Part shown: one piece after another, positions 1 to 64,000 of the stretch
Position numbering within the stretch: the first letter of the stretch is position 1
Layout: every line of letters starts with the position of its first letter
Source of the DNA: Escherichia coli
GTDB taxonomy: Bacteria > Pseudomonadota > Gammaproteobacteria > Enterobacterales > Enterobacteriaceae
NCBI RefSeq assembly: GCF_003790525.1
Contig: NZ_CP033635.1
Length of the DNA: 64,000 nucleotides
Direction: 5' to 3' (one strand)
The notes under the pieces: model-generated
Told to the model about the DNA's origin: nothing
Seen by the model: only the letters and a program-made list of their open reading frames with translations
Databases searched by the model: none
Translations under genes and position numbers: made by a program

Positions 1-515
1 GTAAGCGTGTTGATTTGCGACACCATTGCCTGCTGCTGGCTGATGATTTCCGTGCTTTGCGAGTCGATGTAATCCAGCGTGTTGTCGATACGCAACGACA
101 GCGCCCCGGCTTCGCTGATCACCTGTTCGCGCAGGGCGGAATCATCGGGGCTGGTGGTCGCTTCGTTGAGGGCGGCGAAGAAGTTATCGAAGCCGACGCT
201 CAGGCTGCTGTTATCGTCGCTCAGTACCGCTTCCAGTTGCGTGAGATACCCCTGCTGGGTGCTGTAATAGCCGTAATCGCTGGCGGCATACCACACCTGA
301 TTCACCTGATACTGGTTAGAGACGCGGCGAATGCTGTCGACCTGCACGCCGTTACCGGCGCTGTTCGGCGAACCACCGCTGGCGCCGATGGTGCTGATCT
401 CCGCCACCTGACGGGTGTAGCCCGTGGTCATGGCGTTGGCGGTGTTTTGCGCCGTGACGTTCAGCTCTACCTGCGCGGTTGATGCGCCGCTGTAGCCGAT
501 GTTAATCATGTCCAT
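1..515 (-). CDS. lfgK: Flagellar hook-associated protein 1, FlgK family (Flag-2 LfgK); N-terminal part only, gene continues past window start
   Basis: Minus-strand translation from ATG at 515-513 (AGGA RBS upstream) gives MDMINIGYSGASTAQVELNVTAQNTANAMTTGYTRQ..., a typical FlgK/FlgE-family N-terminal rod/hook domain; open to position 1. Confidence 0.8.
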   Translation of the reverse strand, partial: MDMINIGYSGASTAQVELNVTAQNTANAMTTGYTRQVAEISTIGASGGSPNSAGNGVQVDSIRRVSNQYQVNQVWYAASDYGYYSTQQGYLTQLEAVLSDDNSSLSVGFDNFFAALNEATTSPDDSALREQVISEAGALSLRIDNTLDYIDSQSTEIISQQQAMVSQINTL

Positions 516-574
516 GTTGGATCCTTACCGGTAAATCGTGCCGGTTAAAAGCGGCGTGAAGATGGGGAATCTTA

Positions 575-925
<351 letters not shown>

Positions 926-935
926 CGTCGGAGCC

Positions 936-1235
936 TCATTTATGCTTCGGCGACAACTGCTTCACAATCATCGCCGCAATCCCAATCCCGTGCTGCTGCG
1001 CCAGGGTGTTACACAACTCATCGTCATAAAACCCCTGCATCATGCGCACCGAATCGCTGTTAAACGGGTTATCTTTCGAATCAAACAACTCGTTGGTTTT
1101 ACGCATCTCTTTCAGCATGTTGCGTAAAAAAATCGCCTCAAACTGCTCCGCGGCCTGCTTAATATCATTGGCCTGAACCTTCGGCCCCATTAACGCATCG
1201 CTGCCATCAATCCCGCCGCTGGCGTTCACTTTCAT
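936..1235 (-). CDS. lfgJ: Rod-binding protein, FlgJ N-terminal-domain-like (no muramidase domain)
   Basis: 99 aa ORF; start overlaps lfgI stop (ATGA); resembles the FlgJ rod-binding domain. Confidence 0.75.
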   Translation of the reverse strand: MKVNASGGIDGSDALMGPKVQANDIKQAAEQFEAIFLRNMLKEMRKTNELFDSKDNPFNSDSVRMMQGFYDDELCNTLAQQHGIGIAAMIVKQLSPKHK

Positions 1236-2350
1236 CAGATCACCTCCAGGTCGGCATCCAGCGCGCCCGCCTCATGCAGCGCCTGTAAAATCGACATAAT
1301 GTCGTCCGGCGTCGCGCCCAAACTGTTCAACGCATTGACCAGCGTTTTCAGGCTGCTCGACTCCGGCAAACTCACCACGCCCGGGCGCGCATGATTCACC
1401 GCGATATTGCTCTGCGGCGTTACCGCCGTGCGCCCGCCTGCAAAGGCATTCGGCTGGCTGACGTTGCTGGTTTCGTTAATCGAGACGGTCAAACTGCCGT
1501 GCGACACCGCCGCCGCATGCAGCGCAACGCCATCGCCCATCACCACCGTGCCGGTACGCGAGTTAAACACCACGCGGGCGCGGATTTTCTCTGCCTGCAC
1601 CTGTACATCATCCAGTTGCGACATAAATGCCACCCGCGCGCCGGGGCTGGTGGGCGCGCGCACGCTGACGTTGGTGGAGCTCTGCGCAGTAGCAATGCCG
1701 CCAAACGAGGCATTAATCGCCGCCGCAATATTGTTGGCATCTTTAAACGACGGACGTTTCAGGTTGAGGGTGATAGTGTCGCCCATCTGAAAATCGCTGG
1801 GGATCTCGCGCTCTACCGTTGCGCCGTTAGGAATTAACCCGGCGGTTGGCGTATTAACCGTTACGCTCGAACCGCTGGCCCCGGTGGCATTCATCCCGCC
1901 CACCACCACGCTGCCCTGCGCCAGGGCATACACTTCGCCATCCGCGCCGTGCAACTGGGTCAGCAACAAAGTGCCGCCACGAATACTTTTGGCATCGCCA
2001 ATCGACGAAACGGTGACATCAATGGTCTGCCCGCGCGAGTACATCGGCGGCAGCGTGGCGCTCACCGCCACCGCGGCGACGTTTTTCACCTTCGGGTCGA
2101 TTTTATTCGGCAGTTGCACGCCAAACTGGCGCAGCATATTGGTGATGGTCTGGTTGGTGAATTTGACCTGGTTTTTATCGCCCGTGCCGTCGAGGCCGAC
2201 CACCAGGCTGTAGCCGACCAGTTGGTTTTCACGCACGCCCTGTACGTTGACCAGCGATTCCAGCGATTGCGCCAGCGCCACGCCAGGTAGCGCCAGGCTC
2301 ACGGTGATTACTGCGGCCTTTATCCAGTTTTGCATTGCACTCTCCGGCAT
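1235..2350 (-). CDS. lfgI: Flagellar P-ring protein FlgI
   Basis: 371 aa, N-terminal signal peptide, FlgI-like sequence throughout; start overlaps lfgH stop. Confidence 0.92.
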
Positions 2351-3015
2351 TAAATCGGGAACAGAGGATGGTTAAACAGCCGCGTCAACCAGCCTGCGGC
2401 GTTGGCGTCGCTTAACGCGCCGCGTCCGGCATAGGAGATGCGGGCATCGGCGATCCGCTGGGAGGAAACCGAGTTGTCGTTCTGGATGTCGTCGGCGCGC
2501 ACCAGGCCGCTTAAGCGGATGTACTCATCGCCCTGGTTGAGGGTCAGCCATTTTTCGCCGCGAATTTCCAGGATGCCGTTAGGCTGCACCGCATGGACGG
2601 AAACGGTGATCTCCCCGCGCAGGCTGTTCTGCTGCTGGGAAGTGGCACTGCCGTCAAAGTCGCGGTTGGCGTCGATAGAGCCGGAAAGCTTATCTTTGGT
2701 GTGTCCAAAAATCGTTGGCGCGCCGATATCGACGGTGTTGCTTTTGCCGAAGTTGGTTTTCGCCTGTTTGCTCGACTGGGTGGATTCTTCGAGGATCACC
2801 GTCAGGATATCGCCCACGCGGTAAGCCCGCCGGTCGGCAGTTAGCGACCAGTTGTAGCCGGTTTCAAACACGCCCCCGGCACGCCCGTCTGCCGGAGGCG
2901 GCGCTTCGGTGGTTGGTGGCGCAAAGTATGCGTCGTCTTTTTTGACCAGAATGGCCTGCGATTCACACCCGCTAAGCAGGGGAAGCAGCGCCACCAGCCA
3001 GAGATAATTTTTCAC
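2350..3015 (-). CDS. lfgH: Flagellar L-ring lipoprotein FlgH (likely GTG start at 3015; ORF track extends to 3090)
   Basis: FlgH-like; lipobox LLSGC after a hydrophobic signal segment. Confidence 0.88.
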
Positions 3016-3039
3016 GTTCTGCCTGTTTAAATACAGTGA

Positions 3040-3095
3040 GTTATGTGCTCTTGTAGGTCGGATAAGACGTGTCAGCGTCGCATCCGACATTTCGG
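3040..3095. repeat. REP element
   Basis: gtaggtcggataagacgtgtcagcgtcgcatccgac palindromic unit between lfgH and lfgG. Confidence 0.7.
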
Positions 3096-3097
3096 CC

Positions 3098-3883
3098 TTA
3101 CAGCGTCTGACTGATGTACTGCAACATATCGTCCGCAGCCGACACCATTTTGGCGTTCATCTCGTACGCCCGTTGCACCGTAATCATCGCCACCATCTCG
3201 TTGACGATATCCACGTTCGAGCCTTCGAGCGCGTTGTCCTGCAAGGTGCCAAGCCCATCTTCGCCCGGTACGCCTTCGGTCGGCTGACCGCTGGCAGCGG
3301 TTTCCAGATACAGGTTGTCGCCCTCGGCGGAAAGCCCCGCCGGGTTAGCGAAGTTCACCAGTGTCAGTTGCCCTAACTCGGTCACATCGCTGTCGCCGGG
3401 TAAGATCGCCGTCACCGTGCCGTCCTCACCAAACGCAACGTTAGTCGCCCCCGCCGGAACGTCGATTTCCGGTTGTAACGGCAAACCCTGCGAGTTAGTC
3501 AACACGCCGTCGGCGTTCACCTGCAAGTTGCCATCGCGGGTATAGGCGATATCGCCGTTAGCCTTTTGCACCTGCAAAAATCCCTGTCCCATAATGGCGA
3601 CATTCATGGCGTTGTCGGTGGTCTCAACGTTGCCTTCGGTGAAGGTTTTCTGGGTACCGACAATGCGTACGCCGCTCCCGAATTGCAGCCCGGTCGGCAT
3701 GATGTTGTTCTGGTCGAGCATCGCGCCCGGCGCTTCCTGGGTCTGGTAGAACAGATCCTGAAACATCACCCGATCGCGCTTGAAGCCGGTGGTGTTAACG
3801 TTGGCGATGTTGTTGGCAATCGCGCTCATTTCAGCATCCTGCGCCGAGAGGCCGGTTTTGCTGATCCATAGTGCTGCGTTCAT
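3098..3883 (-). CDS. lfgG: Flagellar distal rod protein FlgG
   Basis: 261 aa; conserved rod-protein N-terminus (ANNIANVNTTGFK) and C-terminus. Confidence 0.93.
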   Translation of the reverse strand: MNAALWISKTGLSAQDAEMSAIANNIANVNTTGFKRDRVMFQDLFYQTQEAPGAMLDQNNIMPTGLQFGSGVRIVGTQKTFTEGNVETTDNAMNVAIMGQGFLQVQKANGDIAYTRDGNLQVNADGVLTNSQGLPLQPEIDVPAGATNVAFGEDGTVTAILPGDSDVTELGQLTLVNFANPAGLSAEGDNLYLETAASGQPTEGVPGEDGLGTLQDNALEGSNVDIVNEMVAMITVQRAYEMNAKMVSAADDMLQYISQTL

Positions 3884-3904
3884 GGTGGTAAATTCCGTGT
3901 TATT

Positions 3905-3960
3905 TTTGGGCCGCAGTTGCCGGATGCGGCGTGAACGCCTTATCCGGCCTACGATGTGCG
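3905..3960. repeat. REP element
   Basis: gccggatgcggcgtgaacgccttatccggcctacg. Confidence 0.8.
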
Positions 3961-3961
3961 G

Positions 3962-4699
3962 TTACGAGCCGCGCAATAAGCGGTTGCCCGCGTCGCTGAT
4001 ATCTTCGGCTGTTTTCATCATCTTGATCTGCGCTTCAAACTGGCGGTTCATGGCGATGGACGACATCATTTCGCTCACCGCCGAGACGTTGCTGCCTTCG
4101 AGAAAACCGCCGCTGACTTTGATGTTTTCATCGCGCTGGGCCGGAATGCCGTCGCTAGTCACCAGCATCCCTTCAGGATTTTTCGCCAGGTTAGCGACCG
4201 GGATATCCACCAGCTTCAGGCGGTCGATATCCATCGTGGCGGTCACGTCGCCGTCATCAGGCGTCACCGACAGCGTGCCGTCGCTGCCAAACGAGGCAAT
4301 GGCGTTCGGCGGCAGAATGATCGGGCCGTTATCCCCCAGCACCAGATTGCCGTCGATGGTCAGTTGCCCCTGATCGTCCTGCTGAATGTTGCCGTTGCGG
4401 GTATAGACTTCGTTGCCGTTTTTATCCTGCACCGCAATGTAACCCGCGCCCTGAATCGCCACGTCCAGCGGGCGTTCGGTTTTCTCCGCCACACCCGTGC
4501 TGTCGTTCACGCCGCTGGCCCCTTCCTGCGCCATATAGCGAGTGTCGAAGCCGCCGCCTTTCACCTTGTCATTGGTCGCCATTGCCATATCGGCGCGAAA
4601 ACCGTTGGTGTTGACGTTCGCCAGGTTGTTGGCGCTAATCTGCTGCTCATACAACGTCTGAGAAGCCCCGCTCAGGGCGGTATAAATCAAGCGATCCAT
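3962..4699 (-). CDS. lfgF: Flagellar proximal rod protein FlgF
   Basis: 245 aa, rod protein family (NNLANVNTNGFR). Confidence 0.9.
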   Translation of the reverse strand: MDRLIYTALSGASQTLYEQQISANNLANVNTNGFRADMAMATNDKVKGGGFDTRYMAQEGASGVNDSTGVAEKTERPLDVAIQGAGYIAVQDKNGNEVYTRNGNIQQDDQGQLTIDGNLVLGDNGPIILPPNAIASFGSDGTLSVTPDDGDVTATMDIDRLKLVDIPVANLAKNPEGMLVTSDGIPAQRDENIKVSGGFLEGSNVSAVSEMMSSIAMNRQFEAQIKMMKTAEDISDAGNRLLRGS

Positions 4700-5901
4700 T
4701 ACATTGCCCGGAACAGCGCGTCATCGAGCTGCGTGCTGGTGGCGATCACTTTGGTGTTGGCCTGATAGTTACGCTGGGCGGTCATCAGGTTGACTAACTC
4801 GCTGGTGATATCGACGTTAGAGCTTTCGAGCACGCCCGACGACAGCGTGCCGCAGGAACCGGAGCCGGGAACGCCAATCAGCGGCGTGCCGGATTCCCCA
4901 GTTTGTACCCACGCGGTGCCGCTCACCGCTTCGAGTCCGTTTTCATTCGGGAAAGTCGCCAGCACCACCTGGCCCTGCAACATGCGCTCGCCGTTGCTGT
5001 AGGTAGCGTAAACTTTGCCATCGTCATCGACCTGCACACCGTTTTGCGTAGCGGAGGCGTAGCCGTTGGCGGCGTTGGTGGTGACCGAAAATTCAGAGCC
5101 GTATTGCGTACAGGTGGAGTAATCGACGGTTAAGTCGATGGGTGCGGCGGCGTCGGTCTGAAACTCAATGGTCTGCGGCGTGGTTGGCGAAGTCAGCTTC
5201 CCGGTGTTCGGGTCGAAGGTTAACGTCGTCGCCGGAACGCCGGTCTGCTGCTGACCGTCGAAGGTGTACTGCACTTCCCAGGTGTTGTCGCTGGTTTTGG
5301 TGAAGTACTGGCATACCGAGTGTTCGTTACCTAATGAGTCGTACACCGTGGTGGTGTAGCTGTCGGTATACGAGCTGCTGTTGGTCGCGTCGAACGGTAC
5401 GGTAGTGCGGTCGATAGCGTCGTCGCTGGCATCGAAGTTGGCGGTAAAGGTCAGGCTGCTGCTGGCCTGCGCCGGAATATTGCCAGTTTTGATCTGGATA
5501 TCGGTGACTGTACCGGTTTGCAGAGTGCCCGTGTCATCGACCGGATAGCCCTGCAAATAAGCGCCTGAGGCGTTGACGATATAGCCGTTTTTGTCGGTTT
5601 CAAACGATCCGGCGCGGGTATAAGAAATGTTGCCCGCGCTGTCGCAGGTAACAAAAAAACCGTCGTCGTTAATCGCCAGATCCAGCGCGTTACCGGTGGA
5701 TACCAGCGAACCGCCGCGCGAAATACTTTGCGCGGTGCCTGCCACGCTGACGCCCATCGCCTGACTTCCGGCATACATGGCTGAAAACTGGGTGGTCATC
5801 GACTTATAGCCTACCGTTCCGGCGTTGGCGATGTTGTTACTGATCCCGTCCAGCTGTTCGTTAACGGCATTCAGCCCCGTTGCGGCAATTTCATAACTCA
5901 T
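4699..5901 (-). CDS. lfgE: Flagellar hook protein FlgE
   Basis: 400 aa; hook-protein N- and C-terminal conserved segments. Confidence 0.92.
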   Translation of the reverse strand: MSYEIAATGLNAVNEQLDGISNNIANAGTVGYKSMTTQFSAMYAGSQAMGVSVAGTAQSISRGGSLVSTGNALDLAINDDGFFVTCDSAGNISYTRAGSFETDKNGYIVNASGAYLQGYPVDDTGTLQTGTVTDIQIKTGNIPAQASSSLTFTANFDASDDAIDRTTVPFDATNSSSYTDSYTTTVYDSLGNEHSVCQYFTKTSDNTWEVQYTFDGQQQTGVPATTLTFDPNTGKLTSPTTPQTIEFQTDAAAPIDLTVDYSTCTQYGSEFSVTTNAANGYASATQNGVQVDDDGKVYATYSNGERMLQGQVVLATFPNENGLEAVSGTAWVQTGESGTPLIGVPGSGSCGTLSSGVLESSNVDITSELVNLMTAQRNYQANTKVIATSTQLDDALFRAM

Positions 5902-5923
5902 TGTTTCTTCCTGTTAATTGTTC

Positions 5924-6637
5924 TTACGCCACATCACTGTCGGCATCGGGTACGCCAAACTGGCTAATCATGGTGAACGGCACTTCACCTACACCGGCAA
6001 CGTTAAGTACCGGGGAGCTGCCGTCGAGCGGGATGCGCACATCTTCCACTTCGCCGGAGACTTCAATCGGCACCTCTTCTTCCCCGGTGTTGGTCACCAC
6101 CGAGACGTCGTAATCGCCCGGCGGGATACCGTAATCCGCGGGATTCACCGAGAAATCCACCTGGCCTGGCCCGACGGACGAACTCCCTTCCGGGATCAGC
6201 GACACCGTATAGTCATCGCCTGCGGCATCGGTAAAGTGGAGATCGGCGGTGGTACAGGCGTCGTCAAGCGTGGCGCGACCGTTAATGGTCTGGTCACTCA
6301 CCTGCAAGGCGGTGGTCTGCACCATAATGTCGTCGCCCACCAGGTTGCCGAGCGCCATCACCTGAATGTTGCTCATCAACACCGCGTTGGTATTCGCCTG
6401 CACGCTCATCTCTTCCATCATCGCCACCTGCGCCATTGACGAAAGCTGGTCGATATATTCGGTGGCGTCAGTCGGGTCGGTCGGGTCCTGGTTTTGGATC
6501 TCAGCGACAAACAGCGTCAGGAAGGTATCGACGGGCGAGCTATCGCTGCTGCTTGTCGTGTCGCTGGCCGCCACATTATTGCTTTCCGGCGTGGCGGTCG
6601 GCTGCGGTGATTGCGCATTCAGCGCCAGGGTATTCAT
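5924..6637 (-). CDS. lfgD: Flagellar hook capping/assembly protein FlgD
   Basis: 237 aa; FlgD-like N-terminus followed by a Ser/Thr-rich region. Confidence 0.85.
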   Translation of the reverse strand: MNTLALNAQSPQPTATPESNNVAASDTTSSSDSSPVDTFLTLFVAEIQNQDPTDPTDATEYIDQLSSMAQVAMMEEMSVQANTNAVLMSNIQVMALGNLVGDDIMVQTTALQVSDQTINGRATLDDACTTADLHFTDAAGDDYTVSLIPEGSSSVGPGQVDFSVNPADYGIPPGDYDVSVVTNTGEEEVPIEVSGEVEDVRIPLDGSSPVLNVAGVGEVPFTMISQFGVPDADSDVA

Positions 6638-7068
6638 CAGGCTTCTCCCAGTTTCAGCAGGCTTTGCTGCATACTTTTCACGTTGTTGAGCACATCGACG
6701 TTAGTTTCAAAATCGCGCGAGGCCGACATCATGTCCGCCATCTGTTCCACCACGTTGACGTCGGGATACCAGACATCCCCGTTAGCATCGGCGAGCGGCG
6801 AATGTGGTTCATAGCGTTTCACCGCCCCGCCGGTTTGCAGCACGTCCTGCACCTGCACACTGGCACCGTCAATGGCATGACGATGTGTACCCGCCAGCAA
6901 ACTGTGGTGATACACCGCCGCAAACACCGGGCTGCGCGCTTTATATGCCTGCGCCTCGCTGCTGGCGGGCGCATTAGCATTCGCCAGGTTACTGGCGACG
7001 GTATTCAGACGTAGCGTTTGCGCCGTCATCGCCGAGCCGGAAATCTGATAGATATCAGTAAATGACAT
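6637..7068 (-). CDS. lfgC: Flagellar rod protein FlgC
   Basis: 143 aa; FlgC-like; reading frame intact. Confidence 0.92.
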   Translation of the reverse strand: MSFTDIYQISGSAMTAQTLRLNTVASNLANANAPASSEAQAYKARSPVFAAVYHHSLLAGTHRHAIDGASVQVQDVLQTGGAVKRYEPHSPLADANGDVWYPDVNVVEQMADMMSASRDFETNVDVLNNVKSMQQSLLKLGEA

Positions 7069-7070
7069 GC

Positions 7071-7406
7071 TTATTTCCCTTCAATGGCCTCTCTGATGCC
7101 GCTGATTTGCAGATTCAGAAAGGTCAGACTGCTTTGATAATCCATACTATTTTGTGAAAACCGCGCCTGCTCGCTGTTCAGCTCCACGGTGTTGCCATCT
7201 TCCGACGGCTGCATCGGCACGCGGTACTGGACATCCACCGCCGCGTTATTTGCCCGTTGCATCTCCCTGGCAAAATCAATATCTTTAGCCTTGAAATTTG
7301 GCGTATCGACGTTCGCCAGATTCGCAGTCAGTAGCTCGGTCCTCTCAAGACGTAACTTCACTGCCTGCGGATGCACTCCCAATGCCTGTTGAAAACTGAT
7401 CCCCAT
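7071..7406 (-). CDS. lfgB: Flagellar rod protein FlgB (start moved to ATG at 7406; ORF track start 7436 lies inside the predicted promoter)
   Basis: N-terminus from MGISFQQ... aligns with FlgB; LTANLANVDTPNFKAKDIDF motif. Confidence 0.85.
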   Translation of the reverse strand: MGISFQQALGVHPQAVKLRLERTELLTANLANVDTPNFKAKDIDFAREMQRANNAAVDVQYRVPMQPSEDGNTVELNSEQARFSQNSMDYQSSLTFLNLQISGIREAIEGK

Positions 7407-7443
7407 TTCTTGCGTCACTCCCGCTTCAATCCGCATACGCTAA

Positions 7444-7458
7444 GCAATCGCTGTGCCA
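7444..7458 (-). promoter_or_regulatory. Sigma-54 type promoter (-24 TGGCAC / -12 TTGC) for the lfgB-J operon
   Basis: Plus strand gcaatcgctgtgcca is the reverse complement of TGGCAC-AGCGA-TTGC, about 35-50 nt upstream of the lfgB start. Confidence 0.6.
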
Positions 7459-7487
7459 ATTTTTAAGTGACTGATGAGAAAGGGTTT

Positions 7488-8225
7488 ATGAGTTTTCAAT
7501 TTTGCAGGCGGAAGTTTTATTTCCTCCTGGCGCTGGCCTTACCGGGCTACGCCGCCGTCCATCCCGTGCAACATAGCGCGCGGGAACAAATCAACGCCCA
7601 GGTACTGAATACCGCGAGCCAAAAAATTGAATCGCTGGCGCAGCAGCGGCAATGGCATGACTATCGCTACACCTTTAAGGTCTATATTCCGTCGCAGATT
7701 GCGACCGCCGCGCCCTGTACAACGTCACCCGGCGTCACGCTGACGTCGCCTGCGGAAATCGCCCTTAACCGGATGAACTTCACCGTCAGTTGCCCGCAAA
7801 GCTGGCAGATGAACGTCGCGGTGCGCCCGGATGTTCTGGTACCGGTGGTGATGGCAAAGTCACTGGTTGCCCGCGATACGCCGCTCACGGCAAATGATGT
7901 GGAGCTGAAGCCCTACAACGTCAGCGCCCAGCGTCGCGATGTGTTGATGGAGCTCGATGACGCAATTGGTTTAAGCAGTAAGCACGCGTTGCAACCGGGC
8001 AGACCAATCACCAAAGAAGAGCTGGTTTCGCCAGTGCTGGTCGAACGCGATCAGCCGGTGATGATTGTTTACCAGAGCGCGGGGATCACCGCCTCGATGC
8101 CCGGCGTGGCGCTGAAAAATGGTCGCAAAGGGGAAATGGTGAAAGTACGTAACGTCAGCAGCCAGCGGGTCATTAGCGCGAGGGTGGCGGAAAGCGGCGT
8201 GGTGACAACGGTAAGCGCGGAGTAA
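7488..8225 (+). CDS. lfgA: Flagellar P-ring assembly chaperone FlgA (ATG at 7488; ORF track GTG at 7467)
   Basis: Signal peptide FYFLLALALPGYAA; FlgA-like C-terminal domain; divergent from lfgB. Confidence 0.85.
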   Translation: MSFQFCRRKFYFLLALALPGYAAVHPVQHSAREQINAQVLNTASQKIESLAQQRQWHDYRYTFKVYIPSQIATAAPCTTSPGVTLTSPAEIALNRMNFTVSCPQSWQMNVAVRPDVLVPVVMAKSLVARDTPLTANDVELKPYNVSAQRRDVLMELDDAIGLSSKHALQPGRPITKEELVSPVLVERDQPVMIVYQSAGITASMPGVALKNGRKGEMVKVRNVSSQRVISARVAESGVVTTVSAE

Positions 8226-8239
8226 TTTGCGCAGGCGAT

Positions 8240-8267
8240 TAAAGTTTTGCCGCCTGTTAACCGCTTT
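8240..8267 (+). promoter_or_regulatory. Possible sigma-28 class promoter (-35 TAAAGTTT, weak -10) upstream of lfgM
   Basis: Perfect TAAAGTTT at 8240-8247; downstream -10 region matches GCCGATAA only partially. Confidence 0.3.
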
Positions 8268-8304
8268 ACCGGAGTAACCCACCCAATACCGAGACGAGGT
8301 TACG

Positions 8305-8583
8305 ATGAAAATCACCCCGACGATGCCAGGCAATCGCCCGACAGCCACAATGGCAGGCTCCAGTCAGCCGCGCAAAAGCACGGCGACCACCGCCACGACG
8401 CTGAGCGCCGACGACATTACCCAGGCGGGATTGCAGTCTGCCCAGCAAACGCTGAACGACCAGCAAGAGAGCGATATCGACAGCGACAAAGTGGCGCAAA
8501 TGCAAGCGATGCTGGCGTCCGGCAGCCTGCAAGTGGACACCGAACAGTTAGCCAGCGACATGCTGAGTTTTTTCCAGAACTAA
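8305..8583 (+). CDS. lfgM: Anti-sigma-28 factor FlgM
   Basis: 92 aa; FlgM-like C-terminal region. Confidence 0.8.
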   Translation: MKITPTMPGNRPTATMAGSSQPRKSTATTATTLSADDITQAGLQSAQQTLNDQQESDIDSDKVAQMQAMLASGSLQVDTEQLASDMLSFFQN

Positions 8584-8595
8584 GAGGCCGATGAA

Positions 8596-9024
8596 GTGAG
8601 TATCCGGTTACAACAGGTGAAGGCGTTGTTGCAGGGCATTCGTGACGACGACGCACTGTACGATTCCCTGCGCGAACTTCTCCAGCGTCAGCGGATGTGC
8701 ATGATTCGCCGCGCCAGCGAAGATCTGCTGGCGGTAAACGACGAGATAACGCAGCACTATGAGCAGTTGCATGGGCATAGCCATCAGCGGCACAGCCTGC
8801 TGAAAATGCTTAATGTCAGTGTAAATCGTGACGGTCTGGCGCAGGTTTTTGCCTGGCTTCCGGCTGTGCAAAAAGCAGCAGCACAACAGTTGTGGCAACG
8901 CCTTGAGCAAAAAGCGGAACGCTGCAAAGCCTACAACGACAAAAACGGCGAGCTGTTGATTCGCCAGTATGAATTTATTCAGTCTTTTTTAGGCGGCGAA
9001 ACAGATTTTCTGTACCAGGAATAA
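8596..9024 (+). CDS. lfgN: Flagellar export chaperone FlgN (GTG start)
   Basis: 142 aa; FlgN-like; follows lfgM. Confidence 0.75.
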   Translation: MSIRLQQVKALLQGIRDDDALYDSLRELLQRQRMCMIRRASEDLLAVNDEITQHYEQLHGHSHQRHSLLKMLNVSVNRDGLAQVFAWLPAVQKAAAQQLWQRLEQKAERCKAYNDKNGELLIRQYEFIQSFLGGETDFLYQE

Positions 9025-9101
9025 CGACAATTCCTTCCCCCATCGCGGAAACGGATTTTCCGCCTGATTCTCAATCCCTTGTTTTTGATTACAAAAATTC
9101 C

Positions 9102-9117
9102 CGGCACGCTTATTGCA
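9102..9117 (+). promoter_or_regulatory. Sigma-54 promoter (cGGCACG-N4-TTGCA) driving the variable-region operon
   Basis: cggcacgcttattgca matches the -24/-12 consensus TGGCACG-N4-TTGCW at all positions but the first. Confidence 0.7.
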
Positions 9118-9151
9118 CATTCCGCAAAGTAATAAAGACTGGAAGCCACCT

Positions 9152-10081
9152 ATGAGTTTTATTGAACGTTACGAACCGGAATACGTGCGCAATTTTATGA
9201 CGCAATATCCCGATTCGCCTTTGTACGTCCGCAAGGTCTGGAAGAATGAGATTCGCCAGAGCCTGGCATTGACCGATATTGAAAGTTGCAAAGCGGTGCT
9301 CAACGATGCCAGGGCCTTTGATTTACAGCTCACCTACCGCCCTGTGGAAGACAATGCCGCCGAGCTATCCGCGCGCGATGCGATAGTAAACCAGGCCATT
9401 TTGAGCACCCTTACGCTCCCCGATTTAACCCCGGAGCTTTCCCTGTATGCCGTCGGGATTTTGCTCTCCCGCGCCAGTAAAATGCCGGGCAGAGACGGAG
9501 ATATTCTTGCCCGCTTGACGACGCTGCCACAGGCGCTGGGGGATCATGCACAAAAAGGCACGCTACAGGCACAGTTCGCCCAACTCCCACCCGTGCCACA
9601 ACTGGCGCGCCAACTGGTGACGCTGCTCGGGAGTTTTGCGTTTGACTGGTCGATTTTGCCGGAAAGCCCGCGCAAAGCCTCGCTACCGTTGCAGGTGACT
9701 TTGCTGACGTTGCATGACGCCAACAGCGAAGCTTTGTTGCAACAGCAGCTTAAGGTGCAGTGGCAAACCACCTGGCAACAGCATTTTGCCGCCGCGCCGT
9801 GGATGATGCGCAACTGGCTGATTTACCGCGTTTATCACGACGTGATTGGGCAGGCAGACGGAGCAGATTATTGCCCGCTGGTGTGTGATTTTTATCTCAT
9901 CCGCACGTTAATCAGTTTATGGACGCTGGATGGTTCACCGCTGCGGAAGGAGGATATTTTCGCCCTTTTTGCGGTGTTTGAACGCTGGCGAGAGAGTGAA
10001 AATGCTGCGGCGATTCGCCAGCAGCTCCAGTCGTTATGTGCGGCAGAGCCGCTGCTGTCAGCATTTTCGCTGCTGACGTGA
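9152..10081 (+). CDS. Hypothetical protein, Flag-2 variable region (ATG at 9152; ORF track TTG at 9113 overlaps the promoter)
   Basis: ~310 aa ORF downstream of the sigma-54 promoter; no family recognised. Confidence 0.6.
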   Translation: MSFIERYEPEYVRNFMTQYPDSPLYVRKVWKNEIRQSLALTDIESCKAVLNDARAFDLQLTYRPVEDNAAELSARDAIVNQAILSTLTLPDLTPELSLYAVGILLSRASKMPGRDGDILARLTTLPQALGDHAQKGTLQAQFAQLPPVPQLARQLVTLLGSFAFDWSILPESPRKASLPLQVTLLTLHDANSEALLQQQLKVQWQTTWQQHFAAAPWMMRNWLIYRVYHDVIGQADGADYCPLVCDFYLIRTLISLWTLDGSPLRKEDIFALFAVFERWRESENAAAIRQQLQSLCAAEPLLSAFSLLT

Positions 10082-10089
10082 GTCGCTCT

Positions 10090-10215
10090 GTGCGCGCTTT
10101 TCCCCTCCCCCTAACCCTCTCCCCAAAGGGGCGAGGGAACCGATCGAGCACGGTGTTAAAATCGGCGCTGGTTTTCTCCCTCTCCCTGTGGGAGAGGGTC
10201 GGGGTGAGGGCATCA
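10090..10215. repeat. GC-rich imperfect-palindrome repeat (boxC-like: ccctctcccc...gggagaggg)
   Basis: Related copies at 21405-21455 and 31840-31885. Confidence 0.5.
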
Positions 10216-10259
10216 GCACGCATATTCATCACATTCACCCATTAACTCACCCAAACACC

Positions 10260-12704
10260 ATGCCAACACCAACCATTATCAAAACACTCGCCACCCAGCG
10301 CGAAAAACCGTCCGTCAGCGTCATCACGCCAACCTGGAACCGCAGCGCATTCCTGCCGTACCTGCTTTATATGTACCGCTATCAGGACTACCCGGCAGAC
10401 CGCCGCGAACTCATCATCCTCGACGATTCCCCTCAAAGCCATCAACACATCATCGACCGCCTGACCAATGGCACACCGGAAGCCTTCAACATCCGCTACA
10501 TCCATCACCCGGAAAAACTGCCGCTGGGCAAAAAACGCAATATGCTCAACGAACTGGCGCGCGGCGAATACATCCTCTGCATGGACGATGACGACTACTA
10601 CCCGGCAGATAAAATCTCTTACACCATCGCTATGATGCAAAAAAACCGGGCGCTCATCTCCGGTTCCGACCAGATCCCCATCTGGTACAGCCACATCAAT
10701 CGCATCTTTCAAAGCCGCAGCTTCGGCCCGCATAACATCCTCAACGGCACCTTTTGCTATCACCGTAACTACCTGAAAAAGCACCGCTACGATGACGATT
10801 GCAATTTAGGCGAAGAGAAAAGTTTCACCGACAATTTCAGCGTTAACCCGCTACAACTGCCCGGCGAGCGCACGATTTTGTGTATCTCGCACAGCCACAA
10901 CACCTTTGATAAAGACTTTATTCTCGGGGCCAGCACGCCAGTAAACGCGACGCTTACGGATATCGTCCGCGATCCGCTGCTCCGCAATGCTTATCTGAGT
11001 CTGCATAACGCCACTCATCATCAGGCGATCCAGTATCAGGCGATCGATCAGATCGTTCTGCTGAATCTGGATAAACGCCCGGATCGCTTACAGCAGATCC
11101 GTGAAGAACTCACATTGCTGCATATTCCTCCTGAGAAGATCACCCGCCTTGCCGCCAGTGAAAATGAAAACGGTCAACGGGGCCGCCAGCAATCACACTT
11201 GCAGGCACTGCGTCTGGCGCAACAACGCGGCTGGCAAAACTACCTGCTGCTGGAAGATGACGCGGTTATTCTCAAACAGGAGAAACATATTCAGGTGCTG
11301 AACGCGCTGCTGGCGAGCCTGGCGAAAATTCCCTGGCAGGTGATGATCCTCGGCGGCGAAATTTCGCAGGGAACGATGCTAAAAAGTTTGCCTGGGCTGG
11401 TGCACGCGCGGGACTGCCGCAAAGTGTGCGCTTATCTGGTGAACCGCCGCTACTACCCGCAGCTGGCGCAGCAGATGAACAACGATGAGCATTCGCTGGA
11501 AGACGGCTGGCAGCCGCTGCTGCGCACCGACAAATGGCTGGCCTGTTACCCGAGCCTTTGTTATCAGCGACCGGGCTTTAGTGATATCGAGAAAAAAGCG
11601 ACTGATAACATTAACCACTACTTCAATAAGTTACCCGTAGCCACCAAGCCATCTACATTACCTATCGCCGATACCATCGGCTTTTTTATGGAAACCTCAT
11701 TCCACTACGCGCTCTACCGCCCAATCATCACCGCCCTGCAGGCGCAGGGGCAGAGCTGTACGCTGGTGATCAATGACCGCGTATTTAAACCATTTCTGGA
11801 TGAAATGCTGGCGACGCTAAAAAGCATCGACGATCCGCAGCTCAAAGGAATGCGCTTATCTGAAATGCAGGCACACGGTCAGCGAGTAAAATGCCTGGTC
11901 AGCCCCTATCACACGCCTGTGCTCAGTGGCCTTTCCCCCCTGAACATTCGCGCCATGTACGGCTTAGCCAAAGAAACGTGGAACCACGCCGACTGGAACC
12001 GTTTTTATCAGCGCATTTTGTGTTACAGCCACTACAGCCAGCGGGCGCTGGCACATTTCGGCAGCGCAATAGTGGTCGGCAACCCGCGCTTCGACGCCTG
12101 GCATAACGCCACGTTCGACCGCGCGTTGCCGGAAAATATCAAACTGGACGAGCGTAAACCCACCGTACTCTACGCCCCAACGTTTGGCGCATTAAGCTCC
12201 CTGCCCCACTGGGCAGAAAAATTGGGGCGCTTAAGCGATGATGTGAACCTGATTTGCAAACTGCACCACGGCACCTGCTCGCGCCCGGAAGAAGCTGCAT
12301 CGCTGGCCCTGGCTCGCAGGCATTTAAAACAGCGCACCGACTCCGCCCGTCACACGCTGGCGCTGCTGGCAAAGGCCGATTACGTGCTGACCGATAACAG
12401 CGGCTTTATTTTCGATGCTATTCACGTTGATAAGCGGGTGATCCTGCTCGACTTTCCGGGCATGGCAACGTTGCTCGACGGTGAGAAAAGTTACTCCACG
12501 CCCGAAAGCGCCGACCAGCGAATCCGCGAAATATTGCCGGTGGCTCATGATGTTGCGGAACTGCGTTATTTGTTGTCAGAGGCGTTTGACTGGGGTGCGG
12601 TGCAGGCGCGGCTTACGAAGATTCGTCATCACTATTGCGATGCGTTTATGGATGGCAAGGCGGGAGAACGGGCAGCGATGGTGATTGTGGAGGCACTAGG
12701 GTAA
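10260..12704 (+). CDS. Multidomain transferase: N-terminal GT2 glycosyltransferase, central GT25-like domain, C-terminal TagB/TagF-like CDP-glycerol glycerophosphotransferase domain
   Basis: N-terminal VSVITPTWNR...ILDDSP...MDDDDYY (GT-A/DxD); central LNLDKRPDRL (GT25-like); C-terminal VLYAPTFG...KLHHG...VLTDNSGFIFD (Glyphos_transf-like). ATG at 10260. Confidence 0.7.
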   Translation: MPTPTIIKTLATQREKPSVSVITPTWNRSAFLPYLLYMYRYQDYPADRRELIILDDSPQSHQHIIDRLTNGTPEAFNIRYIHHPEKLPLGKKRNMLNELARGEYILCMDDDDYYPADKISYTIAMMQKNRALISGSDQIPIWYSHINRIFQSRSFGPHNILNGTFCYHRNYLKKHRYDDDCNLGEEKSFTDNFSVNPLQLPGERTILCISHSHNTFDKDFILGASTPVNATLTDIVRDPLLRNAYLSLHNATHHQAIQYQAIDQIVLLNLDKRPDRLQQIREELTLLHIPPEKITRLAASENENGQRGRQQSHLQALRLAQQRGWQNYLLLEDDAVILKQEKHIQVLNALLASLAKIPWQVMILGGEISQGTMLKSLPGLVHARDCRKVCAYLVNRRYYPQLAQQMNNDEHSLEDGWQPLLRTDKWLACYPSLCYQRPGFSDIEKKATDNINHYFNKLPVATKPSTLPIADTIGFFMETSFHYALYRPIITALQAQGQSCTLVINDRVFKPFLDEMLATLKSIDDPQLKGMRLSEMQAHGQRVKCLVSPYHTPVLSGLSPLNIRAMYGLAKETWNHADWNRFYQRILCYSHYSQRALAHFGSAIVVGNPRFDAWHNATFDRALPENIKLDERKPTVLYAPTFGALSSLPHWAEKLGRLSDDVNLICKLHHGTCSRPEEAASLALARRHLKQRTDSARHTLALLAKADYVLTDNSGFIFDAIHVDKRVILLDFPGMATLLDGEKSYSTPESADQRIREILPVAHDVAELRYLLSEAFDWGAVQARLTKIRHHYCDAFMDGKAGERAAMVIVEALG

Positions 12705-12714
12705 AACGCGCAAG

Positions 12715-12830
12715 TGCCTGATGCGCTTCGCTTATCAGGCCTACGCGACCTTGCAATGTATTGAATTTGTAAGGATTTGTAGGCCGGTTAAGGCGTTTAC
12801 GCCGCATCCGGAACGAACAACGCACTTAAC
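12715..12830. repeat. REP/BIME elements
   Basis: gcctgatgcgcttcgcttatcaggcctac ... gccggttaaggcgtttacgccgcatccgg. Confidence 0.8.
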
Positions 12831-13029
12831 TACCCTCTGATTTCAAACTCATCGCTTTATGACTGGTGAATCGGTAAAAGTCGTAGATTGTGGGGGAGCG
12901 ATCTTTATGAATTCTGAAAAAACCTGAATCTTGCTAAACATATTGCTTATCATAAATATAGGTTACACACTATAACAATTATTGCGTAATTTAACATTTT
13001 GTTAAAATTGATAGGGCATAAACGATAAC

Positions 13030-13851
13030 ATGACTTATGATAAAAAAGTAACTTCCGGTACAACAAGCCAGAAACAAAACAACATTGTCACTCAAAAAAT
13101 ATCTCGCCCAAAGGAATTGTTTCTATTATTTTGGGTTGATGAGTCCGGTGATAGCCGACGTTCTATTTTTGAAGAAGCATGTCTGACGCGTTATTTCAAC
13201 ATCCTTTACTCCCCCGAGTATAAAAAAGAAACACAGATAGTTTACCATTTATCAATTAACACATTTAATCAAATCAAAGAAATATTAGAAATCTTTATAA
13301 ACAAGAATGGAGGTATAACCAAAGCAAAAGTTAAAGAAGTCAGTTTATTCTCACATGGGGGGCCAATTCATGGTCCTACAACCTCAGACTCTGTAAATAC
13401 ACCTTCCGTGCCTAAATACCCACAACAAATGGACATAATCGGAGGATGGGATTCAATTGATTTTAACTGGTCAAATAACGCTATGTTTGTTATGTATGGT
13501 TGTCGCACTAGTTATGCAAGTGATGATTCAGGACAAGGTTTTGCCAGTAAATTATCCCTATTAGATAATTTTAAGGACGTTAATGTCTGGGGACAAACAG
13601 AAAGTACTTATCCATCTTATTTCCCAGATATTAGGACAACTTCGATTATGAGGTCAATAAATATAGGTTGGTCTTTTTCACCAACATACATGGTTGCCAG
13701 TTCTGAAGGTCAAGGATGGGATGCCTTATTTCCGGATGATAAAAATCCACTAAAGTCTCTCCCTATGCAGTGTTATAATAATGGGAAATTGATTTTAACC
13801 TGCGATCAAAGCAGTTTTAATGATCACCGGAAGAATAAATCAAATGATTAG
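13030..13851 (+). CDS. Hypothetical protein, strongly AT-rich gene; possible alpha/beta-hydrolase-like fold (tentative)
   Basis: 273 aa; AT-rich codon usage unlike neighbours; motifs LFLLFWVDESGDS, VSLFSHGGP, MYGCRTSYASDDSG, C-terminal DH; own AT-rich upstream region. Confidence 0.55.
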   Translation: MTYDKKVTSGTTSQKQNNIVTQKISRPKELFLLFWVDESGDSRRSIFEEACLTRYFNILYSPEYKKETQIVYHLSINTFNQIKEILEIFINKNGGITKAKVKEVSLFSHGGPIHGPTTSDSVNTPSVPKYPQQMDIIGGWDSIDFNWSNNAMFVMYGCRTSYASDDSGQGFASKLSLLDNFKDVNVWGQTESTYPSYFPDIRTTSIMRSINIGWSFSPTYMVASSEGQGWDALFPDDKNPLKSLPMQCYNNGKLILTCDQSSFNDHRKNKSND

Positions 13852-14383
13852 TATTATATTGAGAAGCTTGATTCTATTATTCATGATAATAGTGTATCCA
13901 GATTATAATAAAAACCTACCTGCCTTTGAAGTATATGGGGAAAATGACATACTTAAGGATATGGTTATTAATATGAAAACTTATAGTAACCATAGTAAGA
14001 AAAACTCTTCCCCAACAACTATAGTGCAAACCATCCTTTTTAAAGGGAATATACAGCAAGTTTTTGAAAGCAACGATATGGGTGCAGAGAGCTTCTTTTT
14101 TTCTTATAATAACAAGGTTGAAACGCTGGTAACAGACGCTTTCTTTTTGAATAGAAAATTAGACAAACTGCATGATGCAAATATTTTTGAAGTTATAAAG
14201 CATGGGGAAAATATCGTTATTAGATATTACAAATGCAAAATTGAATATATGAAAAAAGAAAAATCTATCGAAATAGAGATATCAACAAACAAAAACAGTT
14301 ATTTTAGCAAAAATGGAATAAAACAAAAAGACACAAATAAATATAACACATATTTCTTCAATTACTTTGAGGCTCAAAAATAA
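13844..14383 (+). CDS. Hypothetical membrane-anchored or secreted protein, AT-rich; partner of upstream gene (ATG at 13844; start overlaps upstream stop)
   Basis: N-terminal hydrophobic segment MISIILRSLILLFMIIVY; Lys/Asn-rich; ATGATTAG start/stop overlap. Confidence 0.5.
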   Translation: MISIILRSLILLFMIIVYPDYNKNLPAFEVYGENDILKDMVINMKTYSNHSKKNSSPTTIVQTILFKGNIQQVFESNDMGAESFFFSYNNKVETLVTDAFFLNRKLDKLHDANIFEVIKHGENIVIRYYKCKIEYMKKEKSIEIEISTNKNSYFSKNGIKQKDTNKYNTYFFNYFEAQK

Positions 14384-14394
14384 ATTTTATTTTG

Positions 14395-14790
14395 TCATGC
14401 TTTCCCCCTAATCACCTCAATAATCCCCGTCGTCGACACCGACGGCGTGCGGGGGAAATACACTACCTCACAAATATACGCGAAGCTGTCAAACTTTCCT
14501 GCCCAGTCATCGCCCATCACTAAAATATCCGCACTGTACCCCCGCAGATACTCCGCTTTCTGCTCCAGCGACTCTTCCAGAAATACGCCATCCACGCACG
14601 CCAGCCCGGCGATGATCGCCATGCGGTCATCCTGAGGGTAAACCGGTGCCCTGCCCTTTTTGGCGATGTTCAGGGCATCGGACGATACGCCGACCAGCAG
14701 CCGTTCGCCCAGCGTGCGGGCGCGTTGTAAAAGGCGCAGATGACCGACATGAAACACATCGAAGGTGCCGAAGGTGATGACCGTTTTCAT
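14395..14790 (-). CDS. Cytidylyltransferase, glycerol-3-phosphate cytidylyltransferase (TagD)-like
   Basis: 131 aa; ITFGTFDVFHVGH (HxGH nucleotidyltransferase motif); start 2 nt after lfiJ stop (TAGCCATG). Confidence 0.8.
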   Translation of the reverse strand: MKTVITFGTFDVFHVGHLRLLQRARTLGERLLVGVSSDALNIAKKGRAPVYPQDDRMAIIAGLACVDGVFLEESLEQKAEYLRGYSADILVMGDDWAGKFDSFAYICEVVYFPRTPSVSTTGIIEVIRGKA

Positions 14791-14792
14791 GG

Positions 14793-15227
14793 CTACTCCG
14801 CTAACTTATGCCGCAGCCAGCACTGGACGGCGATGTCATCCACCGCTTTTTGCGCTTTCGCCGTGGCACTTTCTTGCTGCTCGCGGCGTTTGTCGTCCAA
14901 CGTCAGGGCCACCACTTTCTCTTCGCACGCCGCCGCCGTCAGGTTTTTCTGCATTCGCGTGGCTTTGATGTTAGCCAGCGTTTTTTCCTGCTCCTGCCAG
15001 GCGATCACCTTGCGCAAGGTGCCTTTGTAGTCGCTGACGTTTTTCAGCGATTCCACCGACGCTGCCGCGCCCGCAGATGTTTTCTCCACCAGGTAGCCTA
15101 ATGCTTTGATATTGTTGTCATAACCCGCACAAATCTGTTTTTGCTTTGCCAGCTCGACGGTTTTGTCTTTGACCGATTTATCCCGCAGGCGCTGCAACTG
15201 CGCCAGGGTGTCGATGATTTGTCGCAT
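14793..15227 (-). CDS. lfiJ: Flagellar export protein FliJ
   Basis: 144 aa, charged coiled-coil-like protein directly downstream of fliI. Confidence 0.75.
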   Translation of the reverse strand: MRQIIDTLAQLQRLRDKSVKDKTVELAKQKQICAGYDNNIKALGYLVEKTSAGAAASVESLKNVSDYKGTLRKVIAWQEQEKTLANIKATRMQKNLTAAACEEKVVALTLDDKRREQQESATAKAQKAVDDIAVQCWLRHKLAE

Positions 15228-15229
15228 GG

Positions 15230-16567
15230 TTACTGTTCTGCCTTTTTGACGCCAGGAAAGAGAATTTGCAGGCGGCTTTGCACCAGTTCGAGGGAGGCGG
15301 GTTCGCGCATCTCCTGGCGCAAAAAACGCTCGATAGCCGGGAACATTTTCACCGCTTTGTCGACGCTGGCGTCCGCGCCTGCCACATAACCGCCGAGTGG
15401 GATCAGCGGTTTGATCTCCATGTAGGCGGCGTAGTTTTGCTTTAACGCGCGGGCGGATTGCTGATGTTCCAGGCTGGTGACCTGGTTCATGCAGCGGCTG
15501 ATCGACTGGCCGATATCAATGGCCGGATAATGCCCCGCTTCCGCCAGTTTGCGGGTTAATACGATATGCCCGTCCAGCACCGCACGGGCGCAGTCGACAA
15601 TCGGATCTTGCTGGTCGTCGCCTTCCGCCAGCACGGTGTAGATGGCAGTCATCGATCCCGCGCTTTCGCTGTTGCCTGCGCTTTCGACCAGTTTGGGGAT
15701 CATGCCGAATGCCGACGGCGGATAGCCTTTGGTGGCGGGTGGTTCGCCAAGCGAGAGCGCAATTTCACGCTGCGCCATCGCATAGCGGGTCAGGGAATCC
15801 ACCAGCAGTAAAACGTGATGCCCGCGGTCGCGAAACCAGGCGGCGACGGAGTGGCACAGTTCGGTGGCTTTCAGGCGCATCAGCGGCGATTCATCGGCGG
15901 GCGCGACGACGACGATAGACTTCGCCAGCCCGTCCGCGCCCAGTGAGTGGTCGATAAACTCTTTCACTTCGCGCCCGCGTTCGCCAATCAGCCCGACCAC
16001 CACGATGTCGGCTTTGGTCTGGCGGGTGATCATCCCCAGCAGCACGCTTTTCCCGACGCCGCTGCCCGCCATCAGCCCGACACGCTGGCCTTTGCCGATG
16101 GTCAGCAGGCCGTTGATCGCTTTCACGCCCACGTCCAGCGGTTCGTCCACCGAACGGCGGGTTAAGGGATTAACCGACGGCGGCAGCGGCGGCAGAAGGT
16201 CGTTGCCGTTCAGGCGGCCTTTGCCATCCAGCGGTTCGCCGAGGCCGTTAACCACGCGGCCTAACCAGCTTTCGCCAATCAGGATGTCGTGGGCTTTTTC
16301 TTCCGGGAAGACGCGCGCCCCCGCCATCAGGCCGACCGGCTGTTTAAACGGCATTAAGTAAGTGATATCGCGATTAAAGCCTACGGCCTGCGCGTCGATA
16401 AGCGTGTGGTTGGCGCTTTCGATGCGACACAGCTGCCCGGTCATTAGCGGGCAGCCGACGCTCTCCAGCAGGATGCCATTAAGGCGCACCAGCCGCCCGG
16501 CGACGCGGGCCAGCGGGATCGACTCCAGCGAGCGCAGGGCGTTATCGAAAGCGGAAAAATCACTCAC
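15230..16567 (-). CDS. lfiI: Flagellum-specific ATP synthase FliI
   Basis: 445 aa; Walker A GSGVGKS; FliI/T3SS ATPase family. Confidence 0.95.
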   Translation of the reverse strand: MSDFSAFDNALRSLESIPLARVAGRLVRLNGILLESVGCPLMTGQLCRIESANHTLIDAQAVGFNRDITYLMPFKQPVGLMAGARVFPEEKAHDILIGESWLGRVVNGLGEPLDGKGRLNGNDLLPPLPPSVNPLTRRSVDEPLDVGVKAINGLLTIGKGQRVGLMAGSGVGKSVLLGMITRQTKADIVVVGLIGERGREVKEFIDHSLGADGLAKSIVVVAPADESPLMRLKATELCHSVAAWFRDRGHHVLLLVDSLTRYAMAQREIALSLGEPPATKGYPPSAFGMIPKLVESAGNSESAGSMTAIYTVLAEGDDQQDPIVDCARAVLDGHIVLTRKLAEAGHYPAIDIGQSISRCMNQVTSLEHQQSARALKQNYAAYMEIKPLIPLGGYVAGADASVDKAVKMFPAIERFLRQEMREPASLELVQSRLQILFPGVKKAEQ

Positions 16568-17270
16568 CCTGTGACTCCGGCGTTAGCGTCTCTTGTAGCG
16601 CGGTCATGCATTGTTCCAGGCGGTGCTCGCAGCCGATATCCAGTTCGGATTTATCGGTGATCACCCGGCATTCACCCGGCGGCAGATCCGGCGAAGGCGT
16701 CAGCCCCCATTCGCTGACCTTTTCCGGCACCGCGTCGCGCAAGCGGTTAAATTCTTCCGTACTTAGCATCACTTGGAGGGTCTCCGGCATTGCCGGGAAG
16801 GCCGCCAGTGCCTCTTCCACCAGCGCCAGCAACTGCGTCGGTTGCAGCGCCAGTTCGCAGCGGATCACCTGGCGGGTGACTTTTTCCACCAGTTGCAGCA
16901 AATCTTCCCGCTGTTTGCGTTCGATATGGGCGAGAAAGTCGTTCACTTTTCCGCTGATGGCTTCCAGCGGCTGTGCCGCGTCAACAAACTGTTTGCGCCC
17001 TTCCTGCTGCCCGGCGAGGCTGCCTTCGGTGTAGCCCTGGCGTCGCCCCTCGGCAAAACCTTGTTGATGACCTTCGCTAAAGCCCTGCTCCTGGCCTTCG
17101 GTCATTCCCTGAGCAAACCCTTTTTGCAGCCCTTCCTGAAAACCGTCCATCAACTGGCGCTGGTAATCGGCGGCGCTAATGCTGGCGGTGAGCGGTTCTC
17201 CGGTCACCGCACGCTGGCGCGGCGGAAAACGGTGCAGGCGATAGCGCCCGCGCAGTGTTTCAATGGTCAT
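16560..17270 (-). CDS. lfiH: Flagellar assembly protein FliH
   Basis: 236 aa; FliH-like; overlaps lfiI start. Confidence 0.8.
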   Translation of the reverse strand: MTIETLRGRYRLHRFPPRQRAVTGEPLTASISAADYQRQLMDGFQEGLQKGFAQGMTEGQEQGFSEGHQQGFAEGRRQGYTEGSLAGQQEGRKQFVDAAQPLEAISGKVNDFLAHIERKQREDLLQLVEKVTRQVIRCELALQPTQLLALVEEALAAFPAMPETLQVMLSTEEFNRLRDAVPEKVSEWGLTPSPDLPPGECRVITDKSELDIGCEHRLEQCMTALQETLTPESQGE

Positions 17271-17272
17271 GG

Positions 17273-18283
17273 TTACTCCGCCGTCTGTTCCGCAAAGAGC
17301 TGTAGCTGAATTTCGCCCGCCTCTTCCAGTTCACGGGCAATGCCCATGATTTCGCGGCGGATCTGTTCGATACGGCTGACCGGCACCGGCCCCAGACGCG
17401 CGGTGATCGCTTCCAGTTGCTGCGCCTGACGTTTTGGCATCACCGCGTAAATGGAACGGCGCAACAGGGCTTCGGTGCCTTTCAGCGCTACCGCCCAGTC
17501 TTCCATCGGTACTTCGTCGAGCAGACGTCGACGCACCTCTTCGTTCTGGCGGCTGAGGATAAAGAAGTCGTACATCTCATCCTGAAGCTGCTCCAGCACG
17601 TCTTCGTCGCGCTCGCGCATCTGGTCGAGGATCACCTGCTGGTTGCCCTGGAAGCGGTTGACGATATCCGCCGCCTGTTTGATGCCTTTCACCTTCGAGC
17701 CGTGCTCCGAAAGCACCGACAGGCCGCGTTCAATCAGCCTGTCCAGTTCATCCACCACGTCGCGGTTGACGTCGTTGAGTTTCGCCACCCGATAGAGAAT
17801 TTCGTTTTGCACCGATTCATTGAGATACGAGAGCACCGCCGCCGAGATTTCCGGCGTCAGAAACGCGAGGAATACTGCCTGCAATTGCAGATGCTCTTCG
17901 GAGATCAGCATCGCCAGCTGGCGCGGTTCCACCCATTGCAGTCGCGCCATCCGCGAGCGGATCTCATCGCCGTAGATGCCGTTGATCACGCTGCTGGCGA
18001 TCTCGGTGCCTAGCGCTTTGTTGAGAATGCCCTGCAACATAGATCGCGACGCGCCATTGATCCCGCTCTGTTCGCGGAACTCATCAAAGAAGTTGTTGAT
18101 CACTTTGCGCGCCATGCTGGTTTTGACACCGGAAAGCCGCGCCATGTTTTCGCTCAGGCGCACCACTTCTTCGCGGCTGAGTTTTTGCATCACCGTCGCC
18201 GCCGCTTCTTCGCCAAGGCACAGTAGCAGGATCGCCGCCTGTTCCAGGTAGCTGTTGCTCTTATTTGTTGTCAATTCGCTCAT
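17273..18283 (-). CDS. lfiG: Flagellar motor switch protein FliG
   Basis: 336 aa; FliG family. Confidence 0.92.
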   Translation of the reverse strand: MSELTTNKSNSYLEQAAILLLCLGEEAAATVMQKLSREEVVRLSENMARLSGVKTSMARKVINNFFDEFREQSGINGASRSMLQGILNKALGTEIASSVINGIYGDEIRSRMARLQWVEPRQLAMLISEEHLQLQAVFLAFLTPEISAAVLSYLNESVQNEILYRVAKLNDVNRDVVDELDRLIERGLSVLSEHGSKVKGIKQAADIVNRFQGNQQVILDQMRERDEDVLEQLQDEMYDFFILSRQNEEVRRRLLDEVPMEDWAVALKGTEALLRRSIYAVMPKRQAQQLEAITARLGPVPVSRIEQIRREIMGIARELEEAGEIQLQLFAEQTAE

Positions 18284-19907
18284 TGCTGGTGATCCATTGT
18301 CTGAGAACTTCGGCTACGCGATCGGTGTCGCTCATGGCCAGTTTTTGCAGGAACTCGAGTTTTACTTCGAGGCCGGAACTCTGGGACGGCAGGCTGTCAT
18401 CGCCGGGCAGCGACGGCAGATCGACGTTTTTGCGTTCCTCTTCCGGCATGGCAATCCACGGTTCGCTGACAGCTTCCGGTTCTGGTGTGATAACCGGCGC
18501 ACGTACCGCCGTCAGCCGTTTCATTACCGGGCGCACCACAAAGAACAGCAACAACAGCGCCAGCAGGCCGCAGCCAATCAGCCGCACCCAGGCCAGCACG
18601 CTGTCGTCTTTCCACAGCGGAATAATTGGTTCGACCGGCACCGCCTGCGGCACAAAGTTAAGCAGCGATAAGGTGAGATTGTCACCGCGCTGGACGTCGA
18701 TCCCGGCGGCATTGTTCAGCAACGCGGTCAGTTGCGTGGTCTGCTCCGGCTTCCAGTTTTTCAGCGCCGGAGCGTTTTGATTGAGCACCACCGCCACGTT
18801 AAGGCGTTTCACCGCAAAGCCGGGATGCTGAATATGCTGGACGCTGCGGTCGTAAGAGTAATCGCGCTTGCTTTCGCTGTGTTTCGAAAGGGCTTCCGGC
18901 GAGCGGTTTTCTTCCGTACCGTTGGTCATCTGATTCGCTGCAATCGGCGGACGGTTACTGAGCGAACCGGGCACACCCATCGCCACCTGATTGGTATCGC
19001 TGTCCAGCACGTTTTCTTCGCGGTTGATTTTCGGCGCGTCGCCGTAGTGTTCCTGAGTTTCATCGATATTACTGAGGTCGAGATCCGGCATGACGCTGAC
19101 GCGGTAATTCCCGCTGCCGACCAGCGAATCCAGCACGTTCGCCACGCTGGCGCGGGTTTTGTCCTGAATATCTTTGAGGATCTGATCGCGTTTACGGGTA
19201 GCGGCTGAAACCGCTTCGCCCGCGCCAATGCCGTCGGTCAGCAGATTTCCCGCCTGATCGACGACGCTAACTTTGCTGGCGTGCAGCCCCGGAATGCTGC
19301 CGGAAACCAGATGCACAATGGCGTTCACCTGGTCCATATTCAGCTTCGCGCCGTAATGCAGACGCACCACCACCGAGGCGCTGTTTTGCGGCTCATCGCT
19401 GACCACAAACGAGCTCTCTTCGTTGAGCGCCAGATGCACCCGCGCGCTCTCCACCGCGTCCAGCGACATAATGCTCTGCGCCAGCTCCCCTTCGAGGCTG
19501 CGTTTGTAGCGCACGTTCTGCACGAACTGGCTGCTGCCGAGCACTTCGTCTTTGTCCATCAGCTCGTAGCCGCTGGGCAAGATCGCCTGCACGCCTTTCG
19601 CGGCAAGGGTCATACGCGTTTTCGACAGTTCATCTTCCGGCACCAGAATCTGCCCGCTTTGCGGGTCGATGCGGTAGCTGAGCTTTTCGCCGTCCAGCAC
19701 GGTGACAATCTGCGACACGGGCAGATTTTCCTGGCGTCCGTAGAGCGAGACGTAGCCGCGATTACCGGTCCACAGTACGCTGACGATAATTGCCGTCGCC
19801 GCAACGGCAAGCCCCACTCCCGCCATCAATGCCCAGCGTTTGTTATCTGCAAGACGCAGTCGAAACGCCGGAAACGCCTGGGTTAACTTCTTTATTTGTG
19901 CATTCAT
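18261..19907 (-). CDS. lfiF: Flagellar MS-ring protein FliF
   Basis: 548 aa; N-terminal TM segment; FliF-like. Confidence 0.92.
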   Translation of the reverse strand: MNAQIKKLTQAFPAFRLRLADNKRWALMAGVGLAVAATAIIVSVLWTGNRGYVSLYGRQENLPVSQIVTVLDGEKLSYRIDPQSGQILVPEDELSKTRMTLAAKGVQAILPSGYELMDKDEVLGSSQFVQNVRYKRSLEGELAQSIMSLDAVESARVHLALNEESSFVVSDEPQNSASVVVRLHYGAKLNMDQVNAIVHLVSGSIPGLHASKVSVVDQAGNLLTDGIGAGEAVSAATRKRDQILKDIQDKTRASVANVLDSLVGSGNYRVSVMPDLDLSNIDETQEHYGDAPKINREENVLDSDTNQVAMGVPGSLSNRPPIAANQMTNGTEENRSPEALSKHSESKRDYSYDRSVQHIQHPGFAVKRLNVAVVLNQNAPALKNWKPEQTTQLTALLNNAAGIDVQRGDNLTLSLLNFVPQAVPVEPIIPLWKDDSVLAWVRLIGCGLLALLLLFFVVRPVMKRLTAVRAPVITPEPEAVSEPWIAMPEEERKNVDLPSLPGDDSLPSQSSGLEVKLEFLQKLAMSDTDRVAEVLRQWITSNERIDNK

Positions 19908-19911
19908 AGGG

Positions 19912-20253
19912 TTAGATCGACATACTCATCAGATCGTTAAATCCGGTGGCGATTTTGTTGCGCACCTGCACCAGCGCGGAGAAAGAGAGCGACGCCTGCT
20001 GGCTGGCGATCATCGCCCCGGCGAGGTCATCACTTTTGCCCGTGTCGACAGCCGTTTGCTGCTGCTCCGCCACCTGCTGGAACTGGTCAACGTGACCGAG
20101 CGCGCCGGACATAATACGGTTAAACGACACGTCCGGGTCGGTGGAACTGAAGGTCATGGCGGGTAGCACTGGCGCCTGGGCGTTGGCCTGCATCCGCTGC
20201 ACGTCCTGCATAATTTGCGCCTGCATGGTGCTGTTGATTGTGGTAATGCTCAT
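19912..20253 (-). CDS. lfiE: Flagellar hook-basal body protein FliE
   Basis: 113 aa; FliE-like C-terminus. Confidence 0.85.
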   Translation of the reverse strand: MSITTINSTMQAQIMQDVQRMQANAQAPVLPAMTFSSTDPDVSFNRIMSGALGHVDQFQQVAEQQQTAVDTGKSDDLAGAMIASQQASLSFSALVQVRNKIATGFNDLMSMSI

Positions 20254-20267
20254 TTTTAACTTCCGGG

Positions 20268-21254
20268 TCAGGAGAAAACTTCGATACCGTGCTTGCGCAT
20301 GGAGGCCAGTCGATAGCGCAGTGCGCGCGGGGTAATGCCTAACAGGTCAGCGATTTTGCTGCGGTTGCCCTGATATTTACGCATCAGGTCGGCGATATAT
20401 TGATACTGCGCGCTTCGTCCGTGCTGGCCTAAATCGCCGGTTTCGGCAATGTGGACGGCGGGCTGAACAGGCCATTGCAGTTCACTGTGGTCAGCAATAT
20501 CGGTGTCCGGCAGGCCTAATGCATCCGGGTAAATTACGCCGTCGCGATTTAAAATCATTCCCCGCTGAATGGCGTTTTCCAGTTGGCGAACGTTACCGGG
20601 CCAACGGTAATTGAGCAGCGCACGGCGGGTGGATTCGGACAGGGTGATATTTTTCACCAGCACCGTGGAGTATTTTTTAATAAATGACTCTGCCAGCGGA
20701 ATAATATCGTTCAGACGTTCACGCAGCGGCGGCATGGTAATAGGAATCACCGCCAGACGATAATAGAGATCTTCACGAAAACGTCCGGCGGCAACTTCCT
20801 GCTCCAGGTTTTTATTGGTGCAGGCAATCAGGCGAAAATTGAGTTTGATTTGTCGGTTGCTGCCTAATCGCTCAACCTGTTGTTCCTGCAACACGCGTAA
20901 TATTTTGGCCTGTAGCGCCAGCGGCATTTCACCAATTTCATCGAGCAATAAGGAGCCGTTATTTGCCAGTTCCATTTTTCCTGGCACGCTGGCAATTGCG
21001 CCGGTAAATGCGCCTTTGTCGTAGCCAAATAACGTCGATTCCAGCATATTTTCCGGGATCGCCGCGCAGTTCACGCCGATATAGGGCGCATTATCATTTT
21101 CACCAAAGGCTACGGTGTGAATATATTTCGCCACGCACTCTTTCCCCGCGCCGGTTTCGCCCTGAATGAGCACCGGCACGTTAAAGGCGGCGACACGCTT
21201 TGCCAGAGTAAAAGCGTTAATGCTGGAAGCGGCAGTTGCAATAAGTTCAGACAT
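20268..21254 (-). CDS. lafK: Sigma-54-dependent transcriptional activator (LafK-type): AAA+ domain plus C-terminal HTH, no N-terminal regulatory domain
   Basis: 328 aa; GETGAGKE Walker A; sigma-54 interaction domain; C-terminal Fis-type HTH. Confidence 0.88.
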   Translation of the reverse strand: MSELIATAASSINAFTLAKRVAAFNVPVLIQGETGAGKECVAKYIHTVAFGENDNAPYIGVNCAAIPENMLESTLFGYDKGAFTGAIASVPGKMELANNGSLLLDEIGEMPLALQAKILRVLQEQQVERLGSNRQIKLNFRLIACTNKNLEQEVAAGRFREDLYYRLAVIPITMPPLRERLNDIIPLAESFIKKYSTVLVKNITLSESTRRALLNYRWPGNVRQLENAIQRGMILNRDGVIYPDALGLPDTDIADHSELQWPVQPAVHIAETGDLGQHGRSAQYQYIADLMRKYQGNRSKIADLLGITPRALRYRLASMRKHGIEVFS

Positions 21255-21404
21255 AGGGTGAACAATATAAGTAGCGACAATAATCAGGATGTTCTGAAGC
21301 GTATCACCGGCGGGATTAACAAGTTCGAATTAAACGATAATAAAAACATTATTTGATGGTAAACAATTAGTTAGATATTAATACTGTTAATTTGGACATC
21401 TGTG

Positions 21405-21455
21405 ATGCCCCCTCACCCTAACCCTCTCCCCGGATGGGGCGAGGGGACAGACCGC
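21405..21455. repeat. GC-rich boxC-like repeat in the lafK / lfiM divergent intergenic region
   Basis: gccccctcaccctaaccctctccccggatggggcgaggggac. Confidence 0.5.
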
Positions 21456-21626
21456 AGACTGATTGGCGAAAATCACTCCCATTAAGCAATTAATCGATTA
21501 ATTATTTTTTCACCCTATTAATAATTTGCCCCTTTCACTCCCCCTCTATTTAATACCTCACCTTGTGTCACAGCCGGATTTGCGTGCACAGAAACACCCA
21601 TACCATTACAGCAGAGAAAGTAAGCC

Positions 21627-22478
21627 ATGCTGAAGTACAGTAAAACGCCAGGCATCTTTAAATTAGAAGGTAATCGGCTCGGACGCCCCTACCATCGCCT
21701 GCCGACCCTGTTTACGGGGAATTTTGACGTGATTGATTCGCATCTTGGCAGCTACTTTCTCAAAAAGCATCGCAGCAATATCACCTTAAAAAAGATTGGC
21801 TGCGAAATGGATATTATTAATAAAAACGCCGAACTGATGGTTTCCCAGGTCGGGCATCTGGCGTTTGATATTGATCGCTCCTTATTGTTAATGCTGCTGG
21901 GCAATTTTTATGGTCTGGAGTCCTCTCTTGAAGAGGCGAAAGCGCATAACGGGCTGCCGACCAAAACCGAAACTCGTTTAAAAAACCGACTCGCGCTGGA
22001 TATCTGCACGCTGATATTTAATCTGCAAACCTCCGGTATTGCGCTGAAATTAAAACTGGACAGCAGCACGGTGATTACCCACTGGGCGTATCAATTAACC
22101 TTTACCCTTGCGGGCGATGAAGAGAGCAGTTTCCGTATTTTGCTCGACGACGCCCACACCGATTTTATTTTGAATCTGATCCGCCACAGCGAGCACAGTA
22201 AACCGCAGCAGGTGGCGAAATCCGTTAATAAACCGGCCCTGATTAAAGAAATCATCCGCTCCCTGCCGCTGACCCTGAACGTCAAAATCGCCGAGCTATC
22301 GATGAATGTCGCCGATCTGGCGCAGATAAAAGCCGGGGATATTTTACCCATCTCGCTGGGAGAAACGTTCCCGGTGGCGATTGGGCAATCTGAATTATTT
22401 AGCGCCCTGATTGTGGAAGACAAAGACAAACTGTTTTTGTCGGAGCTGGCGGGCAAGAATGAGAATAGCCATGAGTAA
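21627..22478 (+). CDS. lfiM: Flagellar motor switch protein FliM
   Basis: 283 aa; FliM family by position and sequence. Confidence 0.8.
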   Translation: MLKYSKTPGIFKLEGNRLGRPYHRLPTLFTGNFDVIDSHLGSYFLKKHRSNITLKKIGCEMDIINKNAELMVSQVGHLAFDIDRSLLLMLLGNFYGLESSLEEAKAHNGLPTKTETRLKNRLALDICTLIFNLQTSGIALKLKLDSSTVITHWAYQLTFTLAGDEESSFRILLDDAHTDFILNLIRHSEHSKPQQVAKSVNKPALIKEIIRSLPLTLNVKIAELSMNVADLAQIKAGDILPISLGETFPVAIGQSELFSALIVEDKDKLFLSELAGKNENSHE

Positions 22479-22842
22479 ACAAGACGATATTTTAGCCGGG
22501 GATTTTGGCCTCGCCGATGAAGTTGCGCCTGTCACGAAATCCGCCGACGCCGAAACGCTGGTCACCCGCCTGGAAGACCGCTTTTCCGACTCGATGACGC
22601 TGCTGAAACGCATTCCGGTGACCTTAACGCTGGAAGTGTCGTCGGTGGAAATTATGTTAGCCGACCTGCTTAACATCGACGACGACACGGTGATTGAGCT
22701 GGATAAGCTCGCCGGGGAGCCGCTGGATATCAAAGTGAACAATATCCTGCTGGGCAAAGCGGAAGTGGTGGTGGTCAACGAGAAGTACGGCCTGCGCGTG
22801 CTGGAGTTTAACACCCGCGATATCAACGACCTGGCACCATGA
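22471..22842 (+). CDS. lfiN: Flagellar motor switch protein FliN (ATG at 22471; overlaps lfiM stop)
   Basis: SpoA/FliN C-terminal domain. Confidence 0.85.
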   Translation: MSKQDDILAGDFGLADEVAPVTKSADAETLVTRLEDRFSDSMTLLKRIPVTLTLEVSSVEIMLADLLNIDDDTVIELDKLAGEPLDIKVNNILLGKAEVVVVNEKYGLRVLEFNTRDINDLAP

Positions 22843-23591
22843 AACGCCGCACTCAACTGGCGCTGGGCCTTGGGCTGCTGGCGCTTGCGCCGCTGGCGTT
22901 GGCCCAGGGTGGCGATATTGCGCTACTTAACGTGGTGACCCACGGCAACACTCAGGAGTACAGCGTCAAAATTCAGGTACTGATTCTGATGACCCTCGTC
23001 GGTTTGCTGCCGACGATGGTGCTGATGATGACCTGCTTTACGCGCTTTATTATCGTGCTGTCGCTGCTGCGCCAGGCGCTGGGGCTGCAACAAACGCCGC
23101 CAAACCGCATTCTGATTGGTATTGCGCTCTCACTCACTATGCTGGTGATGCGCCCTGTCTGGCTCAATATTTACGACCACGCGGTAGTGCCGTTTGAAAA
23201 CGATCAGATTACCCTGACCGATGCGTTAAGCACCGCCGCGACGCCGCTAAAACGCTTTATGCTGGCGCAGACCGACAAAAAAGCGATGGCGCAAATCATG
23301 ACCATCGGCGGCGCGAAGGGCAATGCCGCCGACCAGGATCTCACGATTGTGGTGCCCGCCTATGTGTTGAGCGAGCTGAAAACCGCTTTCCAGATTGGCT
23401 TTATGATTTACATCCCGTTTCTGGTTATCGACCTGATTGTCGCAAGCGTACTGATGGCGATGGGGATGATGATGCTGTCGCCGCTGATTGTTTCGCTGCC
23501 CTTTAAACTGATGCTGTTTGTGCTGATCGACGGCTGGTCGCTGACCATCGGCACGCTCACCACCAGCATTCGCGGGCTGGGGCTGGGCTGA
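22839..23591 (+). CDS. lfiP: Flagellar biosynthesis protein FliP
   Basis: 250 aa; signal peptide plus multipass membrane protein with FliP conserved segments. Confidence 0.93.
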   Translation: MKRRTQLALGLGLLALAPLALAQGGDIALLNVVTHGNTQEYSVKIQVLILMTLVGLLPTMVLMMTCFTRFIIVLSLLRQALGLQQTPPNRILIGIALSLTMLVMRPVWLNIYDHAVVPFENDQITLTDALSTAATPLKRFMLAQTDKKAMAQIMTIGGAKGNAADQDLTIVVPAYVLSELKTAFQIGFMIYIPFLVIDLIVASVLMAMGMMMLSPLIVSLPFKLMLFVLIDGWSLTIGTLTTSIRGLGLG

Positions 23592-23593
23592 TT

Positions 23594-23866
23594 ATGTTGA
23601 CCGTAGACGTAGCCGCCGACATTGTCGCCAGTGGCATAAAAGTGGTGATTTTGCTGGTTTCGGTGCTGGTGGTGCCAAGCCTGCTGGTCGGCCTGCTGGT
23701 GAGCGTGTTCCAGGCGGTGACGCAGATTAACGAACAGACCCTGAGCTTTTTGCCGAGGCTGATTGTCACGCTGGTGGTGCTGGGGGTGTGCGGCAAATGG
23801 ATGATTATCCAGTTGCATGATCTCTGCATTCATCTGTTTAGTCAGGCCGCCCTGCTGGTGCATTAA
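23594..23866 (+). CDS. lfiQ: Flagellar biosynthesis protein FliQ
   Basis: 90 aa; two TM helices; FliQ-like. Confidence 0.9.
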   Translation: MLTVDVAADIVASGIKVVILLVSVLVVPSLLVGLLVSVFQAVTQINEQTLSFLPRLIVTLVVLGVCGKWMIIQLHDLCIHLFSQAALLVH

Positions 23867-23867
23867 G

Positions 23868-24650
23868 ATGCGCACAAGCGACGTTACGCAACTGACGGAT
23901 TTGGCGCTGGGGCTGTGGTTTCCCTTCGTGCGCATTATGGCGTTTCTGCGCTATGTGCCGGTGCTGGATAACAGCGCCCTGACCGTGCGTGTGCGGATTA
24001 TTTTGTCGCTGGCGCTGGCAATCATCATCACGCCGTTAATTCCGCATCCCATTCCCCACGATCTGCTATCGCTCAACAGTCTGATCCTGACGGTGGAGCA
24101 AATTTTATGGGGCATGTTATTCGGATTGATGTTTCAGTTTCTGTTTCTGGCGCTGCAACTCGCCGGGCAAATTCTCTCGTTCAATATGGGGATGAGCATG
24201 GCGGTGATGAACGACCCAAGCAGCGGCGCATCGACCACCGTGCTGGCGGAGTTAATTAACGTCTATGCGATCCTGCTGTTTTTTGCCATGGACGGGCATC
24301 TGCTGCTGGTAAGCGTGCTGTATAAGGGTTTCACCTACTGGCCGATTGGCAACGCGCTGCATCCGCAAACCCTGCGCACCATCGCGCTGGCCTTTAGCTG
24401 GGTGCTGGCGTCCGCATCACTGCTGGCGCTGCCGACCACTTTTATCATGCTGATTGTGCAGGGCTGCTTTGGCCTGCTTAACCGCATTGCGCCGCCGCTG
24501 AACCTTTTTTCGCTCGGCTTTCCCATCAACATGCTGGCGGGGCTGGTTTGCTTCGCCACCCTGCTCTACAACCTGCCGGATCACTATCTGCATCTGGCGA
24601 ATTTTGTGTTGCAGCAACTCGACGCGCTGAAAGGTCACTATGGCGGATAG
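23868..24650 (+). CDS. lfiR: Flagellar biosynthesis protein FliR (ATG at 23868)
   Basis: Multipass membrane protein, FliR-like. Confidence 0.88.
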   Translation: MRTSDVTQLTDLALGLWFPFVRIMAFLRYVPVLDNSALTVRVRIILSLALAIIITPLIPHPIPHDLLSLNSLILTVEQILWGMLFGLMFQFLFLALQLAGQILSFNMGMSMAVMNDPSSGASTTVLAELINVYAILLFFAMDGHLLLVSVLYKGFTYWPIGNALHPQTLRTIALAFSWVLASASLLALPTTFIMLIVQGCFGLLNRIAPPLNLFSLGFPINMLAGLVCFATLLYNLPDHYLHLANFVLQQLDALKGHYGG

Positions 24651-25779
24651 CAGCAGCGAAGAAAAAACAGAGAAACCCTCGGCGCAAAAGCTGCGTAAAG
24701 CGCGTGAAGAGGGGCAACTGCCGCGCTCGAAGGATATGGGGCTGGCGGCGAGCCTGTTTGCGGCGTTTGTGGTGATCTCCAGCAGCTTCCCGTGGTATGC
24801 CGATTTTGTGCGTGAGAGTTTTATCAGCGTGCATCAGTACGCGCAGGAGATTAATAACCCGGATGTGATCGGCCAGTTTCTGCGCCATCACCTGTTAATT
24901 CTCGGCAAGTTTATTCTTACCTTGCTGCCGATGCCCGCCGCCGCACTGCTCTCCTCGCTGGTGCCTGGCGGCTGGCTGTTTCTGCCGAAAAAAATCCTCC
25001 CTGATTTCAGCAAAATTAGCCCGTTAAAAGGGATTGGGCGACTGTTTTCCAGTGAGCATCTGGCGGAAACGGGAAAGATGACAGTGAAGTCGGTGGTGGT
25101 GCTGGTGATGCTGTGGGTAAGCCTGCGCAATAACTTTGCCGCCTTTCTCGGCCTGCAGGCGCTGCCGTTCAAACTGGCAATTAACGATGGTTTATCGCTC
25201 TACGCCAGCGTGATGCGCAACTTTGTCATCCTGTTTATCTTCTTTGCGCTTATCGACGTGCCGCTGGCGAAAGCCCTGTTTACCAAAGGGCTGAAGATGA
25301 CCAAGCAGGAGCTGAAAGAAGAGTACAAAAATCAGGAAGGCAAGCCGGAAGTGAAGGCGCGCGTGCGACGGCTGCAACGGCAGCTGGCGATGGGGCAAAT
25401 CCGCAAAGTGGTGCCGAAAGCCAACGTGGTGATCACCAACCCGACCCACTACGCCGTGGCGTTGCAGTATGACCAGTCTCGCGCCGCCGCGCCGTTTGTG
25501 GTGGCAAAAGGCACCGATGAAATCGCCCTCTATATTCGCCAGGTCGCCGCTGAGAATCAGGTGGAAGTGGTCGAGTTCCCGCGGCTGGCGCGCTCGGTTT
25601 ACTACACCACGCAGGTGAACCAACAAATTCCGTTTCAGCTTTACCGGGCCATCGCCCACGTTCTGACCTACGTCCTACAAATGAAACACTGGCGCGAGGG
25701 CGCACAGCCGCGCCCGGCCCTGAACAGACATATTTCCATTCCCAAAGAGGTGCTTAAACTGGATGGCGAAAACAACTAA
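24640..25779 (+). CDS. lfhB: Flagellar export apparatus protein FlhB
   Basis: 379 aa; FlhB family with NPTH autocleavage motif (NPTHYAVAL). Confidence 0.95.
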   Translation: MADSSSEEKTEKPSAQKLRKAREEGQLPRSKDMGLAASLFAAFVVISSSFPWYADFVRESFISVHQYAQEINNPDVIGQFLRHHLLILGKFILTLLPMPAAALLSSLVPGGWLFLPKKILPDFSKISPLKGIGRLFSSEHLAETGKMTVKSVVVLVMLWVSLRNNFAAFLGLQALPFKLAINDGLSLYASVMRNFVILFIFFALIDVPLAKALFTKGLKMTKQELKEEYKNQEGKPEVKARVRRLQRQLAMGQIRKVVPKANVVITNPTHYAVALQYDQSRAAAPFVVAKGTDEIALYIRQVAAENQVEVVEFPRLARSVYYTTQVNQQIPFQLYRAIAHVLTYVLQMKHWREGAQPRPALNRHISIPKEVLKLDGENN

Positions 25780-27856
25780 ATCGTTCCTCGCGCTGCTGCG
25801 CGGCGGCAATCTCGGCGTGCCGCTGGTAATACTGTGTATTCTGGCGATGGTTATTCTGCCGCTGCCGCCTGCGCTGCTGGATATTCTGTTCACCTTCAAC
25901 ATTGTGCTGGCGGTGATGGTGCTGCTGGTGGCGGTGTCGGCGAAAAGGCCGCTGGAATTCAGCCTGTTCCCGACCATTTTGCTGATCACCACTTTAATGC
26001 GCCTGACGCTCAACGTCGCCTCCACGCGCGTGGTGCTGTTACACGGGCATCTCGGCGCGGGCGCGGCGGGTAAGGTAATTGAGTCGTTTGGTCAGGTGGT
26101 GATTGGCGGCAACTTTGTCGTCGGTTTCGTGGTGTTTATCATCCTGATGATCATCAACTTTATCGTCGTCACCAAAGGGGCCGAGCGTATTTCCGAGGTT
26201 TCTGCCCGCTTTACCCTGGACGCGATGCCCGGTAAACAGATGGCGATTGACGCCGATCTTAACGCCGGATTGATCAACCAGGCGCAGGCACAAACCCGGC
26301 GTAAAGATGTTGCCAGCGAGGCCGATTTCTACGGCGCAATGGACGGGGCATCGAAGTTTGTGCGCGGCGATGCCATCGCCGGGATGATGATTCTGGCGAT
26401 CAACCTGATCGGCGGCGTCTGTATCGGGATCTTCAAATACAACCTGAGCGCCGACGCCGCCTTCCAGCAATATGTGCTGATGACTATCGGCGACGGGCTG
26501 GTGGCGCAGATCCCGTCCCTGCTGCTCTCCACCGCGGCGGCAATTATCGTCACCCGCGTCAGCGACAACGGCGATATCGCCCATGACGTGCGCCACCAGC
26601 TGCTGGCAAGTCCGTCGGTGCTCTACACCGCCACCGGGATCATGTTTGTGCTGGCGGTGGTGCCGGGGATGCCGCATCTGCCATTTTTGCTGTTCAGCGC
26701 CCTGCTTGGCTTTACCGGCTGGCGGATGAGCAAACGCCCGCAGGCGGCGGAGGCGGAGGAGAAAAGCCTCGAAACGCTGACCCGAACCATCACCGAAACC
26801 AGCGAGCAACAGGTCAGTTGGGAAACCATTCCGCTGATCGAGCCCATCAGCTTAAGCCTCGGCTACAAGCTGGTGGCGCTGGTGGACAAAGCGCAGGGGA
26901 ACCCGCTCACCCAGCGGATTCGCGGCGTGCGGCAGGTGATATCCGACGGTAACGGCGTGCTGCTGCCGGAGATCCGTATTCGGGAAAACTTCCGTCTCAA
27001 GCCCAGCCAGTACGCCATTTTCATCAACGGCATTAAGGCTGATGAAGCGGATATTCCGGCGGATAAACTGATGGCCCTGCCCTCCAGCGAAACCTACGGC
27101 GAGATTGACGGCGTACTGGGGAATGACCCGGCATATGGGATGCCGGTCACCTGGATTCAGCCTGCGCAGAAAGCGAAGGCGCTGAATATGGGGTATCAGG
27201 TGATCGACAGCGCCAGCGTGATTGCTACCCATGTAAATAAGATTGTGCGCAGCTATATTCCTGATTTATTTAACTATGACGATATTACGCAGTTGCATAA
27301 TCGTTTGTCGTCGATGGCACCGCGACTGGCGGAAGACTTAAGCGCGGCGCTCAATTACAGCCAGTTGCTGAAAGTGTATCGCGCGCTGCTGACCGAAGGC
27401 GTTTCCCTGCGCGATATCGTCACCATCGCCACCGTGCTGGTCGCCAGTAGTGCGGTGACTAAAGATCATATCCTGCTGGCGGCCGATGTGCGCCTGGCGC
27501 TGCGGCGCAGTATCACCCATCCGTTCGTTCGCAAGCAGGAGCTGACGGTGTATACGCTGAATAATGAGCTGGAAAATCTGCTGACCAACGTGGTGAATCA
27601 GGCGCAACAGGCCGGCAAAGTGATGCTCGACAGCGTGCCGGTGGACCCGAATATGCTTAACCAGTTCCAGAACACGATGCCGCAAGTGAAGGAGCAGATG
27701 AAAGCGGCGGGGAAAGACCCTGTGCTGCTGGTGCCACCGCAGTTGCGCCCTTTGCTGGCGCGCTATGCGAGATTGTTTGCGCCGGGGCTGCATGTGCTGT
27801 CGTATAACGAAGTGCCGGACGAGCTGGAGTTGAAGATTATGGGGGCGTTGATGTAG
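25763..27856 (+). CDS. lfhA: Flagellar export apparatus protein FlhA, full length
   Basis: 697 aa; FlhA family (TM domain plus cytoplasmic domain). Confidence 0.95.
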   Translation: MAKTTKSFLALLRGGNLGVPLVILCILAMVILPLPPALLDILFTFNIVLAVMVLLVAVSAKRPLEFSLFPTILLITTLMRLTLNVASTRVVLLHGHLGAGAAGKVIESFGQVVIGGNFVVGFVVFIILMIINFIVVTKGAERISEVSARFTLDAMPGKQMAIDADLNAGLINQAQAQTRRKDVASEADFYGAMDGASKFVRGDAIAGMMILAINLIGGVCIGIFKYNLSADAAFQQYVLMTIGDGLVAQIPSLLLSTAAAIIVTRVSDNGDIAHDVRHQLLASPSVLYTATGIMFVLAVVPGMPHLPFLLFSALLGFTGWRMSKRPQAAEAEEKSLETLTRTITETSEQQVSWETIPLIEPISLSLGYKLVALVDKAQGNPLTQRIRGVRQVISDGNGVLLPEIRIRENFRLKPSQYAIFINGIKADEADIPADKLMALPSSETYGEIDGVLGNDPAYGMPVTWIQPAQKAKALNMGYQVIDSASVIATHVNKIVRSYIPDLFNYDDITQLHNRLSSMAPRLAEDLSAALNYSQLLKVYRALLTEGVSLRDIVTIATVLVASSAVTKDHILLAADVRLALRRSITHPFVRKQELTVYTLNNELENLLTNVVNQAQQAGKVMLDSVPVDPNMLNQFQNTMPQVKEQMKAAGKDPVLLVPPQLRPLLARYARLFAPGLHVLSYNEVPDELELKIMGALM

Positions 27857-27869
27857 GTATCCGGCATCT

Positions 27870-27960
27870 GCGCACAACCGCCGGATGCGGCGTGAACGCC
27901 TTATCCGGCCTACCGTTCAGGCACGATTCGTAGGCTAAGCGTAAGCGCATCCGGCATCGG
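27870..27960. repeat. REP elements flanking rayT
   Basis: gccggatgcggcgtgaacgccttatccggcctac and a second REP-like palindrome. Confidence 0.85.
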
Positions 27961-27967
27961 CGCGCAA

Positions 27968-28465
27968 TTATACAATGATACGCTCCCCGGCACTAAAATC
28001 CGTTACGTCCCCCGCCCAATCGATGGGATATAACCCCTTCGCGACATCGCGATGAAACGTTGAGAATGGCCAATCACTCACTTGCTTTACCCAGCCATGT
28101 TTTACTGGATTTATATAAATATAATCAACATGATGGCGATAGTCTTTGGTATTGCGGATGGCGTGCTCCCAAAAACGCGGTTGCCAGATATTTTGCAATC
28201 CACAAGCATGGGTGAACTGTTTTTTAATCTCCCGCCAGCGAGAGGAAAAATCATCATCGCTTTCGGGTAATGTCCAGATACAGTGCATATGCTCCGGCAA
28301 AACTACCCAGGCGTTAATTTCAAAAGGTCTGGCTCGCTTAACGTTAATAATGACTTTACGGAGCATCTGGAACTGAGCGGTCAGAAGATGGCTTCGACGA
28401 TTTCGTAGGTTAACCGTGAAAAACCAGGTTCCCCCTTTGATGTAATAACGACGATATTCAGACAT
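27968..28465 (-). CDS. rayT: REP-associated tyrosine transposase RayT (YafM), IS200/IS605 TnpA-like
   Basis: 165 aa; matches the RayT/YafM sequence as recalled; flanked by REPs. Confidence 0.9.
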   Translation of the reverse strand: MSEYRRYYIKGGTWFFTVNLRNRRSHLLTAQFQMLRKVIINVKRARPFEINAWVVLPEHMHCIWTLPESDDDFSSRWREIKKQFTHACGLQNIWQPRFWEHAIRNTKDYRHHVDYIYINPVKHGWVKQVSDWPFSTFHRDVAKGLYPIDWAGDVTDFSAGERIIV

Positions 28466-28549
28466 GGCGACTCCTTTTTCTCAACGGTAAGAAGAAAAGG
28501 AAAGGTCGGCAATGAGGTGATGGAATAACGGGAAAGCGGCTCGCATAAA

Positions 28550-28640
28550 CGCACAGATTTGTAGGCATGATAAGACGCGCCAGCGTCGCATCAGGCATCG
28601 GTGCACAATTGCCGAATCCGGCGTGAACGCCCTCTCCGTC
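28550..28640. repeat. REP pair (BIME) flanking rayT
   Basis: gtaggcatgataagacgcgccagcgtcgcatcaggc ... gccgaatccggcgtgaacgccctctccgtcctac. Confidence 0.85.
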
Positions 28641-29390
28641 CTACAAAATCGTCTCTTCCGTCAAAATCCGCCGCGCGCCTAAAAAATGATCCTGCCAGAA
28701 AGGTTCAGCTAACCGGCTTATCCGAATGGTTTCGCCGGTACGTGGTGACTCGATAAACTGACCGTCTCCCAGATACACCCCCATATGATCGGCTATCTCG
28801 CGGCTGTGAATATGGAAAAACAGCAAATCTCCCCGGCGCAGGTCGTTGTTCGCCACAATCGTTGCCCGATGGTAGTGATACATCTCATTGGCTGTGCGCG
28901 GGAGCTTCGCCTCAAGGATCTTGTTGTAGGCATAAAAAACCAACCCGCTACAGTCGAAGCCTTTATCGGGCCGCGTGCCGCCCCAGACATAAGGCTTGCC
29001 AAGCTGCTGCTCCAGGCGGTGAATCGCCACTTCGGTGATGTTGTGTAGATGGTCGCTGCTTAAGAAATGGTTGTTCTCCGCCAGCGCCTGCCAGCGTCTG
29101 TCACTCGCCTTGAGCGGCGCAGGAAACCATTCTGGATGCTGTTTTATCTGTTCGCGGTTGTGCTGGCGCAGCGCCTTTCTGCTTTCGGCATTGCCTTCCA
29201 CAATATAGCCGGCCTGCTTTTTCAGATGAGTTTGGTACTGTTTTAATAAACGCGCACGGTTTTGCATCCGCTGGCGGGCGGCGTAGCTGAAAGAGATATG
29301 TGATGTGGTGGCGCTGGCAAATGAAGAAAACGGCAAGCAAAGCAACAATAATCCCGACAACACAAAAGAGGGAATCGACGGCAAGGACAT
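28641..29390 (-). CDS. yafL: NlpC/P60-family lipoprotein peptidase YafL (ATG at 29390)
   Basis: NlpC/P60 catalytic region (DCSGLV...H...H); matches YafL as recalled. Confidence 0.88.
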   Translation of the reverse strand: MSLPSIPSFVLSGLLLLCLPFSSFASATTSHISFSYAARQRMQNRARLLKQYQTHLKKQAGYIVEGNAESRKALRQHNREQIKQHPEWFPAPLKASDRRWQALAENNHFLSSDHLHNITEVAIHRLEQQLGKPYVWGGTRPDKGFDCSGLVFYAYNKILEAKLPRTANEMYHYHRATIVANNDLRRGDLLFFHIHSREIADHMGVYLGDGQFIESPRTGETIRISRLAEPFWQDHFLGARRILTEETIL

Positions 29391-29567
29391 ACTCAATAAT
29401 GGCTGGTCATGCATTGATGTTGCAGTGTATCCCGGCCCGTACCTGAACAAACTTAATAAACCATTATTATAAAATTAATAAATATATTTCAGTTAATTAT
29501 GTAAAAACATCCGTTTATTAAATTACTCATGGATTGTCGCTGTTGCTCATTTGAGCTACAATTCAAG

Positions 29568-29583
29568 CTGAATAAATATACAG
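29568..29583 (+). promoter_or_regulatory. LexA box (CTG-N10-CAG) in the dinJ promoter
   Basis: ctgaataaatatacag located 17 nt upstream of the dinJ ATG. Confidence 0.7.
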
Positions 29584-29599
29584 CACAGGAGATATCCCA

Positions 29600-29860
29600 A
29601 TGGCTGCTAACGCGTTTGTTCGCGCCCGAATCGATGAAGATCTGAAGAATCAGGCGGCGGACGTACTGGCCGGGATGGGGCTGACCATCTCTGACCTGGT
29701 TCGCATAACCCTCACAAAGGTCGCGCGTGAAAAGGCATTGCCGTTTGATTTACGCGAGCCTAATCAATTAACTATTCAATCAATCAAAAACAGCGAAGCT
29801 GGCGTTGGTATTCATAAGGCCAAAGACGCCGATGATTTATTTGATAAATTAGGAATTTAA
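29600..29860 (+). CDS. dinJ: Antitoxin DinJ
   Basis: 86 aa; matches DinJ as recalled. Confidence 0.93.
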   Translation: MAANAFVRARIDEDLKNQAADVLAGMGLTISDLVRITLTKVAREKALPFDLREPNQLTIQSIKNSEAGVGIHKAKDADDLFDKLGI

Positions 29861-29862
29861 AT

Positions 29863-30140
29863 ATGATTCAAAGGGATATTGAATACTCGGGACAATTTTC
29901 AAAGGATGTAAAACTTGCACAAAAGCGTCATAAGGATATGAATAAATTGAAATATCTTATGACGCTCTTATCAATAATACTTTACTGCTTCCAGCTGTTT
30001 ATAAAGACCACCCGCTGCAAGGTTCATGGAAAGGTTATCGCGATGCTCATGTCGAACCGGACTGGATCCTGATTTACAAACTTACCGATAAACTTTTACG
30101 ATTTGAGAGAACTGGAACTCACGCGGCGCTATTTGGGTAA
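29863..30140 (+). pseudogene. yafQ: yafQ toxin gene disrupted by a frameshift (apparent 1-nt deletion near codon 36-37)
   Basis: N-terminal frame encodes MIQRDIEYSGQFSKDVKLAQKRHKDMNKLKYLMTLL then diverges and stops at 30072; another frame from about 29970 encodes INNTLLLPAVYKDHPLQGSWKGYRDAHVEPDWILIYKLTDKLLRFERTGTHAALFG and stops at 30140. Confidence 0.8.
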
Positions 30141-30295
30141 AGCCCGCTGCCGATGAAATTTGTAAACCCTGCGCCGACAGGCTTGCGTAAAACTCTTTTG
30201 GTGATAATGTGAGCCTTCCAAATCCAGACTATTCCGATTTGGGATCCATTTTGCCGTCCTGGCGTGTGTAACCGTTTTATCAAGGAATAAGCAGT

Positions 30296-31036
30296 ATGCG
30301 TAAAATCGCATTAATTCTTGCGATGTTGTTGATCCCGTGCGTTTCGTTTGCCGGTTTGCTGGGCAGCAGTAGCTCGACCACGCCAGTGAGCAAAGAGTAT
30401 AAGCAGCAGTTGATGGGATCCCCTGTCTACATCCAGATCTTCAAGGAAGAACGTACGCTCGATCTCTACGTCAAAATGGGCGAGCAATATCAACTGCTCG
30501 ACAGCTATAAAATCTGTAAATATTCCGGCGGCTTAGGGCCAAAACAGCGTCAGGGCGATTTCAAAAGCCCGGAAGGGTTTTATAGCGTCCAGCGTAATCA
30601 GTTAAAACCAGACAGCCGTTACTACAAAGCGATTAATATTGGATTCCCAAACGCCTATGACCGTGCGCATGGTTATGAAGGGAAATACCTGATGATTCAC
30701 GGCGATTGTGTTTCCATCGGCTGCTACGCGATGACCAATCAGGGTATTGATGAGATCTTCCAGTTCGTTACTGGTGCGCTGGTGTTTGGTCAGCCGAGCG
30801 TGCAAGTGAGTATTTACCCGTTCCGTATGACCGACGCCAATATGAAGCGCCATAAATATTCCAACTTTAAGGACTTCTGGGAGCAACTGAAGCCAGGCTA
30901 CGACTACTTTGAGCAAACCCGTAAGCCACCGACCGTTTCTGTGGTCAATGGCCGTTACGTGGTCAGCAAGCCGTTAAGCCACGAAGTTGTGCAGCCACAA
31001 CTGGCATCAAACTACACGCTCCCCGAGGCAAAATAA
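30296..31036 (+). CDS. yafK: L,D-transpeptidase-family periplasmic protein YafK
   Basis: 246 aa; signal peptide; YkuD/L,D-transpeptidase-like core (HGDCVSIGC). Confidence 0.9.
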
Positions 31037-31774
31037 GCGCCATTCACCTGGCATAATCTTTTGCCAGGTTTCATTGCCCGTCAGCGGCTGTGTCGCAATC
31101 ACCGTGACCACATCATTCGGTGTGGTCTGCGAGCTGAAGTCGATTTCCACATCCTGATCCAGCAACGTTGCCACGCCAAACGGCGCGCGGCGGGTGATCC
31201 AGTGTAAATTAGTCGAGCAATACGCCATTACATAGCGCCCGTCAGAAAGCAGCATGTTGAAAACGCCCTTCTGCCGCAGTTCATCCGCCAGTGAGGCGAT
31301 ATATTTAAACACTGCCGCCATGTTGCCCGGTGTGCGCGGGTAACGCTGCGTTAATTTATGCAGGAGCCAGCAAAAGGCTTTTTCGCTATCGGTTTCACCG
31401 ACCGGGCGGAAGTTGCCGGTTTCCAGTGATTTGTAGCCCGTCAGTTGTCCATTATGGGCATAAGTCCAGTTACGCCCCCATAACTCGCGGGTAAACGGGT
31501 GAGTATTTTCCAGCGCCACCTCGCCCCGATTAGCCTGGCGAATATGAGCCACCACCGAACAGGATTTTATCGGGTAGTCCTGGACAAGTTTGGCGATGGG
31601 GGAATTAAAGCTGGGTTGCGGATCTTTAAATGTGCGACAGCCTTTACCTTCGTAAAAGGTAATGCCCCAGCCATCTTTATGTGGCCCGGTTCCACCACCA
31701 CGCTGTACAAGTCCGGTGAAACTAAAGCAGATATCGGTAGGGACGTTGGCGCTCATCCCGAGCAATTCGCACAT
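31007..31774 (-). CDS. yafJ: Class II glutamine amidotransferase-like protein YafJ (ATG at 31774 giving MCELLG N-terminus)
   Basis: N-terminal Met-Cys typical of Ntn-type GATase; convergently overlaps the yafK 3' end. Confidence 0.88.
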
Positions 31775-31839
31775 GGGTAACCTCCACAACAGCGGGAGCG
31801 CATGGCCCCCGGCGAAGATTGATTAAAAAGTACAAAGGT

Positions 31840-31885
31840 TCAGGCTGTTACCCTCACCCCGGCCCTCTCCCTGAAAGGGAGAAAA
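31840..31885. repeat. GC-rich boxC-like repeat
   Basis: gttaccctcaccccggccctctccctgaaagggagaaaagacc. Confidence 0.45.
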
Positions 31886-31889
31886 GACC

Positions 31890-32468
31890 TTACTTAACCA
31901 TCTCTTTTTCAATTAACTGGATCAGGATATGGATCACTTTAATGTGGATCTCCTGAATGCGGTCGGCATAACCAAAGTGCGGTACGCGAATTTCGATATC
32001 CGCTGTGCCAGCCATTTTACCGCCGTCTTTACCGGTCAGGGTGATCACTTTCATCCCCTTCTCACGCGCCGCCGCGATCGCTTTGATCACGTTTGCAGAG
32101 TTACCGGAGGTGGAGATCCCCAGCAGTACATCGCCTTCGCGACCTACCGCTTCAACGTAACGGGAGAAAATATCATTGAAACCAAAATCGTTACCGACGC
32201 AGGAAATATGACTAACGTCAGAAATGGCAATCGCCGGGTAGCCCGGACGGTTTTCACGGTAGCGACCGGTCAACTCTTCGGCAAAGTGCATAGCGTCGCA
32301 ATGGGAGCCGCCGTTGCCACAGGAAAGCACTTTGCCACCGGCTTTAAAGCTGTCTGCTAACAGGACCGCCGCGCGCTGAATGGCGTGAATATTGGCGTCA
32401 TCTTTTAAAAAGTTAGCCAGCGTTTCCGCCGCTTCGTTCAGTTCATTACGAATAAGATCCTGGTACAT
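31890..32468 (-). CDS. gmhA: Sedoheptulose-7-phosphate isomerase GmhA (ATG at 32468)
   Basis: SIS domain; matches GmhA/LpcA as recalled. Confidence 0.93.
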
Positions 32469-32707
32469 GAGGATATCCTTCAGCATAAATGTAATAGACA
32501 AAATGCAGTGTACCGGATACCGCCAAAAGCGAGAAGTACGAGCAGGTGCTATGACCAGGACTTTTTGACCTGAAGTGCGGATAAAAACAGCAACAATGTG
32601 AGCTTTGTTGTAATTATATTGTAAACATATTGCTAAATGTTTTCACATCCACTACAACCATATCATCACAAGTGGTCAGACCTCCTACAAGTAAGGGGCT
32701 TTTCGTT

Positions 32708-35152
32708 ATGATGATTTTGAGTATTCTCGCTACGGTTGTCCTGCTCGGCGCGTTGTTCTATCACCGCGTGAGCTTATTTATCAGCAGTCTGATTTTGCTC
32801 GCCTGGACAGCCGCCCTCGGCGTCGCTGGTCTGTGGTCGGTGTGGGTACTGGTGCCTCTGGCCATTATCCTCGTGCCGTTTAACTTTGCGCCTATGCGTA
32901 GGTCGATGATTTCCGCGCCGGTATTTCGCGGTTTCCGTAAGGTGATGCCGCCGATGTCGCGCACGGAGAAAGAAGCGATTGATGCGGGCACCACCTGGTG
33001 GGAGGGCGACTTGTTCCAGGGCAAGCCGGACTGGAAAAAGCTGCATAACTATCCGCAGCCGCGCCTGACCGCTGAAGAGCAAGCGTTTCTCGACGGTCCG
33101 GTAGAAGAAGCCTGCCGGATGGCGAATGATTTCCAGATTACCCATGAGCTGGCGGATTTGCCGCCGGAGCTGTGGGCGTATCTTAAAGATCATCGTTTCT
33201 TCGCGATGATCATCAAAAAAGAGTACGGCGGGCTGGAGTTCTCGGCCTATGCCCAGTCTCGCGTGCTGCAAAAACTCTCCGGCGTGAGCGGGATCCTGGC
33301 GATTACCGTCGGCGTGCCAAACTCATTAGGCCCGGGTGAGCTACTGCAACATTACGGCACTGACGAGCAGAAAGATCACTATCTGCCGCGTCTGGCGCGT
33401 GGTCAGGAGATCCCTTGCTTTGCACTGACCAGCCCCGAAGCGGGTTCCGATGCGGGCGCGATTCCGGATACCGGGATTGTTTGCATGGGCGAGTGGCAGG
33501 GCCAGCAGGTGCTGGGGATGCGACTGACCTGGAACAAACGCTACATTACGCTCGCACCGATTGCGACCGTGCTTGGTCTGGCGTTTAAACTCTCCGACCC
33601 GGAAAAACTGCTGGGTGGCGCAGAAGATTTAGGTATTACCTGTGCGCTGATCCCGACCACCACGCCGGGCGTGGAAATTGGTCGTCGCCACTTCCCGCTG
33701 AACGTACCGTTCCAGAACGGACCGACGCGCGGTAAAGATGTCTTCGTACCGATCGATTACATCATCGGCGGACCAAAAATGGCCGGGCAAGGCTGGCGGA
33801 TGCTAGTGGAGTGCCTCTCGGTAGGACGCGGTATCACCCTGCCTTCCAACTCAACCGGCGGCGTGAAATCGGTAGCGCTGGCAACGGGTGCGTATGCGCA
33901 CATCCGCCGTCAGTTCAAAATCTCTATTGGTAAGATGGAAGGGATTGAAGAGCCGCTGGCGCGTATTGCCGGAAACGCTTATGTAATGGATGCTGCGGCA
34001 TCGCTGATTACCTACGGCATTATGCTCGGTGAAAAACCTGCCGTGCTGTCGGCTATCGTTAAGTATCACTGTACCCACCGTGGGCAGCAGTCGATTATTG
34101 ATGCGATGGATATCACTGGTGGCAAAGGCATTATGCTCGGGCAAAGCAACTTCCTGGCCCGTGCTTACCAGGGCGCACCGATTGCCATCACCGTTGAAGG
34201 GGCTAACATTCTGACCCGCAGCATGATGATCTTCGGACAAGGAGCGATTCGTTGCCATCCGTACGTGCTGGAAGAGATGGAAGCGGCGAAGAACAATGAC
34301 GTAAATGCGTTCGATAAACTGCTGTTCAAACATATCGGTCACGTCGGTAGCAACAAAGTTCGCAGCTTCTGGCTGGGCCTGACGCGCGGTTTAACCAGCA
34401 GCACGCCAACCGGCGATGCCACTAAACGCTACTATCAGCACCTGAACCGCCTGAGCGCCAACCTCGCCCTGCTTTCTGATGTCTCGATGGCGGTGCTGGG
34501 CGGCAGCCTGAAACGTCGCGAGCGCATCTCGGCACGTCTGGGGGATATTTTAAGCCAGCTTTACCTCGCCTCTGCCGTTCTGAAGCGTTATGACGACGAA
34601 GGCCGTAATGAAGCCGACCTGCCGCTGGTGCACTGGGGCGTACAGGATGCGCTGTATCAGGCAGAGCAGGCGATGGACGATTTACTGCAAAACTTCCCGA
34701 ACCGCGTGGTTGCCGGGCTGCTGAATGTGGTGATCTTCCCGACCGGACGTCATTATCTGGCACCGTCTGACAAGCTGGATCATAAGGTGGCGAAGATTTT
34801 ACAAGTGCCGAACGCCACCCGTTCACGTATTGGTCGCGGTCAGTACCTGACCCCGAGCGAGCATAACCCGGTTGGTTTACTGGAAGAGGCGCTGGTGGAT
34901 GTGATTGCCGCCGACCCAATTCATCAGCGGATCTGTAAAGAGCTGGGTAAAAACCTGCCGTTTACCCGTCTGGATGAACTGGCGCATAACGCGCTGGCGA
35001 AGGGGCTGATTGATAAAGATGAAGCAGCTATTCTTGTGAAAGCTGAAGAAAGCCGTCTGCGCAGTATTAATGTTGATGACTTTGATCCGGAAGAGCTTGC
35101 GACGAAGCCGGTAAAGTTGCCGGAGAAAGTGCGAAAAGTTGAAGCCGCGTAA
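32708..35152 (+). CDS. fadE: Acyl-CoA dehydrogenase FadE (ATG at 32708)
   Basis: N-terminal TM helices plus acyl-CoA dehydrogenase domains; matches FadE as recalled. Confidence 0.95.
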
Positions 35153-35161
35153 TTGAATAAC

Positions 35162-35185
35162 GGAGCCGAAAGGCTCCGTTTCTTT
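35162..35185. terminator. Rho-independent terminator between convergent fadE and ivy
   Basis: ggagccgaaaggctcc hairpin followed by a T-tract. Confidence 0.6.
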
Positions 35186-35194
35186 ATCCGCTAA

Positions 35195-35668
35195 TTATTT
35201 AAAATTAAAGCCATCCGGATGGTTTTCCAGGCTGCCGGTCAACGCCGCGAACAGCACCGTTTTACCATCAATAGAAAGCGCATCGTTCACATTCAACCAG
35301 GTGAGTTTCTCTTGCGACGTTTTCTCATCAATGGTCGAGAACAGCCCCGTCATCTGATTAGATTTCTCGGACCACATCACAGCGATACGTTGCGAGCCAC
35401 AGTCATGCGGTTTGCACGCGCTCATCACCTGATACGTCTCATCTCCCAACGTTACGGTTTGTGCAGGGGTATAAGTACCGCCTTTCATCACCCAGGCAGG
35501 CAGCTTATGCCCTTGCACCATCTGATTAAACGCCGCTTTGGTGGTTTCGCCCTTTGCAAGGCTGCTAATGGTTAAATCATCCTGCGCCATTGCACTGGTG
35601 GCGATGACCAGAGCGGCGACTGTCGTTATTGCCTTAAACATCATTCCTCCCGAGCTTATCCTGCCCAT
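35195..35668 (-). CDS. ivy: Inhibitor of vertebrate lysozyme Ivy
   Basis: 157 aa; signal peptide; CKPHDCG loop motif. Confidence 0.93.
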   Translation of the reverse strand: MGRISSGGMMFKAITTVAALVIATSAMAQDDLTISSLAKGETTKAAFNQMVQGHKLPAWVMKGGTYTPAQTVTLGDETYQVMSACKPHDCGSQRIAVMWSEKSNQMTGLFSTIDEKTSQEKLTWLNVNDALSIDGKTVLFAALTGSLENHPDGFNFK

Positions 35669-35821
35669 GTTATTAACCTCCTAAAGCCTGGCGATAACAC
35701 GATAATTTGCAAATCAGATATTTCCAATATCAGCATTTGTTATCAATTTATTCTGCGCTAAGGCAACTGCCTGATAAGGTGTTAGAGTTATAAAACCCTT
35801 CGCATAAAGGAGTTGTACACC

Positions 35822-36592
35822 GTGCCTGGTTTGAAGATTACGCTTTTGCAGCAACCACTGGTGTGGATGGATGGCCCTGCCAACCTGCGTCATTTTGATC
35901 GTCAACTGGAAGGTATTACCGGACGCGATGTGATCGTTCTACCGGAGATGTTTACCAGCGGCTTTGCCATGGAAGCGGCAGCTGCGTCGCTAGCACAAGA
36001 TGACGTAGTGAACTGGATGACAGCCAAAGCGCAGCAGTGCAATGCGCTGATTGCAGGCAGTGTTGCATTACAAACGGAGTCTGGTTCGGTTAACCGCTTT
36101 TTGCTGGTTGAGCCGGGCGGCACGGTACATTTTTATGATAAGCGTCATCTGTTCCGAATGGCAGATGAGCATCTGCATTATAAAGCGGGCAATGCGCGAG
36201 TAATTGTGGAATGGCGCGGCTGGCGTATTTTGCCGCTGGTGTGCTACGACTTACGTTTTCCTGTGTGGTCGCGCAATCTCAACGATTATGACCTCGCCCT
36301 GTACGTCGCCAACTGGCCTGCTCCGCGCTCTCTGCACTGGCAGGCATTGCTGACAGCCCGCGCGATTGAGAATCAGGCGTATGTGGCGGGATGCAATCGC
36401 GTCGGCAGCGATGGCAACGGCTGCCATTATCGCGGTGACAGCAGAGTGATTAATCCACAGGGCGAGATTATCGCCACCGCCGACGCGCATCAGGCAACGC
36501 GCATTGATGCGGAGCTGTCGATGGTGGCGTTGCGGGAATATAGAGAAAAGTTTCCGGCATGGCGGGATGCGGATGAATTCACATTTCGTTAG
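35822..36592 (+). CDS. yafV: Nitrilase-superfamily omega-amidase YafV (GTG start at 35822)
   Basis: CN-hydrolase family with catalytic Cys in LVCYDLRFP. Confidence 0.9.
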   Translation: MPGLKITLLQQPLVWMDGPANLRHFDRQLEGITGRDVIVLPEMFTSGFAMEAAAASLAQDDVVNWMTAKAQQCNALIAGSVALQTESGSVNRFLLVEPGGTVHFYDKRHLFRMADEHLHYKAGNARVIVEWRGWRILPLVCYDLRFPVWSRNLNDYDLALYVANWPAPRSLHWQALLTARAIENQAYVAGCNRVGSDGNGCHYRGDSRVINPQGEIIATADAHQATRIDAELSMVALREYREKFPAWRDADEFTFR

Positions 36593-36647
36593 AGGGTGAA
36601 TATGGCTACGAGATAAGTTTCGTGGCTATTTTTCTCTGGAACTTAAA

Positions 36648-36682
36648 CGACGAAAGCCCGAATCAGTAATGATTCGGGCTTT
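36648..36682 (-). terminator. Terminator hairpin downstream of aspV
   Basis: gaaagcccgaatcagtaatgattcgggctttc inverted repeat. Confidence 0.55.
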
Positions 36683-36690
36683 CTGAATAT

Positions 36691-36767
36691 TGGCGGAACG
36701 GACGGGACTCGAACCCGCGACCCCCTGCGTGACAGGCAGGTATTCTAACCGACTGAACTACCGCTCC
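36691..36767 (-). tRNA. aspV: tRNA-Asp (GUC)
   Basis: Reverse complement matches the 77-nt tRNA-Asp including anticodon loop and CCA end. Confidence 0.97.
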
Positions 36768-36899
36768 GCGTTGTGTTCCGTTGGGAACGAGGCGAATATT
36801 ACGGATTGCCTCACCCTTCGTCAACGGTTTTTCTCATCTTTTGAATCGTTTGCTGCAAAAATCGCCCAAGTCGCTATTTTTAGCGCCTTTTACAGGTAT

Positions 36900-37631
36900 T
36901 TATGCCCGCCAGAGGCAGCTTCCGCCTTTCTTCTGCACCAGATCGAGACGGGCTTCATGTGCCGCAAGCTCTTCATCTGTCGCAAAAACAACGCGTAACT
37001 TACTTGCCTGACGCACAATGCGCTGAATTGTTGCTTCACCTTGTTGCTGTTGTGTCTCTCCTTCCATCGCAAAAGCCATCGACGTTTGACCACCGGTCAT
37101 CGCCAGATAAACTTCCGCAAGGATCTGGGCATCGAGTAATGCCCCGTGCAGCGTTCGTTTACTGTTATCTATTTCGTAGCGGGCACATAACGCATCGAGG
37201 CTGTTGCGCTTACCGGGAAACATTTTCCTCGCCACCGCAAGGCTATCGGTGACCTTACAGAAGGTATTGGTCTTCGGAATATCGCGCTTAAGCAACGAAA
37301 ACTCGTAGTCCATAAAGCCGATATCGAACGCTGCGTTATGGATCACGAGCTCCGCGCCGCGGATATAGTCCATGAACTCATCGGCAACCTCGGCAAACGT
37401 GGGCTTATCGAGCAAAAACTCATCGGCAATACCATGTACGCCAAAGGCTTCCGGATCCACCAGCCGATCGGGTTTGAGATAAACATGGAAGTTATTGCCC
37501 GTCAGGCGACGGTTCACCACTTCAACGGCACCAATCTCAATGATCTTGTGGCCTTCATAGTGCGCACCAATCTGATTCATACCGGTAGTTTCGGTATCGA
37601 GAACGATCTGGCGTGTAATTGCAGTGCTCAT
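36900..37631 (-). CDS. dnaQ: DNA polymerase III epsilon subunit (3'-5' proofreading exonuclease) DnaQ
   Basis: 243 aa from ATG at 37631; DEDDh exonuclease motifs. Confidence 0.96.
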
Positions 37632-37695
37632 AGCGGTCATTTATGTCAGACTTGTCGTTTTACAGTTCGATTCAATTACAGGAAGTCTACCAGAG

Positions 37696-38163
37696 ATGCT
37701 TAAACAGGTAGAAATTTTCACCGACGGTTCGTGTCTGGGTAATCCAGGACCGGGGGGATACGGTGCTATTTTACGCTATCGCGGACGCGAGAAAACCTTT
37801 AGCGCAGGCTACACCCGCACCACCAACAACCGTATGGAGTTGATGGCCGCTATTGTCGCGCTGGAGGCGTTAAAAGAACATTGCGAAGTTATTTTGAGTA
37901 CCGACAGCCAGTATGTCCGCCAGGGTATCACCCAGTGGATCCATAACTGGAAAAAACGTGGCTGGAAAACAGCAGACAAAAAACCAGTAAAAAATGTCGA
38001 TCTCTGGCAACGTCTTGATGCTGCGCTGGGGCAGCATCAAATCAAATGGGAATGGGTTAAAGGCCATGCCGGTCATCCAGAAAACGAACGTTGCGATGAA
38101 CTGGCTCGTGCCGCAGCGATGAATCCCACACTGGAAGATACGGGCTATCAAGTCGAAGTTTAA
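37696..38163 (+). CDS. rnhA: Ribonuclease HI
   Basis: 155 aa from ATG at 37696; matches RnhA as recalled. Confidence 0.96.
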
Positions 38164-38882
38164 GCCTGTGGTTTACGACATTGCCGGGTGGCTCCAACCG
38201 CCTGGCGAATTCGTGGCTTGTTTTTACTCTGTTTCATCGGATTTAGCGTTAAAGGAATAGTCCGTTTCCGGGCGACAATAAGTTGTAAGCAACCAAGCGC
38301 AGGAATATGCGCATTCAATAGTTTTCCACCGTGTTTGTTCCACGGGAGAACGTGGAAACGGCTGGCGTGTAGCACTTCAAAATTCAACAAAGAGAGCCAG
38401 TCCAGTTGCCGCATCAGAGTAAACATCCGGCTATTATAGGGCGAGGTTTTGCGCAATACCGGCACAAGTTTGCGTAATCCCATTAAACTGATGGGGTTGA
38501 AGCCACTAATCACCAGCCAGCCATCATCAATCAGTACCCGATCGGCTTCACGCAATAAACGATGCGGATCGGTGCACCACGGCAAGGTATGTGCCAGTAG
38601 ACAAACATCAACGGATTTATCGGCAAAAGGAAGATGAAGTGGATCCGCCTGCACCTGGACGGGCATTCCTTGCGCAGAAACATTCACTTGATGAGAAACC
38701 GCGCACGCTTCGCAATTGATTTCTGCGCTTAAATTGCCAATCTTAAGCAGATGAAAACCATACATTTTAGTGAACCACGGGTTGAGCTGGCGCTCCAGCG
38801 CCTTGCGATAAAGCTCTCCCCAGGGCAAATCGCCCCAGCAATCAGGAGCCACGACAGTTTGAGGGACTCTTGCCGGTTTCAT
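38160..38882 (-). CDS. yafS: SAM-dependent methyltransferase-like protein YafS
   Basis: Position and sequence consistent with YafS; start moved to MKPARV. Confidence 0.85.
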
Positions 38883-38912
38883 CACAACCTTCCGTTTCAC
38901 ACTGAGAGGTAA

Positions 38913-39671
<759 letters not shown>

Positions 39672-39742
39672 TAAAACTTTCTTGTCATCGGCTCCGTTCG
39701 CCGTTATGATCGGTCGTCTTTTAAGCAACTATTGACACACAC

Positions 39743-41101
39743 ATGAAGGCAAAAGCGATATTACTCGCCTCTGTCCTGCTCGTGGGTTGCCAGAGCACCG
39801 GCAACGTTCAACAGCACGCACAGAGCCTTTCTGCAGCTGGTCAAGGGGAAGCAGCAAAGTTTACAAGTCAGGCACGATGGATGGACGATGGGACGTCTAT
39901 CGCGCCAGATGGTGACTTGTGGGCTTTCATTGGCGACGAGCTAAAGATGGGAATTCCGGAAAACGACCGGATTCGCGAACAGAAACAGAAATATTTACGC
40001 AATAAGAGCTATCTCCACGATGTAACTTTACGGGCAGAGCCGTATATGTACTGGATAGCCGGGCAAGTTAAAAAACGTAACATGCCTATGGAACTGGTAC
40101 TACTACCCATAGTGGAGAGCGCTTTTGATCCTCACGCAACGTCTGGCGCCAATGCCGCGGGCATCTGGCAGATCATTCCGAGCACGGGGCGCAATTATGG
40201 TTTGAAACAGACCCGCAATTATGACGCGCGTCGCGATGTTGTTGCTTCAACAACTGCCGCGCTGAACATGATGCAGCGTCTGAACAAGATGTTTGACGGC
40301 GACTGGCTTCTGACCGTAGCGGCTTATAACAGCGGCGAAGGTCGGGTCATGAAGGCAATTAAAACGAACAAAGCGCGTGGGAAATCCACGGACTTCTGGT
40401 CGTTACCGTTGCCGCAGGAAACGAAGCAGTACGTGCCTAAAATGCTGGCATTGAGTGATATTCTCAAAAACAGCAAGCGTTATGGCGTACGTCTGCCAAC
40501 GACCGATGAAAGCCGTGCTCTGGCGCGTGTGCACCTGAGCAGCCCGGTTGAAATGGCGAAGGTTGCAGATATGGCGGGGATTTCCGTCAGCAAGCTGAAG
40601 ACATTCAACGCTGGCGTGAAAGGCTCCACGCTGGGCGCAAGTGGTCCGCAGTACGTGATGGTGCCAAAGAAGCATGCAGATCAACTGCGTGAATCTCTGG
40701 CTTCAGGCGAAATTGCTGCTGTACAGTCGACGCTGGTTGCCGACAATACGCCGCTTAACAGCCGTGTTTACACCGTACGCTCTGGCGACACGCTTTCAAG
40801 TATCGCTTCACGTCTCGGCGTAAGCACCAAAGATTTGCAGCAGTGGAACAAACTGCGCGGATCTAAGCTGAAGCCAGGCCAAAGTTTGACGATTGGTGCA
40901 GGCAGTAGCGCACAGCGACTGGCAAACAACAGCGATAGCATTACGTATCGTGTGCGCAAAGGCGATTCGCTTTCAAGCATTGCTAAACGCCACGGCGTGA
41001 ACATCAAAGATGTAATGCGCTGGAACAGCGATACTGCGAATCTGCAACCAGGCGATAAGCTGACGTTGTTTGTGAAAAACAACAGCATGCCAGACTCCTG
41101 A
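39743..41101 (+). CDS. mltD: Membrane-bound lytic murein transglycosylase D (lipoprotein, SLT domain plus LysM repeats)
   Basis: 452 aa; lipobox LLVGC; two C-terminal LysM repeats. Confidence 0.95.
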   Translation: MKAKAILLASVLLVGCQSTGNVQQHAQSLSAAGQGEAAKFTSQARWMDDGTSIAPDGDLWAFIGDELKMGIPENDRIREQKQKYLRNKSYLHDVTLRAEPYMYWIAGQVKKRNMPMELVLLPIVESAFDPHATSGANAAGIWQIIPSTGRNYGLKQTRNYDARRDVVASTTAALNMMQRLNKMFDGDWLLTVAAYNSGEGRVMKAIKTNKARGKSTDFWSLPLPQETKQYVPKMLALSDILKNSKRYGVRLPTTDESRALARVHLSSPVEMAKVADMAGISVSKLKTFNAGVKGSTLGASGPQYVMVPKKHADQLRESLASGEIAAVQSTLVADNTPLNSRVYTVRSGDTLSSIASRLGVSTKDLQQWNKLRGSKLKPGQSLTIGAGSSAQRLANNSDSITYRVRKGDSLSSIAKRHGVNIKDVMRWNSDTANLQPGDKLTLFVKNNSMPDS

Positions 41102-41120
41102 CAAACCAGATAATAAAAAA

Positions 41121-41147
41121 GGCACCGATTCCCCCGGTGCCTTTTTT
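41121..41147. terminator. Bidirectional rho-independent terminator between mltD and yafE
   Basis: ggcaccgattcccccggtgcc hairpin flanked by A- and T-tracts. Confidence 0.65.
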
Positions 41148-41149
41148 AT

Positions 41150-41920
41150 TTATGCCGCTTTATGTGCTTCTAACATGATGATATCACTGGTGAAAGAGCC
41201 ATCATTCTGCAAGGCAAAATACGTTTTCACCTCTGTCGATGCGCTCTGTTGGTAAATGCGAATAGCGTCTACTAACGCTTCTGGCGTACGCATTCTCGCT
41301 ACCCATGAAGAAAATTCCAGCGGTAACTTATCTGTAATTAAATTATCAACTATCAGATTGGCTTCATTGATTAACTTCAACCACTCACCGCTGGCGTAGT
41401 TTCGTACGTGAGAGGTATCGCGTAATGCTTCTACCGTCTGTAACCAGATGTCGCGCACTGGATGACCCGGAGACATTACGTCCATCACAATCAGCCTACC
41501 GCCGGGTTCCAATACCCGATTCACTTCACGCAGTGCTGCACCAACATCATGCCAGTGATGGGCAGAATAACGGCTGATAACAATATCAAATGCGTTATCG
41601 GCAAATGGCAGACTTTCGGCATAACCCTGGCGGGTGGTGATATTTTTCAGTTGCCGGGCTTCGGCAGCTTGTGCCACGACATCCAGCATTTGGGCAGATA
41701 AGTCATACGCCACCACCGCGCTCACGTTCTGCGCAGCGACAAAGCTGGCATGCCCTGCTCCGCAGCCCATATCAAGTACACTTGCATCAGGATAATCAGC
41801 CAGACGCACCGCCAGGCGCTGTAAATCTCGCCCGGATGCATGTACGGTACTGGTTAAATACTCACTGGCCTGCGAGCTAAACTGCTTTTCTACGTGGTCA
41901 TGGTGGGATTGTGTTGTCAT
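41150..41920 (-). CDS. yafE: Class I SAM-dependent methyltransferase YafE (start uncertain)
   Basis: Methyltransferase motif LDMGCGAGH. Confidence 0.85.
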   Translation of the reverse strand: MTTQSHHDHVEKQFSSQASEYLTSTVHASGRDLQRLAVRLADYPDASVLDMGCGAGHASFVAAQNVSAVVAYDLSAQMLDVVAQAAEARQLKNITTRQGYAESLPFADNAFDIVISRYSAHHWHDVGAALREVNRVLEPGGRLIVMDVMSPGHPVRDIWLQTVEALRDTSHVRNYASGEWLKLINEANLIVDNLITDKLPLEFSSWVARMRTPEALVDAIRIYQQSASTEVKTYFALQNDGSFTSDIIMLEAHKAA

Positions 41921-41993
41921 TCTGTCCTTTTATTGTTTGATTAAAAAGGGCAGCGCCAAACGTTGGTCTGCCCTGTGGCAGACCTGACATACC

Positions 41994-42845
<852 letters not shown>

Positions 42846-43034
42846 CTACTGTTATAGGGATTTTAGCTCACTCTTTCAACGAGCAATTGTATATTGCTAT
42901 GTAAGCAAGTGCTTACACCGGTCAGAAATTTGCTCATTATTGAGAACATTAAATCGGATGACATATCTCGCATCCTGATGGTTTAATGACAATTAAATTC
43001 AAAATATCTCTTCTATTTTGCAACAGGAGCAAAA

Positions 43035-43949
43035 ATGAAAGCCACGTCGGAAGAACTCGCCATTTTTGTTTCAGTCGTCGAAAGCGGCAGCTTTAGCCGG
43101 GCAGCGGAACAATTAGGGCAAGCAAACTCAGCGGTAAGCCGGGCGGTGAAAAAGCTGGAGATGAAACTTGGCGTTAGCCTGCTTAATCGGACCACGCGGC
43201 AACTTAGCCTGACGGAAGAAGGCGAGCGTTATTTTCGTCGCGTACAGTCAATTTTGCAGGAGATGGCAGCGGCAGAATCAGAAATTATGGAGACGCGTAA
43301 TACACCGCGTGGACTGTTACGGATCGATGCCGCAACTCCAGTGGTGCTGCACTTTCTGATGCCGTTGATTAAGCCTTTTCGTGAACGCTATCCGGAAGTC
43401 ACTTTATCGCTAGTCTCCTCCGAAACGATTATTAATTTGATCGAAAGAAAAGTGGATGTCGCGATACGCGCCGGTACGTTAACGGATTCCAGCTTACGTG
43501 CCAGGCCGTTATTTAACAGTTATCGAAAAATTATCGCCTCCCCCGATTATATTTCCCGCTACGGGAAGCCAGAAACGATCGACGATTTAAAGCAACATAT
43601 TTGCCTGGGATTCACTGAACCCGCTTCCCTCAATACCTGGCCGATAGCCTGTAGCGATGGACAATTACATGAGGTGAAGTACGGTTTGTCATCCAATAGT
43701 GGGGAAACACTGAAACAGCTTTGCCTGAGTGGCAACGGGATTGCGTGTTTGTCCGACTACATGATCGACAGAGAAATCGCTCGCGGAGAATTGGTGGAGT
43801 TAATGGCAGATAAAGTATTGCCAGTGGAAATGCCATTCAGTGCCGTATATTACAGCGACCGTGCGGTAAGTACACGCATCCGGGCTTTTATCGATTTCCT
43901 TAGCGAGCATGTAAAAACAGCTCCCGGAGGAGCTGTCAGAGAGGCTTAA
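43035..43949 (+). CDS. yafC: LysR-family transcriptional regulator YafC
   Basis: 304 aa; N-terminal HTH and LysR substrate-binding domain. Confidence 0.92.
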
Positions 43950-44749
43950 TCCCATTCAGGAGCCAGACCTTCCGGGCTAACCAGGCGGTCGTTGCAATCC
44001 AGTGCGGCGATCGCTTTTTTATCTTCGGCATCAAGCTGTAAATTTTGTGCCTTAAGATTACTTTCCAGGTTTTTACGTTTAGTAGAAGAAGGAATTACGG
44101 AGTAACCTTCCCCCATAGCCCACGCCAGAATCACTTGTGCCGGAGTCGCATTGTGTTTAGCTGCGATACGAGCAATAACCTGATCTTTCAGGGCCTTACC
44201 ATACGCCAGCGTCATATAGGAAGTAATATGGATGCCGTGCTGTTTAGCCCAGGCGACCACTTTACGGTTTTGCAGATAAGGTGAGAGTTCAATCTGGTTA
44301 GTAGCGATGTTTTCAGCGCCAACAGCAGCAATCGCCTTTTCCATCAATGGGATCGTGAAGTTGGAAATACCGATCTCACGCGTCAGCCCTTGTTTTTTGG
44401 CTTCCAGCAGCGCCTGCATAAACTCTTCAACAGAGACTTCATCGTTTGGTGACGGCCAGTGGATTAGCGTCAGATCAACATAATCGATACGCAATTTTTG
44501 CAGGCTCTCTTTCAGACTTGGGGTCAATTTGTCTTTGCTGAGATTTTCAATCCAGATTTTAGTGGTGATGTAGAGTTCATTACGTGGCACGCCACTTTCT
44601 GCAATCGCCTGACCTACTGCGGCTTCGTTATCATAGATTTGTGCGGTATCAATTGCGCGATAACCAAGTTCAAGCGCCGTTTTCACAGATGAAATAACAA
44701 CGTCGTCTTTCAGACGGAAAGTACCTAAACCAAATGCAGGGATAGCCAT
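43946..44749 (-). CDS. dkgB: 2,5-diketo-D-gluconate reductase B (aldo-keto reductase)
   Basis: 267 aa; AKR family. Confidence 0.93.
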
Positions 44750-44885
44750 AATATGCCTCTTTTAATGCTATTTTCGTTAACTGAAGTGATTATGGGCTTT
44801 AGAATGTTGCGGAAAAAGGGCGTAAAACGCAGAGGATTTTTGCGATTTAAGCAATAATAGAAATATAGACGAAAAAAAACCTCGA

Positions 44886-44910
44886 GCGTTAACTCGAGGC
44901 TTCTTAATAA
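44886..44910 (-). terminator. Rho-independent terminator of the rRNA operon
   Basis: Minus strand reads gcctcgagttaacgctcgagg followed by TTTTTTTT. Confidence 0.8.
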
Positions 44911-44911
44911 G

Positions 44912-44988
44912 TGGCGGAACGGACGGGACTCGAACCCGCGACCCCCTGCGTGACAGGCAGGTATTCTAACCGACTGAACTACCGCTCC
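44912..44988 (-). tRNA. aspU: tRNA-Asp (GUC), distal tRNA of the rRNA operon
   Basis: Identical to the aspV sequence in this window. Confidence 0.97.
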
Positions 44989-45040
44989 ACCGAATTCTTT
45001 TACAACCACCGGTTTTATGACCGGCTTACTGCTTAATTTG

Positions 45041-45160
45041 ATGCCTGGCAGTTCCCTACTCTCGCATGGGGAGACCCCACACTACCATCGGCGCTACGGC
45101 GTTTCACTTCTGAGTTCGGCATGGGGTCAGGTGGGACCACCGCGCTAAGGCCGCCAGGCA
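45041..45160 (-). rRNA. rrfH: 5S ribosomal RNA
   Basis: Reverse complement is a 120-nt 5S rRNA (TGCCTGGCGGCC...CTGCCAGGCAT). Confidence 0.97.
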
Positions 45161-45252
45161 AATTCTGTTTCATCAGACCGCTTCTGCGTTCTGATTTAAT
45201 CTGTATCAGGCTGAAAATCTTCTCTCTTCCGCCAAAACATCTTCGGCGTTGT

Positions 45253-48156
<2,904 letters not shown>

Positions 48157-48330
48157 TCACAACCCGAAGATGTTTCACTTCAGAGTTGCGAAAATTTGAG
48201 AGACTCACGAACAACTTTCATTGTTCAGTGTTTCAATTTTCAGCTTGATCCAGATTTTTAAAGAGCAAAACTTCGCAGTGAACCTTTGCAGGTACACTCT
48301 GAAGTATTTTTTATTTAATCACTACAGAGA

Positions 48331-48406
48331 TGGTGGAGCTATGCGGGATCGAACCGCAGACCTCCTGCGTGCAAAGCAGGCGCTCTCCCAGCTGAGCTAT
48401 AGCCCC
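48331..48406 (-). tRNA. alaV: tRNA-Ala (UGC), 16S-23S spacer
   Basis: Reverse complement GGGGCTATAGCTCAGCTGGGAGAGCGCCTGCTTTGCACGCAGGAGGTCTGCGGTTCGATCCCGCATAGCTCCACCA. Confidence 0.97.
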
Positions 48407-48448
48407 ATAACATGTAGTTAAAACCTCTTCAAATTTGCGATGCAAATT

Positions 48449-48525
<77 letters not shown>

Positions 48526-48593
48526 GTAGAGGTTTTACTGCTCATTTTCATCAGACAATCTGTGTGAGCACTGCAAAGCACAGTTCTTTAAGG

Positions 48594-50135
<1,542 letters not shown>

Positions 50136-50319
50136 AAAAGTTTGATGCTCAAAGAATTAAACTTCGTAATGAATTACGTGTTCACTCTTGAGACTTGGTA
50201 TTCATTTTTCGTCTTGCGACGTTAAGAATCCGTATCTTCGAGTGCCCACACAGATTGTCTGATAAATTGTTAAAGAGCAGTTGCGACGCGGCCTTCAGCT
50301 CACTGTCGTGAGGTGGCGT

Positions 50320-50347
50320 ATATTACGCTTTCCTCTTTCAGAGTCAA
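50320..50347 (-). promoter_or_regulatory. rRNA operon P2 promoter (-35 TTGACT, 16-bp spacer, -10 TAATAT)
   Basis: Minus strand reads cagggttgactctgaaagaggaaagcgtaatatacgcc. Confidence 0.8.
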
Positions 50348-50429
50348 CCCTGAATTTCAGGATTTTTCTCTTCAACCGAACCGGCTGTTTGTGTGAAGTG
50401 ATTCACATCCGCCGTGTCGATGGAGGCGC

Positions 50430-50458
50430 ATTATAGGGAGTCGTTTCAGGAAGACAAG
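50430..50458 (-). promoter_or_regulatory. rRNA operon P1 promoter (-35 CTTGTC, 17-bp spacer, -10 TATAAT)
   Basis: Minus strand reads cttgtcttcctgaaacgactccctataatgcgcctcc. Confidence 0.85.
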
Positions 50459-50500
50459 CGGAAAAATGCATTTTTATTTCAACCGCTCATCTTTTAATCA

Positions 50501-51073
50501 TTACGCCGGTTTTTGCTGCTTTTTTATCGCTTGCGGCAGGTCTGCCAGGCTATTTAACACCCAATCCGCCGCGTTTTCTGCTTCAGGCGTAACAGGTTTA
50601 CCCGTACGCACCAGCACTTTTGTTCCCACGTTCGCCGCAGCCGCTGCCTGCATATCTTCTAATTTATCGCCCACCATATAAGAAGCGGCCATATCAATAT
50701 GCAAATAATCGCGTGCCGATAAAAGCATCCCCGGATGTGGTTTGCGGCAGTCGCAGACCTGGCGAAACTCTTCAACACTACCCTGCGGATGATGCGGGCA
50801 ATAATAGATACCATCCAGATCGACATCGCGGTCCGCCAGCGACCAGTCCATCCACTCGGTCAGCGTTTCAAACTGTGCTTCAGTAAATTTACCGCGAGCA
50901 ATGCCAGACTGGTTGGTTACTACCACCAGCGCAAAGCCCATTTTTTTTAGCTCGCGCATGGCGTCAATAACACCGTCGATAAATTCAAAGTTGTCGATCT
51001 CATGGACATAGCCGTGATCGACATTAATGGTGCCATCACGGTCAAGAAAAATTGCGGGTACGCTCTTCGCCAC
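50501..51073 (-). CDS. gmhB: D-glycero-D-manno-heptose 1,7-bisphosphate phosphatase GmhB
   Basis: 190 aa; HAD motif FLDRDGT. Confidence 0.93.
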
Positions 51074-51162
51074 CTTTTATAGCTCCTTAATAAGGCATGT
51101 GACGCTAGTATCGCATGTTTCGACCTGCAAGAAAGTGCTCTTCGCATAAACCTGATTGATTT

Positions 51163-51178
51163 AGACGTCTGGATGCCT
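51163..51178 (+). promoter_or_regulatory. MetJ operator (tandem met boxes) upstream of metN
   Basis: Perfect met box AGACGTCT followed by a degenerate box GGATGCCT. Confidence 0.6.
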
Positions 51179-51260
51179 TAACATCCATTTCATTGACGGC
51201 GTTGCCCGTTCCAGGCATTCGAAATGCCACGACTAACTTAATGACGATAATAAATAATCA

Positions 51261-52292
51261 ATGATAAAACTTTCGAATATCACCAAAGTGTTCCACCAGG
51301 GCACCCGCACCATCCAGGCGTTAAACAACGTCAGCCTGCATGTGCCAGCTGGACAAATTTATGGCGTTATCGGTGCCTCAGGCGCGGGTAAGAGTACACT
51401 TATACGTTGTGTAAACCTGCTGGAGCGCCCAACCGAGGGTAGCGTGCTGGTTGATGGCCAGGAGCTGACCACGCTGTCAGAATCTGAGTTGACTAAAGCT
51501 CGCCGCCAGATTGGTATGATTTTCCAGCATTTTAACCTGCTCTCTTCGCGTACTGTTTTTGGCAACGTGGCTCTGCCGCTGGAGCTGGACAACACGCCGA
51601 AAGACGAAATCAAACGTCGCGTGACGGAATTGCTGTCATTGGTTGGTCTTGGTGATAAGCATGATAGCTATCCGTCGAACCTTTCTGGTGGGCAGAAACA
51701 GCGTGTGGCGATTGCCCGTGCGTTAGCCAGCAATCCTAAAGTATTGCTGTGTGATGAAGCCACCAGCGCGCTGGACCCGGCAACGACACGTTCTATTCTC
51801 GAACTGCTGAAAGACATCAACCGCCGTCTGGGTTTGACGATTCTGTTGATCACTCACGAAATGGACGTTGTGAAGCGCATTTGTGATTGCGTGGCGGTGA
51901 TCAGCAATGGCGAACTGATCGAGCAGGACACGGTAAGTGAAGTGTTCTCGCATCCGAAAACGCCGCTGGCGCAGAAGTTTATTCAGTCGACCCTGCATCT
52001 GGATATCCCGGAAGATTACCAGGAACGTCTGCAAGCGGAGCCATTCGCTGACTGCGTGCCGATGCTGCGTCTGGAGTTTACCGGTCAATCGGTCGATGCC
52101 CCACTGCTTTCTGAAACCGCGCGTCGTTTCAACGTCAACAACAACATTATTAGCGCGCAGATGGATTACGCCGGTGGCGTTAAGTTCGGCATCATGCTGA
52201 CTGAAATGCACGGCACACAACAAGATACGCAAGCCGCCATTGCCTGGCTGCAGGAACACCATGTAAAAGTAGAGGTACTGGGTTATGTCTGA
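51261..52292 (+). CDS. metN: Methionine ABC transporter ATP-binding protein MetN
   Basis: 343 aa; Walker [13 protein letters not shown] signature LSGGQKQR, C-terminal NIL domain. Confidence 0.96.
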
Positions 52293-52938
52293 GCCGATGA
52301 TGTGGCTGCTGGTTCGTGGCGTATGGGAAACGCTGGCAATGACCTTCGTATCCGGATTTTTTGGGTTTGTGATTGGTCTGCCGGTTGGCGTCCTGCTTTA
52401 TGTCACGCGTCCGGGGCAAATTATTGCTAACGCGAAGCTGTATCGTACCGTTTCTGCGATTGTGAACATTTTCCGTTCCATCCCGTTCATTATCTTGCTG
52501 GTATGGATGATTCCGTTTACCCGCGTTATTGTCGGTACATCGATTGGTTTGCAGGCAGCGATTGTTCCGTTAACCGTTGGTGCAGCACCGTTTATTGCCC
52601 GTATGGTCGAGAACGCTCTGCTGGAGATCCCAACCGGGTTAATTGAAGCCTCCCGCGCAATGGGTGCCACGCCAATGCAGATCGTTCGTAAAGTGCTGTT
52701 ACCGGAAGCGTTGCCGGGTCTGGTGAATGCGGCAACTATCACCCTGATTACCCTGGTCGGTTATTCCGCGATGGGTGGTGCAGTCGGTGCCGGTGGTTTA
52801 GGTCAGATTGGCTATCAGTATGGCTACATCGGCTATAACGCGACGGTGATGAATACGGTACTGGTATTGCTGGTCATTCTGGTTTATTTAATTCAGTTCG
52901 CAGGCGACCGCATCGTCCGGGCTGTCACTCGCAAGTAA
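52285..52938 (+). CDS. metI: Methionine ABC transporter permease MetI
   Basis: 217 aa multipass membrane protein, overlaps metN stop. Confidence 0.95.
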
Positions 52939-52977
52939 CGTTCAACACAACATAAATAATTGAAGAAGGAATAAGGT

Positions 52978-53793
52978 ATGGCGTTCAAATTCAAAACCTT
53001 TGCGGCAGTGGGAGCCCTGATTGGATCACTGGCACTGGTAGGCTGCGGTCAGGATGAAAAAGATCCAAACCACATTAAAGTCGGCGTGATTGTTGGTGCC
53101 GAACAGCAGGTTGCAGAAGTCGCGCAGAAAGTTGCGAAAGACAAATATGGCCTGGACGTTGAGCTGGTCACCTTCAACGACTATGTTCTGCCAAACGAAG
53201 CATTGAGCAAAGGCGATATCGACGCCAACGCCTTCCAGCATAAACCGTACCTTGATCAGCAACTGAAAGATCGTGGCTACAAACTGGTCGCAGTAGGCAA
53301 CACTTTTGTTTATCCGATTGCAGGTTACTCCAAGAAAATCAAATCACTGGATGAACTGCAGGATGGTTCGCAGGTTGCCGTGCCAAACGACCCAACTAAC
53401 CTTGGTCGTTCACTGCTGCTGCTGCAAAAAGTGGGCTTGATCAAACTGAAAGATGGCGTTGGCCTGCTGCCGACCGTTCTTGATGTTGTTGAGAACCCAA
53501 AAAATCTGAAAATTGTTGAACTGGAAGCACCGCAGCTGCCGCGCTCTCTGGACGACGCGCAAATCGCTCTGGCAGTTATCAATACCACCTATGCCAGCCA
53601 GATTGGCCTGACTCCAGCGAAAGACGGTATCTTTGTCGAAGATAAAGAGTCCCCGTACGTAAACCTAATCGTAACGCGTGAAGACAACAAAGACGCCGAA
53701 AACGTGAAGAAATTCGTCCAGGCTTATCAGTCTGACGAAGTTTACGAAGCAGCAAACAAAGTGTTTAACGGCGGCGCTGTTAAAGGCTGGTAA
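52978..53793 (+). CDS. metQ: Methionine-binding lipoprotein MetQ
   Basis: 271 aa; lipobox LVGC; NlpA family. Confidence 0.95.
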   Translation: MAFKFKTFAAVGALIGSLALVGCGQDEKDPNHIKVGVIVGAEQQVAEVAQKVAKDKYGLDVELVTFNDYVLPNEALSKGDIDANAFQHKPYLDQQLKDRGYKLVAVGNTFVYPIAGYSKKIKSLDELQDGSQVAVPNDPTNLGRSLLLLQKVGLIKLKDGVGLLPTVLDVVENPKNLKIVELEAPQLPRSLDDAQIALAVINTTYASQIGLTPAKDGIFVEDKESPYVNLIVTREDNKDAENVKKFVQAYQSDEVYEAANKVFNGGAVKGW

Positions 53794-53910
53794 TATTTAG
53801 GCTGTTTCCACAATTTGTAATATCATTCAGGACGGGCGCTTGCCCGTCTTGTCATTTTTACAAGCGCCTGATTCAATATTGACGTTTTGATCATACATTG
53901 AGGAAATACT

Positions 53911-54315
53911 ATGCGTGCTTTACCGATCTGTTTAGTAGCACTCATGCTAAGCGGCTGTTCCATGTTAAGCAGATCCCCTGTCGAACCCGTTCAAAGCACT
54001 GCACCCCAGCCGAAAGCGGAGCCTGCAAAACCGAAAGCGCCGCGCGCCACGCCGGTCCGAATTTATACCAATGCAGAAGAATTAGTCGGCAAACCGTTCC
54101 GCGATCTCGGTGAAGTCAGTGGCGACTCTTGCCAGGCCTCTAATCAGGACTCTCCGCCGAGCATTCCAACCGCACGTAAGCGGATGCAAATCAACGCCTC
54201 GAAAATGAAAGCCAATGCGGTATTACTGCATAGCTGCGAAGTCACCAGCGGTACGCCAGGCTGCTATCGTCAGGCTGTATGTATCGGTTCTGCGCTTAAC
54301 ATCACGGCGAAATGA
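53911..54315 (+). CDS. rcsF: Outer-membrane lipoprotein RcsF (Rcs stress sensor)
   Basis: 134 aa; lipobox LSGC; conserved C-terminal cysteines. Confidence 0.95.
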   Translation: MRALPICLVALMLSGCSMLSRSPVEPVQSTAPQPKAEPAKPKAPRATPVRIYTNAEELVGKPFRDLGEVSGDSCQASNQDSPPSIPTARKRMQINASKMKANAVLLHSCEVTSGTPGCYRQAVCIGSALNITAK

Positions 54316-55019
54316 GCAGTTTCCAGTTCGAGCAAATAGGCGTTATTCGCTCGCCCTATAAAGAAAAATTCGCCGTTCCGCGCCAGCCAGGTCTGGTAAA
54401 AAGCGCCAACGGCGAACTGCATCTCATTGCTCCCTACAACCAGGCCGACGCCGTTCGCGGCCTGGAAGCGTTCAGCCATTTATGGATCCTTTTCGTCTTT
54501 CATCAAACGATGGAAGGCGGCTGGCGTCCAACTGTGCGTCCGCCTCGTCTTGGCGGTAATACCAGAATGGGTGTTTTCGCTACGCGCTCCACTTTCCGCC
54601 CTAACCCGATTGGTATGTCGCTGGTAGAGCTGAAAGAGGTTGTTTGCCATAAAGATAGCGTGATTCTGAAGCTCGGCAGTCTGGATCTCGTCGATGGTAC
54701 GCCGGTAGTGGATATCAAACCGTATCTCCCCTTTGCTGAATCGCTTCCCGATGCCAGTGCCAGCTATGCGCAAAGTGCGCCAGCGGCAGAAATGGCGGTG
54801 AGTTTTACCGCAGAGGTCGAAAAGCAGCTTTTGACGCTGGAGAAGCGTTATCCGCAGTTAACGCTGTTTATCCGCGAAGTACTGGCGCAGGACCCGCGCC
54901 CGGCCTATCGTAAAGGTGAGGAAACGGGCAAAACCTATGCCGTCTGGCTGCATGATTTTAACGTTCGCTGGCGCGTCACCGACGCAGGTTTTGAAGTCTT
55001 TGCGCTGGAACCGCGTTAA
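54312..55019 (+). CDS. tsaA: tRNA (adenine37-N6)-methyltransferase TsaA (YaeB)
   Basis: 235 aa; TsaA/YaeB family; overlaps rcsF stop. Confidence 0.9.
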   Translation: MSSFQFEQIGVIRSPYKEKFAVPRQPGLVKSANGELHLIAPYNQADAVRGLEAFSHLWILFVFHQTMEGGWRPTVRPPRLGGNTRMGVFATRSTFRPNPIGMSLVELKEVVCHKDSVILKLGSLDLVDGTPVVDIKPYLPFAESLPDASASYAQSAPAAEMAVSFTAEVEKQLLTLEKRYPQLTLFIREVLAQDPRPAYRKGEETGKTYAVWLHDFNVRWRVTDAGFEVFALEPR

Positions 55020-55129
55020 ATTCACGCCCTTCTCTTTTGACATTTCTTTTGCACTGGTAAACTAAATCACTTTTTTTGTCCCAGGCTCGCCTTGAGCCTG
55101 TTCTACCTTCCAACTGGAACCGTAACAAC

Positions 55130-56848
55130 ATGCGTACTAGCCAATACCTGCTCTCCACTCTCAAGGAGACACCTGCCGACGCCGAGGTGATCAGCCATCA
55201 GCTGATGCTGCGCGCCGGGATGATCCGCAAGCTGGCCTCCGGGTTATATACCTGGCTGCCGACCGGCGTGCGCGTTCTGAAAAAAGTCGAAAACATCGTG
55301 CGTGAAGAGATGAACAACGCCGGTGCGATCGAGGTGTTAATGCCGGTGGTTCAGCCATCTGAACTGTGGCAAGAGAGTGGTCGTTGGGAACAGTATGGCC
55401 CGGAATTGCTGCGTATTGCTGACCGTGGTGACCGTCCGTTCGTACTTGGCCCAACTCATGAAGAAGTGATTACCGACCTGATTCGTAACGAGCTGAGCTC
55501 TTACAAACAGCTGCCGCTGAACTTCTATCAGATCCAGACCAAGTTCCGCGACGAAGTGCGTCCGCGTTTCGGCGTCATGCGTTCCCGCGAATTCCTGATG
55601 AAAGATGCTTACTCTTTCCATACTTCTCAGGAATCCTTACAGGAAACCTACGATGCAATGTATGCGGCCTACAGCAAAATCTTCAGCCGCATGGGGCTGG
55701 ATTTCCGCGCCGTACAGGCCGACACCGGTTCTATCGGCGGTAGCGCCTCTCACGAATTCCAGGTGCTGGCGCAGAGCGGTGAAGACGATGTGGTCTTCTC
55801 CGACACCTCTGACTATGCAGCGAACATTGAGCTGGCAGAAGCTATCGCGCCGAAAGAACCGCGCGCTGCTGCTACCCAGGAAATGACGCTGGTTGATACG
55901 CCGAACGCGAAAACCATCGCGGAACTGGTTGAACAGTTCAATCTGCCGATTGAGAAAACGGTTAAGACTCTGCTGGTTAAAGCCGTTGAAGGCAGTAGCT
56001 TCCCGCTGGTTGCGCTGCTGGTGCGCGGTGACCACGAGCTGAACGAAGTTAAAGCAGAAAAACTGCCGCAGGTTGCCAGCCCGCTGACTTTTGCGACCGA
56101 AGAAGAAATTCGTGCCGTGGTTAAAGCCGGTCCGGGTTCACTGGGTCCGGTAAACATGCCGATTCCGGTGGTGATTGACCGTACCGTTGCGGCGATGAGT
56201 GATTTCGCTGCTGGTGCTAACATCGATGGTAAACACTACTTCGGTATCAACTGGGATCGCGATGTCGCTACCCCGGAAATTGCTGATATCCGTAACGTGG
56301 TGGCTGGCGATCCAAGCCCGGATGGTCAGGGTACGCTGCTGATCAAACGTGGTATCGAAGTCGGTCACATCTTCCAGCTGGGTACCAAGTACTCCGAAGC
56401 ACTGAAAGCCTCCGTACAGGGTGAAGATGGCCGTAACCAAATCCTGACGATGGGTTGCTACGGTATCGGTGTAACGCGTGTGGTAGCAGCGGCGATTGAG
56501 CAGAACTACGACGAACGCGGCATCGTATGGCCTGACGCTATCGCGCCGTTCCAGGTGGCGATTCTGCCAATGAACATGCACAAATCCTTCCGCGTACAGG
56601 AACTTGCTGAGAAACTGTACAGCGAACTGCGCGCACAAGGTATCGAAGTGCTGCTGGATGACCGCAAAGAGCGTCCGGGCGTGATGTTTGCTGATATGGA
56701 ACTGATCGGTATTCCGCACACTATCGTGCTGGGCGACCGTAACCTCGACAACGACGATATCGAATATAAATATCGTCGTAACGGCGAGAAACAGTTAATT
56801 AAGACTGGTGACATCGTCGATTATCTGGTGAAACAGATTAAAGGCTGA
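55130..56848 (+). CDS. proS: Proline--tRNA ligase (ATG at 55130)
   Basis: 572 aa; class II aaRS motifs and editing domain. Confidence 0.96.
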
Positions 56849-56900
56849 TGCCAGAAAGGGTCCTGAATTTCGGGGCCCTTTTTTACATGGATTGTATAAA

Positions 56901-57725
56901 ATGGATAAACCAAAGGCGTACTGCCGCCTGCTTCTCCCCTGCTTTCTTTTACTTTCGGCCTGTACCGTTGATATCAGCCAGCCAGACTCATCAGCCACAG
57001 CGGTAAATGCCGAGGCGAAAACATGGGCTGTTAAATTCCAGCATCAAAGCTCTTTCACCGAACAATCAATAAAAGAAATAACAGAACCAGATCTCAAACC
57101 CGGCGATTTGCTTTTCTCCTCAAGCCTTGGGGTAACCTCATTTGGTATCCGCGTATTCAGCACTTCCTCTGTGAGTCACGTTGCAATCTATTTGGGAGAT
57201 AATAACGTTGCCGAAGCGACAGGCGCTGGCGTCCAGATTGTTTCACTTAAAAAAGCCATGAAGCATAGTGATAAGCTTTTCGTCTTACGAGTCCCGGACC
57301 TTACCCCGCAACAAGCCACAGAAATCACCGCGTTCGCCAATAAAATCAAAGATAGCGGTTATAACTATCGCGGCATTGTCGAATTTATTCCATTTATGGT
57401 GACTCGCCAGATGTGCTCACTGAATCCGTTCTCCGAGGATTTTCGCCAACAGTGCGTCAGCAGCCTGGCGAAAGCGCAGTTAAGTAACGTTGGCGAAGGA
57501 GACAAAAAGTCGTGGTTTTGTTCGGAATTTGTCACTGATGCATTTGCCAAATCCGGGCATCCGCTTACGCTGGCGCAATCGGGCTGGATTAGCCCTGCCG
57601 ATCTGATGCATATGCGTAGTGGTGATGTCTCTGCATTTAAACCAGAAACGCAGTTACAGTATATTGGGCACCTGAAGCCAGGGATTTATATTAAAGCAAG
57701 TCGCTTTGTTGGACTGACTCAGTGA
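56901..57725 (+). CDS. yaeF: Lipoprotein YaeF, permuted papain-like (YaeF/YiiX family) putative peptidase
   Basis: Lipobox LLSAC; ATG at 56901. Confidence 0.85.
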   Translation: MDKPKAYCRLLLPCFLLLSACTVDISQPDSSATAVNAEAKTWAVKFQHQSSFTEQSIKEITEPDLKPGDLLFSSSLGVTSFGIRVFSTSSVSHVAIYLGDNNVAEATGAGVQIVSLKKAMKHSDKLFVLRVPDLTPQQATEITAFANKIKDSGYNYRGIVEFIPFMVTRQMCSLNPFSEDFRQQCVSSLAKAQLSNVGEGDKKSWFCSEFVTDAFAKSGHPLTLAQSGWISPADLMHMRSGDVSAFKPETQLQYIGHLKPGIYIKASRFVGLTQ

Positions 57726-57744
57726 TAAAAGCCAGCCTCGTGCG

Positions 57745-57845
57745 CAAAATGCCGGATGCGGCGTGAACGCCTTATTCGGCCTACAAAATCGTGCTAATTC
57801 AAAATATTGCATTGTATGCTTTAGGCCTGATAAGCGCAGCGCATG
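57745..57845. repeat. REP/BIME elements
   Basis: gccggatgcggcgtgaacgccttattcggcctac ... ttaggcctgataagcgcagcgcatgaggc. Confidence 0.8.
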
Positions 57846-57880
57846 AGGCAATATTTCATTTGTTTCTGTCTCAAGACGGG

Positions 57881-58591
57881 TTACAGCCCCAAACTACTGC
57901 AATCATGGTTCGGGTAAAATTTACCCGCCGTATCGGGCGCTAATACTTTAGTCGGCGCACCGGTATCGGGATTAGCCTCCAGCGTAAAGTGACCTTCAAC
58001 TGACAGTAACACTGGTTTTTCACTGTTACCCCGCGCAGCCAGGTAGCCACGCTCCAGCTCTGCGTTATTCGCCACAATAAAACGTTTTCCGGTCGCGCAA
58101 TCAGTAAAGGTCGCCGCATCAGCCATATAGAAATACATGCCACGCAGGGTCATCGGCGTCATTGGCATGCTCGATTTTGCCGGTTCCAGCGTGTAGTTGA
58201 ACTGCGATTCAATGGGATTACCTTCACGATCGAGCATCTCCAGTGCATCCCCTTTCGCTCGATAATATGACTTTTCACCTTTGCTGTCGGTTAATACCAG
58301 CTTGTCGGCAGTTCGCGCCCATGTACCGTAGGAGGCAAAGGATGAAGGCTCTTCACGAGCGCCAAGATAGCGCTCGCTCATCACCCAGGTTCCATCTTTT
58401 TCGAGGAACAGAGAGGTTTCGATCCCTTCGCAATCGGCACACGGCAGCACGCCGCGCCAACTTTGCGGCATCGGTTTCAGTTCGGCAGCCTGCGCCGGAG
58501 AAAGCGTGTCGACTTCGGCCCGATTGTTACATCCCATCAGAGTAAAGAGGCTGATTACAGCCATCGCTGTCACTATCGCTTTTCTCACCAT
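57881..58591 (-). CDS. nlpE: Envelope stress sensor lipoprotein NlpE (CutF)
   Basis: 236 aa; lipobox LMGC; CADCEG motif. Confidence 0.93.
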   Translation of the reverse strand: MVRKAIVTAMAVISLFTLMGCNNRAEVDTLSPAQAAELKPMPQSWRGVLPCADCEGIETSLFLEKDGTWVMSERYLGAREEPSSFASYGTWARTADKLVLTDSKGEKSYYRAKGDALEMLDREGNPIESQFNYTLEPAKSSMPMTPMTLRGMYFYMADAATFTDCATGKRFIVANNAELERGYLAARGNSEKPVLLSVEGHFTLEANPDTGAPTKVLAPDTAGKFYPNHDCSSLGL

Positions 58592-58604
58592 CCATTCCTT
58601 CTTT

Positions 58605-59027
58605 TTACTCCCGACCGCTGCGCACTTTGCCGCGCATCGCCTTCACGCTTGATTTTTGTGCCTTCGATGCCAGCCTGCGCTCTTTTGATGCGCGGGTGGG
58701 CCGCGTGGGTCGTCGGGCTTTTTGTTCTGTTGTTAATTCTTTAATCACTGCCACCAACCGGGCCAGCGCCGCTTCGCGGTTGAGCTCCTGACTACGGTAT
58801 TCCTGCGCCTTAATGACAATCACGCCATCGCTGCTGATTAAATGATGGCTGGCGGCGAGCAGGCGCTCTTTGTAATACTCTGGCAGGCTGGACGCCCGAA
58901 TGTCAAAACGCAGATGAATGGCCGTTGAGGTCTTATTAACATGCTGCCCGCCCGCGCCCTGCGCACGAATGGCGGTGATCTCAAGCTCACCATCGGGGAT
59001 AGCAACATGTCGGGAAATCACAATCAT
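58605..59027 (-). CDS. arfB: Alternative ribosome-rescue factor ArfB (YaeJ), peptidyl-tRNA hydrolase
   Basis: 140 aa; GGQ motif; basic C-terminal tail. Confidence 0.93.
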
Positions 59028-59569
59028 GAAGGTTGTTGCCAGGCGGTTAAGTTCACTTCCAGATTATTCTTATCATCCGATAACCAGATCACGCCATCCT
59101 GAATCGTTGCCTGCAGCGTCATGGTACGATCGGCAAAGGCGCTCACTTTCGCCAGCTGCTCGTCGTCCAGATACCAGACGGAAAGATTGGCAAACTGCGC
59201 ACATTTGCTCTGATTTTGCTGCCACCAGATTTGCGCCGCCCGACTATTATAGGCAAACAGCGCCACTTCTGCGGCCTGAGTGCAGGCTTTCTTAATCCGT
59301 CGCTCATCCGGCAGCCCCAGTTCAATCCATAAATCAATGCCCAGGTGATCGTTACGCAGCCACGCTTCCGGCTCATCATCGGCACACAAACCTCGGGTAA
59401 ATTGCAGACGTTCATCAGCATATTTCAGCCACGCCAGCAGGCGCAGCATCATGCGCTCCTGGGTTTCTGAAGGATGGCGCGCCAGCGTCAGAGAGGCATC
59501 GAGAAACTGGTTGCGGTCGAGATCGGCCACATTAACCGTCGCTTTATAAATTGTCGCTTTAAGCGCCAT
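59024..59569 (-). CDS. yaeQ: YaeQ family protein
   Basis: 181 aa; overlaps arfB start. Confidence 0.88.
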
Positions 59570-59734
59570 AAGAAAACTCCTTTCGAATCAGGAGGCCATT
59601 GTAACGGAATACGTGCAGTTGCGACGCTGATATTGCAGAAATGAGTGTGGTATAGTCACCTTGCGAAACAGAGTTTATCTTCGTAGGCTTAGACTTGCAT
59701 CCACGGTTAAGTCAGAGTGCTGACAGGAGGGCAT

Positions 59735-59935
59735 GTGGAAAAATATTGTGAGTTAATACGCAAGCGGTACGCGGAAATCGCCAGCGGAGACTTAGGATAC
59801 GTTCCGGACGCGCTGGGCTGCGTTTTGAAAGTGCTGAATGAAATGGCTGCCGACGACGCCCTTTCTGAGGCTGTCAGGGAAAAAGCAGCATACGCTGCGG
59901 CAAACTTACTGGTGAGCGATTATGTCAATGAATGA
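59735..59935 (+). CDS. yaeP: UPF0253 protein YaeP (GTG start after AGGAGG RBS)
   Basis: 66 aa [12 protein letters not shown]... Confidence 0.85.
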
Positions 59936-60182
59936 TACGTATCAACCAATCAATTGTGATGATTACGATAATCTTGAGCTCGCCTGCCAGCATCATTTAA
60001 TGCTGACACTTGAGCTGAAAGATGGCGAAAAATTGCAGGCGAAGGCCAGCGATTTAGTCTCCCGCAAAAATGTGGAGTATCTGGTCGTCGAGGCCGCTGG
60101 TACAACCCGCGAGCTGCGTCTGGATAAAATTACCAGCTTTAGCCACCCGGAAATCGGTACGGTGGTGGTGAGCGAGTCCTGA
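59928..60182 (+). CDS. rof: Rho-specific inhibitor of transcription termination Rof (YaeO)
   Basis: 84 aa from ATG at 59928. Confidence 0.9.
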
Positions 60183-60184
60183 TT

Positions 60185-60225
60185 GACTTTCGCCGGATGC
60201 GACGTTTGATGCGTCTTATCCGGCT
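60185..60225. repeat. REP element
   Basis: gccggatgcgacgtttgatgcgtcttatccggc. Confidence 0.8.
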
Positions 60226-60230
60226 TTCAC

Positions 60231-61529
60231 TTAACTAAGCGTTTTCTGCCAGACAAAACTGACGCCATTCTCACCTTCAGCCACACCTTCTTGCGTCACA
60301 AATACCCCTGCCGCCGCAATCAACGTTTCGCCATAAAACAGCAGTGGCGTGGTGTCACGTAGCCACGGCGGCACACCCAGCTCTTGCCAGATTTTCTTCA
60401 GCTTACGTCCGCCATTGCGCCCGACAATATGCAGCAATCCAGGCGCTTTGAAACGCACGCTGACCGCTTCGTCTGCACGCGGAGGGCGAATATCGCCTCC
60501 CGCAGTAAGCTGTACACTTCCCAGTCCCGCCGGTAATTCCAGCGGTTGTAGCCACGTCTGCCACGGCACAATGGTTTCGCTTTGCCCGGCAACGGATTTA
60601 ATCCACCACAGTTGCGATTGATAGCGGCGGATTTCAAACGCCCCCAAACGTAAACAGGGGGAAGCATCTTCTCGCGCCAGCGCCACTTCCTGCCAGATCC
60701 TCACCAACGCGTCGCGGGAAGGCATCGGTGCATTCTGCCCTGCCAGCCAGCGGCGGATAATCGCCGCGCGACGGGCATCACTCATCGCCAGCATTGGCGC
60801 AATCTGCAGCGTCCCCTGCGGCGTTTGACAGTGTGCTAAATCATCTGCCAGCAGTTCATCCAGCAGGCTCTCTTGCTCAGCACAAAGTGCAGCGCTGCGG
60901 GCCGTTGCTTCGGCAAAATGCGGCCAACGCTGCTGCAATAACGGCACTACGCGCAGGCGCAGAAAGTTACGATCGTATGAGTCGTCCTGATTACTTTCGT
61001 CTTCAATCCAGCGTAAACCATGCGCCAATGCCCACTGCTCCAGTTCCCCCCGCGTGCGGGCGAGCAACGGGCGGATAAGCTGTGTTCCGGCAAACTCCGA
61101 AACTTCCCCCATAGCCGAAAGCCCGGCAGGGCCGCTACCGCGTTTTAGCGCCAGCAGAAAGGTTTCACATTGGTCGTCGAGATGTTGCGCGGTGACCAGC
61201 ACTTCACCGGGTAACAGGGTACGAGCAAATGCCTGATAACGCACCTGCCGCGCCTGGGCCTCAATGCCCAGTCCTTCTTGCGCAAGTTGCACGCGCTCGA
61301 CCACCAGCGGCACCTGCCACTGTTGGCAGATGTTCTCGCAATGCCTAACCCAGGCATCGGCATTGGCACTTAAACCGTGATGCACATGGATAGCGCGTAG
61401 AGTGACGCCCGGATTTTCCGTCCGCCACTGCACCAACTGATGCAGCAGAACGGTGGAGTCAAGCCCGCCGCTAAAGGCCACCAGAATCTGGCGTGAGGAG
61501 AGAAGTTGTCTATTGAGCGTGAGTGTCAT
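60231..61529 (-). CDS. tilS: tRNA(Ile)-lysidine synthetase TilS
   Basis: 432 aa; PP-loop motif SGGLDS. Confidence 0.95.
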
Positions 61530-61593
61530 GATGATGCGATTTTACAGTAGCAATGCCCGGCACGTTACCGGGCAAATATGGCGATGACAAGCC

Positions 61594-61983
61594 TTACTGC
61601 TCATACAGTTCCAACGGCAGTCCGTCCGGATCGTTAAAGAACGTGAAGCGTTTTTGCGTGTAGGGATCGACACGGATGGCTTCACACTTCACGTTATGGC
61701 TTTCAAGGTACGCCACTGCCGCATCGATATCATCAACGCTAAAAGCCAGATGACGCAGGCCGCAAGCTTCCGGTCGGCTGGGGCGCTCCGGCGGGAACGG
61801 AAATGAGAAAAGCTCAATCACATATTGCCCATTAAGCGCCAAATCCCCTTTCCACGAATCGCGCGCTTCGCGATAGACTTCGCTTTGCAGCGTGAAACCA
61901 AGAATATCGCAGTAAAACGCTTTGCTCACCGCATAATCCGTCGCAATAATCGCAATATGGTGAACCTGTTTTAAACCCAGCAT
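61594..61983 (-). CDS. yaeR: VOC (glyoxalase-like) family protein YaeR (ATG at 61983)
   Basis: 129 aa; VOC fold. Confidence 0.88.
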   Translation of the reverse strand: MLGLKQVHHIAIIATDYAVSKAFYCDILGFTLQSEVYREARDSWKGDLALNGQYVIELFSFPFPPERPSRPEACGLRHLAFSVDDIDAAVAYLESHNVKCEAIRVDPYTQKRFTFFNDPDGLPLELYEQ

Positions 61984-62039
61984 AACGTCTCCTTTATTTG
62001 TTAACAGCACGTTACTCGCCCGGAAGCCGCTCTGGCAAG

Positions 62040-64000
62040 TTATCCCGCCATTTTTAGGACTCGTACGCGGTAAATGCCGTCTTCGTCCTGTTTCGCGCCG
62101 TGAATATCCGTTTCAAAACCGGGGTAATGTTGCCCTACGGAACAAAGCATCAGTAGAAAATCGAGTACCGTGCGGCTCTCTTCGGTCAGCATTTCTCCAG
62201 GCATCAACAGCGGTACGCCGGGTGGATAAGGCAGGATCATATTTGCCGATACTCTACCGACCAGTTGTTCCAGCGCAATGGTTTCTACTTCACCTTTAAT
62301 CTGTCTCTGCCATGCCTGATGTGGCGTCATGATCATCTCCGGCAAGGTATCAAATGCCCGCAACATCAAACCGGGAAGATCGTGTTTACGAATCAGCTTA
62401 TGGATCCCTTGCGCCAGATCCTGAATACGCATACTGCGGTAGAAATCGGGATCTTCTGCATAGAGATCGGGCAGCATATTTTTGATCCGCAGGTTGAGAT
62501 CGTAAGAGCGCTTAAATTCCGTCAACCCACGCAATAATCCCATTGCTTTGGTTTTATCGATGCCAATACTAAAGAGAAACAGCAGGTTATAAGGGCCGGT
62601 TTTCTCTACTACGATCCCACGTTCGTCGAGGAATTTTGCCACCAGCGCCGCCGGGATCCCCTCCTCGCTCATATTGCCCTGCTCGTCCATCCCCGGTGTC
62701 AAAATAGTGACTTTAACCGGATCGAGAAACATATGATCGGCATCCGCATCGTTAAAGCCGTGCCACTGTTCGCCAGGCGCAACGGGCCAGCATTCGGCTT
62801 CATCCACCTGCGGCGGTTGCCAGATATCGAAAAACCAACCGTCAGACTCTTCCCGCAGCCGCTGGACCTCTTTGCGAAAATGCAGCGCCCGCTCCACCGA
62901 ACGGTTAATCAGCCGTTTGCCCGGATTACCACGCAGCATCGCCGCCGCCGTCTCAACCGAAGCAACAATGGGATAACTGGGCGAGGTGGTGGTATGCATC
63001 ATAAAGGCTTCGTTAAACGCCTCTTCGTCATACTCGCCTTTAATGTGGATCAGCGAAGCCTGCGATAACGCCGCCAGCATTTTGTGGGTCGATTGCGTTT
63101 CGAAGATCACTTTTCCCGCAACACGCTCGCCGCTCATACCACTTTTACCCTGGTAGATCGGATGAAAATGGGTGTACGGCACCCAGGCAGAATCGCAGTG
63201 AATCGACGGGACATCCAGCGTCTGTTTGATCCAGTCGGTGTTGTAGAGCAAGCCATCATAGGTGGAGTTGGTAATCACCGCATGAACCGGCCATTGTGCT
63301 TGCGTGGTAGCAGCGACTTTCTCTTCGATACTGTCGCGAGAAAATTCACGGCGCGGGATCCCACCAAGAATCCCCAACGCATTACGTGTTGGTTTTAGCC
63401 AGACCGGCACTACATCGTTCATCATCAACAGATGCGCCAGCGATTTATGACAATTGCGGTCAATTAACAGCGTACTGCCGGATGGCGCGGCGTACATACC
63501 CACAATTTTGTTCGACGTCGATGTTCCGTTGGTGACGATATAACTCTGTTCCGCGCCAAACGTCCGCGCGATGTACTCTTCCGCTTCCAGGTGTGGCCCG
63601 GTGTGGTCGAGCAACGAACCAAGCTCGGTGACCGAAATAGAGACGTCCGCCTTGAGGGTATTCCCGCCGAAAAAATCATAAAACAGACAGCCAACCGGGC
63701 TTTTTTGATATGCGGTGCCGCCCATATGCCCCGGCGTACAAAAGGTGTACTTCCGCTCTTTGACGTAGGTAAACAAGGCTTTCGTGAACGGCGGCGTAAT
63801 GTTATCAAGATATTCGTTGGTGTACTGACGCATACGAATGGCGATATCTTCCGCCTGCCCCAGCGCATATTCAAAAAACCAGAGCGCCATCCGCATATCC
63901 TGCACGCTGACATCCATCGTCGAGTGGGTGTTGATGAAGGCATAAAGCGGGAGATATTCATTAAGCTGATTGATATCGCTACATAAATCGAGACTGTACT
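62040..64000 (-). CDS. ldcC: Lysine decarboxylase, constitutive (LdcC); N-terminal ~60 codons lie beyond the window end
   Basis: Fold-I PLP decarboxylase; matches LdcC as recalled from MDVSVQDMRMALWFFEY onward; frame open to window end. Confidence 0.93.
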   Translation of the reverse strand, partial: YSLDLCSDINQLNEYLPLYAFINTHSTMDVSVQDMRMALWFFEYALGQAEDIAIRMRQYTNEYLDNITPPFTKALFTYVKERKYTFCTPGHMGGTAYQKSPVGCLFYDFFGGNTLKADVSISVTELGSLLDHTGPHLEAEEYIARTFGAEQSYIVTNGTSTSNKIVGMYAAPSGSTLLIDRNCHKSLAHLLMMNDVVPVWLKPTRNALGILGGIPRREFSRDSIEEKVAATTQAQWPVHAVITNSTYDGLLYNTDWIKQTLDVPSIHCDSAWVPYTHFHPIYQGKSGMSGERVAGKVIFETQSTHKMLAALSQASLIHIKGEYDEEAFNEAFMMHTTTSPSYPIVASVETAAAMLRGNPGKRLINRSVERALHFRKEVQRLREESDGWFFDIWQPPQVDEAECWPVAPGEQWHGFNDADADHMFLDPVKVTILTPGMDEQGNMSEEGIPAALVAKFLDERGIVVEKTGPYNLLFLFSIGIDKTKAMGLLRGLTEFKRSYDLNLRIKNMLPDLYAEDPDFYRSMRIQDLAQGIHKLIRKHDLPGLMLRAFDTLPEMIMTPHQAWQRQIKGEVETIALEQLVGRVSANMILPYPPGVPLLMPGEMLTEESRTVLDFLLMLCSVGQHYPGFETDIHGAKQDEDGIYRVRVLKMAG

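What the first reader, a model, noticed from the sequence alone, without database searches (positions are those of the whole stretch)
7444..9117. Sigma-54 promoters at the lfgB operon and at the variable-region operon
Two matches to the -24/-12 consensus were found by eye: TGGCAC-N5-TTGC on the minus strand upstream of lfgB (7444-7458), and cGGCACG-N4-TTGCA upstream of the hypothetical gene and transferase (9102-9117). Both ORF-track starts overlap these motifs, supporting the relocated starts. This ties the modification genes to the LafK/RpoN regulon.
Basis: partly seen in the sequence, partly recalled or inferred. Interest (0 to 1): 0.5.

Follow-up and report, generated by a model that had tools for sequence, protein, structure and literature searches.

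The report
Two sigma-54 promoters in Flag-2
Both motifs are real, strongly conserved sigma-54 promoters in the second (Flag-2) flagellar gene cluster of E. coli, and each sits behind a shared upstream dyad that probably binds the cluster's own activator LafK; this is an expected kind of regulation, mapped here in useful new detail.

Summary
The window is E. coli SMS-3-5, Flag-2 locus. Both motifs exist as described: TGGCACAGCGATTGC (7444-7458, minus) before lfgB, and CGGCACGCTTATTGCA (9102-9117, plus) before lafV, a FliB-like gene, followed by a GT2/TagF-like glycosyltransferase.

A matrix built from 135 ChIP-mapped E. coli sigma-54 sites ranks them first and third in 64 kb. They are kept in 38 (lfgB) and 19 (lafV) other loci while spacer and flanks diverge. 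Predicted starts (7432, 9128) agree with the RefSeq start codons 7406 and 9152.

New here: each promoter has a conserved dyad GGAA-N7-TTCC, centred 60 nt (lfgB) or 49 nt (lafV) upstream of the -24 GG. In the lafV type an IHF-like site lies between. A third identical module precedes lafB, outside the window. The lfgB dyad lies inside lfgA codons, yet is conserved at the DNA level, not the protein level.

Best reading: three enhancer-dependent promoters driven by LafK (328 aa, GAFTGA, HTH, no receiver domain). This places flagellin-modification genes in the middle class of the Flag-2 hierarchy. LafK dependence and dyad binding are inferred, not shown.

Verdict: a new member of a known kind, of moderate interest.

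The parts
7443..7459 (-). Sigma-54 -24/-12 promoter of the lfgB operon (TTGGCACAGCGATTGCT). The predicted transcription start is about 7432.
   Evidence: Exact consensus match. Scores 15.4 bits on the ChIP-derived matrix. Conserved in 38 other loci at 14.5-20.7 bits, with the spacer and 5'UTR diverging.
7510..7524 (.). Dyad GGAAGTTTTATTTCC (GGAA-N7-TTCC), a candidate LafK enhancer. It is centred 60 nt from the -24 GG, about -85 from the predicted start, and lies inside lfgA codons 8-13.
   Evidence: Present in 37 of 37 enterobacterial loci at 60-63 nt. The codon phase is always the same, but the amino acids at the flanking codons vary (R/G/W and L/P/R) and Phe is always TTC. The constraint therefore acts on the DNA.
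7464..7476 (-). Weak IHF-like element (CATCAGTCACTTA, 2 mismatches to WATCAANNNNTTR) just upstream of the -24 box.
   Evidence: The same position holds a site with at most 1 mismatch in 14 of 30 loci compared. It explains the conserved 'cTTAAAa' block. Inconclusive for E. coli itself.
936..7406 (-). lfgBCDEFGHIJ, the rod, hook and ring genes served by promoter 1. lfgB itself is 7071-7406.
   Evidence: RefSeq annotation and NCBIfam FlgB match. A 420-nt REP-filled gap separates lfgJ from lfgK.
9101..9117 (+). Sigma-54 -24/-12 promoter of lafV (CCGGCACGCTTATTGCA). The predicted transcription start is about 9128.
   Evidence: Scores 18.3 bits, the best site in the window. Conserved in 19 other loci at 14.9-18.3 bits, with six different spacer sequences.
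9047..9061 (.). Dyad GGAAACGGATTTTCC (extended form GCGGAAACGGATTTTCCGC, 9045-9063), a candidate LafK enhancer. It is centred 49 nt from the -24 GG, about -74 from the predicted start, in non-coding DNA after lfgN.
   Evidence: An exact dyad is present in 18 of 19 orthologous loci, at 49-50 or 58-60 nt, which is one helical turn apart. It is not terminator-like and its RNA fold is unremarkable (z = -0.01).
9069..9081 (+). IHF-like site (TCTCAATCCCTTG, 1 mismatch) midway between the dyad and the -24 box.
   Evidence: A site with at most 1 mismatch sits at the same position in 15 of 15 lafV promoters compared, and at least 5 of them are perfect. About 0.05 such sites are expected per region.
9152..10081 (+). 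lafV, annotated as a 'hypothetical protein' and a distant relative of the flagellin lysine-N-methylase FliB.
   Evidence: NCBIfam NF038110 gives E 5.7e-10 at 39 bits, below the cut-off of 85, and covers only profile positions 106-367 of 373. No Pfam hit. Named LafV in De Maayer 2020.
10260..12704 (+). Glycosyltransferase with an N-terminal GT2 domain and a C-terminal CDP-glycerol glycerophosphotransferase-like domain. It is probably co-transcribed with lafV.
   Evidence: Pfam PF00535 at 9e-18 and PF04464 at 4e-5. Always adjacent to lafV and in the same orientation in 22 loci. The lafV-GT gap is 46 nt in E. coli 1162C but 178 nt here, because of an inserted palindromic repeat.
20268..21254 (-). 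lafK, a sigma-54 activator of 328 aa with an AAA+ domain, a GAFTGA loop and a C-terminal HTH, and no N-terminal receiver domain.
   Evidence: NCBIfam matches to NifA, FlbD and PspF over the full length. The sequence shows GETGAGKE, GAFTGA and the HTH.

Best explanation
Both motifs are functional sigma-54 (RpoN) promoters of the E. coli Flag-2 (lateral-type) flagellar locus. RNA polymerase carrying sigma-54 sits on the -24/-12 elements as a closed complex. LafK is encoded 11 kb away and consists only of an AAA+ domain and an HTH, so it is probably active whenever it is made. LafK would bind the conserved dyad GcGGAAr-N5-yTTCCgC centred about 74-85 bp upstream of the start. DNA bending, by IHF at the lafV and lafB promoters, would bring LafK to the polymerase. 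ATP hydrolysis would then open the promoter, so that transcription starts near 7432 (lfgBCDEFGHIJ) and near 9128 (lafV plus the glycosyltransferase). A third module of the same build drives lafB...lafS...lafTU, just outside the window. Flagellin-modification enzymes would thus be made together with the rod and hook genes and with the sigma-28 factor LafS, ahead of flagellin itself. Shown here: the motifs, their rank, their conservation, the shared dyad and its fixed spacing, and the DNA-level constraint on the dyad. Inferred: binding by sigma-54, LafK and IHF, the transcription start sites, and the extent of each operon.
For: Motifs and statistics.

Conservation: the lfgB promoter is present in 38 loci and the lafV promoter in 19. 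Mean information content is 1.8-2.0 bits in the -24/-12 blocks and 0.3-0.7 bits in the flanks. The background chance of a site of 14 bits or more in 130 nt on one strand is at most 0.007.

Dyad: exact GGAA-N7-TTCC occurs 107 times in 827 kb of loci against 12.6 expected. It lies 60-63 nt from the -24 GG at lfgB (37 of 37 loci) and 49-50 or 58-60 nt at lafV (18 of 19 loci). The same module, at 49-50 nt, precedes lafB in E. coli SMS-3-5, Phytobacter and Pantoea.

DNA-level constraint on the dyad inside lfgA.

IHF-like site in 15 of 15 lafV promoters and at lafB.

LafK has a Walker A motif, GAFTGA and an HTH.

The orthologous lateral flgB promoter of V. parahaemolyticus carries an RpoN site that is bound in EMSA (PMC9817140). 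LafK is described as the sigma-54 activator of class II lateral flagellar genes (PMC4481668).
Against: There are no transcript, ChIP or mutant data for any Flag-2 locus in the material I could reach. The LafK binding site is unknown in the literature I could search, so the dyad-LafK link rests on co-location and geometry alone.

Dyads without a sigma-54 partner exist. One follows lfgN in L020 and L021, where lafV is missing. Another lies in the lfgM 5' leader of the Lelliottia/Enterobacter wuhouensis group.

In two Enterobacter loci (L016, L022) lafV has no promoter of its own and abuts lfgN, so the wiring is not universal.

In SMS-3-5 a palindromic repeat with a terminator-like hairpin lies between lafV and the glycosyltransferase. 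Read-through to the transferase is therefore uncertain in this strain.

In E. coli the IHF-like element at lfgB has two mismatches.
Confidence: 0.75

Rival explanations
1. The sigma-54 promoters are real, but the dyad is not the LafK site. It would instead bind another regulator, for example the LafZ-type regulator of the locus or a host factor. LafK, or another of the host's sigma-54 activators, would then act from elsewhere or from solution.
For: No LafK site has been described in the literature I could search. Orphan dyads occur without sigma-54 partners. One non-conserved dyad overlaps the -35-like box of a sigma-28-type promoter before lfgK.
Against: The dyad keeps a fixed, helically phased distance to three different sigma-54 promoters in many genera. 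Its half-site spacing of 11 bp is that of NtrC-family dimer sites (textbook knowledge, from memory). No second dyad-scoring site occurs in the 36 kb of non-Flag-2 DNA in the window.
Confidence: 0.13
2. The sites bind sigma-54 polymerase but are poised or inert. Many E. coli sigma-54 sites behave this way, or the Flag-2 system may be cryptic in this strain, so the sites would have no regulatory consequence.
For: Bonocora et al. 2015 found many sigma-54 binding sites without detectable transcription. Flag-2 is described as non-functional in some E. coli and Yersinia strains.
Against: Both sites are intergenic, in sense orientation and 24-26 nt from start codons. Both are accompanied by enhancer-like and IHF-like elements and are conserved across genera whose neighbouring proteins have fallen to 40-55% identity. 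All Flag-2 genes in the window are annotated as intact.
Confidence: 0.08
3. The dyads are RNA-level or coding-level features (terminator or stabilising hairpins, or the signal-peptide codons of LfgA) that happen to lie near the promoters.
For: The lafV dyad can form a 7-bp hairpin after the lfgN stop codon. The lfgB dyad encodes the basic region of the LfgA signal peptide. Several other exact dyads inside lfgD, lfgE and lfgG are explained by conserved peptides.
Against: The hairpin has no T-run and is not called as a terminator, and the fold z-score is -0.01. In lfgA the amino acids vary while the dyad bases do not. At lafB the dyads lie downstream of a separate, obvious lafA terminator hairpin. 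The distance to the -24 box is fixed.
Confidence: 0.07
4. The motifs are chance matches to a short consensus.
For: With one mismatch allowed the simple pattern is not enriched in the window (11 found, 7.5 expected).
Against: The sites rank 1 and 3 of 128,000 positions on an empirical matrix. They are conserved in 38 and 19 loci.
Confidence: 0.02

Closest known systems
LafK/sigma-54-dependent class II promoters of the lateral flagellar systems of Vibrio parahaemolyticus and Aeromonas hydrophila (flgB_L and fliD_L/lafB operons)
   Same: The gene neighbourhood is orthologous (lfgB, lafB). The -24/-12 promoter is of the same type. An RpoN site before lateral flgB is bound in EMSA in V. parahaemolyticus (PMC9817140). 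LafK is the dedicated activator (PMC4481668).
   Different: Here an extra promoter serves lafV and a glycosyltransferase. No sigma-54 site or dyad precedes lafK/lfiE or lfiM in this strain, so those operons look LafK-independent. That resembles the Aeromonas description more than the Vibrio one. E. coli LafK has no receiver domain. The two Vibrio loci fetched have neither the site nor the dyad.
Classical enhancer-dependent sigma-54 promoters with UAS plus IHF (for example nifH/NifA, glnHp2/NtrC, pspA/PspF; textbook knowledge, from memory)
   Same: The build is a dyad upstream site, then an IHF-like site, then the -24/-12 elements. The activator has a GAFTGA loop. Like PspF it consists only of an AAA+ domain and an HTH.
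   Different: The dyad sequence GGAA-N7-TTCC does not match any activator site I know of. The enhancer is unusually close, centred at about -74 to -85. One copy is embedded in the coding sequence of the divergent gene lfgA.
Flag-2 variable region 1 (VR1) flagellin-modification genes (De Maayer et al. 2020, PMC6993521)
   Same: The genes match those described there: LafV (FliB-like), the GT2-type transferase and the TagD cytidylyltransferase, located between lfiJ and lfgN.
   Different: That paper does not mention promoters at all (0 occurrences). Here lafV and GT have core-like GC content (55%) and conserved synteny, whereas the 33%-GC genes at 13030-14383 are the real strain-specific cargo.

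Membership tests
Sigma-54 (RpoN) dependent promoter | GG at -24/-25 and GC at -12/-13 separated by exactly 10 nt, within TGGCAC-N5-TTGCW | tested here: met
   Both sites meet this. They score 15.4 and 18.3 bits on a matrix of 135 ChIP-mapped E. coli sites, whose median is 14.5 bits.
Sigma-54 (RpoN) dependent promoter | Position and orientation: upstream of a gene on the sense strand, with a short 5'UTR | tested here: met
   The predicted starts 7432 and 9128 lie 26 and 24 nt before ATG 7406 and ATG 9152. Confirmed E. coli promoters lie 18-93 nt from their genes.
Sigma-54 (RpoN) dependent promoter | Conservation of the -24/-12 blocks, but not the spacer, in orthologous regions | tested here: met
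   Found in 38 (lfgB) and 19 (lafV) loci. Core information content is 1.8-2.0 bits against 0.3-1.1 bits in the spacer and flanks.
Sigma-54 (RpoN) dependent promoter | A cognate AAA+ activator with a GAFTGA loop is available | tested here: met
   LafK at 20268-21254 has GETGAGKE, GAFTGA and an HTH.
Sigma-54 (RpoN) dependent promoter | Physical binding of sigma-54 holoenzyme, transcription start 11-13 nt downstream of the -12 GC, and loss of expression in an rpoN mutant | not testable with these tools
   No ChIP, TSS or mutant data for a Flag-2-carrying strain were found.
LafK regulon (class II lateral flagellar genes) | Dependence on LafK, shown by LafK binding an upstream activating sequence | tested here: inconclusive
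   A shared dyad lies at a fixed distance from three promoters. No known LafK site exists to compare it with, and binding cannot be tested here.
IHF-assisted enhancer-dependent promoter | An IHF consensus (WATCAANNNNTTR) between the enhancer and the -24 box | tested here: met
   For lafV, 15 of 15 promoters have a site with at most 1 mismatch at the same position, against 0.05 expected. The lafB promoter has a perfect site. For lfgB the result is inconclusive: 14 of 30 loci have such a site, and E. coli has 2 mismatches.
FliB flagellin lysine-N-methylase (NCBIfam NF038110), as the identity of lafV | A whole-protein score above the curated cut-off (85 bits) with coverage of the full profile | tested here: not met
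   The score is 39.3 bits at E 5.7e-10, and only profile positions 106-367 of 373 are matched. There is no Pfam hit. LafV is therefore a distant relative, and its activity is unproven.

The most novel reading that the evidence does not exclude
The dyad GcGGAAr-N5-yTTCCgC is the hitherto undescribed LafK enhancer of enterobacterial Flag-2 systems. If so, it defines a minimal LafK regulon of exactly three promoters: lfgB, lafV-GT and lafB...lafS. One copy would be written into the signal-peptide codons of the divergent gene lfgA, making that stretch dual-use sequence conserved in 37 species. LafK bound there could also hinder lfgAMN transcription, which includes the anti-sigma-28 gene. The export-gate and lafK operons would lie outside the regulon, giving a hierarchy different from the Vibrio model.
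Probability: 0.5. Interest if true: 0.5.

Novelty: new member of a known kind. Interest (0 to 1): 0.38.

Why it matters
Flag-2 is present in about a quarter of complete E. coli genomes (1277 of 5426) and in many other Enterobacterales, yet its regulation is essentially unstudied.

The three promoter modules give precise, testable targets. These are two predicted transcription starts, three predicted activator sites and the IHF sites.

The analysis also makes a clear prediction: flagellin-modification enzymes are made in the middle class of the hierarchy, before flagellin.

It offers a way to switch the system on experimentally, by expressing LafK, which has no receiver domain.

The enhancer embedded in lfgA is a neat example of coding sequence constrained by a regulatory site.

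Tried and rejected
1. The primary papers could not be read. Ren et al. 2005 (Flag-2), Stewart & McCarter 2003 and Wilhelms et al. 2013 are not held. I therefore cannot say whether the lfgB site was already printed there.

2. I first used a sigma-54 matrix written from memory. I later replaced it with one built from published ChIP-seq sites. The ranks changed slightly but the conclusion did not.

3. I looked for a sigma-54 site or dyad in the lafK/lfiM divergent region (21255-21626) and before the glycosyltransferase (10082-10259). Neither region has one.

4. The terminator or RNA-hairpin reading of the lafV dyad was tested and not supported. No Rfam family matches the region.

5. Other exact dyads inside lfgD, lfgE and lfgG proved to be by-products of conserved peptides such as GExxVP, GSxFS and PEIDVP. 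They have no sigma-54 partner.

6. The two Vibrio loci, Ferrimonas and a truncated MAG locus carry neither element, so they add nothing.

7. Literature searches for a LafK binding site, for Flag-2 together with rpoN, and for lafV returned nothing relevant. The Y. pseudotuberculosis RpoN ChIP-seq paper does not mention lateral or Flag-2 genes in its main text.
Full report
**Identity of the window.**
The 6.1 kb around the finding is 100% identical to the E. coli SMS-3-5 chromosome (NC_010498.1), and 1277 of 5426 complete E. coli genomes hold most of it. RefSeq annotation and family searches show the Flag-2, lateral-type, flagellar locus.

- On the minus strand: lfgB-lfgJ (936-7406) and tagD-lfiJ...lfiE-lafK (14395-21254).
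- On the plus strand: lfgA (7488-8225), lfgM, lfgN (to 9024), a 'hypothetical' gene (9152-10081), a glycosyltransferase (10260-12704), two further hypothetical genes (13030-14383), and lfiM...lfhA (21627-27856).

**The observation.**
The exact pattern TGGCAC-N5-TTGC occurs twice in 64 kb against 0.28 expected. With one mismatch allowed the count (11 against 7.5 expected) is unremarkable, so pattern counting alone does not carry the second site.

I therefore built a position matrix from the 135 sigma-54 sites mapped by ChIP-seq in E. coli K-12 (Bonocora et al. 2015, PMC4591121). On this matrix the lafV site (9101-9117) scores 18.3 bits. That is the best of about 128,000 positions and at or above 99% of the real sites. 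The lfgB site (7443-7459, minus strand) scores 15.4 bits, third best and at or above 73% of real sites. Shuffled sequence yields about one hit of 14 bits or more per 64 kb.

Using that paper's rule (start 19 nt downstream of the motif centre), the predicted starts are 7432 and 9128. They lie 26 and 24 nt before ATG 7406 and ATG 9152. RefSeq already uses those start codons, and orthologues align to them from residue 1. The longest-ORF starts are thus excluded if the promoters are real. ATG 7436 lies upstream of the predicted transcription start, and TTG 9113 lies inside the promoter.

**Conservation.**
One scan of species-representative genomes with LfgC returned 42 loci, with LfgC identity from 41% to 100%.

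- *lfgB promoter.* A sigma-54 site precedes lfgB in all 37 enterobacterial loci and in Bowmanella, at 14.5-20.7 bits.
- *lafV promoter.* A sigma-54 site precedes the orthologue of the 'hypothetical' gene in all 19 loci where that gene (39-92% identity) follows lfgN across a gap of at least 100 nt, at 14.9-18.3 bits. These loci are Escherichia, Pseudocitrobacter, Citrobacter, Phytobacter, Leminorella and others.
- *Pattern of conservation.* In motif-anchored alignments the TGGCA and TTGC blocks carry 1.8-2.0 bits per column, while the spacer, 5'UTR and flanks carry 0.3-1.1 bits.
- *Background.* The chance of a site of 14 bits or more in a 130-nt gap on one strand is at most 0.007.
- *Other E. 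coli lineages.* Both regions are also intact in two lineages about 93% identical to SMS-3-5.
- *Exceptions.* In two Enterobacter loci lafV abuts lfgN (about 27 nt) and has no promoter of its own. In Pseudescherichia and one MAG lafV is absent.

**A shared upstream element.**
Extending the alignments upstream revealed the dyad GGAA-N7-TTCC, with extended form GcGGAAr-N5-yTTCCgC, before both promoters. In the window it lies at 7510-7524 and 9047-9061. These two are the only high-scoring copies in 64 kb.

- *Abundance.* In the 827 kb of related loci the exact dyad occurs 107 times against 12.6 expected.
- *Spacing.* Its centre lies 60-63 nt from the -24 GG of the lfgB promoter in 37 of 37 loci. 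At the lafV promoter it lies 49-50 nt away (Escherichia, Citrobacter, Phytobacter) or 58-60 nt away (four other loci), which is one helical turn apart.
- *DNA-level constraint.* The lfgB copy lies inside lfgA, at codons 8-13, always in the same phase (NGG AAR nnn nnn TTC Cnn). The first codon encodes R, G or W and the last encodes L, P or R. Phe is always TTC. The conserved entity is therefore the DNA, not the peptide.
- *Not a terminator.* The lafV copy is non-coding, has no T-run, and folds no better than shuffled sequence.
- *A third module.* Outside the window, in SMS-3-5 cluster 3, a third module precedes lafB (fliD). It has the dyad CCGGAAACACCATTTCCGC, 49 nt of spacing, and then TGGCACGCCTTTTGCC. 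The same pair precedes lafB in Phytobacter and Pantoea.
- *IHF-like site.* Between dyad and promoter, 15 of 15 lafV promoters and the lafB promoter have a match with at most 1 mismatch to the IHF consensus WATCAANNNNTTR at the same position, against 0.05 expected per region. At lfgB a weaker element sits closer to the -24 box: 14 of 30 loci have at most 1 mismatch, and E. coli has 2.

**The activator and the downstream genes.**
LafK (20268-21254) is 328 aa with a Walker A motif, a GAFTGA loop and a C-terminal HTH, and no receiver domain. Its architecture is that of PspF.

The 'hypothetical' gene is the LafV of the Flag-2 literature. It matches the FliB flagellin lysine-N-methylase model only weakly: 39 bits against a cut-off of 85, covering profile positions 106-367 of 373. 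It has no Pfam hit, so its activity is unproven.

The transferase combines a GT2 domain with a TagF-like CDP-glycerol glycerophosphotransferase domain. A TagD-like cytidylyltransferase closes the lfiJ operon.

lafV and GT are adjacent and co-oriented in 22 loci and have core-like GC content of 55%. In SMS-3-5, however, a palindromic repeat with a terminator-like hairpin separates them. In strain 1162C the gap is only 46 nt.

**Mechanism proposed.**
Sigma-54 holoenzyme would form a closed complex at each -24/-12 site. LafK bound to the dyad, at about -74 or -85, would be brought into contact by bending, with IHF at lafV and lafB. It would then open the promoter by ATP hydrolysis.

The three targets would be rod and hook genes (lfgB...), modification genes (lafV-GT), and the cap, chaperone, LafS and stator operon (lafB...). 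Neither a sigma-54 site nor a dyad precedes lafK/lfiE or lfiM in this strain. Those operons would therefore be upstream of, or independent from, LafK.

All binding events and transcription starts are inferred.

**Comparison with what is known.**
In V. parahaemolyticus LafK is the sigma-54 activator of class II lateral genes. The lateral flgB promoter there carries an RpoN site that is bound in EMSA.

The lfgB promoter here is thus an orthologue of a known promoter, and the lafB one is expected. The promoter before lafV-GT and the dyad are not mentioned in any paper I could search. The founding Flag-2 paper could not be read.

**Verdict.**
This is a new member of a well-known kind of regulatory element. 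Added value comes from a candidate LafK enhancer and a three-promoter regulon. Interest is moderate.

Noticed in passing
window 8239-8268 (+) and 547-575 (-): Sigma-28 (LafS)-type promoter candidates precede lfgM (TTAAAGTTT-N12-ACCGCTTTA) and lfgK (TTAAGATT-N12-GCCGCTTTT). The lfgM one is conserved as TTAAGTTT-N12-GyCGCTTTA in Lelliottia, Enterobacter, Pantoea and Mangrovibacter loci. The -10 part differs from the E. coli FliA consensus GCCGATAA (from memory).
   Followed up: partly
window 18547-18563 (-), 20207-20223 (-), 7652-7668 (+), 38581-38597 (-): Further sigma-54-like sites lie inside genes in sense orientation: in lfiF (15.6 bits), at the start of lfiE (14.4), in lfgA (13.4) and in yafS (14.1). 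The lfgA site is kept in Escherichia, Pseudocitrobacter, some Citrobacter and Phytobacter. None has a dyad partner, and yafS is not in the K-12 high-stringency ChIP list.
   Followed up: partly
window 12830-14383: Two hypothetical genes and their upstream region have 33% GC against 55-58% for the rest of Flag-2. They are absent from E. coli O111:H8, where the transferase is followed directly by tagD, and from all 42 related loci. This is the real strain-specific cargo of VR1, and no family match was found for it.
   Followed up: partly
window 600-935, 12710-12815, 10100-10215, 21405-21450: Three tandem REP/BIME-type repeats fill the lfgJ-lfgK gap, and one follows the transferase gene; about 10 places per E. 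coli genome match it. GC-rich palindromic repeats (CCCTCTCCC...GGGAGAGGG, boxC-like from memory) lie between lafV and GT and in the lafK-lfiM gap. The lafV-GT copy is polymorphic among E. coli strains.
   Followed up: partly
window 21255-21626: The divergent lafK / lfiM control region (372 nt, partly AT-rich) has no sigma-54 site and no dyad. The top of the Flag-2 hierarchy is therefore probably read by another sigma factor.
   Followed up: no
window 7407-7487: Only 81 nt separate lfgB and lfgA, and no sigma-70-type promoter for lfgA is detectable there. The candidate LafK dyad sits 22 nt inside lfgA, so bound LafK might obstruct lfgAMN transcription. This is unexplained.
   Followed up: no
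L020 7969, L021 7971; L023-L026, L029-L032, L039, L040 at about 8683: Some dyads have no sigma-54 partner. One follows lfgN where lafV is missing (Pseudescherichia vulneris and a MAG). Another lies in the lfgM leader, about 20 nt downstream of the sigma-28-type promoter, in the Lelliottia/Enterobacter wuhouensis/Pantoea/Mangrovibacter group.
   Followed up: partly
L023-L026, L029, L033, L039, L040: In a second group of genera, distant GT (about 43% identity) and LafV-like (25-28%) genes sit directly after lfiJ in the opposite order and orientation. They have no sigma-54 site, so they appear to ride on the lafK-lfiE...J operon instead.
   Followed up: no
window 566-580: An exact dyad, GGAACTTAAGATTCC, overlaps the -35-like box of the lfgK sigma-28-type promoter. 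It lies next to a degenerate sigma-54-like motif (TGGCACCCGGTTTAC, 581-595, with -12 GC replaced by AC). Neither is conserved in other loci.
   Followed up: partly
L002, L015: Two record titles look odd. 'Pseudocitrobacter vendiensis' carries Flag-2 genes 95-100% identical in protein to E. coli SMS-3-5. A contig labelled 'Chryseobacterium sp. 18061' carries a typical enterobacterial Flag-2 locus. Possible causes are recent transfer, mislabelling or contamination.
   Followed up: no

What the first reader, a model, noticed from the sequence alone, without database searches (positions are those of the whole stretch)
8240..8267. Possible sigma-28 promoter ahead of lfgM-lfgN
A perfect -35 TAAAGTTT lies about 60 nt upstream of lfgM, but the -10 region matches GCCGATAA only partially. 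If real, lfgMN would be late-class genes as in the primary flagellar system.
Basis: inference. Interest (0 to 1): 0.3.

Follow-up and report, generated by a model that had tools for sequence, protein, structure and literature searches.

The report
Lateral-flagellar sigma-28 promoter of lfgMN
The flagged site is very probably a real late-class promoter for the anti-sigma factor operon lfgMN of the E. coli Flag-2 (lateral flagellar) system, read by the system's own sigma-28 (LafS), whose -10 motif differs from the textbook one; this is expected biology, already shown in related bacteria.

Summary
The window is E. coli SMS-3-5, Flag-2 locus. TAAAGTTT is at 8240-8247, 15 nt after the lfgA stop and 65 nt before the lfgM ATG. 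After a 12-nt spacer comes ACCGCTTTA (8260-8268).

Against the primary FliA consensus or a real FliA matrix the site is no better than background. It does match a different, strongly conserved bipartite motif: TTAAG/TAAAGwTT-N12-GyCGyTTTw.

A matrix trained only on lfgK and lafA upstream regions of other genera ranks the lfgK promoter first and 8240 second in the window. It also picks a site of the same architecture as the best hit between lfgA and lfgN in all 24 Flag-2 loci tested, plus Rahnella and Erwinia; Vibrio campbellii has a related site.

Motif blocks are conserved while spacer and flanks diverge. A conserved TAAC lies where the start site should be (8275-8278).

LafS-type sigmas keep the residues that read GCCG but differ from FliA in the loop that forms the -11 pocket. 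This fits a -10 with C/T instead of A at -11.

Sigma-28 dependence of flgMN(L) is already published for Vibrio and Plesiomonas. Verdict: real, ordinary, an orthologue of a known promoter. The distinct lateral -10 motif is the only mildly novel part.

The parts
8240..8247 (+). -35 element TAAAGTTT of the lfgMN promoter (TTAAAGTTTT, 8239-8248, in full context)
   Evidence: Exact sequence. Invariant in 9 Escherichia/Pseudocitrobacter alleles while neighbouring bases vary. The orthologous block is TAAAGTTT or TTAAG(T/A)TT in 21 lineage representatives, at 0.9-1.9 bits per column.
8248..8259 (+). 12-nt spacer tgccgcctgtta
   Evidence: Length is 12 in 22 of 24 lfgM sites (11 in the other two) and in 38 of 38 lfgK/lafA training sites. 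The sequence is not conserved, at 0.0-0.5 bits after the first base. E. whittamii differs at 6 of 12 positions.
8260..8268 (+). -10 element ACCGCTTTA (lateral type, GyCGyTTTw; C rather than A at the position equivalent to -11)
   Evidence: Invariant across the Escherichia alleles. The CG core carries 1.9 bits across 21 lineages. The same element occurs upstream of lfgK and lafA.
8275..8278 (+). Predicted transcription start region, conserved TAAC (start most likely at T8275 or A8276)
   Evidence: A conserved TA(A/C)C lies 7-10 nt after the -10 block in most lineages; the A column carries 1.6 bits against about 0.3 for its neighbours. With GCCGATAA numbered -15 to -8, +1 falls at 8275. This is inferred, not mapped.
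8296..8299 (+). Ribosome-binding site GAGG of lfgM
   Evidence: Sequence. ACGAGGTT is conserved upstream of the ATG in most loci.
8305..8583 (+). lfgM, anti-sigma-28 factor of the Flag-2 system
   Evidence: ORF. Pfam PF04316 FlgM, 40.2 bits. RefSeq annotation.
8596..9024 (+). lfgN, FlgN-type export chaperone, co-transcribed with lfgM
   Evidence: ORF. Pfam PF05130, 69.8 bits. The gap after lfgM is 12 nt.
7488..8225 (+). lfgA, P-ring chaperone; the upstream gene from which read-through into lfgMN is likely
   Evidence: Pfam PF13144, 106.6 bits. No terminator-like structure lies between 8225 and 8305 on the + strand.
547..575 (-). Sister promoter of the same class in front of lfgK: TTAAGATT-N12-GCCGCTTTT
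   Evidence: Top hit of the independent matrix in the whole window, score 24.4. It lies 32 nt upstream of the lfgK start at 515 and is conserved in all loci.

Best explanation
The site at 8240-8268 is the class III (late) promoter of the lfgM-lfgN operon of the E. coli Flag-2 lateral-type flagellar system.

RNA polymerase carrying the locus-encoded sigma-28 paralogue LafS, not the primary FliA, recognises three features: a -35 element TAAAGTTT, a 12-nt spacer, and a -10 element ACCGCTTTA. Transcription starts at about 8275-8276, giving a leader of roughly 30 nt.

Because LfgM is the anti-sigma factor for LafS, the arrangement forms the usual negative feedback loop. Once the hook-basal body is complete and LfgM is exported, LafS is freed. 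It then transcribes lfgMN, lfgKL and lafA.

lfgMN is probably also made earlier by read-through from lfgA.

What is shown here: the conservation of the motif, its recurrence at the three expected late operons, and its distinctness from FliA sites.

What is inferred: LafS dependence, the start site, the read-through, and the feedback logic.
For: 1. Independent matrix. A two-block matrix was trained only on lfgK and lafA upstream regions of non-Escherichia loci. It ranks the lfgK promoter first and 8240-8268 second in the 64-kb window. In each of 24 Flag-2 loci its best hit between the end of lfgA and the start of lfgN has the same architecture, and in the 20 loci where lfgM could be placed it lies 28-82 nt before the ATG. 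Local P values are 1e-4 to 1e-2. The Fisher-combined P over 11 lineages is about 1.6e-25.

2. Other families. In Rahnella the two best hits in the 20-kb locus lie upstream of lfgK and lfgM. In Erwinia sorbitola they lie upstream of lfgM and lafA. Vibrio campbellii lateral genes lfgM, lfgK, lafA and lafB carry TTAAT/TAAAT-N12-(G/A)yCGCCTnT.

3. Footprint. Motif columns average 1.42 bits against 0.37 for flanks and spacer (Mann-Whitney P = 1.7e-7). Within Escherichia, substitutions and indels fall beside, between and after the two blocks but never inside them. The 101-bp region is 95-99% identical in 1,099 E. coli genomes, while the surrounding 2.2 kb is 90-95% identical in 1,132.

4. Position. 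The site mirrors the primary system. The E. coli flgM class 3 promoter TAAAGATT-N11-GCCGATAA also begins just after the flgA stop (listed as a FliA ChIP site for flgMN).

5. Sigma factor. LafS is intact. LafS-type sigmas conserve the residues equivalent to Y76, R80, R82, D87, D93 and R97, which contact the GCCG part. They differ clade-wide from FliA in three places: the specificity loop that forms the -11 pocket (RRYG-PDxxF against (K/R)YDAxxGxxF), region 3.0, and the sigma-4.2 recognition helix.

6. Published regulation. In V. parahaemolyticus flgMN(L), flgKL(L) and lafA are sigma-28 class III genes. [quoted passage not shown] The two V. parahaemolyticus sigma-28 factors are each required for their own system.
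Against: There is no transcript or binding data for E. coli Flag-2. Whether the locus is expressed at all in SMS-3-5 is unknown.

The E. coli site scores only 15.9 with the independent matrix. That is within the range of the best chance hit in 64 kb (mean 16.6). The score is lowered by TAAAG in place of TTAAG and by A in place of G at the first -10 position.

The matrix search was seeded with a consensus I read from the E. coli sites. It was not found de novo.

The related sequences are not fully independent, so the combined P value is optimistic.

The more distant 67% GC loci (L055, L059) show only weaker, related motifs, and there flgM lies in a different operon.

LafS binding to this motif has not been demonstrated in any source I could read.
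Confidence: 0.85

Rival explanations
1. The site is a promoter for the primary flagellar sigma factor FliA. That would put the Flag-2 anti-sigma operon under control of the flag-1 system (cross-talk), or under both sigma-28 factors.
For: The -35 TAAAGTTT is identical to the FliA -35 consensus, and only in the Escherichia/Citrobacter clade. The GCCG-like part of the -10 is shared. FliA ChIP-seq shows weak binding at a few sites with C, T or G at -11, such as cvrA GCCGCTAA with a FAT score of 2.
Against: A matrix from 22 strong FliA sites scores the site -0.5 or -3.3. Genuine sites score at least 5.7, with a median of 17.7. All 22 strong sites have A at -11, the base that is flipped into the sigma-2 pocket. 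The spacer is 12 nt, not 11. The same non-FliA -10 recurs at lfgK and lafA. In V. parahaemolyticus each sigma-28 is required for its own system.
Confidence: 0.07
2. The site is a chance match with no promoter function, and lfgMN is transcribed only by read-through from the lfgA promoter.
For: TAAAGTTT alone is expected 1.7 times in the window. The site is not window-wide significant by either matrix. No terminator lies between lfgA and lfgM.
Against: Orthologous sites with the same architecture are present in every lineage examined, although spacer and flanks diverge. This intergenic stretch is better conserved within E. coli than the flanking genes. In strain 2022H048 the upstream lfgA is replaced by other DNA, yet the promoter-lfgM unit is retained intact.
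Confidence: 0.04
3. The conserved blocks serve another purpose. They could be a binding site for a transcription factor (for example LafK or another regulator), or an RNA or DNA hairpin at the 3' end of lfgA (CAGGCG at 8231-8236 pairing with CGCCTG at 8251-8256).
For: A 6-bp inverted repeat brackets the -35 element in SMS-3-5.
Against: The inverted repeat is broken in E. coli MB46 and in E. whittamii while the two blocks stay invariant. No run of T follows it. The bipartite layout, the fixed 12-nt spacing, the GCCG core shared with FliA -10 elements and the conserved start-site motif are all typical of a sigma-70-family promoter. So is its recurrence at exactly the operons that are sigma-28-dependent in related species. 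Sigma-54/LafK-type promoters in the locus look quite different: TGGCAC-N5-TTGC at lfgB and lafB.
Confidence: 0.04

Closest known systems
Class III sigma-28 (FliA-L / LafS)-dependent flgMN(L) promoter of lateral flagellar systems (Vibrio parahaemolyticus, Aeromonas hydrophila, Plesiomonas shigelloides)
   Same: It drives the orthologous operon (anti-sigma factor plus FlgN chaperone) downstream of flgA(L), in the same gene order. The same companion late operons, flgKL(L) and lafA, carry the motif. V. campbellii has a site of the same architecture 41 nt before lfgM.
   Different: The host is E. coli, where Flag-2 expression has not been demonstrated in any source I could read. The -35 is TAAAG rather than TTAAG or TTAAT. 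The -10 tail is CTTT in enterics against CCTnT in Vibrio. No experimental data exist for this copy.
Primary (flag-1) flgM class 3 promoter of E. coli and Salmonella, FliA-dependent, TAAAGATT-N11-GCCGATAA
   Same: It occupies the same position, starting a few nt after the flgA stop, about 45 nt before the flgM ATG. The logic is the same: the anti-sigma gene is transcribed by the sigma it inhibits, in addition to transcription from upstream. The TAAAG -35 and the GCCG part of the -10 are shared.
   Different: The -10 continues CTTT instead of ATAA, so there is no A at -11. The spacer is 12 nt rather than 11. A true FliA matrix scores the site as background. The cognate sigma is a paralogue only 36.6% identical over the aligned 86% of LafS, with a different specificity loop.
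Canonical sigma-28 promoter class (TAAAGTTT-N11-GCCGATAA), as seen in the E. coli and P. aeruginosa sigma-28 open-complex structures
   Same: It has a bipartite -35/-10 layout with an extended -10 GC and a CG core. The sigma residues that contact those bases are conserved in LafS.
   Different: The flipped non-template base A-11 is replaced by C or T in every lateral site I collected: the 38 lfgK/lafA training sites and 21 lfgM representatives, the Rahnella and Erwinia sites, the four V. campbellii sites and the four weak sites in L055/L059. The pocket-forming loop of LafS differs, and is one residue shorter in the non-Vibrio sequences.

Membership tests
Sigma-28 (FliA) consensus promoters, TAAAGTTT-N11-GCCGATAA | -35 element TAAAG(T/A)TT | tested here: met
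   TAAAGTTT at 8240-8247, 8 of 8.
Sigma-28 (FliA) consensus promoters, TAAAGTTT-N11-GCCGATAA | -10 element GCCGATAA with A at -11 (the flipped base) | tested here: not met
   ACCGCTTT gives 4 of 8, with C at the -11 position. All 22 strong E. coli FliA ChIP sites have A there. The role of A-11 is described.
Sigma-28 (FliA) consensus promoters, TAAAGTTT-N11-GCCGATAA | 11-nt spacer between the 8-mers, and a matrix score in the range of real sites | tested here: not met
   The spacer is 12 nt. The FliA matrix score is -0.5 or -3.3, against at least 5.7 for real strong sites.
Lateral (LafS / FliA-L type) late promoters, as defined here: T(T/A)AAGwTT-N12-GyCGyTTTw | Both blocks present with a 12-nt spacer | tested here: met
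   TAAAGTTT-N12-ACCGCTTTA. It scores 15.9 with a matrix trained on other genes and other genera, second best in the window. It deviates from the training consensus at two positions.
Lateral (LafS / FliA-L type) late promoters, as defined here: T(T/A)AAGwTT-N12-GyCGyTTTw | Located upstream of an operon that is late-class in characterised lateral systems, and conserved in orthologous loci | tested here: met
   flgMN(L) is sigma-28-dependent in Vibrio and Plesiomonas. A site of the same architecture is the best hit between lfgA and lfgN in 24 of 24 loci, and sites are also present in Rahnella, Erwinia and V. campbellii.
Lateral (LafS / FliA-L type) late promoters, as defined here: T(T/A)AAGwTT-N12-GyCGyTTTw | Transcription depends on LafS and starts 7-9 nt after the -10 | not testable with these tools
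   This needs 5' end mapping and a lafS mutant or in vitro transcription. The only support here is a conserved TAAC at the predicted start.
Sigma-54 (LafK-dependent, class II) promoters of the Flag-2 locus | TGGCAC-N5-TTGC(A/T) at -24/-12 | tested here: not met
   No such element lies between 8226 and 8304. Clear examples exist at 7443-7458 (-) for lfgB, at 9102 (+), and upstream of lafB.
Sigma-70 housekeeping promoters | TTGACA-N16-18-TATAAT-like hexamers | tested here: not met
   The consensus scan of 7000-10300 found none in the lfgA-lfgM intergenic region.

The most novel reading that the evidence does not exclude
LafS-type sigma-28 factors of lateral (Flag-2-like) flagellar systems define a separate promoter class: TTAAG-N15-GyCGyyT. 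It has one extra spacer base pair and a pyrimidine where every canonical sigma-28 promoter has the flipped A at -11. A remodelled specificity loop (RRYG-PDxxF) reads it.

This difference would insulate the late regulons of two flagellar systems that coexist in one cell. The E. coli lfgM promoter, with a FliA-type -35 and a LafS-type -10, could be a point of limited cross-talk.

I could not establish whether this consensus was already stated in the primary papers on Vibrio, Aeromonas or E. coli Flag-2, because none of them was accessible.
Probability: 0.55. Interest if true: 0.5.

Novelty: new member of a known kind. Interest (0 to 1): 0.3.

Why it matters
For annotation, the result fixes the regulatory class of lfgMN in the enterobacterial Flag-2 locus. 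Combined with the lfgK and lafA sites, and the sigma-54 sites at lfgB and lafB, it gives a nearly complete promoter map of a system present in about a quarter of complete E. coli genomes. That system's expression conditions are still unknown.

More generally, scanning secondary flagellar loci with the textbook FliA consensus will miss or under-rate their late promoters. The lateral motif derived here works much better.

If the pyrimidine at -11 and the altered LafS specificity loop are confirmed, they would explain mechanistically why paralogous sigma-28 factors in one cell do not cross-activate. They would also provide a natural specificity variant for structural work on group 3 sigma factors.

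Tried and rejected
1. Judging the site by the FliA consensus or a FliA ChIP-derived matrix. It is indistinguishable from background, so that route can neither confirm nor explain it.

2. Window-wide significance with the lateral matrix. The score of 15.9 lies within the null maximum, so the argument rests on orthology, not on the single score.

3. A hairpin or terminator at the lfgA 3' end. The inverted repeat is not conserved and no T-tract follows.

4. A sigma-54 promoter for lfgM or lfgA. None was found on that strand. The lfgA promoter itself remains unidentified.

5. Retrieving the primary papers: Stewart & McCarter 2003, Ren et al. 2005, Canals et al. 2006 and Wilhelms et al. 2013. None is held. 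Full-text searches for a stated lateral sigma-28 consensus found nothing.

6. Reaching Vibrio or Aeromonas through the protein searches. The word-index search returned only Enterobacterales. The 50% representatives mostly sat on short metagenomic contigs or belonged to other flagellar types (L060). The route that worked was V. campbellii chromosome II, filed as a plasmid in PLSDB.

7. The 67% GC lateral-like loci L055 and L059 gave only weak, related motifs with a different gene order, so I did not use them for statistics.

Full report
**Source and context.** The window is 100% identical to E. coli SMS-3-5 (NC_010498.1), in reverse orientation. It covers part of the Flag-2 (lateral-type) flagellar locus. 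Around the finding, lfgE-D-C-B lie on the minus strand. On the plus strand lie lfgA (7488-8225), lfgM (8305-8583) and lfgN (8596-9024). Pfam confirms FlgA, FlgM and FlgN. The locus also encodes its own sigma-28 paralogue LafS. It lies outside the window at L001 39950-40669 and has intact sigma-70 regions 2 and 4. No gene of the cluster is flagged as a pseudogene in RefSeq.

**The observation.** TAAAGTTT is at 8240-8247, 15 nt after the lfgA stop and 65 nt before the lfgM ATG. With the canonical 11-nt spacer the -10 is poor. With 12 nt it reads ACCGCTTT, 4 of 8 against GCCGATAA.

Taken alone it is unremarkable:
- The octamer is expected 1.7 times per window.
- About 20 other window sites match the two-block FliA consensus as well.
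- A matrix built from the 22 strongest FliA ChIP-seq sites of E. coli (Table 2 of PMC4183435) scores the site -0.5 or -3.3. Genuine strong sites score 5.7-27.2, and roughly 800-1,700 window positions do as well or better than the site.

**What changed the picture.** Upstream of the two other operons expected to be late, the same genome has TTAAGATT-N12-GCCGCTTT (lfgK) and TTAAGTTT-N11-GTCGTTTT (lafA). The 'partial' -10 of lfgM therefore resembles a recurrent, different -10.

I fetched 29 Flag-2 loci from other species through LfgK: Escherichia, Pseudocitrobacter, Citrobacter, Phytobacter, Leminorella, Enterobacter and Mangrovibacter. Upstream regions of lfgM, lfgK and lafA all show a bipartite motif, T(T/A)AAGwTT-N12-GyCGyTTTw, embedded in otherwise divergent DNA.

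**Independent test.** I trained a two-block matrix only on lfgK and lafA sites of non-Escherichia loci. All 38 training sites had a 12-nt spacer. I then scanned the window blind.
- The top hit is the lfgK promoter at 547-575 (-), score 24.4.
- The second is 8240-8268, score 15.9.
- 15.9 is not window-wide significant, since the null maximum averages 16.6. The site loses points for TAAAG instead of TTAAG and for A instead of G at the first -10 base.
- In each of the 24 loci that contain lfgA and lfgN, the best hit between them has the same architecture, with scores of 13.5-25.0. In the 20 loci where lfgM could be placed it lies 28-82 nt before the ATG. Local P values are 1e-4 to 1e-2. The Fisher combination over 11 lineages gives about 1.6e-25, which is optimistic because the lineages are related.
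- In Rahnella the two best hits of the 20-kb locus lie upstream of lfgK and lfgM. In Erwinia sorbitola they lie upstream of lfgM and lafA.

**Footprint.** Anchored on the motif, the two blocks average 1.42 bits per column across 21 lineage representatives. Flanks and spacer average 0.37 (P = 1.7e-7). A conserved TA(A/C)C follows 7-10 nt after the -10 block, at window 8275-8278. That is where +1 falls if the -10 is numbered like GCCGATAA, -15 to -8.

Within Escherichia, variation sits just upstream of the -35, in the spacer, just after the -10 and in the leader. E. whittamii changes 6 of 12 spacer bases. CGATTAAAGTTTTGCC and ACCGCTTTAC are invariant.

The 101-bp region is 95-99% identical in 1,099 E. 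coli genomes. The surrounding 2.2 kb is 90-95% identical in 1,132.

A 6-bp inverted repeat around the -35 in SMS-3-5 is broken in other alleles, so a hairpin is not the conserved feature. No terminator lies between lfgA and lfgM.

**Beyond the Enterobacterales, and contrast with the primary system.** Vibrio campbellii chromosome II carries a lateral system whose LfgC is 61.5% identical. Its sites are:

| Gene | Site |
|---|---|
| lfgM | TTAATGTT-N12-GTCGCCTAT |
| lfgK | TTAATCCC-N12-GTCGCCTCT |
| lafA | TTAATCAT-N12-ACCGCCTCT |
| lafB | TAAATCTT-N12-GTCGCCTTT |

E. coli primary promoters read TAAAGATT-N11-GCCGATAA (flgM, starting just after the flgA stop), TCAAGTCC-N11-GCCGATAA (flgK), and likewise for fliC, fliD and fliA.

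The lateral class therefore keeps GCCG. It has C or T where canonical promoters have A-11, and it has one more spacer base pair.

**Mechanistic plausibility.** In the P. aeruginosa sigma-28 open complex, non-template A-11 is flipped out, stacks on Y76 and sits in a pocket made by the specificity loop (K64, D66, S72). R80 and D87 read -12 and -13. R97 reads the extended -10.

Aligning LafS to the solved FliA chains, and aligning LafS orthologues from E. coli to Vibrio, gives two results:
- Y76, R80, R82, D87, D93 and R97 are conserved.
- The specificity loop is clade-specifically different: RRYG-PDxxF against (K/R)YDAxxGxxF, one residue shorter in the non-Vibrio sequences. Region 3.0 also differs (RQ against (R/H)R). 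So does the sigma-4.2 helix (ARICQLNK against SRVSQLHS), including the S224 position that contacts the -35.

This fits an altered -11 and -35 preference, but it is inference only.

**What is already known.** Reviews and primary papers I could read state that in V. parahaemolyticus flgAMN(L) is LafK/sigma-54 class II, while flgMN(L), flgKL(L) and lafA are sigma-28 class III. [quoted passage not shown] Each V. parahaemolyticus sigma-28 is needed for its own system.

The regulatory idea is therefore established for orthologous systems. Here it is extended to E. coli Flag-2 by sequence evidence. I could not access the primary Vibrio, Aeromonas or E. coli Flag-2 papers. I cannot say whether the lateral-specific -10 consensus has been printed before, and full-text searches found no statement of it.

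**Verdict.** It is very likely the LafS-dependent late promoter of lfgMN, with a probable start at 8275-8276. It probably acts in addition to read-through from lfgA. It is not a FliA-type promoter.

It is a new member of a known kind and of modest interest. The mildly novel by-product is the distinct lateral sigma-28 promoter motif and the matching sigma signature. Remaining uncertainties are the absence of any expression data for this locus, the unidentified lfgA promoter, and the seeded derivation of the matrix.

Noticed in passing
window 547-575 (- strand): This is the strongest lateral-type sigma-28 site in the window: TTAAGATT-N12-GCCGCTTTT. It lies 32 nt upstream of the lfgK start (515), and the gene runs off the window start. 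It follows a 420-nt REP-rich lfgJ-lfgK spacer.
   Followed up: yes
window 7443-7458 (- strand): A sigma-54-type promoter TGGCACAGCGATTGCT lies in front of lfgB and is conserved in all 13 Flag-2 loci checked. It fills most of the 81-nt lfgB-lfgA divergent region. No sigma-54 site was found on the lfgA strand, so the lfgA promoter is unidentified. A conserved TTTTTAAGTGAcTGATGAGAAAGG sits just before the lfgA start.
   Followed up: partly
window 9102-9117 (+ strand): A sigma-54-like element CGGCACGCTTATTGCA lies between lfgN and the hypothetical gene at 9152-10081. That gene has no Pfam match. Glycosyltransferase and FliB_C-like genes occupy this variable region in Rahnella and Erwinia.
   Followed up: no
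L001 36303-36318 (outside the window; upstream of lafB/fliD): In E. coli, lafB is preceded by a near-perfect sigma-54 promoter TGGCACGCCTTTTGCC rather than a LafS-type site. In V. campbellii, lafB has a LafS-type site. Operon control therefore seems to differ between lineages.
   Followed up: partly
window 26302-26329 (+ strand), inside lfhA: This is the best match in the window to the real FliA matrix: TAAAGATGTTGCCAGCGAGGCCGATTTC, score 19.1, within the range of genuine FliA ChIP sites. It is intragenic and on the sense strand of the Flag-2 flhA homologue.
   Followed up: no
L069 (E. coli 2022H048) 300-381, aligned to window 8236-8315: In this strain the DNA upstream of the lfgM promoter, including lfgA, is replaced by unrelated sequence next to a type II restriction endonuclease gene. 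The breakpoint lies immediately upstream of the -35 element, and the promoter-lfgM-lfgN unit is retained.
   Followed up: partly
L001 39950-40669 (LafS) and orthologues in L009-L063: There is a clade-wide LafS signature relative to FliA: specificity loop RRYG-PDxxF, RQ in region 3.0, and ARICQLNK in region 4.2. It is conserved from E. coli to Vibrio campbellii and in two 67% GC metagenomic lateral-like loci.
   Followed up: partly
window ~10000-10240 and L001 30110-30450: Clusters of REP-like palindromic repeats lie inside the Flag-2 locus, between the hypothetical gene and the glycosyltransferase, and between lfgJ and lfgK. They differ between E. coli strains.
   Followed up: no

What the first reader, a model, noticed from the sequence alone, without database searches (positions are those of the whole stretch)
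9102..14790. Predicted CDP-glycerol-dependent modification system inside the lateral flagellar locus
Between lfgN and lfiJ, three genes point to a glycerol-phosphate/glycan modification pathway. The first is a gene of unknown function (9152-10081). The second is a ~815-aa enzyme with three fused domains: GT2 (DxD, MDDDDYY), a GT25-like centre, and a TagB/TagF-like C-terminus (VLYAPTFG, KLHHG). The third is a TagD-like cytidylyltransferase (HxGH, FDVFHVGH) whose start lies 2 nt after the lfiJ stop. The first two sit behind a near-consensus sigma-54 promoter, the class expected for LafK-dependent flagellar genes. Co-regulation and coupling with flagellar genes suggest the target is a lateral flagellar component, most plausibly flagellin, but that is inference. 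I do not recall glycerol-phosphate modification being described for Flag-2 flagellin.
Basis: partly seen in the sequence, partly recalled or inferred. Interest (0 to 1): 0.82.

Follow-up and report, generated by a model that had tools for sequence, protein, structure and literature searches.

The report
Lateral-flagellum glycan/glycerol-phosphate modification genes, already described
Inside the second (lateral, Flag-2) flagellar locus of E. coli SMS-3-5 sit three conserved genes that most likely decorate the lateral flagellin with sugars capped by glycerol-phosphate. This reading is well supported in silico, but it was already published as a genomic prediction in 2020 and has never been tested experimentally.

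Summary
The window is E. coli SMS-3-5, and the stretch is variable region VR1 of Flag-2, between lfgN and lfiJ.

- **TagD-like gene:** 46.5% identical to B. subtilis TagD over its full length; its ATG lies 2 nt after the lfiJ stop.
- **814-aa enzyme:** three domains. These are GT2, a GT25-like centre (best structural match is human COLGALT1, with the EDD motif kept), and a divergent TagF-like C-terminus (subfamily profile against TagF, TarL and Cps3D gives E 1e-12 to 1e-15).
- **The "unknown" gene:** it is LafV, a FliB_C-family protein. It lacks FliB's Fe-S motif, so it is probably not a methylase.
a 1.6-kb AT-rich insertion with two extra ORFs.

Comparative evidence supports the pathway. Paramixta carries the same four functions as separate genes after lfiJ. 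Burkholderia, Plesiomonas and a Firmicute pair related enzymes with other CDP-donor pathways next to flagellin or motor genes. GT and tagD occur together in about 1278 of 5426 complete E. coli genomes and are under purifying selection.

De Maayer et al. 2020 already reported TagD, TagB and GT2-1 in VR1 and proposed teichoic-acid-like flagellin glycans. Only the fused TagF-like domain and the doubt about LafV are new here. The target and chemistry remain inferred.

The parts
9102..9117 (+). Sigma-54-type promoter-like site (CGGCAC-N5-TTGCA). Its -12 element lies 35 nt upstream of the lafV ATG.
   Evidence: It is the only match with at most 1 mismatch in the window. Exact GGCAC-N5-TTGC occurs only here and before lfgB within the Flag-2 part of the window. 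The site is identical in E. coli O111:H8 and kept as GGCAT-N5-TTGC in an otherwise diverged Citrobacter-like locus. RpoN or LafK dependence was not tested.
9152..10081 (+). lafV: a FliB C-terminal-domain (PF27117) family protein, 309 aa.
   Evidence: NF038110 FliB gives E 5.7e-10 but only 39 bits against a cut-off of 85, and covers profile positions 106-367 only. Homologues carry PF27117 and the names 'lysine-N-methylase' or 'lateral flagellar associated protein'. There is no CX4CX3CC motif (PMC8598068). The AF2 model has pLDDT 90.5 and no solved structural relative.
10095..10225 (.). GC-rich palindromic intergenic repeat between lafV and the glycosyltransferase gene (approximate bounds).
   Evidence: The sequence is. 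It accounts for matches of the region in 5425 of 5426 E. coli genomes, with a median of 8 places per genome.
10260..12704 (+). Trifunctional enzyme gene (814 aa): a GT2 domain, a GT25-like domain and a TagF-like domain.
   Evidence: RefSeq WP_012311637.1 is named 'glycosyltransferase'. The AF2 model has pLDDT 80.5 and three domains. A 61%-identical homologue is named 'bifunctional glycosyltransferase family 2 protein/CDP-glycerol:glycerophosphate glycerophosphotransferase'. dN/dS is 0.13.
10299..11009 (+). GT2 (GT-A) domain, residues about 14-250, with DDS 55-57 and DDDD 109-112.
   Evidence: Pfam PF00535 E 9e-18. PDB GT2 hits reach E 2e-9. The Asp motifs are nearly invariant in alignment A1.
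11049..11624 (+). Central GT25-like GT-A domain, residues about 264-455, with the EDD motif at 332-334.
   Evidence: The top Foldseek hits are human COLGALT1/GLT25D1 (E 1e-17, about 550 aligned columns covering both GT-A domains). PF01755 hits the Plesiomonas-type homologues P0085 and P0087. EDD is the catalytic metal motif of the COLGALT1 GT25 domain (PMC12003778). There is no direct Pfam GT25 hit on this sequence.
11676..12701 (+). TagB/TagF-like (Glyphos_transf, GT-B) domain, residues about 473-814, with YAPT 638-641, KLHH 667-670 and TDNSG 711-715.
   Evidence: Pfam PF04464 E 3.7e-5. A subfamily profile against PDB gives Cps3D 9e-16, TagF 4e-15 and TarL 2e-12. Foldseek matches TagF and TarL at E 2e-8. 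H669, Y567, P640 and D712 are invariant across diverse relatives.
12716..12812 (.). REP/BIME-type repeats downstream of the glycosyltransferase gene.
   Evidence: The sequence is. The same element is present in E. coli O111:H8, where it directly abuts the tagD 3' end.
12813..14394 (+). AT-rich (about 32% GC) insertion with two hypothetical ORFs (13030-13851, 273 aa; 13844-14383, 179 aa). It is not part of the conserved module.
   Evidence: Composition is. The insertion is present in 144 of about 1278 Flag-2-positive E. coli genomes and absent from the typical locus L003. The only family hit is a weak DUF4347 match, E 6e-4. NCBIfam, PADLOC and PHROGs give nothing useful.
14395..14790 (-). tagD-like cytidylyltransferase (131 aa), last gene of the lafK-lfiEFGHIJ transcription unit.
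   Evidence: B. subtilis TagD (1COZ) matches at E 2.7e-32 over the full length with 46.5% identity. TIGR01518 scores 114 bits, below the cut-off of 165. The ATG lies 2 nt after the lfiJ stop. dN/dS is 0.13.
14793..15227 (-). lfiJ (FliJ homologue), translationally adjacent to tagD.
   Evidence: TIGR02473 E 2.6e-15; annotation.

Best explanation
This is variable region 1 of the E. coli Flag-2 (lateral flagellar) locus. It encodes a cytoplasmic flagellin-decoration module.

Proposed steps:

1. TagD converts CTP and sn-glycerol-3-phosphate into CDP-glycerol (inferred from 46.5% full-length identity to a solved TagD).
2. The 814-aa enzyme uses its GT2 and/or GT25-like GT-A domains to put one or two sugars from housekeeping UDP-sugars onto the Ser/Thr-rich exposed region of lateral flagellin LafA, before export (inferred).
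3. The enzyme's TagF-like C-terminal domain transfers glycerol-phosphate from CDP-glycerol onto that glycan. The product is either a single cap or a short alternating sugar/glycerol-phosphate chain (inferred).
4. LafV always accompanies this glycosyltransferase and lacks FliB's Fe-S catalytic motif. It is most likely a flagellin-recognition or accessory partner rather than a lysine methylase (inferred).

Expression is tied to flagellar assembly. lafV and the glycosyltransferase gene sit behind a sigma-54-type promoter like that of lfgB. tagD is translationally adjacent to lfiJ at the end of the lafK-lfiE-J operon. The genes and domains are shown; the promoter activity is inferred.
For: **Domains and folds:**

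**Gene fusion and fission ('Rosetta stone'):** Paramixta has lfiJ > two-domain GT (478 aa) > FliB_C > TagD-like (145 aa) > stand-alone Glyphos_transf (414 aa).

**Co-variation of the third domain with the lfiJ-side gene:** a KpsC/S-type C-terminus goes with hexapeptide-repeat acetyltransferase (Hexapep) and GT25 genes and no tagD.

**Related enzymes next to flagellin or motor genes, each with a different CDP-donor pathway:**
- Burkholderia: GT + FliB_C + methyltransferase + HAD + IspD-like + Glyphos_transf immediately upstream of flagellin.
- Plesiomonas: NTP_transferase + GATase + PPDK-like genes.
- A Firmicute: flagellin > GT2-TPR-Glyphos_transf > phosphonate and cytidylyltransferase genes.

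**Experimental precedent:** the TagF-like CD0244 is required to add the phospho-linked moiety to GlcNAc on C. difficile FliC (PMC10714395).

**Distribution:** GT occurs in 1279 and tagD-lfiIJ in 1278 of 5426 complete E. coli genomes.

**Selection:** dN/dS is 0.08-0.21 for all genes and domains.

**Locus integrity:** Flag-2 in SMS-3-5 has no annotated pseudogenes.

**Substrate features:** the LafA centre is 33% Ser/Thr and has no lysine between residues 93 and 233.

**Promoter:** position, geometry and conservation.
Against: - No experiment exists on Flag-2 flagellin modification in the searched literature.
- TagD is below the NCBIfam equivalog cut-off. B. subtilis K46 and W74 are replaced by G and L.
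- The TagF catalytic base H444 (WHG motif) has no clearly conserved counterpart. HMMER aligns it to residue 551, which is His in Escherichia but Tyr in most genera. The invariant residue nearby is Y567.
- The GT-B domain resembles UDP-GlcNAc 2-epimerases as well as it resembles TagF by structure alone.
- lafA is about 13 kb away and outside the window.
- The sigma-54 motif alone is not statistically significant.
- A repeat element with a weak terminator-like hairpin separates lafV from the GT gene.
- Conditions under which E. coli expresses Flag-2 are unknown.
Confidence: 0.55

Rival explanations
1. The architecture is the same but the phospho-donor differs. The TagD-like enzyme activates another phospho-alcohol (for example phosphoethanolamine or another polyol phosphate), and the TagF-like domain transfers that group rather than glycerol-phosphate.
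For: TIGR01518 scores 114 bits against a cut-off of 165. K46 becomes G and W74 becomes L relative to B. subtilis TagD. An ethanolamine-phosphate cytidylyltransferase is the third-ranked PDB hit (E 4e-16). Relatives of the TagF-like domain clearly work with varied CDP-donors in other loci.
Against: The match to two solved TagD enzymes is full-length, with far better scores than to any other cytidylyltransferase (E 2.7e-32 and 4.8e-27). HxGH, K44, D95/W96, R114/T115 and the STT motif are retained. No extra donor-synthesis genes sit in the E. coli VR1, unlike in the loci that use exotic donors.
Confidence: 0.15
2. The module acts on something other than flagellin. Candidates are an envelope glycan (an LPS, ECA or capsule-like teichoic-type polymer) or another exported flagellar protein, with its place in Flag-2 reflecting hitch-hiking cargo.
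For: Classical TagB/TagF enzymes and the TagF-like capsule polymerase Cps3D work on lipid-linked or capsule polymers. One relative of the C-terminal domain sits in an ABC-transporter O-antigen-type cluster. VR1 is a known hotspot for cargo genes. lafA is not adjacent.
Against: The region has no transporter, polyprenyl-phosphate glycosyltransferase or polymer export genes. The GT + FliB_C pair is flagellum-linked in every locus inspected (6 of 6), including directly upstream of flagellin in Burkholderia. Presence with Flag-2 in E. coli is essentially one-to-one.
Confidence: 0.12
3. The genes are functionally silent passengers of a cryptic locus. Flag-2 is rarely or never expressed in E. coli, so the module has no current phenotype.
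For: From my own recollection of Ren et al. 2005, which I could not read here, Flag-2 in E. coli 042 carries an lfgC frameshift and no lateral flagella were seen. No expression data were found in the literature. The GT gene has no obvious Shine-Dalgarno sequence.
Against: All three genes are intact in about 1277 genomes. dN/dS is 0.13-0.20, comparable with lfgN at 0.11. The SMS-3-5 Flag-2 locus has no annotated pseudogenes.
Confidence: 0.1
4. LafV is a genuine flagellin lysine-N-methylase, as databases name it, acting independently of the glycosylation genes.
For: It shows significant similarity to FliB (E 5.7e-10). NCBI names homologues 'lysine-N-methylase'. De Maayer et al. make the same assumption.
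Against: FliB activity requires a [4Fe-4S] cluster bound by the N-terminal CX4CX3CC motif (PMC8598068). LafV lacks that whole segment and the motif. Its score of 39 bits is below the cut-off of 85. LafA has only six lysines and none in its exposed central region. The gene is tightly paired with the two-domain GT across Enterobacterales and Burkholderia.
Confidence: 0.08

Closest known systems
Flag-2 variable region 1 (VR1) flagellin-modification cargo, as catalogued by De Maayer, Pillay & Coutinho 2020 (BMC Genomics 21:100)
   Same: This is the same locus, between lfiJ and lfgN, with the same genes: GT2-1 (828 aa, 222 strains), TagD (133 aa, 235 strains) and LafV. The hypothesis is also the same, namely teichoic-acid-type glycopolymer on the Flag-2 flagellin glycan.
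   Different: That paper annotated GT2-1 only as pfam00535 and listed TagB1-8 as separate proteins of 354-379 aa in 65 strains. The fused TagF-like C-terminus, which explains why TagD far outnumbers stand-alone TagB, and the COLGALT1-like double GT-A core were not noted there. It also took LafV to be a methylase.
Clostridioides difficile type A flagellin glycan cluster (CD0240-CD0244)
   Same: Both have a glycosyltransferase, a nucleotidyltransferase that makes a CDP-activated phospho-donor, and a TagF-like transferase that adds the phospho-linked group to the flagellin-bound sugar. A CD0244 mutant leaves bare GlcNAc on FliC (PMC10714395). The Burkholderia relative of the E. coli GT sits in a cluster of just this composition.
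   Different: The C. difficile donor is proposed to be CDP-threonine (with HAD-type and methyltransferase genes), not CDP-glycerol. Its enzymes are separate proteins and it has no FliB_C partner. The cytidylyltransferases belong to different families.
TagF-like multi-domain capsule polymerases of Gram-negative bacteria (e.g. Actinobacillus pleuropneumoniae Cps3D, PDB 8qoy) and wall teichoic acid enzymes TagF/TarL
   Same: Cps3D is the best solved sequence relative of the C-terminal domain (E 9e-16). TagF gives 4e-15 and TarL 2e-12. Cps3D is a multi-domain chain of 1149 residues in which the TagF-like segment matched here spans residues 537-735. From my own recollection, not checked here, it also carries a glycosyltransferase domain.
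   Different: Those enzymes build long polymers on lipid or capsule acceptors and use the WHG catalytic histidine. Here that histidine is not clearly conserved, the sugar-transferring domains are GT-A (GT2 and GT25-like) rather than GT-B, and the context is flagellar with no export machinery.
Human collagen hydroxylysine galactosyltransferase COLGALT1/GLT25D1 (GT25)
   Same: It is the top structural match (E 1e-17) over about 550 aligned columns. Both have two tandem GT-A domains, the second of GT25 type with an EDD metal motif, and COLGALT1 glycosylates a protein side chain.
   Different: Sequence identity is only 12-13%. The origin is bacterial and cytoplasmic. There is an extra TagF-like domain, and the acceptor residue is unknown.
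Salmonella FliB flagellin lysine-N-methylase
   Same: LafV matches the C-terminal about 260 residues of FliB (FliB_C).
   Different: LafV lacks the N-terminal [4Fe-4S]-binding CX4CX3CC motif that is essential for methyl transfer.

Membership tests
Glycerol-3-phosphate cytidylyltransferase TagD (TIGR01518 / cd02171) | HxGH nucleotidyltransferase motif | tested here: met
   H14-V-G-H17 is present, in FDVFHVGH at residues 10-17.
Glycerol-3-phosphate cytidylyltransferase TagD (TIGR01518 / cd02171) | Full-length similarity to biochemically and structurally defined TagD | tested here: met
   1COZ gives E 2.7e-32 over residues 1-129 with 46.5% identity. 2B7L gives E 4.8e-27.
Glycerol-3-phosphate cytidylyltransferase TagD (TIGR01518 / cd02171) | Score above NCBIfam's curated equivalog cut-off | tested here: not met
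   The score is 114 bits against a cut-off of 165.4.
Glycerol-3-phosphate cytidylyltransferase TagD (TIGR01518 / cd02171) | Residues equivalent to B. subtilis K44, K46, W74 and the RTEGISTT motif (assignment of their roles is from memory) | tested here: inconclusive
   K44, R113, T114, S118 and T119 are kept. K46 becomes G (flanked by K45 and R47) and W74 becomes L.
Glycerol-3-phosphate cytidylyltransferase TagD (TIGR01518 / cd02171) | CTP plus sn-glycerol-3-phosphate yields CDP-glycerol | not testable with these tools
   This needs an enzyme assay.
TagB/TagF CDP-alcohol phosphotransferases (Pfam PF04464 Glyphos_transf) | Pfam domain match | tested here: met
   E 3.7e-5, covering model positions 159-290 of 367 only. 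Eleven members of the 28-sequence alignment, not all of which carry the C-terminal domain, match at E<=1e-3, with the best at 3.6e-8.
TagB/TagF CDP-alcohol phosphotransferases (Pfam PF04464 Glyphos_transf) | Sequence-profile relation to solved family members | tested here: met
   The subfamily profile A3 gives Cps3D 9e-16, TagF 4e-15 and TarL 2e-12. The next hit is at E 0.014.
TagB/TagF CDP-alcohol phosphotransferases (Pfam PF04464 Glyphos_transf) | GT-B-like two-Rossmann fold | tested here: met
   The AF2 model covers residues 473-814. Foldseek matches TagF 3l7l (E 2e-8, TM 0.58) and TarL. UDP-GlcNAc 2-epimerases match equally well by fold.
TagB/TagF CDP-alcohol phosphotransferases (Pfam PF04464 Glyphos_transf) | Donor-side histidine (mutated in TagF entry 3l7m; I recall this residue as H584) and the YAPT / (S/T)D-x-S motifs | tested here: met
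   H669 in KLHH is 100% conserved in 80 diverse relatives. P640, T641, D712 and S714 are conserved at 88% or more. All are aligned to the TagF and TarL motifs.
TagB/TagF CDP-alcohol phosphotransferases (Pfam PF04464 Glyphos_transf) | Catalytic base histidine (TagF H444 in the WHG motif; TarL H300) | tested here: inconclusive
   HMMER aligns H444 with residue 551, which is His in Escherichia and Tyr in most other genera. The invariant residue in this region is Y567, in RxxYGxxK. The segment 568-604 is modelled with low confidence.
Glycosyltransferase family 2 (PF00535, GT-A) | Domain match plus DxD-type Asp motifs | tested here: met
   E 9e-18. D55-D56-S57 and D109-D112 are nearly invariant.
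Glycosyltransferase family 25 (PF01755) | Pfam domain match on this protein | tested here: not met
   There is no hit even at E<=10. PF01755 is hit only in the 39-40%-identical homologues P0085 and P0087, with the best at E 5e-6.
Glycosyltransferase family 25 (PF01755) | GT25-type fold and EDD metal motif | tested here: met
   The top structural matches are COLGALT1 structures (E 1e-17). E332-D333-D334 lies in LLLEDDAV. EDD is the catalytic motif in COLGALT1. The motif degenerates to LDD or LDA in some two-domain homologues.
FliB flagellin lysine-N-methylase (NF038110) | N-terminal CX4CX3CC [4Fe-4S] motif essential for methyl transfer | tested here: not met
   LafV starts at FliB profile position about 106 and has no such motif (PMC8598068).
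FliB flagellin lysine-N-methylase (NF038110) | Score above the curated cut-off | tested here: not met
   The score is 39.3 bits against 85.
FliB_C domain family (PF27117) | Domain match | tested here: met
   There are precomputed PF27117 hits on homologues 88-92% identical and on the partners of the GT in Burkholderia, Serratia, Paramixta and L007. The Pfam copy behind profile_search returned no match.
Sigma-54 (RpoN)-dependent promoter | -24 GG and -12 GC elements with canonical spacing, correctly placed and conserved | tested here: met
   The site is CGGCAC-N5-TTGCA, 35 nt before the ATG. The lfgB site lies 37 nt before its annotated start. The GG/GC core is conserved in L003 and L007. The motif count alone is not above chance.
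Sigma-54 (RpoN)-dependent promoter | Transcription dependent on RpoN and the LafK activator | not testable with these tools
   This needs reporter or primer-extension experiments. LafK, a protein with a sigma-54 interaction domain, is encoded in the locus.

The most novel reading that the evidence does not exclude
The 814-aa enzyme, recruited to flagellin by the Fe-S-less FliB_C protein LafV, acts like the TagF-like capsule polymerases and builds an alternating sugar/glycerol-phosphate (teichoic-acid-like) chain directly on LafA. This would be the first protein-linked teichoic-acid-type polymer, and the first glycerol-phosphate flagellin modification, in a Gram-negative bacterium. The enzyme core would be a bacterial counterpart of the collagen glycosyltransferase COLGALT1.
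Probability: 0.15. Interest if true: 0.75.

Novelty: already known. Interest (0 to 1): 0.35.

Why it matters
If confirmed, about a quarter of complete E. coli genomes (about 1278 of 5426), plus many Citrobacter and Enterobacter, would carry the capacity to put an anionic glycerol-phosphate-bearing glycan on a second flagellar filament. That chemistry is so far unknown on any flagellin. It could affect filament surface charge and recognition by the immune system or by phages. The comparative picture also suggests a general rule that could guide glycoproteomics: a protein glycosyltransferase plus a TagF-like transferase plus an interchangeable CDP-donor pathway, sitting next to flagellin genes. 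It also flags the database name 'lysine-N-methylase' for LafV as probably wrong. The basic hypothesis is already in print, so the added value here is refinement rather than discovery.

Tried and rejected
- **Single-sequence search of the 814-aa protein against PDB:** it found only GT2 relatives. A first profile of close homologues gave only a marginal TarL hit. A broader subfamily profile was needed.
- **Direct Pfam scan for GT25 on the E. coli protein:** negative.
- **Locating the TagF catalytic histidine:** the attempt ended ambiguous, with H551 and the invariant Y567 as candidates.
- **Stand-alone Burkholderia Glyphos_transf:** it is only distantly related to the E. coli C-terminal domain (22% identity, E 0.02), so it is an analogue rather than an orthologue.
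- **The two AT-rich island ORFs:** NCBIfam and PADLOC gave nothing for either. PHROGs gave only one marginal unknown-function match for ORF4 (E 0.021). Pfam, run on ORF3 only, gave only a weak DUF4347 hit.
- **Rfam:** nothing found in 8500-15400.
- **The hairpin after lfgN:** not more stable than shuffled sequence.
- **Ren et al. 2005 (PMC545627):** could not be read.
- **Reading the module as a defence or mobile element:** rejected. It has no such hits, is fixed in Flag-2-positive E. coli and is under purifying selection.

Full report
**Identity of the region.** The window is the E. coli SMS-3-5 chromosome (NC_010498.1), matched at 100% identity. The finding lies in the Flag-2 lateral flagellar locus. 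The annotated order is:
- lfgA-lfgM-lfgN on the + strand;
- a hypothetical protein, then a 'glycosyltransferase', then two more hypothetical proteins;
- on the opposite strand, an 'adenylyltransferase/cytidyltransferase family protein', then fliJ-fliI-fliH-fliG-fliF.

The window holds only the lfhA to lfgD part of Flag-2. lafA lies about 13 kb beyond its start.

**Check of the observation.**
- The large ORF (10260-12704, 814 aa) has Pfam GT2 at E 9e-18 and a partial Glyphos_transf match at E 3.7e-5. It has no GT25 hit.
- The small ORF (14395-14790, minus strand) has CTP_transf_like at E 1.9e-19. It matches B. subtilis TagD (1COZ) over its whole length at E 2.7e-32 and 46.5% identity. Its TIGR01518 score of 114 bits is below NCBI's equivalog cut-off of 165.
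- Its ATG lies 2 nt after the lfiJ stop codon, and a GGAG sits inside the lfiJ 3' end.

- ORF1 (9152-10081) is not unknown. It matches the C-terminal about 260 residues of FliB. Its homologues carry Pfam PF27117 (FliB_C) and the names 'lysine-N-methylase' or 'lateral flagellar associated protein', that is, LafV.
- A 1.6-kb, 32% GC insertion with two more ORFs lies between the glycosyltransferase gene and tagD.

**The sigma-54 site.** CGGCACGCTTATTGCA (9102-9117) is the only match in the window with at most one mismatch to TGGCACG-N4-TTGCA. About 0.56 such matches are expected by chance in 64 kb, so the motif alone proves nothing. Context supports it.
- Within the Flag-2 part of the window, exact GGCAC-N5-TTGC occurs only here and upstream of lfgB.
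- Both sites place the -12 element 35-37 nt before the start codon.
- The GG/GC core survives as GGCAT-N5-TTGC in a Citrobacter-like locus whose intergenic region is otherwise diverged.
- A sigma-54 activator, LafK, is encoded in the locus.

A GC-rich repeat of about 120 bp, with a weak terminator-like hairpin, separates lafV from the glycosyltransferase gene in E. coli. In the Citrobacter-like locus the gap is only 48 bp. Co-transcription is likely but not shown.

**Architecture of the 814-aa enzyme.** An AlphaFold2 model built from 28 homologues (mean pLDDT 80.5) shows three domains: 14-250, 264-455 and 473-814.
- **N-terminal two domains.** The best Foldseek matches in the PDB are structures of human collagen hydroxylysine galactosyltransferase COLGALT1/GLT25D1 (E 1e-17, about 550 aligned columns). 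The first two domains therefore reproduce that enzyme's tandem GT-A architecture.
- **Central domain.** It keeps an EDD motif (residues 332-334). EDD is the unusual metal-binding catalytic motif of the COLGALT1 GT25 domain (PMC12003778). Pfam GT25 hits the 39-40%-identical Plesiomonas-type homologues. 'GT25-like centre' is therefore supported by fold, motif and transitive homology, but not by a direct profile hit.
- **C-terminal domain.** It has a GT-B fold that resembles TagF and TarL, and UDP-GlcNAc 2-epimerases equally well. Sequence profiles discriminate between these. An HMM search of 1.84 billion representatives found 2764 relatives. A profile of 36 diverse relatives hits the TagF-like capsule polymerase Cps3D (9e-16), TagF (4e-15) and TarL (2e-12), with nothing else below E 0.01.
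- **Conserved residues.** The YAPT, K-L-H-H and TDNSG motifs align to the family's donor-site motifs, and H669 is invariant in 80 diverse relatives.
- **Catalytic base.** The counterpart of TagF H444 (WHG motif) is not clear. HMMER aligns it with residue 551, which is His in Escherichia and Tyr elsewhere. The invariant residue in that region is Y567, next to a conserved segment modelled with low confidence.

I therefore file the domain as a divergent TagF-superfamily member with an unresolved catalytic residue.

**Comparative genomics.** This is the strongest evidence for function.
- In Paramixta the same functions are separate genes in one string after lfiJ: a two-domain GT (478 aa), FliB_C, a TagD-like protein (145 aa) and a stand-alone Glyphos_transf (414 aa). 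This is the unfused form of the E. coli system.
- In a Citrobacter-like locus the third domain is instead KpsC/S-type (Capsule_synth). There tagD is replaced after lfiJ by GT25 and hexapeptide-repeat acetyltransferase (Hexapep) genes. The TagF-like domain and tagD therefore co-vary.
- In Burkholderia oklahomensis the two-domain GT and FliB_C are followed by a methyltransferase, a HAD hydrolase, an IspD-like nucleotidyltransferase and a Glyphos_transf protein, immediately upstream of a flagellin gene and motAB.
- That gene set mirrors the C. difficile type A flagellin glycan cluster. There the TagF-like CD0244 is required to add the phospho-linked moiety to FliC-bound GlcNAc (PMC10714395).
- A Plesiomonas homologue of 841 aa sits beside NTP-transferase, GATase and PPDK-like genes, close to motAB. 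From memory, that trio resembles the Campylobacter phosphoramidate pathway.
- A Firmicute GT2-TPR-Glyphos_transf fusion follows a flagellin gene and precedes phosphonate and cytidylyltransferase genes.

The recurring theme is a protein glycosyltransferase plus a TagF-like transferase plus an interchangeable CDP-donor pathway. In E. coli the donor pathway is a single TagD orthologue, which points to CDP-glycerol.

**Population data.**
- The glycosyltransferase gene is present in 1279 of 5426 complete E. coli genomes, and tagD-lfiJ-lfiI in 1278.
- The typical VR1 is just lafV, GT and tagD.
- Between SMS-3-5 and an O111:H8 strain, dN/dS is 0.20 for lafV, 0.13 for the GT gene (0.08, 0.21 and 0.11 for its three domains) and 0.13 for tagD.
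- No Flag-2 gene of SMS-3-5 is flagged as a pseudogene.

The module is maintained by selection and is not decaying.

**LafV.** FliB's methyl transfer depends on a [4Fe-4S] cluster held by the N-terminal CX4CX3CC motif (PMC8598068).
- LafV lacks that entire segment.
- A confident model (pLDDT 90.5) has no solved structural relative.
- LafA has no lysine between residues 93 and 233, while that region is 33% Ser/Thr.
- LafV-type genes are adjacent to the two-domain GT in every locus examined except Plesiomonas.

I infer an accessory or flagellin-recognition role rather than methylation.

**Literature.** De Maayer et al. 2020 (PMC6993521) defined VR1 between lfiJ and lfgN. They listed GT2-1 (828 aa, 222 strains, annotated only as pfam00535), TagD (235 strains), stand-alone TagB1-8 (65 strains) and LafV1-10. 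They concluded that teichoic-acid-type glycopolymers form part of the Flag-2 flagellin glycan. NCBI already names a 61%-identical homologue 'bifunctional glycosyltransferase family 2 protein/CDP-glycerol:glycerophosphate glycerophosphotransferase'. No experimental study of Flag-2 flagellin modification was found.

The increments here are:
- the fused TagF-like domain, which explains why TagD far outnumbers stand-alone TagB;
- the COLGALT1-like core;
- the doubt about LafV's name;
- the cross-phylum pattern of swapped donor pathways.

**Verdict.** The feature is real and its interpretation is plausible. I put about 0.55 on glycerol-phosphate-decorated glycan on LafA. It is already described as a prediction, and its interest lies mainly in being an untested, readily testable hypothesis.

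Noticed in passing
window 12813-14394: A 1.6-kb insertion of 32% GC lies between the REP element after the glycosyltransferase gene and the 3' end of tagD. It carries two hypothetical ORFs (273 aa and 179-187 aa) convergent with tagD. It occurs in only 144 of about 1278 Flag-2-positive E. coli genomes. The 273-aa protein has a weak DUF4347 hit and FSHGG...YGCRT motifs reminiscent of a His/Cys dyad. No boundary repeats were found.
   Followed up: partly
window 10095-10225 and 12716-12812: A GC-rich palindromic repeat lies between lafV and the GT gene, and REP/BIME elements lie after the GT gene. These account for matches of the region in 5425 of 5426 E. coli genomes (median 8 places per genome). 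The repeat family was not identified, and the repeat could modulate lafV-GT co-expression.
   Followed up: partly
window 7443-7458 (- strand): A second sigma-54-type site (TGGCACAGCGATTGCT) lies upstream of lfgB. It has the same distance to the start codon as the lafV site.
   Followed up: partly
L007 8001-10628; L006 8001-15618; L010 6077-16501: Homologues swap the third domain or the donor pathway. One is a KpsC/S-type (Capsule_synth) fusion with neighbouring GT25 and hexapeptide-repeat acetyltransferase (Hexapep) genes. A Plesiomonas enzyme sits beside NTP-transferase, GATase and PPDK-like genes, which from memory resemble the Campylobacter phosphoramidate pathway. A Firmicute GT2-TPR-TagF-like fusion sits next to flagellin with phosphonate genes.
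   Followed up: partly
window 11910-11912 (residue 551) and 11958-11960 (residue 567): Residue 551, aligned by HMMER with the TagF catalytic His444, is His in E. coli and E. ruysiae but Tyr in E. albertii, Citrobacter, Enterobacter and others. Tyr567 is invariant across the whole subfamily.
   Followed up: partly
L013 11230-12144 (NC_010498.1 287229-288143, outside the window): Lateral flagellin LafA has only six lysines, all in the terminal conserved regions. Its lysine-free centre is 33% Ser/Thr. This fits O-glycosylation and argues against surface lysine methylation.
   Followed up: yes
window about 29863-30140 (yafQ); NC_010498.1 295944-296343 (yafO, outside the window): The toxin genes yafQ (of dinJ-yafQ) and yafO (of yafN-yafO) that flank Flag-2 are both annotated as frameshifted pseudogenes in SMS-3-5.
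   Followed up: no
hit H60, NZ_CP026085.1: A record labelled 'E. coli DH5alpha' carries a full-length copy of the Flag-2 glycosyltransferase gene. This is unexpected for a K-12 derivative and suggests a mislabelled strain.
   Followed up: no

Follow-up and report, generated by a model that had tools for sequence, protein, structure and literature searches.

Repeats comparable to the studied elements

BoxC, the PIT element (potential intrastrand triplex) and the TMECO are one and the same Escherichia coli repeat (Holder et al. 2015, PMC4666352, where the original BoxC reports of the 1990s, as well as Hoyne et al. 2000 and 2002, are cited). Its published pattern is 5'-CCCTCNCCC-N3-6-GGGNGAGGG-N3-GGGNGAGGG-3', in which no more than one stem pair may be mismatched, and the type of a copy is set by the second loop, i.e., TTA in type A and CCG (also TCG) in type B. 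Closely spaced inverted pairs always consist of one type A and one type B copy, a rule that holds in all five such pairs of strain MG1655, whose genome holds 23 copies (Holder et al. 2015, PMC4666352).

Several other described elements share some of these features. The REP/BIME (PU) sequences of enterobacteria are likewise short, GC-rich, imperfectly palindromic, strictly extragenic and multi-copy, and they often form inverted pairs, but a REP is a two-arm hairpin without a third block, its sequence (GCCGGATGCGGCG...) is unrelated to BoxC, and it has a partner transposase, RAYT, which is also encoded in the DNA analyzed here (27968-28465). H-DNA, triplex and G-quadruplex motifs resemble BoxC in the purine-rich mirror repeat lying beside its complement, in triplex formation and polymerase block in vitro, and in an association with local instability; BoxC, however, differs from a generic homopurine tract in being a dispersed family whose sequence is fixed and whose flanks are conserved. 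Finally, MITEs (ERIC/IRU, RUP, NEMIS) are, similarly to BoxC, small, non-coding, structured, multi-copy and polymorphic in their presence or absence.

Identification of four BoxC copies at three intergenic sites

The analyzed window, i.e., the whole stretch of 64,000 nucleotides, is identical (100%) to the DNA of E. coli SMS-3-5 and spans the Flag-2 lateral-flagella locus and the yafJ/gmhA region. The sequence-only reading had pointed to related GC-rich imperfect palindromes at three sites, always intergenic and resembling boxC. All of this held: the repeat search placed the three sites in one family (D11) and revealed inverted arms at 10091-10139/10174-10222 (49 nt, 71% complementary) and at 10190-10217/31844-31871 (28 nt, 89%), while a three-block motif scan of the 64 kb returned four loci and nothing else. 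The similarity goes beyond low-complexity GC content, as the window contains five occurrences of CCCTCTCCC, whereas shuffles predict 0.19, and the three-block motif gave zero matches in 100 second-order Markov simulations, even with five mismatches allowed. Moreover, blocks 2 and 3 (GGGAGAGGG ... GGG.GAGGG) were invariant in an alignment of 10 sequences, some of them copies taken from elsewhere in E. coli. None of the three sites had an Rfam match at the gathering score in a whole-window cmscan (11 hits: rRNA, tRNA, StyR-44, and naRNA4).

Exact matches to the TMECO pattern were found at 10103-10137 (-), 10178-10210 (+) and 21410-21445 (-), and these three intact copies are listed base for base under NC_010498 in Table S8 of Holder et al. 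2015 (PMC4666352), which gives seven copies for the whole SMS-3-5 genome (a position in that record equals 283042 minus the window position). The copy at site 3 is absent from the catalogue and, because of a 6-nt deletion, does not conform to the strict pattern. The family pattern being present and relatives occurring elsewhere in E. coli, the three sites almost certainly comprise four BoxC copies, three intact and one decayed. Thus, the number of sites given by the sequence-only reading was right, but one of them is an inverted A+B pair and another is a decayed copy; the locations also stood, with better units at 10092-10152 (-), 10169-10228 (+), 21402-21457 (-) and 31846-31890 (-). All four copies are intergenic in the RefSeq annotation.

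A BoxC unit has a length of approximately 50-60 bp, and its core is built of three 9-nt blocks, i.e., CCCTCNCCC, followed by a loop of 3-6 nt, GGGAGAGGG, followed by a 3-nt loop, and GGGTGAGGG. Type A units have the second loop TTA and the leader GCTCG.TC.GTC, and type B units the second loop CCG or TCG, the leader GGTTTTCT and the tail CATCAGCGCGC. Copies 1a and 2 carry TTA (type A), copy 1b TCG and the site 3 copy CCG (type B), and the flanks of both types recur in the copies at hrpB-mrcB, gabT-gabP and ybdD-cstA. The three intact copies therefore do not differ in any respect from BoxC/PIT/TMECO as described, having the same three blocks, loop lengths, type-specific second loops, inverted A+B pairing, strictly intergenic location and matching copy number per genome.

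Site 1 is a composite head-to-head pair (10089-10224, +) with 49-nt inverted arms and a 40-nt spacer. The pair is flanked by two co-directional genes of the Flag-2 variable region VR1, a lafV-like gene (9152-10081) and a glycosyltransferase gene (10260-12704), so the claim of a copy between variable-region genes was correct. Copy 1a (type A, 10092-10152, -; Table S8 no. 155, NC_010498 272905-272940) has the core CCCTCGCCC CTTTG GGGAGAGGG TTA GGGGGAGGG G at 10102-10137 and the 5' leader GTGCTCGATCGGTT, which type A copies elsewhere in E. coli also have. Copy 1b (type B, 10169-10228, +, the range also covered by family-level BLAST matches; Table S8 no. 154, 272864-272831) has the core CCCTCTCCC TGT GGGAGAGGG TCG GGGTGAGGG C at 10178-10211, with the leader GGTTTTCT and the tail CATCAGCACGCA, both common to other type B copies, and it is identical to MG1655 entry 20 of Holder et al. 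2015 (PMC4666352). With A on the minus and B on the plus strand, the pair follows the A+B pairing rule, although the head-to-head arrangement is the rarer one, seen in one of the five MG1655 pairs by published coordinates (PMC4666352). The GTG at 10188, chosen as a start by the ORF finder, falls in loop 1/block 2 of copy 1b. As suspected from the sequence, this start is spurious, because the RefSeq start of the glycosyltransferase is the ATG at 10260 and strains without the repeat use the homologous ATG.

Site 2 (type A, 21402-21457, -; Table S8 no. 153, 261597-261633) has the core CCCTCGCCC CATCCG GGGAGAGGG TTA GGGTGAGGG G at 21409-21445, and its family matches span 56 nt of the query. It is located mid-way between two divergent genes, encoding a sigma-54 activator (20268-21254, -) and a fliM-like protein (21627-22478, +).

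Site 3 (type B, 31846-31890, -) begins 5 nt past the stop codon of gmhA (lpcA), upstream of yafJ. Its core at 31851-31885 reads TTTTCTCCC TTTCA GGGAGAGGG CCG GGGTGAGGG T and shows three mismatches to the three-block motif, all in block 1, in which three of the nine bases are gone through the 6-nt deletion. In strain MEI003, this slot contains an intact type B copy with two direct GGGAGA units, of which the SMS-3-5 allele (present in 329 of the 5,426 genomes) has lost one. The site 3 copy is thus a slippage-type 6-nt deletion derivative of an intact one.

Distribution and variation among strains

Of the 5,426 complete E. coli genomes, 5,425 contained the family, with 2-28 places per genome (median 17), in line with the published count for MG1655. 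A 65-nt query had 82,121 places in E. coli, nearly all of them chromosomal and with no annotated feature beneath, 42 being on plasmids; among 50,697 phage records only three contained BoxC copies. Outside E. coli, the 9-nt blocks are letter-for-letter identical in Azospirillum, Mitsuaria (dozens of copies among the matches listed), Contendobacter and a Methylomirabilota MAG, whereas each lineage has loops and tails of its own.

Strain-to-strain variation was seen in all three slots. The site 1 pair was found in 746 genomes, and it is missing from another Flag-2 lineage, in which the lafV-like and glycosyltransferase genes are kept and a spacer of 46 nt separates them. In most strains, the slots of sites 2 and 3 are taken by a BIME/REP, with flanks 96-99% identical: a two-REP BIME replaces the site 2 copy in most Flag-2 strains, and a single REP or a three-REP BIME occupies the site 3 slot. 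Three further BoxC loci are also polymorphic, and REP/BIME is the alternative occupant at three of the six loci examined (sites 2 and 3, and gabT-gabP). Holder et al. 2015 (PMC4666352) likewise reported that the surroundings of TMECOs vary more than those of control sites. The link to variable regions is correlative, and the repeats may pile up in spacers already free to vary.

Structure and possible role of the copies

Blocks 1 and 2 would pair as a hairpin. If the G-rich strand becomes single-stranded, block 3 may in addition fold onto block 2, so that the three strands make up an intrastrand triplex of the purine motif. Assigned by hand, blocks 2 and 3 give G.G:C, A.A:T and T.A:T triplets, with one extra imperfect triplet in copy 1a, because its block 3 is GGGGGAGGG. 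ViennaRNA predictions, which model hairpins only, gave -5.7 to -11.4 kcal/mol for single-copy DNA hairpins (z from -1.1 to -3.1), a modest gain over shuffles. Oligonucleotides of MG1655 copies form triplexes in vitro, as evidenced by CD and NMR (Holder et al. 2015, PMC4666352), and the structure was reported to block DNA polymerase in vitro. In vivo DMS footprinting detected no triplex, the double-stranded form being an ordinary duplex, so that triplex formation within cells is unproven.

The copies are very probably BoxC units acting as non-coding, non-autonomous, structure-prone repeats in dispensable spacer slots. They would not serve a regulatory task of their own at these loci, and any effect would arise from their structure: folding of the strand during replication or repair may cause polymerase pausing and favor slippage deletions and spacer replacement, and transcribed copies would provide the RNA with a stable hairpin. 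We are inclined, with little more than even confidence, to infer that structure-driven instability, and not a cellular function, accounts for the behavior of the copies here.

An alternative is that transcribed copies work at the RNA level as mRNA stabilizers, processing sites or translation barriers, e.g., the lafV/glycosyltransferase hairpin at about -80 kcal/mol, or a 3' hairpin guarding the gmhA mRNA, as proposed for REP. REP/BIME can stabilize upstream mRNA, and these elements occupy sites 2 and 3 in other strains. Site 1 lies between co-directional genes, and the suggested RNA fold check predicted a very stable structure for 10082-10260 (-80.2 kcal/mol, z = -6.2, 0 of 200 shuffles as stable), so that its transcript would fold into one long hairpin; the proximity of site 3 to the gmhA stop codon also fits. 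Nevertheless, the hairpin of site 3 has decayed to a 6-7 bp stem, site 2 is placed between divergent genes, where transcription is not required, and strains without the site 1 pair keep both genes. None of the three sites contains a sigma-70-like promoter, and neither a terminator-like site within any copy nor a T-run after any copy was found, the only nearby hit being a weak 7-bp stem in the spacer of site 1 (10151-10170). Published assays likewise revealed no promoter or terminator activity of BoxC and no effect on RNA polymerase, and in MG1655 the copies favor neither a particular orientation nor a particular distance with respect to genes (Holder et al. 2015, PMC4666352). This makes an RNA-level role unlikely.

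It may also be proposed that BoxC is moved or copied by a recombinase or transposase, in a MITE-like or REP/RAYT-like manner, which would explain why BoxC has two subfamilies with obligate A+B pairing, shares slots with BIME and is spread broadly among taxa. This agrees with the presence, absence or replacement of copies at all six loci, with blocks kept across Alpha-, Beta- and Gammaproteobacteria and the Methylomirabilota MAG, and with subfamily leaders and tails conserved past the structural core. On the other hand, comparison of filled and empty junctions at site 1 and hrpB-mrcB showed unrelated short filler, with neither a duplicated flank nor transposon-type terminal inverted repeats, which sets BoxC apart from MITEs. 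We know of no gene or cognate transposase for BoxC, and phages and plasmids are nearly free of copies. Furthermore, strains share the positions of most of their copies (Holder et al. 2015, PMC4666352), and therefore movement is rare at best. Mobility of this kind seems doubtful.

Conservation of the 9-nt blocks exceeds what a generic triplex or hairpin needs, which hints at sequence-specific recognition. BoxC might accordingly be a site for a sequence-specific protein (a recombinase, nuclease or nucleoid factor) or a copy-and-replace substrate shared with REP/BIME, because the blocks are identical across taxa beyond what triplex potential explains, types A and B keep their own leaders and tails and pair together, and BoxC and REP/BIME alternate in the same slot at half of the six loci; we regard this as improbable.

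Folding of blocks 2 and 3 (GGGAGAGGGTTAGGGTGAGGG) into an intramolecular G-quadruplex instead of a triplex is very unlikely. Their four G3 runs with 3-nt loops fit the canonical G3-N3-G3-N3-G3-N3-G3, and the possibility was acknowledged by Holder et al. 2015 (PMC4666352), but the 18 imino signals in NMR of TMECO oligonucleotides were consistent with a triplex and not with a G-quadruplex (Holder et al. 2015, PMC4666352), and the conserved C-rich block 1 would be left without a role.

A chance low-complexity likeness, or mis-called REP/BIME or intrinsic terminators, is hardly conceivable: the sequences are C/G-rich and partly self-similar and true REP elements abound in the window, yet the 9-mer excess, the empty simulations, the invariant blocks of the alignment and the agreement with the published catalogue refute chance, the REP consensus GCCGGATGCGGCG...CCGGCCTAC (the CGCCTTATCCGGCCTAC arm is also given) is not found at the three sites, and no hairpin followed by a T-run overlaps any BoxC core. 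The REP families D2-D4 map to 646-951, 3050-3091, 3898-3952, 12715-12811, 27859-27913, 28558-28647 and 57730-57850, all of them outside the three sites, the REP-derived naRNA4 matches only at 652-846 and 28564-28641, and alignments of the shared slots showed that REP/BIME and BoxC sequences are unrelated.

Significance

The finding is genuine but ordinary, since three of the copies were already in the 2015 catalogue; BoxC itself was already known in the 1990s, and its function is unproven. As a discovery, the finding has little weight. In practice, the model of the Flag-2 glycosyltransferase loses a false 72-nt N-terminal extension, which starts at the GTG at 10188. Site 3 offers a clean example of slippage deletion within a BoxC copy. 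Both within the Flag-2 locus and close to it, the three intergenic slots are to be considered strain-variable spacers rather than regulatory DNA, and the alternation with REP/BIME in shared slots, together with the cross-phylum conservation of the blocks, constitutes the best lead on the function and spread of BoxC.

A Single Repeat Family at Three Intergenic Sites

The sequence-only reading had pointed to related GC-rich palindromes at three intergenic sites, i.e., 10090-10215 (site 1), 21405-21455 (site 2) and 31840-31885 (site 3), and this relationship was confirmed by direct reading of the sequences, a repeat search and a motif scan. The 9-mer CCCTCTCCC occurs five times in the window (0.19 expected), and the repeat search grouped the three sites as one family (D11) and aligned two inverted 49-nt arms at site 1 (10091-10139 and 10174-10222; 71% complementary). 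When the three-block motif was scanned for explicitly, four copies were returned in 64 kb (two of them at site 1) and nothing else; among the four is the site 3 copy, which is too degenerate for a fuzzy-regex scan. The same motif gave no match in 100 second-order Markov simulations with up to five mismatches allowed. Taken together, the 9-mer excess, the motif scan and the empty simulations show that the similarity is real and reaches beyond a shared low-complexity GC content.

Positions 9000-13000 of the window are 100% identical to the minus strand of E. coli SMS-3-5 (NC_010498.1), so that a position in that record equals 283042 minus the window position. According to the RefSeq annotation, the Flag-2 lateral-flagella locus extends from position 1 to about 27,900 and is followed by rayT, yafL, dinJ-yafQ, dpaA, yafJ and lpcA (gmhA). 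Site 1 is localized between a hypothetical gene (9152-10081), annotated in other records as a lysine-N-methylase, i.e., LafV, and a glycosyltransferase gene (10260-12704), in a spacer belonging to the Flag-2 variable region VR1 as defined by De Maayer et al. (2020). Site 2 separates the divergent genes of a sigma-54 activator (20268-21254, minus strand) and a fliM-like protein (21627-22478, plus strand), and site 3 is flanked by two minus-strand genes, with the stop codon of gmhA at 31890 and the start of yafJ at about 31774.

Other repeats and non-coding features were also recorded in the window. Inside Flag-2, between the flgK-like and rod-binding genes, three tandem REP-element units of about 117 nt form a BIME array (604-951), two of which score as Rfam naRNA4 (CssrE); an additional naRNA4 match is found at 28564-28641. 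The rayT gene (REP-associated tyrosine transposase; 27968-28465, minus strand) has REP copies on both sides (27859-27913 and 28558-28647), and the whole unit (27859-28647) adjoins flhA, the last Flag-2 gene. The yafQ toxin gene of dinJ-yafQ (29863-30140) is a frameshifted pseudogene by the SMS-3-5 annotation. Two 91-nt repeats (36677-36767 and 44898-44988; 93% identity) carry the same tRNA gene with equal Rfam scores, and one of them sits directly past the 5S rRNA of a complete minus-strand rRNA operon (45043-50135; 16S, two spacer tRNAs, 23S and 5S), with a StyR-44 match (48164-48263) in the spacer upstream of its 23S rRNA.

Identification as BoxC/PIT/TMECO Elements

The proposed resemblance to boxC was upheld by exact pattern matches and published catalogue entries. 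The BoxC palindrome has been known from E. coli since the 1990s; Hoyne et al. (2000) came upon it again and described it as the 'potential intrastrand triplex' (PIT) element, and Holder et al. (2015) gave it the name TMECO (PMC4666352). The latter authors define it as CCCTCNCCC N3-6 GGGNGAGGG N3 GGGNGAGGG, with TTA in the second loop indicating type A and CCG type B (PMC4666352). Exact matches to this pattern were found at 10103-10137 (site 1a, minus strand, type A), 10178-10210 (site 1b, plus strand, type B; the same as MG1655 entry 20) and 21410-21445 (site 2, minus strand, type A). Exactly these three intact copies are catalogued for NC_010498 in Table S8 of Holder et al. (2015) (PMC4666352), as entries 153 (261597-261633), 154 (272864-272831) and 155 (272905-272940). 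Copies 1a and 1b form an inverted A+B pair, a combination shared by all five MG1655 pairs (Holder et al. 2015, PMC4666352); the two units at site 1 are placed head-to-head with a 40-nt spacer. We therefore regard the identification of the palindromes as BoxC/PIT/TMECO copies as secure; the finding is real, was rightly interpreted from the sequence, and is already known.

Table S8 lists seven copies in total for SMS-3-5 (PMC4666352), and hence three of the seven are localized in the Flag-2 locus, within 11.3 kb (10102-21445). The catalogued number is 23 in MG1655 and reaches 30 elsewhere.

The fourth copy, at site 3 (31851-31885, minus strand), reads TTTTCTCCC TTTCA GGGAGAGGG CCG GGGTGAGGG and departs from the pattern at three positions, which all fall in block 1. 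In strain MEI003, identical flanks enclose an intact type B copy (CCCTCTCCC TTTCA GGGAGAGGG CCG GGGTGAGGG) with two direct GGGAGA units, of which SMS-3-5 has lost one; the site 3 copy thus belongs to the family in a decayed form. Judged by its sequence, the lesion has the form that replication slippage would be expected to leave. This allele family is present in 329 of 5,426 E. coli genomes.

One practical correction follows for the glycosyltransferase gene. The mechanical ORF (838 aa) begins at a GTG at 10188, inside copy 1b, which the sequence-only reading had called spurious, and rightly so: RefSeq places the start at the ATG at 10260 (814 aa), and in BoxC-less strains the gene starts at the homologous ATG. 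The 24-codon extension is therefore an artefact, and the gene does not begin at the GTG at 10188.

Family Anatomy and Distribution

The window copies were aligned with those from the hrpB-mrcB, gabT-gabP and ybdD-cstA loci, which revealed a common 5' leader GCTCG.TC.GTC in type A and, in type B, a common 5' leader GGTTTTCT together with a 3' tail CATCAGCGCGC. Family-level BLAST matches were 47-60 nt long, in agreement with the BoxC length of 56 bp given in the literature. With a 65-nt query derived from site 2, 82,121 places were found in 5,425 of the 5,426 complete E. coli genomes (2-28 per genome, median 17), only 42 of them on plasmids, and among the matches listed no annotated feature lay beneath a BoxC place.

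Within 50,697 phage records, three gave a match: two are records of Campylobacter phages, one is a 2.5-kb fragment of an E. coli phage, and all three may represent host DNA. The former two (MG065686.1 and MG065691.1; 174 kb each, labelled 'Campylobacter phage') have three E. coli-type matches each (93.5% identity at the best place), which one would not expect with a Campylobacter host; the sequence may be contaminating or chimeric. Matches in plasmid records came mainly from large secondary replicons of Azospirillum, Rhizobium and Sinorhizobium, and also from some enterobacterial plasmids. One Azospirillum copy reads CCCTCTCCC CTCCG GGGAGAGGG TTA GGGTGAGGG, and Azospirillum megaplasmids hold 15-28 places each.

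A search for the pattern, with each species represented by one genome, shows breadth and is no taxonomic census; among the matches listed, most came from Mitsuaria, with at least dozens of copies in Mitsuaria chitosanitabida (loop GCTTGC, tail TCTTCGGGCT), as well as copies in a Methylomirabilota MAG and a Contendobacter MAG. Among these matches, the three 9-nt blocks are letter-identical in distant taxa, each lineage has loops and tails of its own, and inverted pairs occur often.

Variation of the Slots among Strains

The intergenic positions holding the repeats proved to be polymorphic. The site 1 pair is present in 746 genomes, and another Flag-2 lineage shows in its place a spacer of 46 nt with unrelated sequence. 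The site 2 copy occurs in at most 105 of 1,284 Flag-2 genomes, an upper bound which may include BIME alleles matching at about 80% query coverage, and probably in 50-90, as estimated from the match ranking and 52 records at ≥99% identity. In the remaining Flag-2 genomes the same central slot is taken by a two-REP BIME, bordered by conserved ends of about 115 and 155 nt adjoining the start codons. At site 3, the same slot in other strains is filled, with identical flanks, by a three-REP BIME (K-12) or by one REP (O157-like strains, SB0258h1). Beyond the window, a BoxC pair at gabT-gabP (1,305 genomes) is replaced by a BIME in K-12, the pair at hrpB-mrcB by an unrelated 12-nt filler in Nissle, and ybdD-cstA holds partly deleted remnants.

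BoxC and REP/BIME are thus alternatives in exactly the same slot, with near-identical flanks, at three of the six loci, i.e., site 2 (21357-21512), site 3 (31815-31890) and gabT-gabP. BoxC insertions have reportedly been described at BIME loci. No target-site duplication was seen at any of the filled versus empty junctions compared, and, as neither such duplications nor terminal repeats accompany filled and empty sites, MITE-style insertion was rejected. The polymorphism in the window and at the three other loci agrees with Holder et al. (2015, PMC4666352), in whose comparison the surroundings of TMECOs varied much more than control intergenic regions did.

Structure and Possible Roles

As single-stranded DNA, the copies are predicted to fold into hairpins of 7-13 bp (-5.7 to -11.4 kcal/mol; z from -1.1 to -3.1), in which block 1 pairs with block 2 or block 3. 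Published work describes a triplex that is stable in vitro and a block of DNA polymerase in vitro; neither promoter nor terminator activity is reported, and in vivo no footprint of the triplex was seen.

As RNA, the site 1 pair is predicted to form a single long hairpin (-80.2 kcal/mol, z = -6.2). The scans found no sigma-70-like promoter or terminator-like site overlapping a copy and no Rfam family at the sites at the gathering threshold. A role at the RNA level seems unlikely. Similarly improbable is a putative sequence-specific protein that mobilises or binds BoxC, for which the exact block conservation across distant phyla and the same-slot alternation with REP/BIME would speak. A G-quadruplex is very doubtful and was set aside, as it is ruled out by published NMR. 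A chance resemblance, or a mis-called REP or terminator, is practically negligible in view of the exact pattern matches, and REP/BIME identity was rejected on sequence.

The best-supported reading, which we favour on balance, is that the BoxC copies are non-coding, structure-prone repeats occupying dispensable spacers. Three observations point in this direction: at site 2 the central slot is freely exchanged between conserved flanks, at site 1 the genes persist where the pair has been lost, and at site 3 the copy has decayed. The repeats would then mainly cause local instability, via slippage, deletion and replacement, rather than serve the neighbouring genes.
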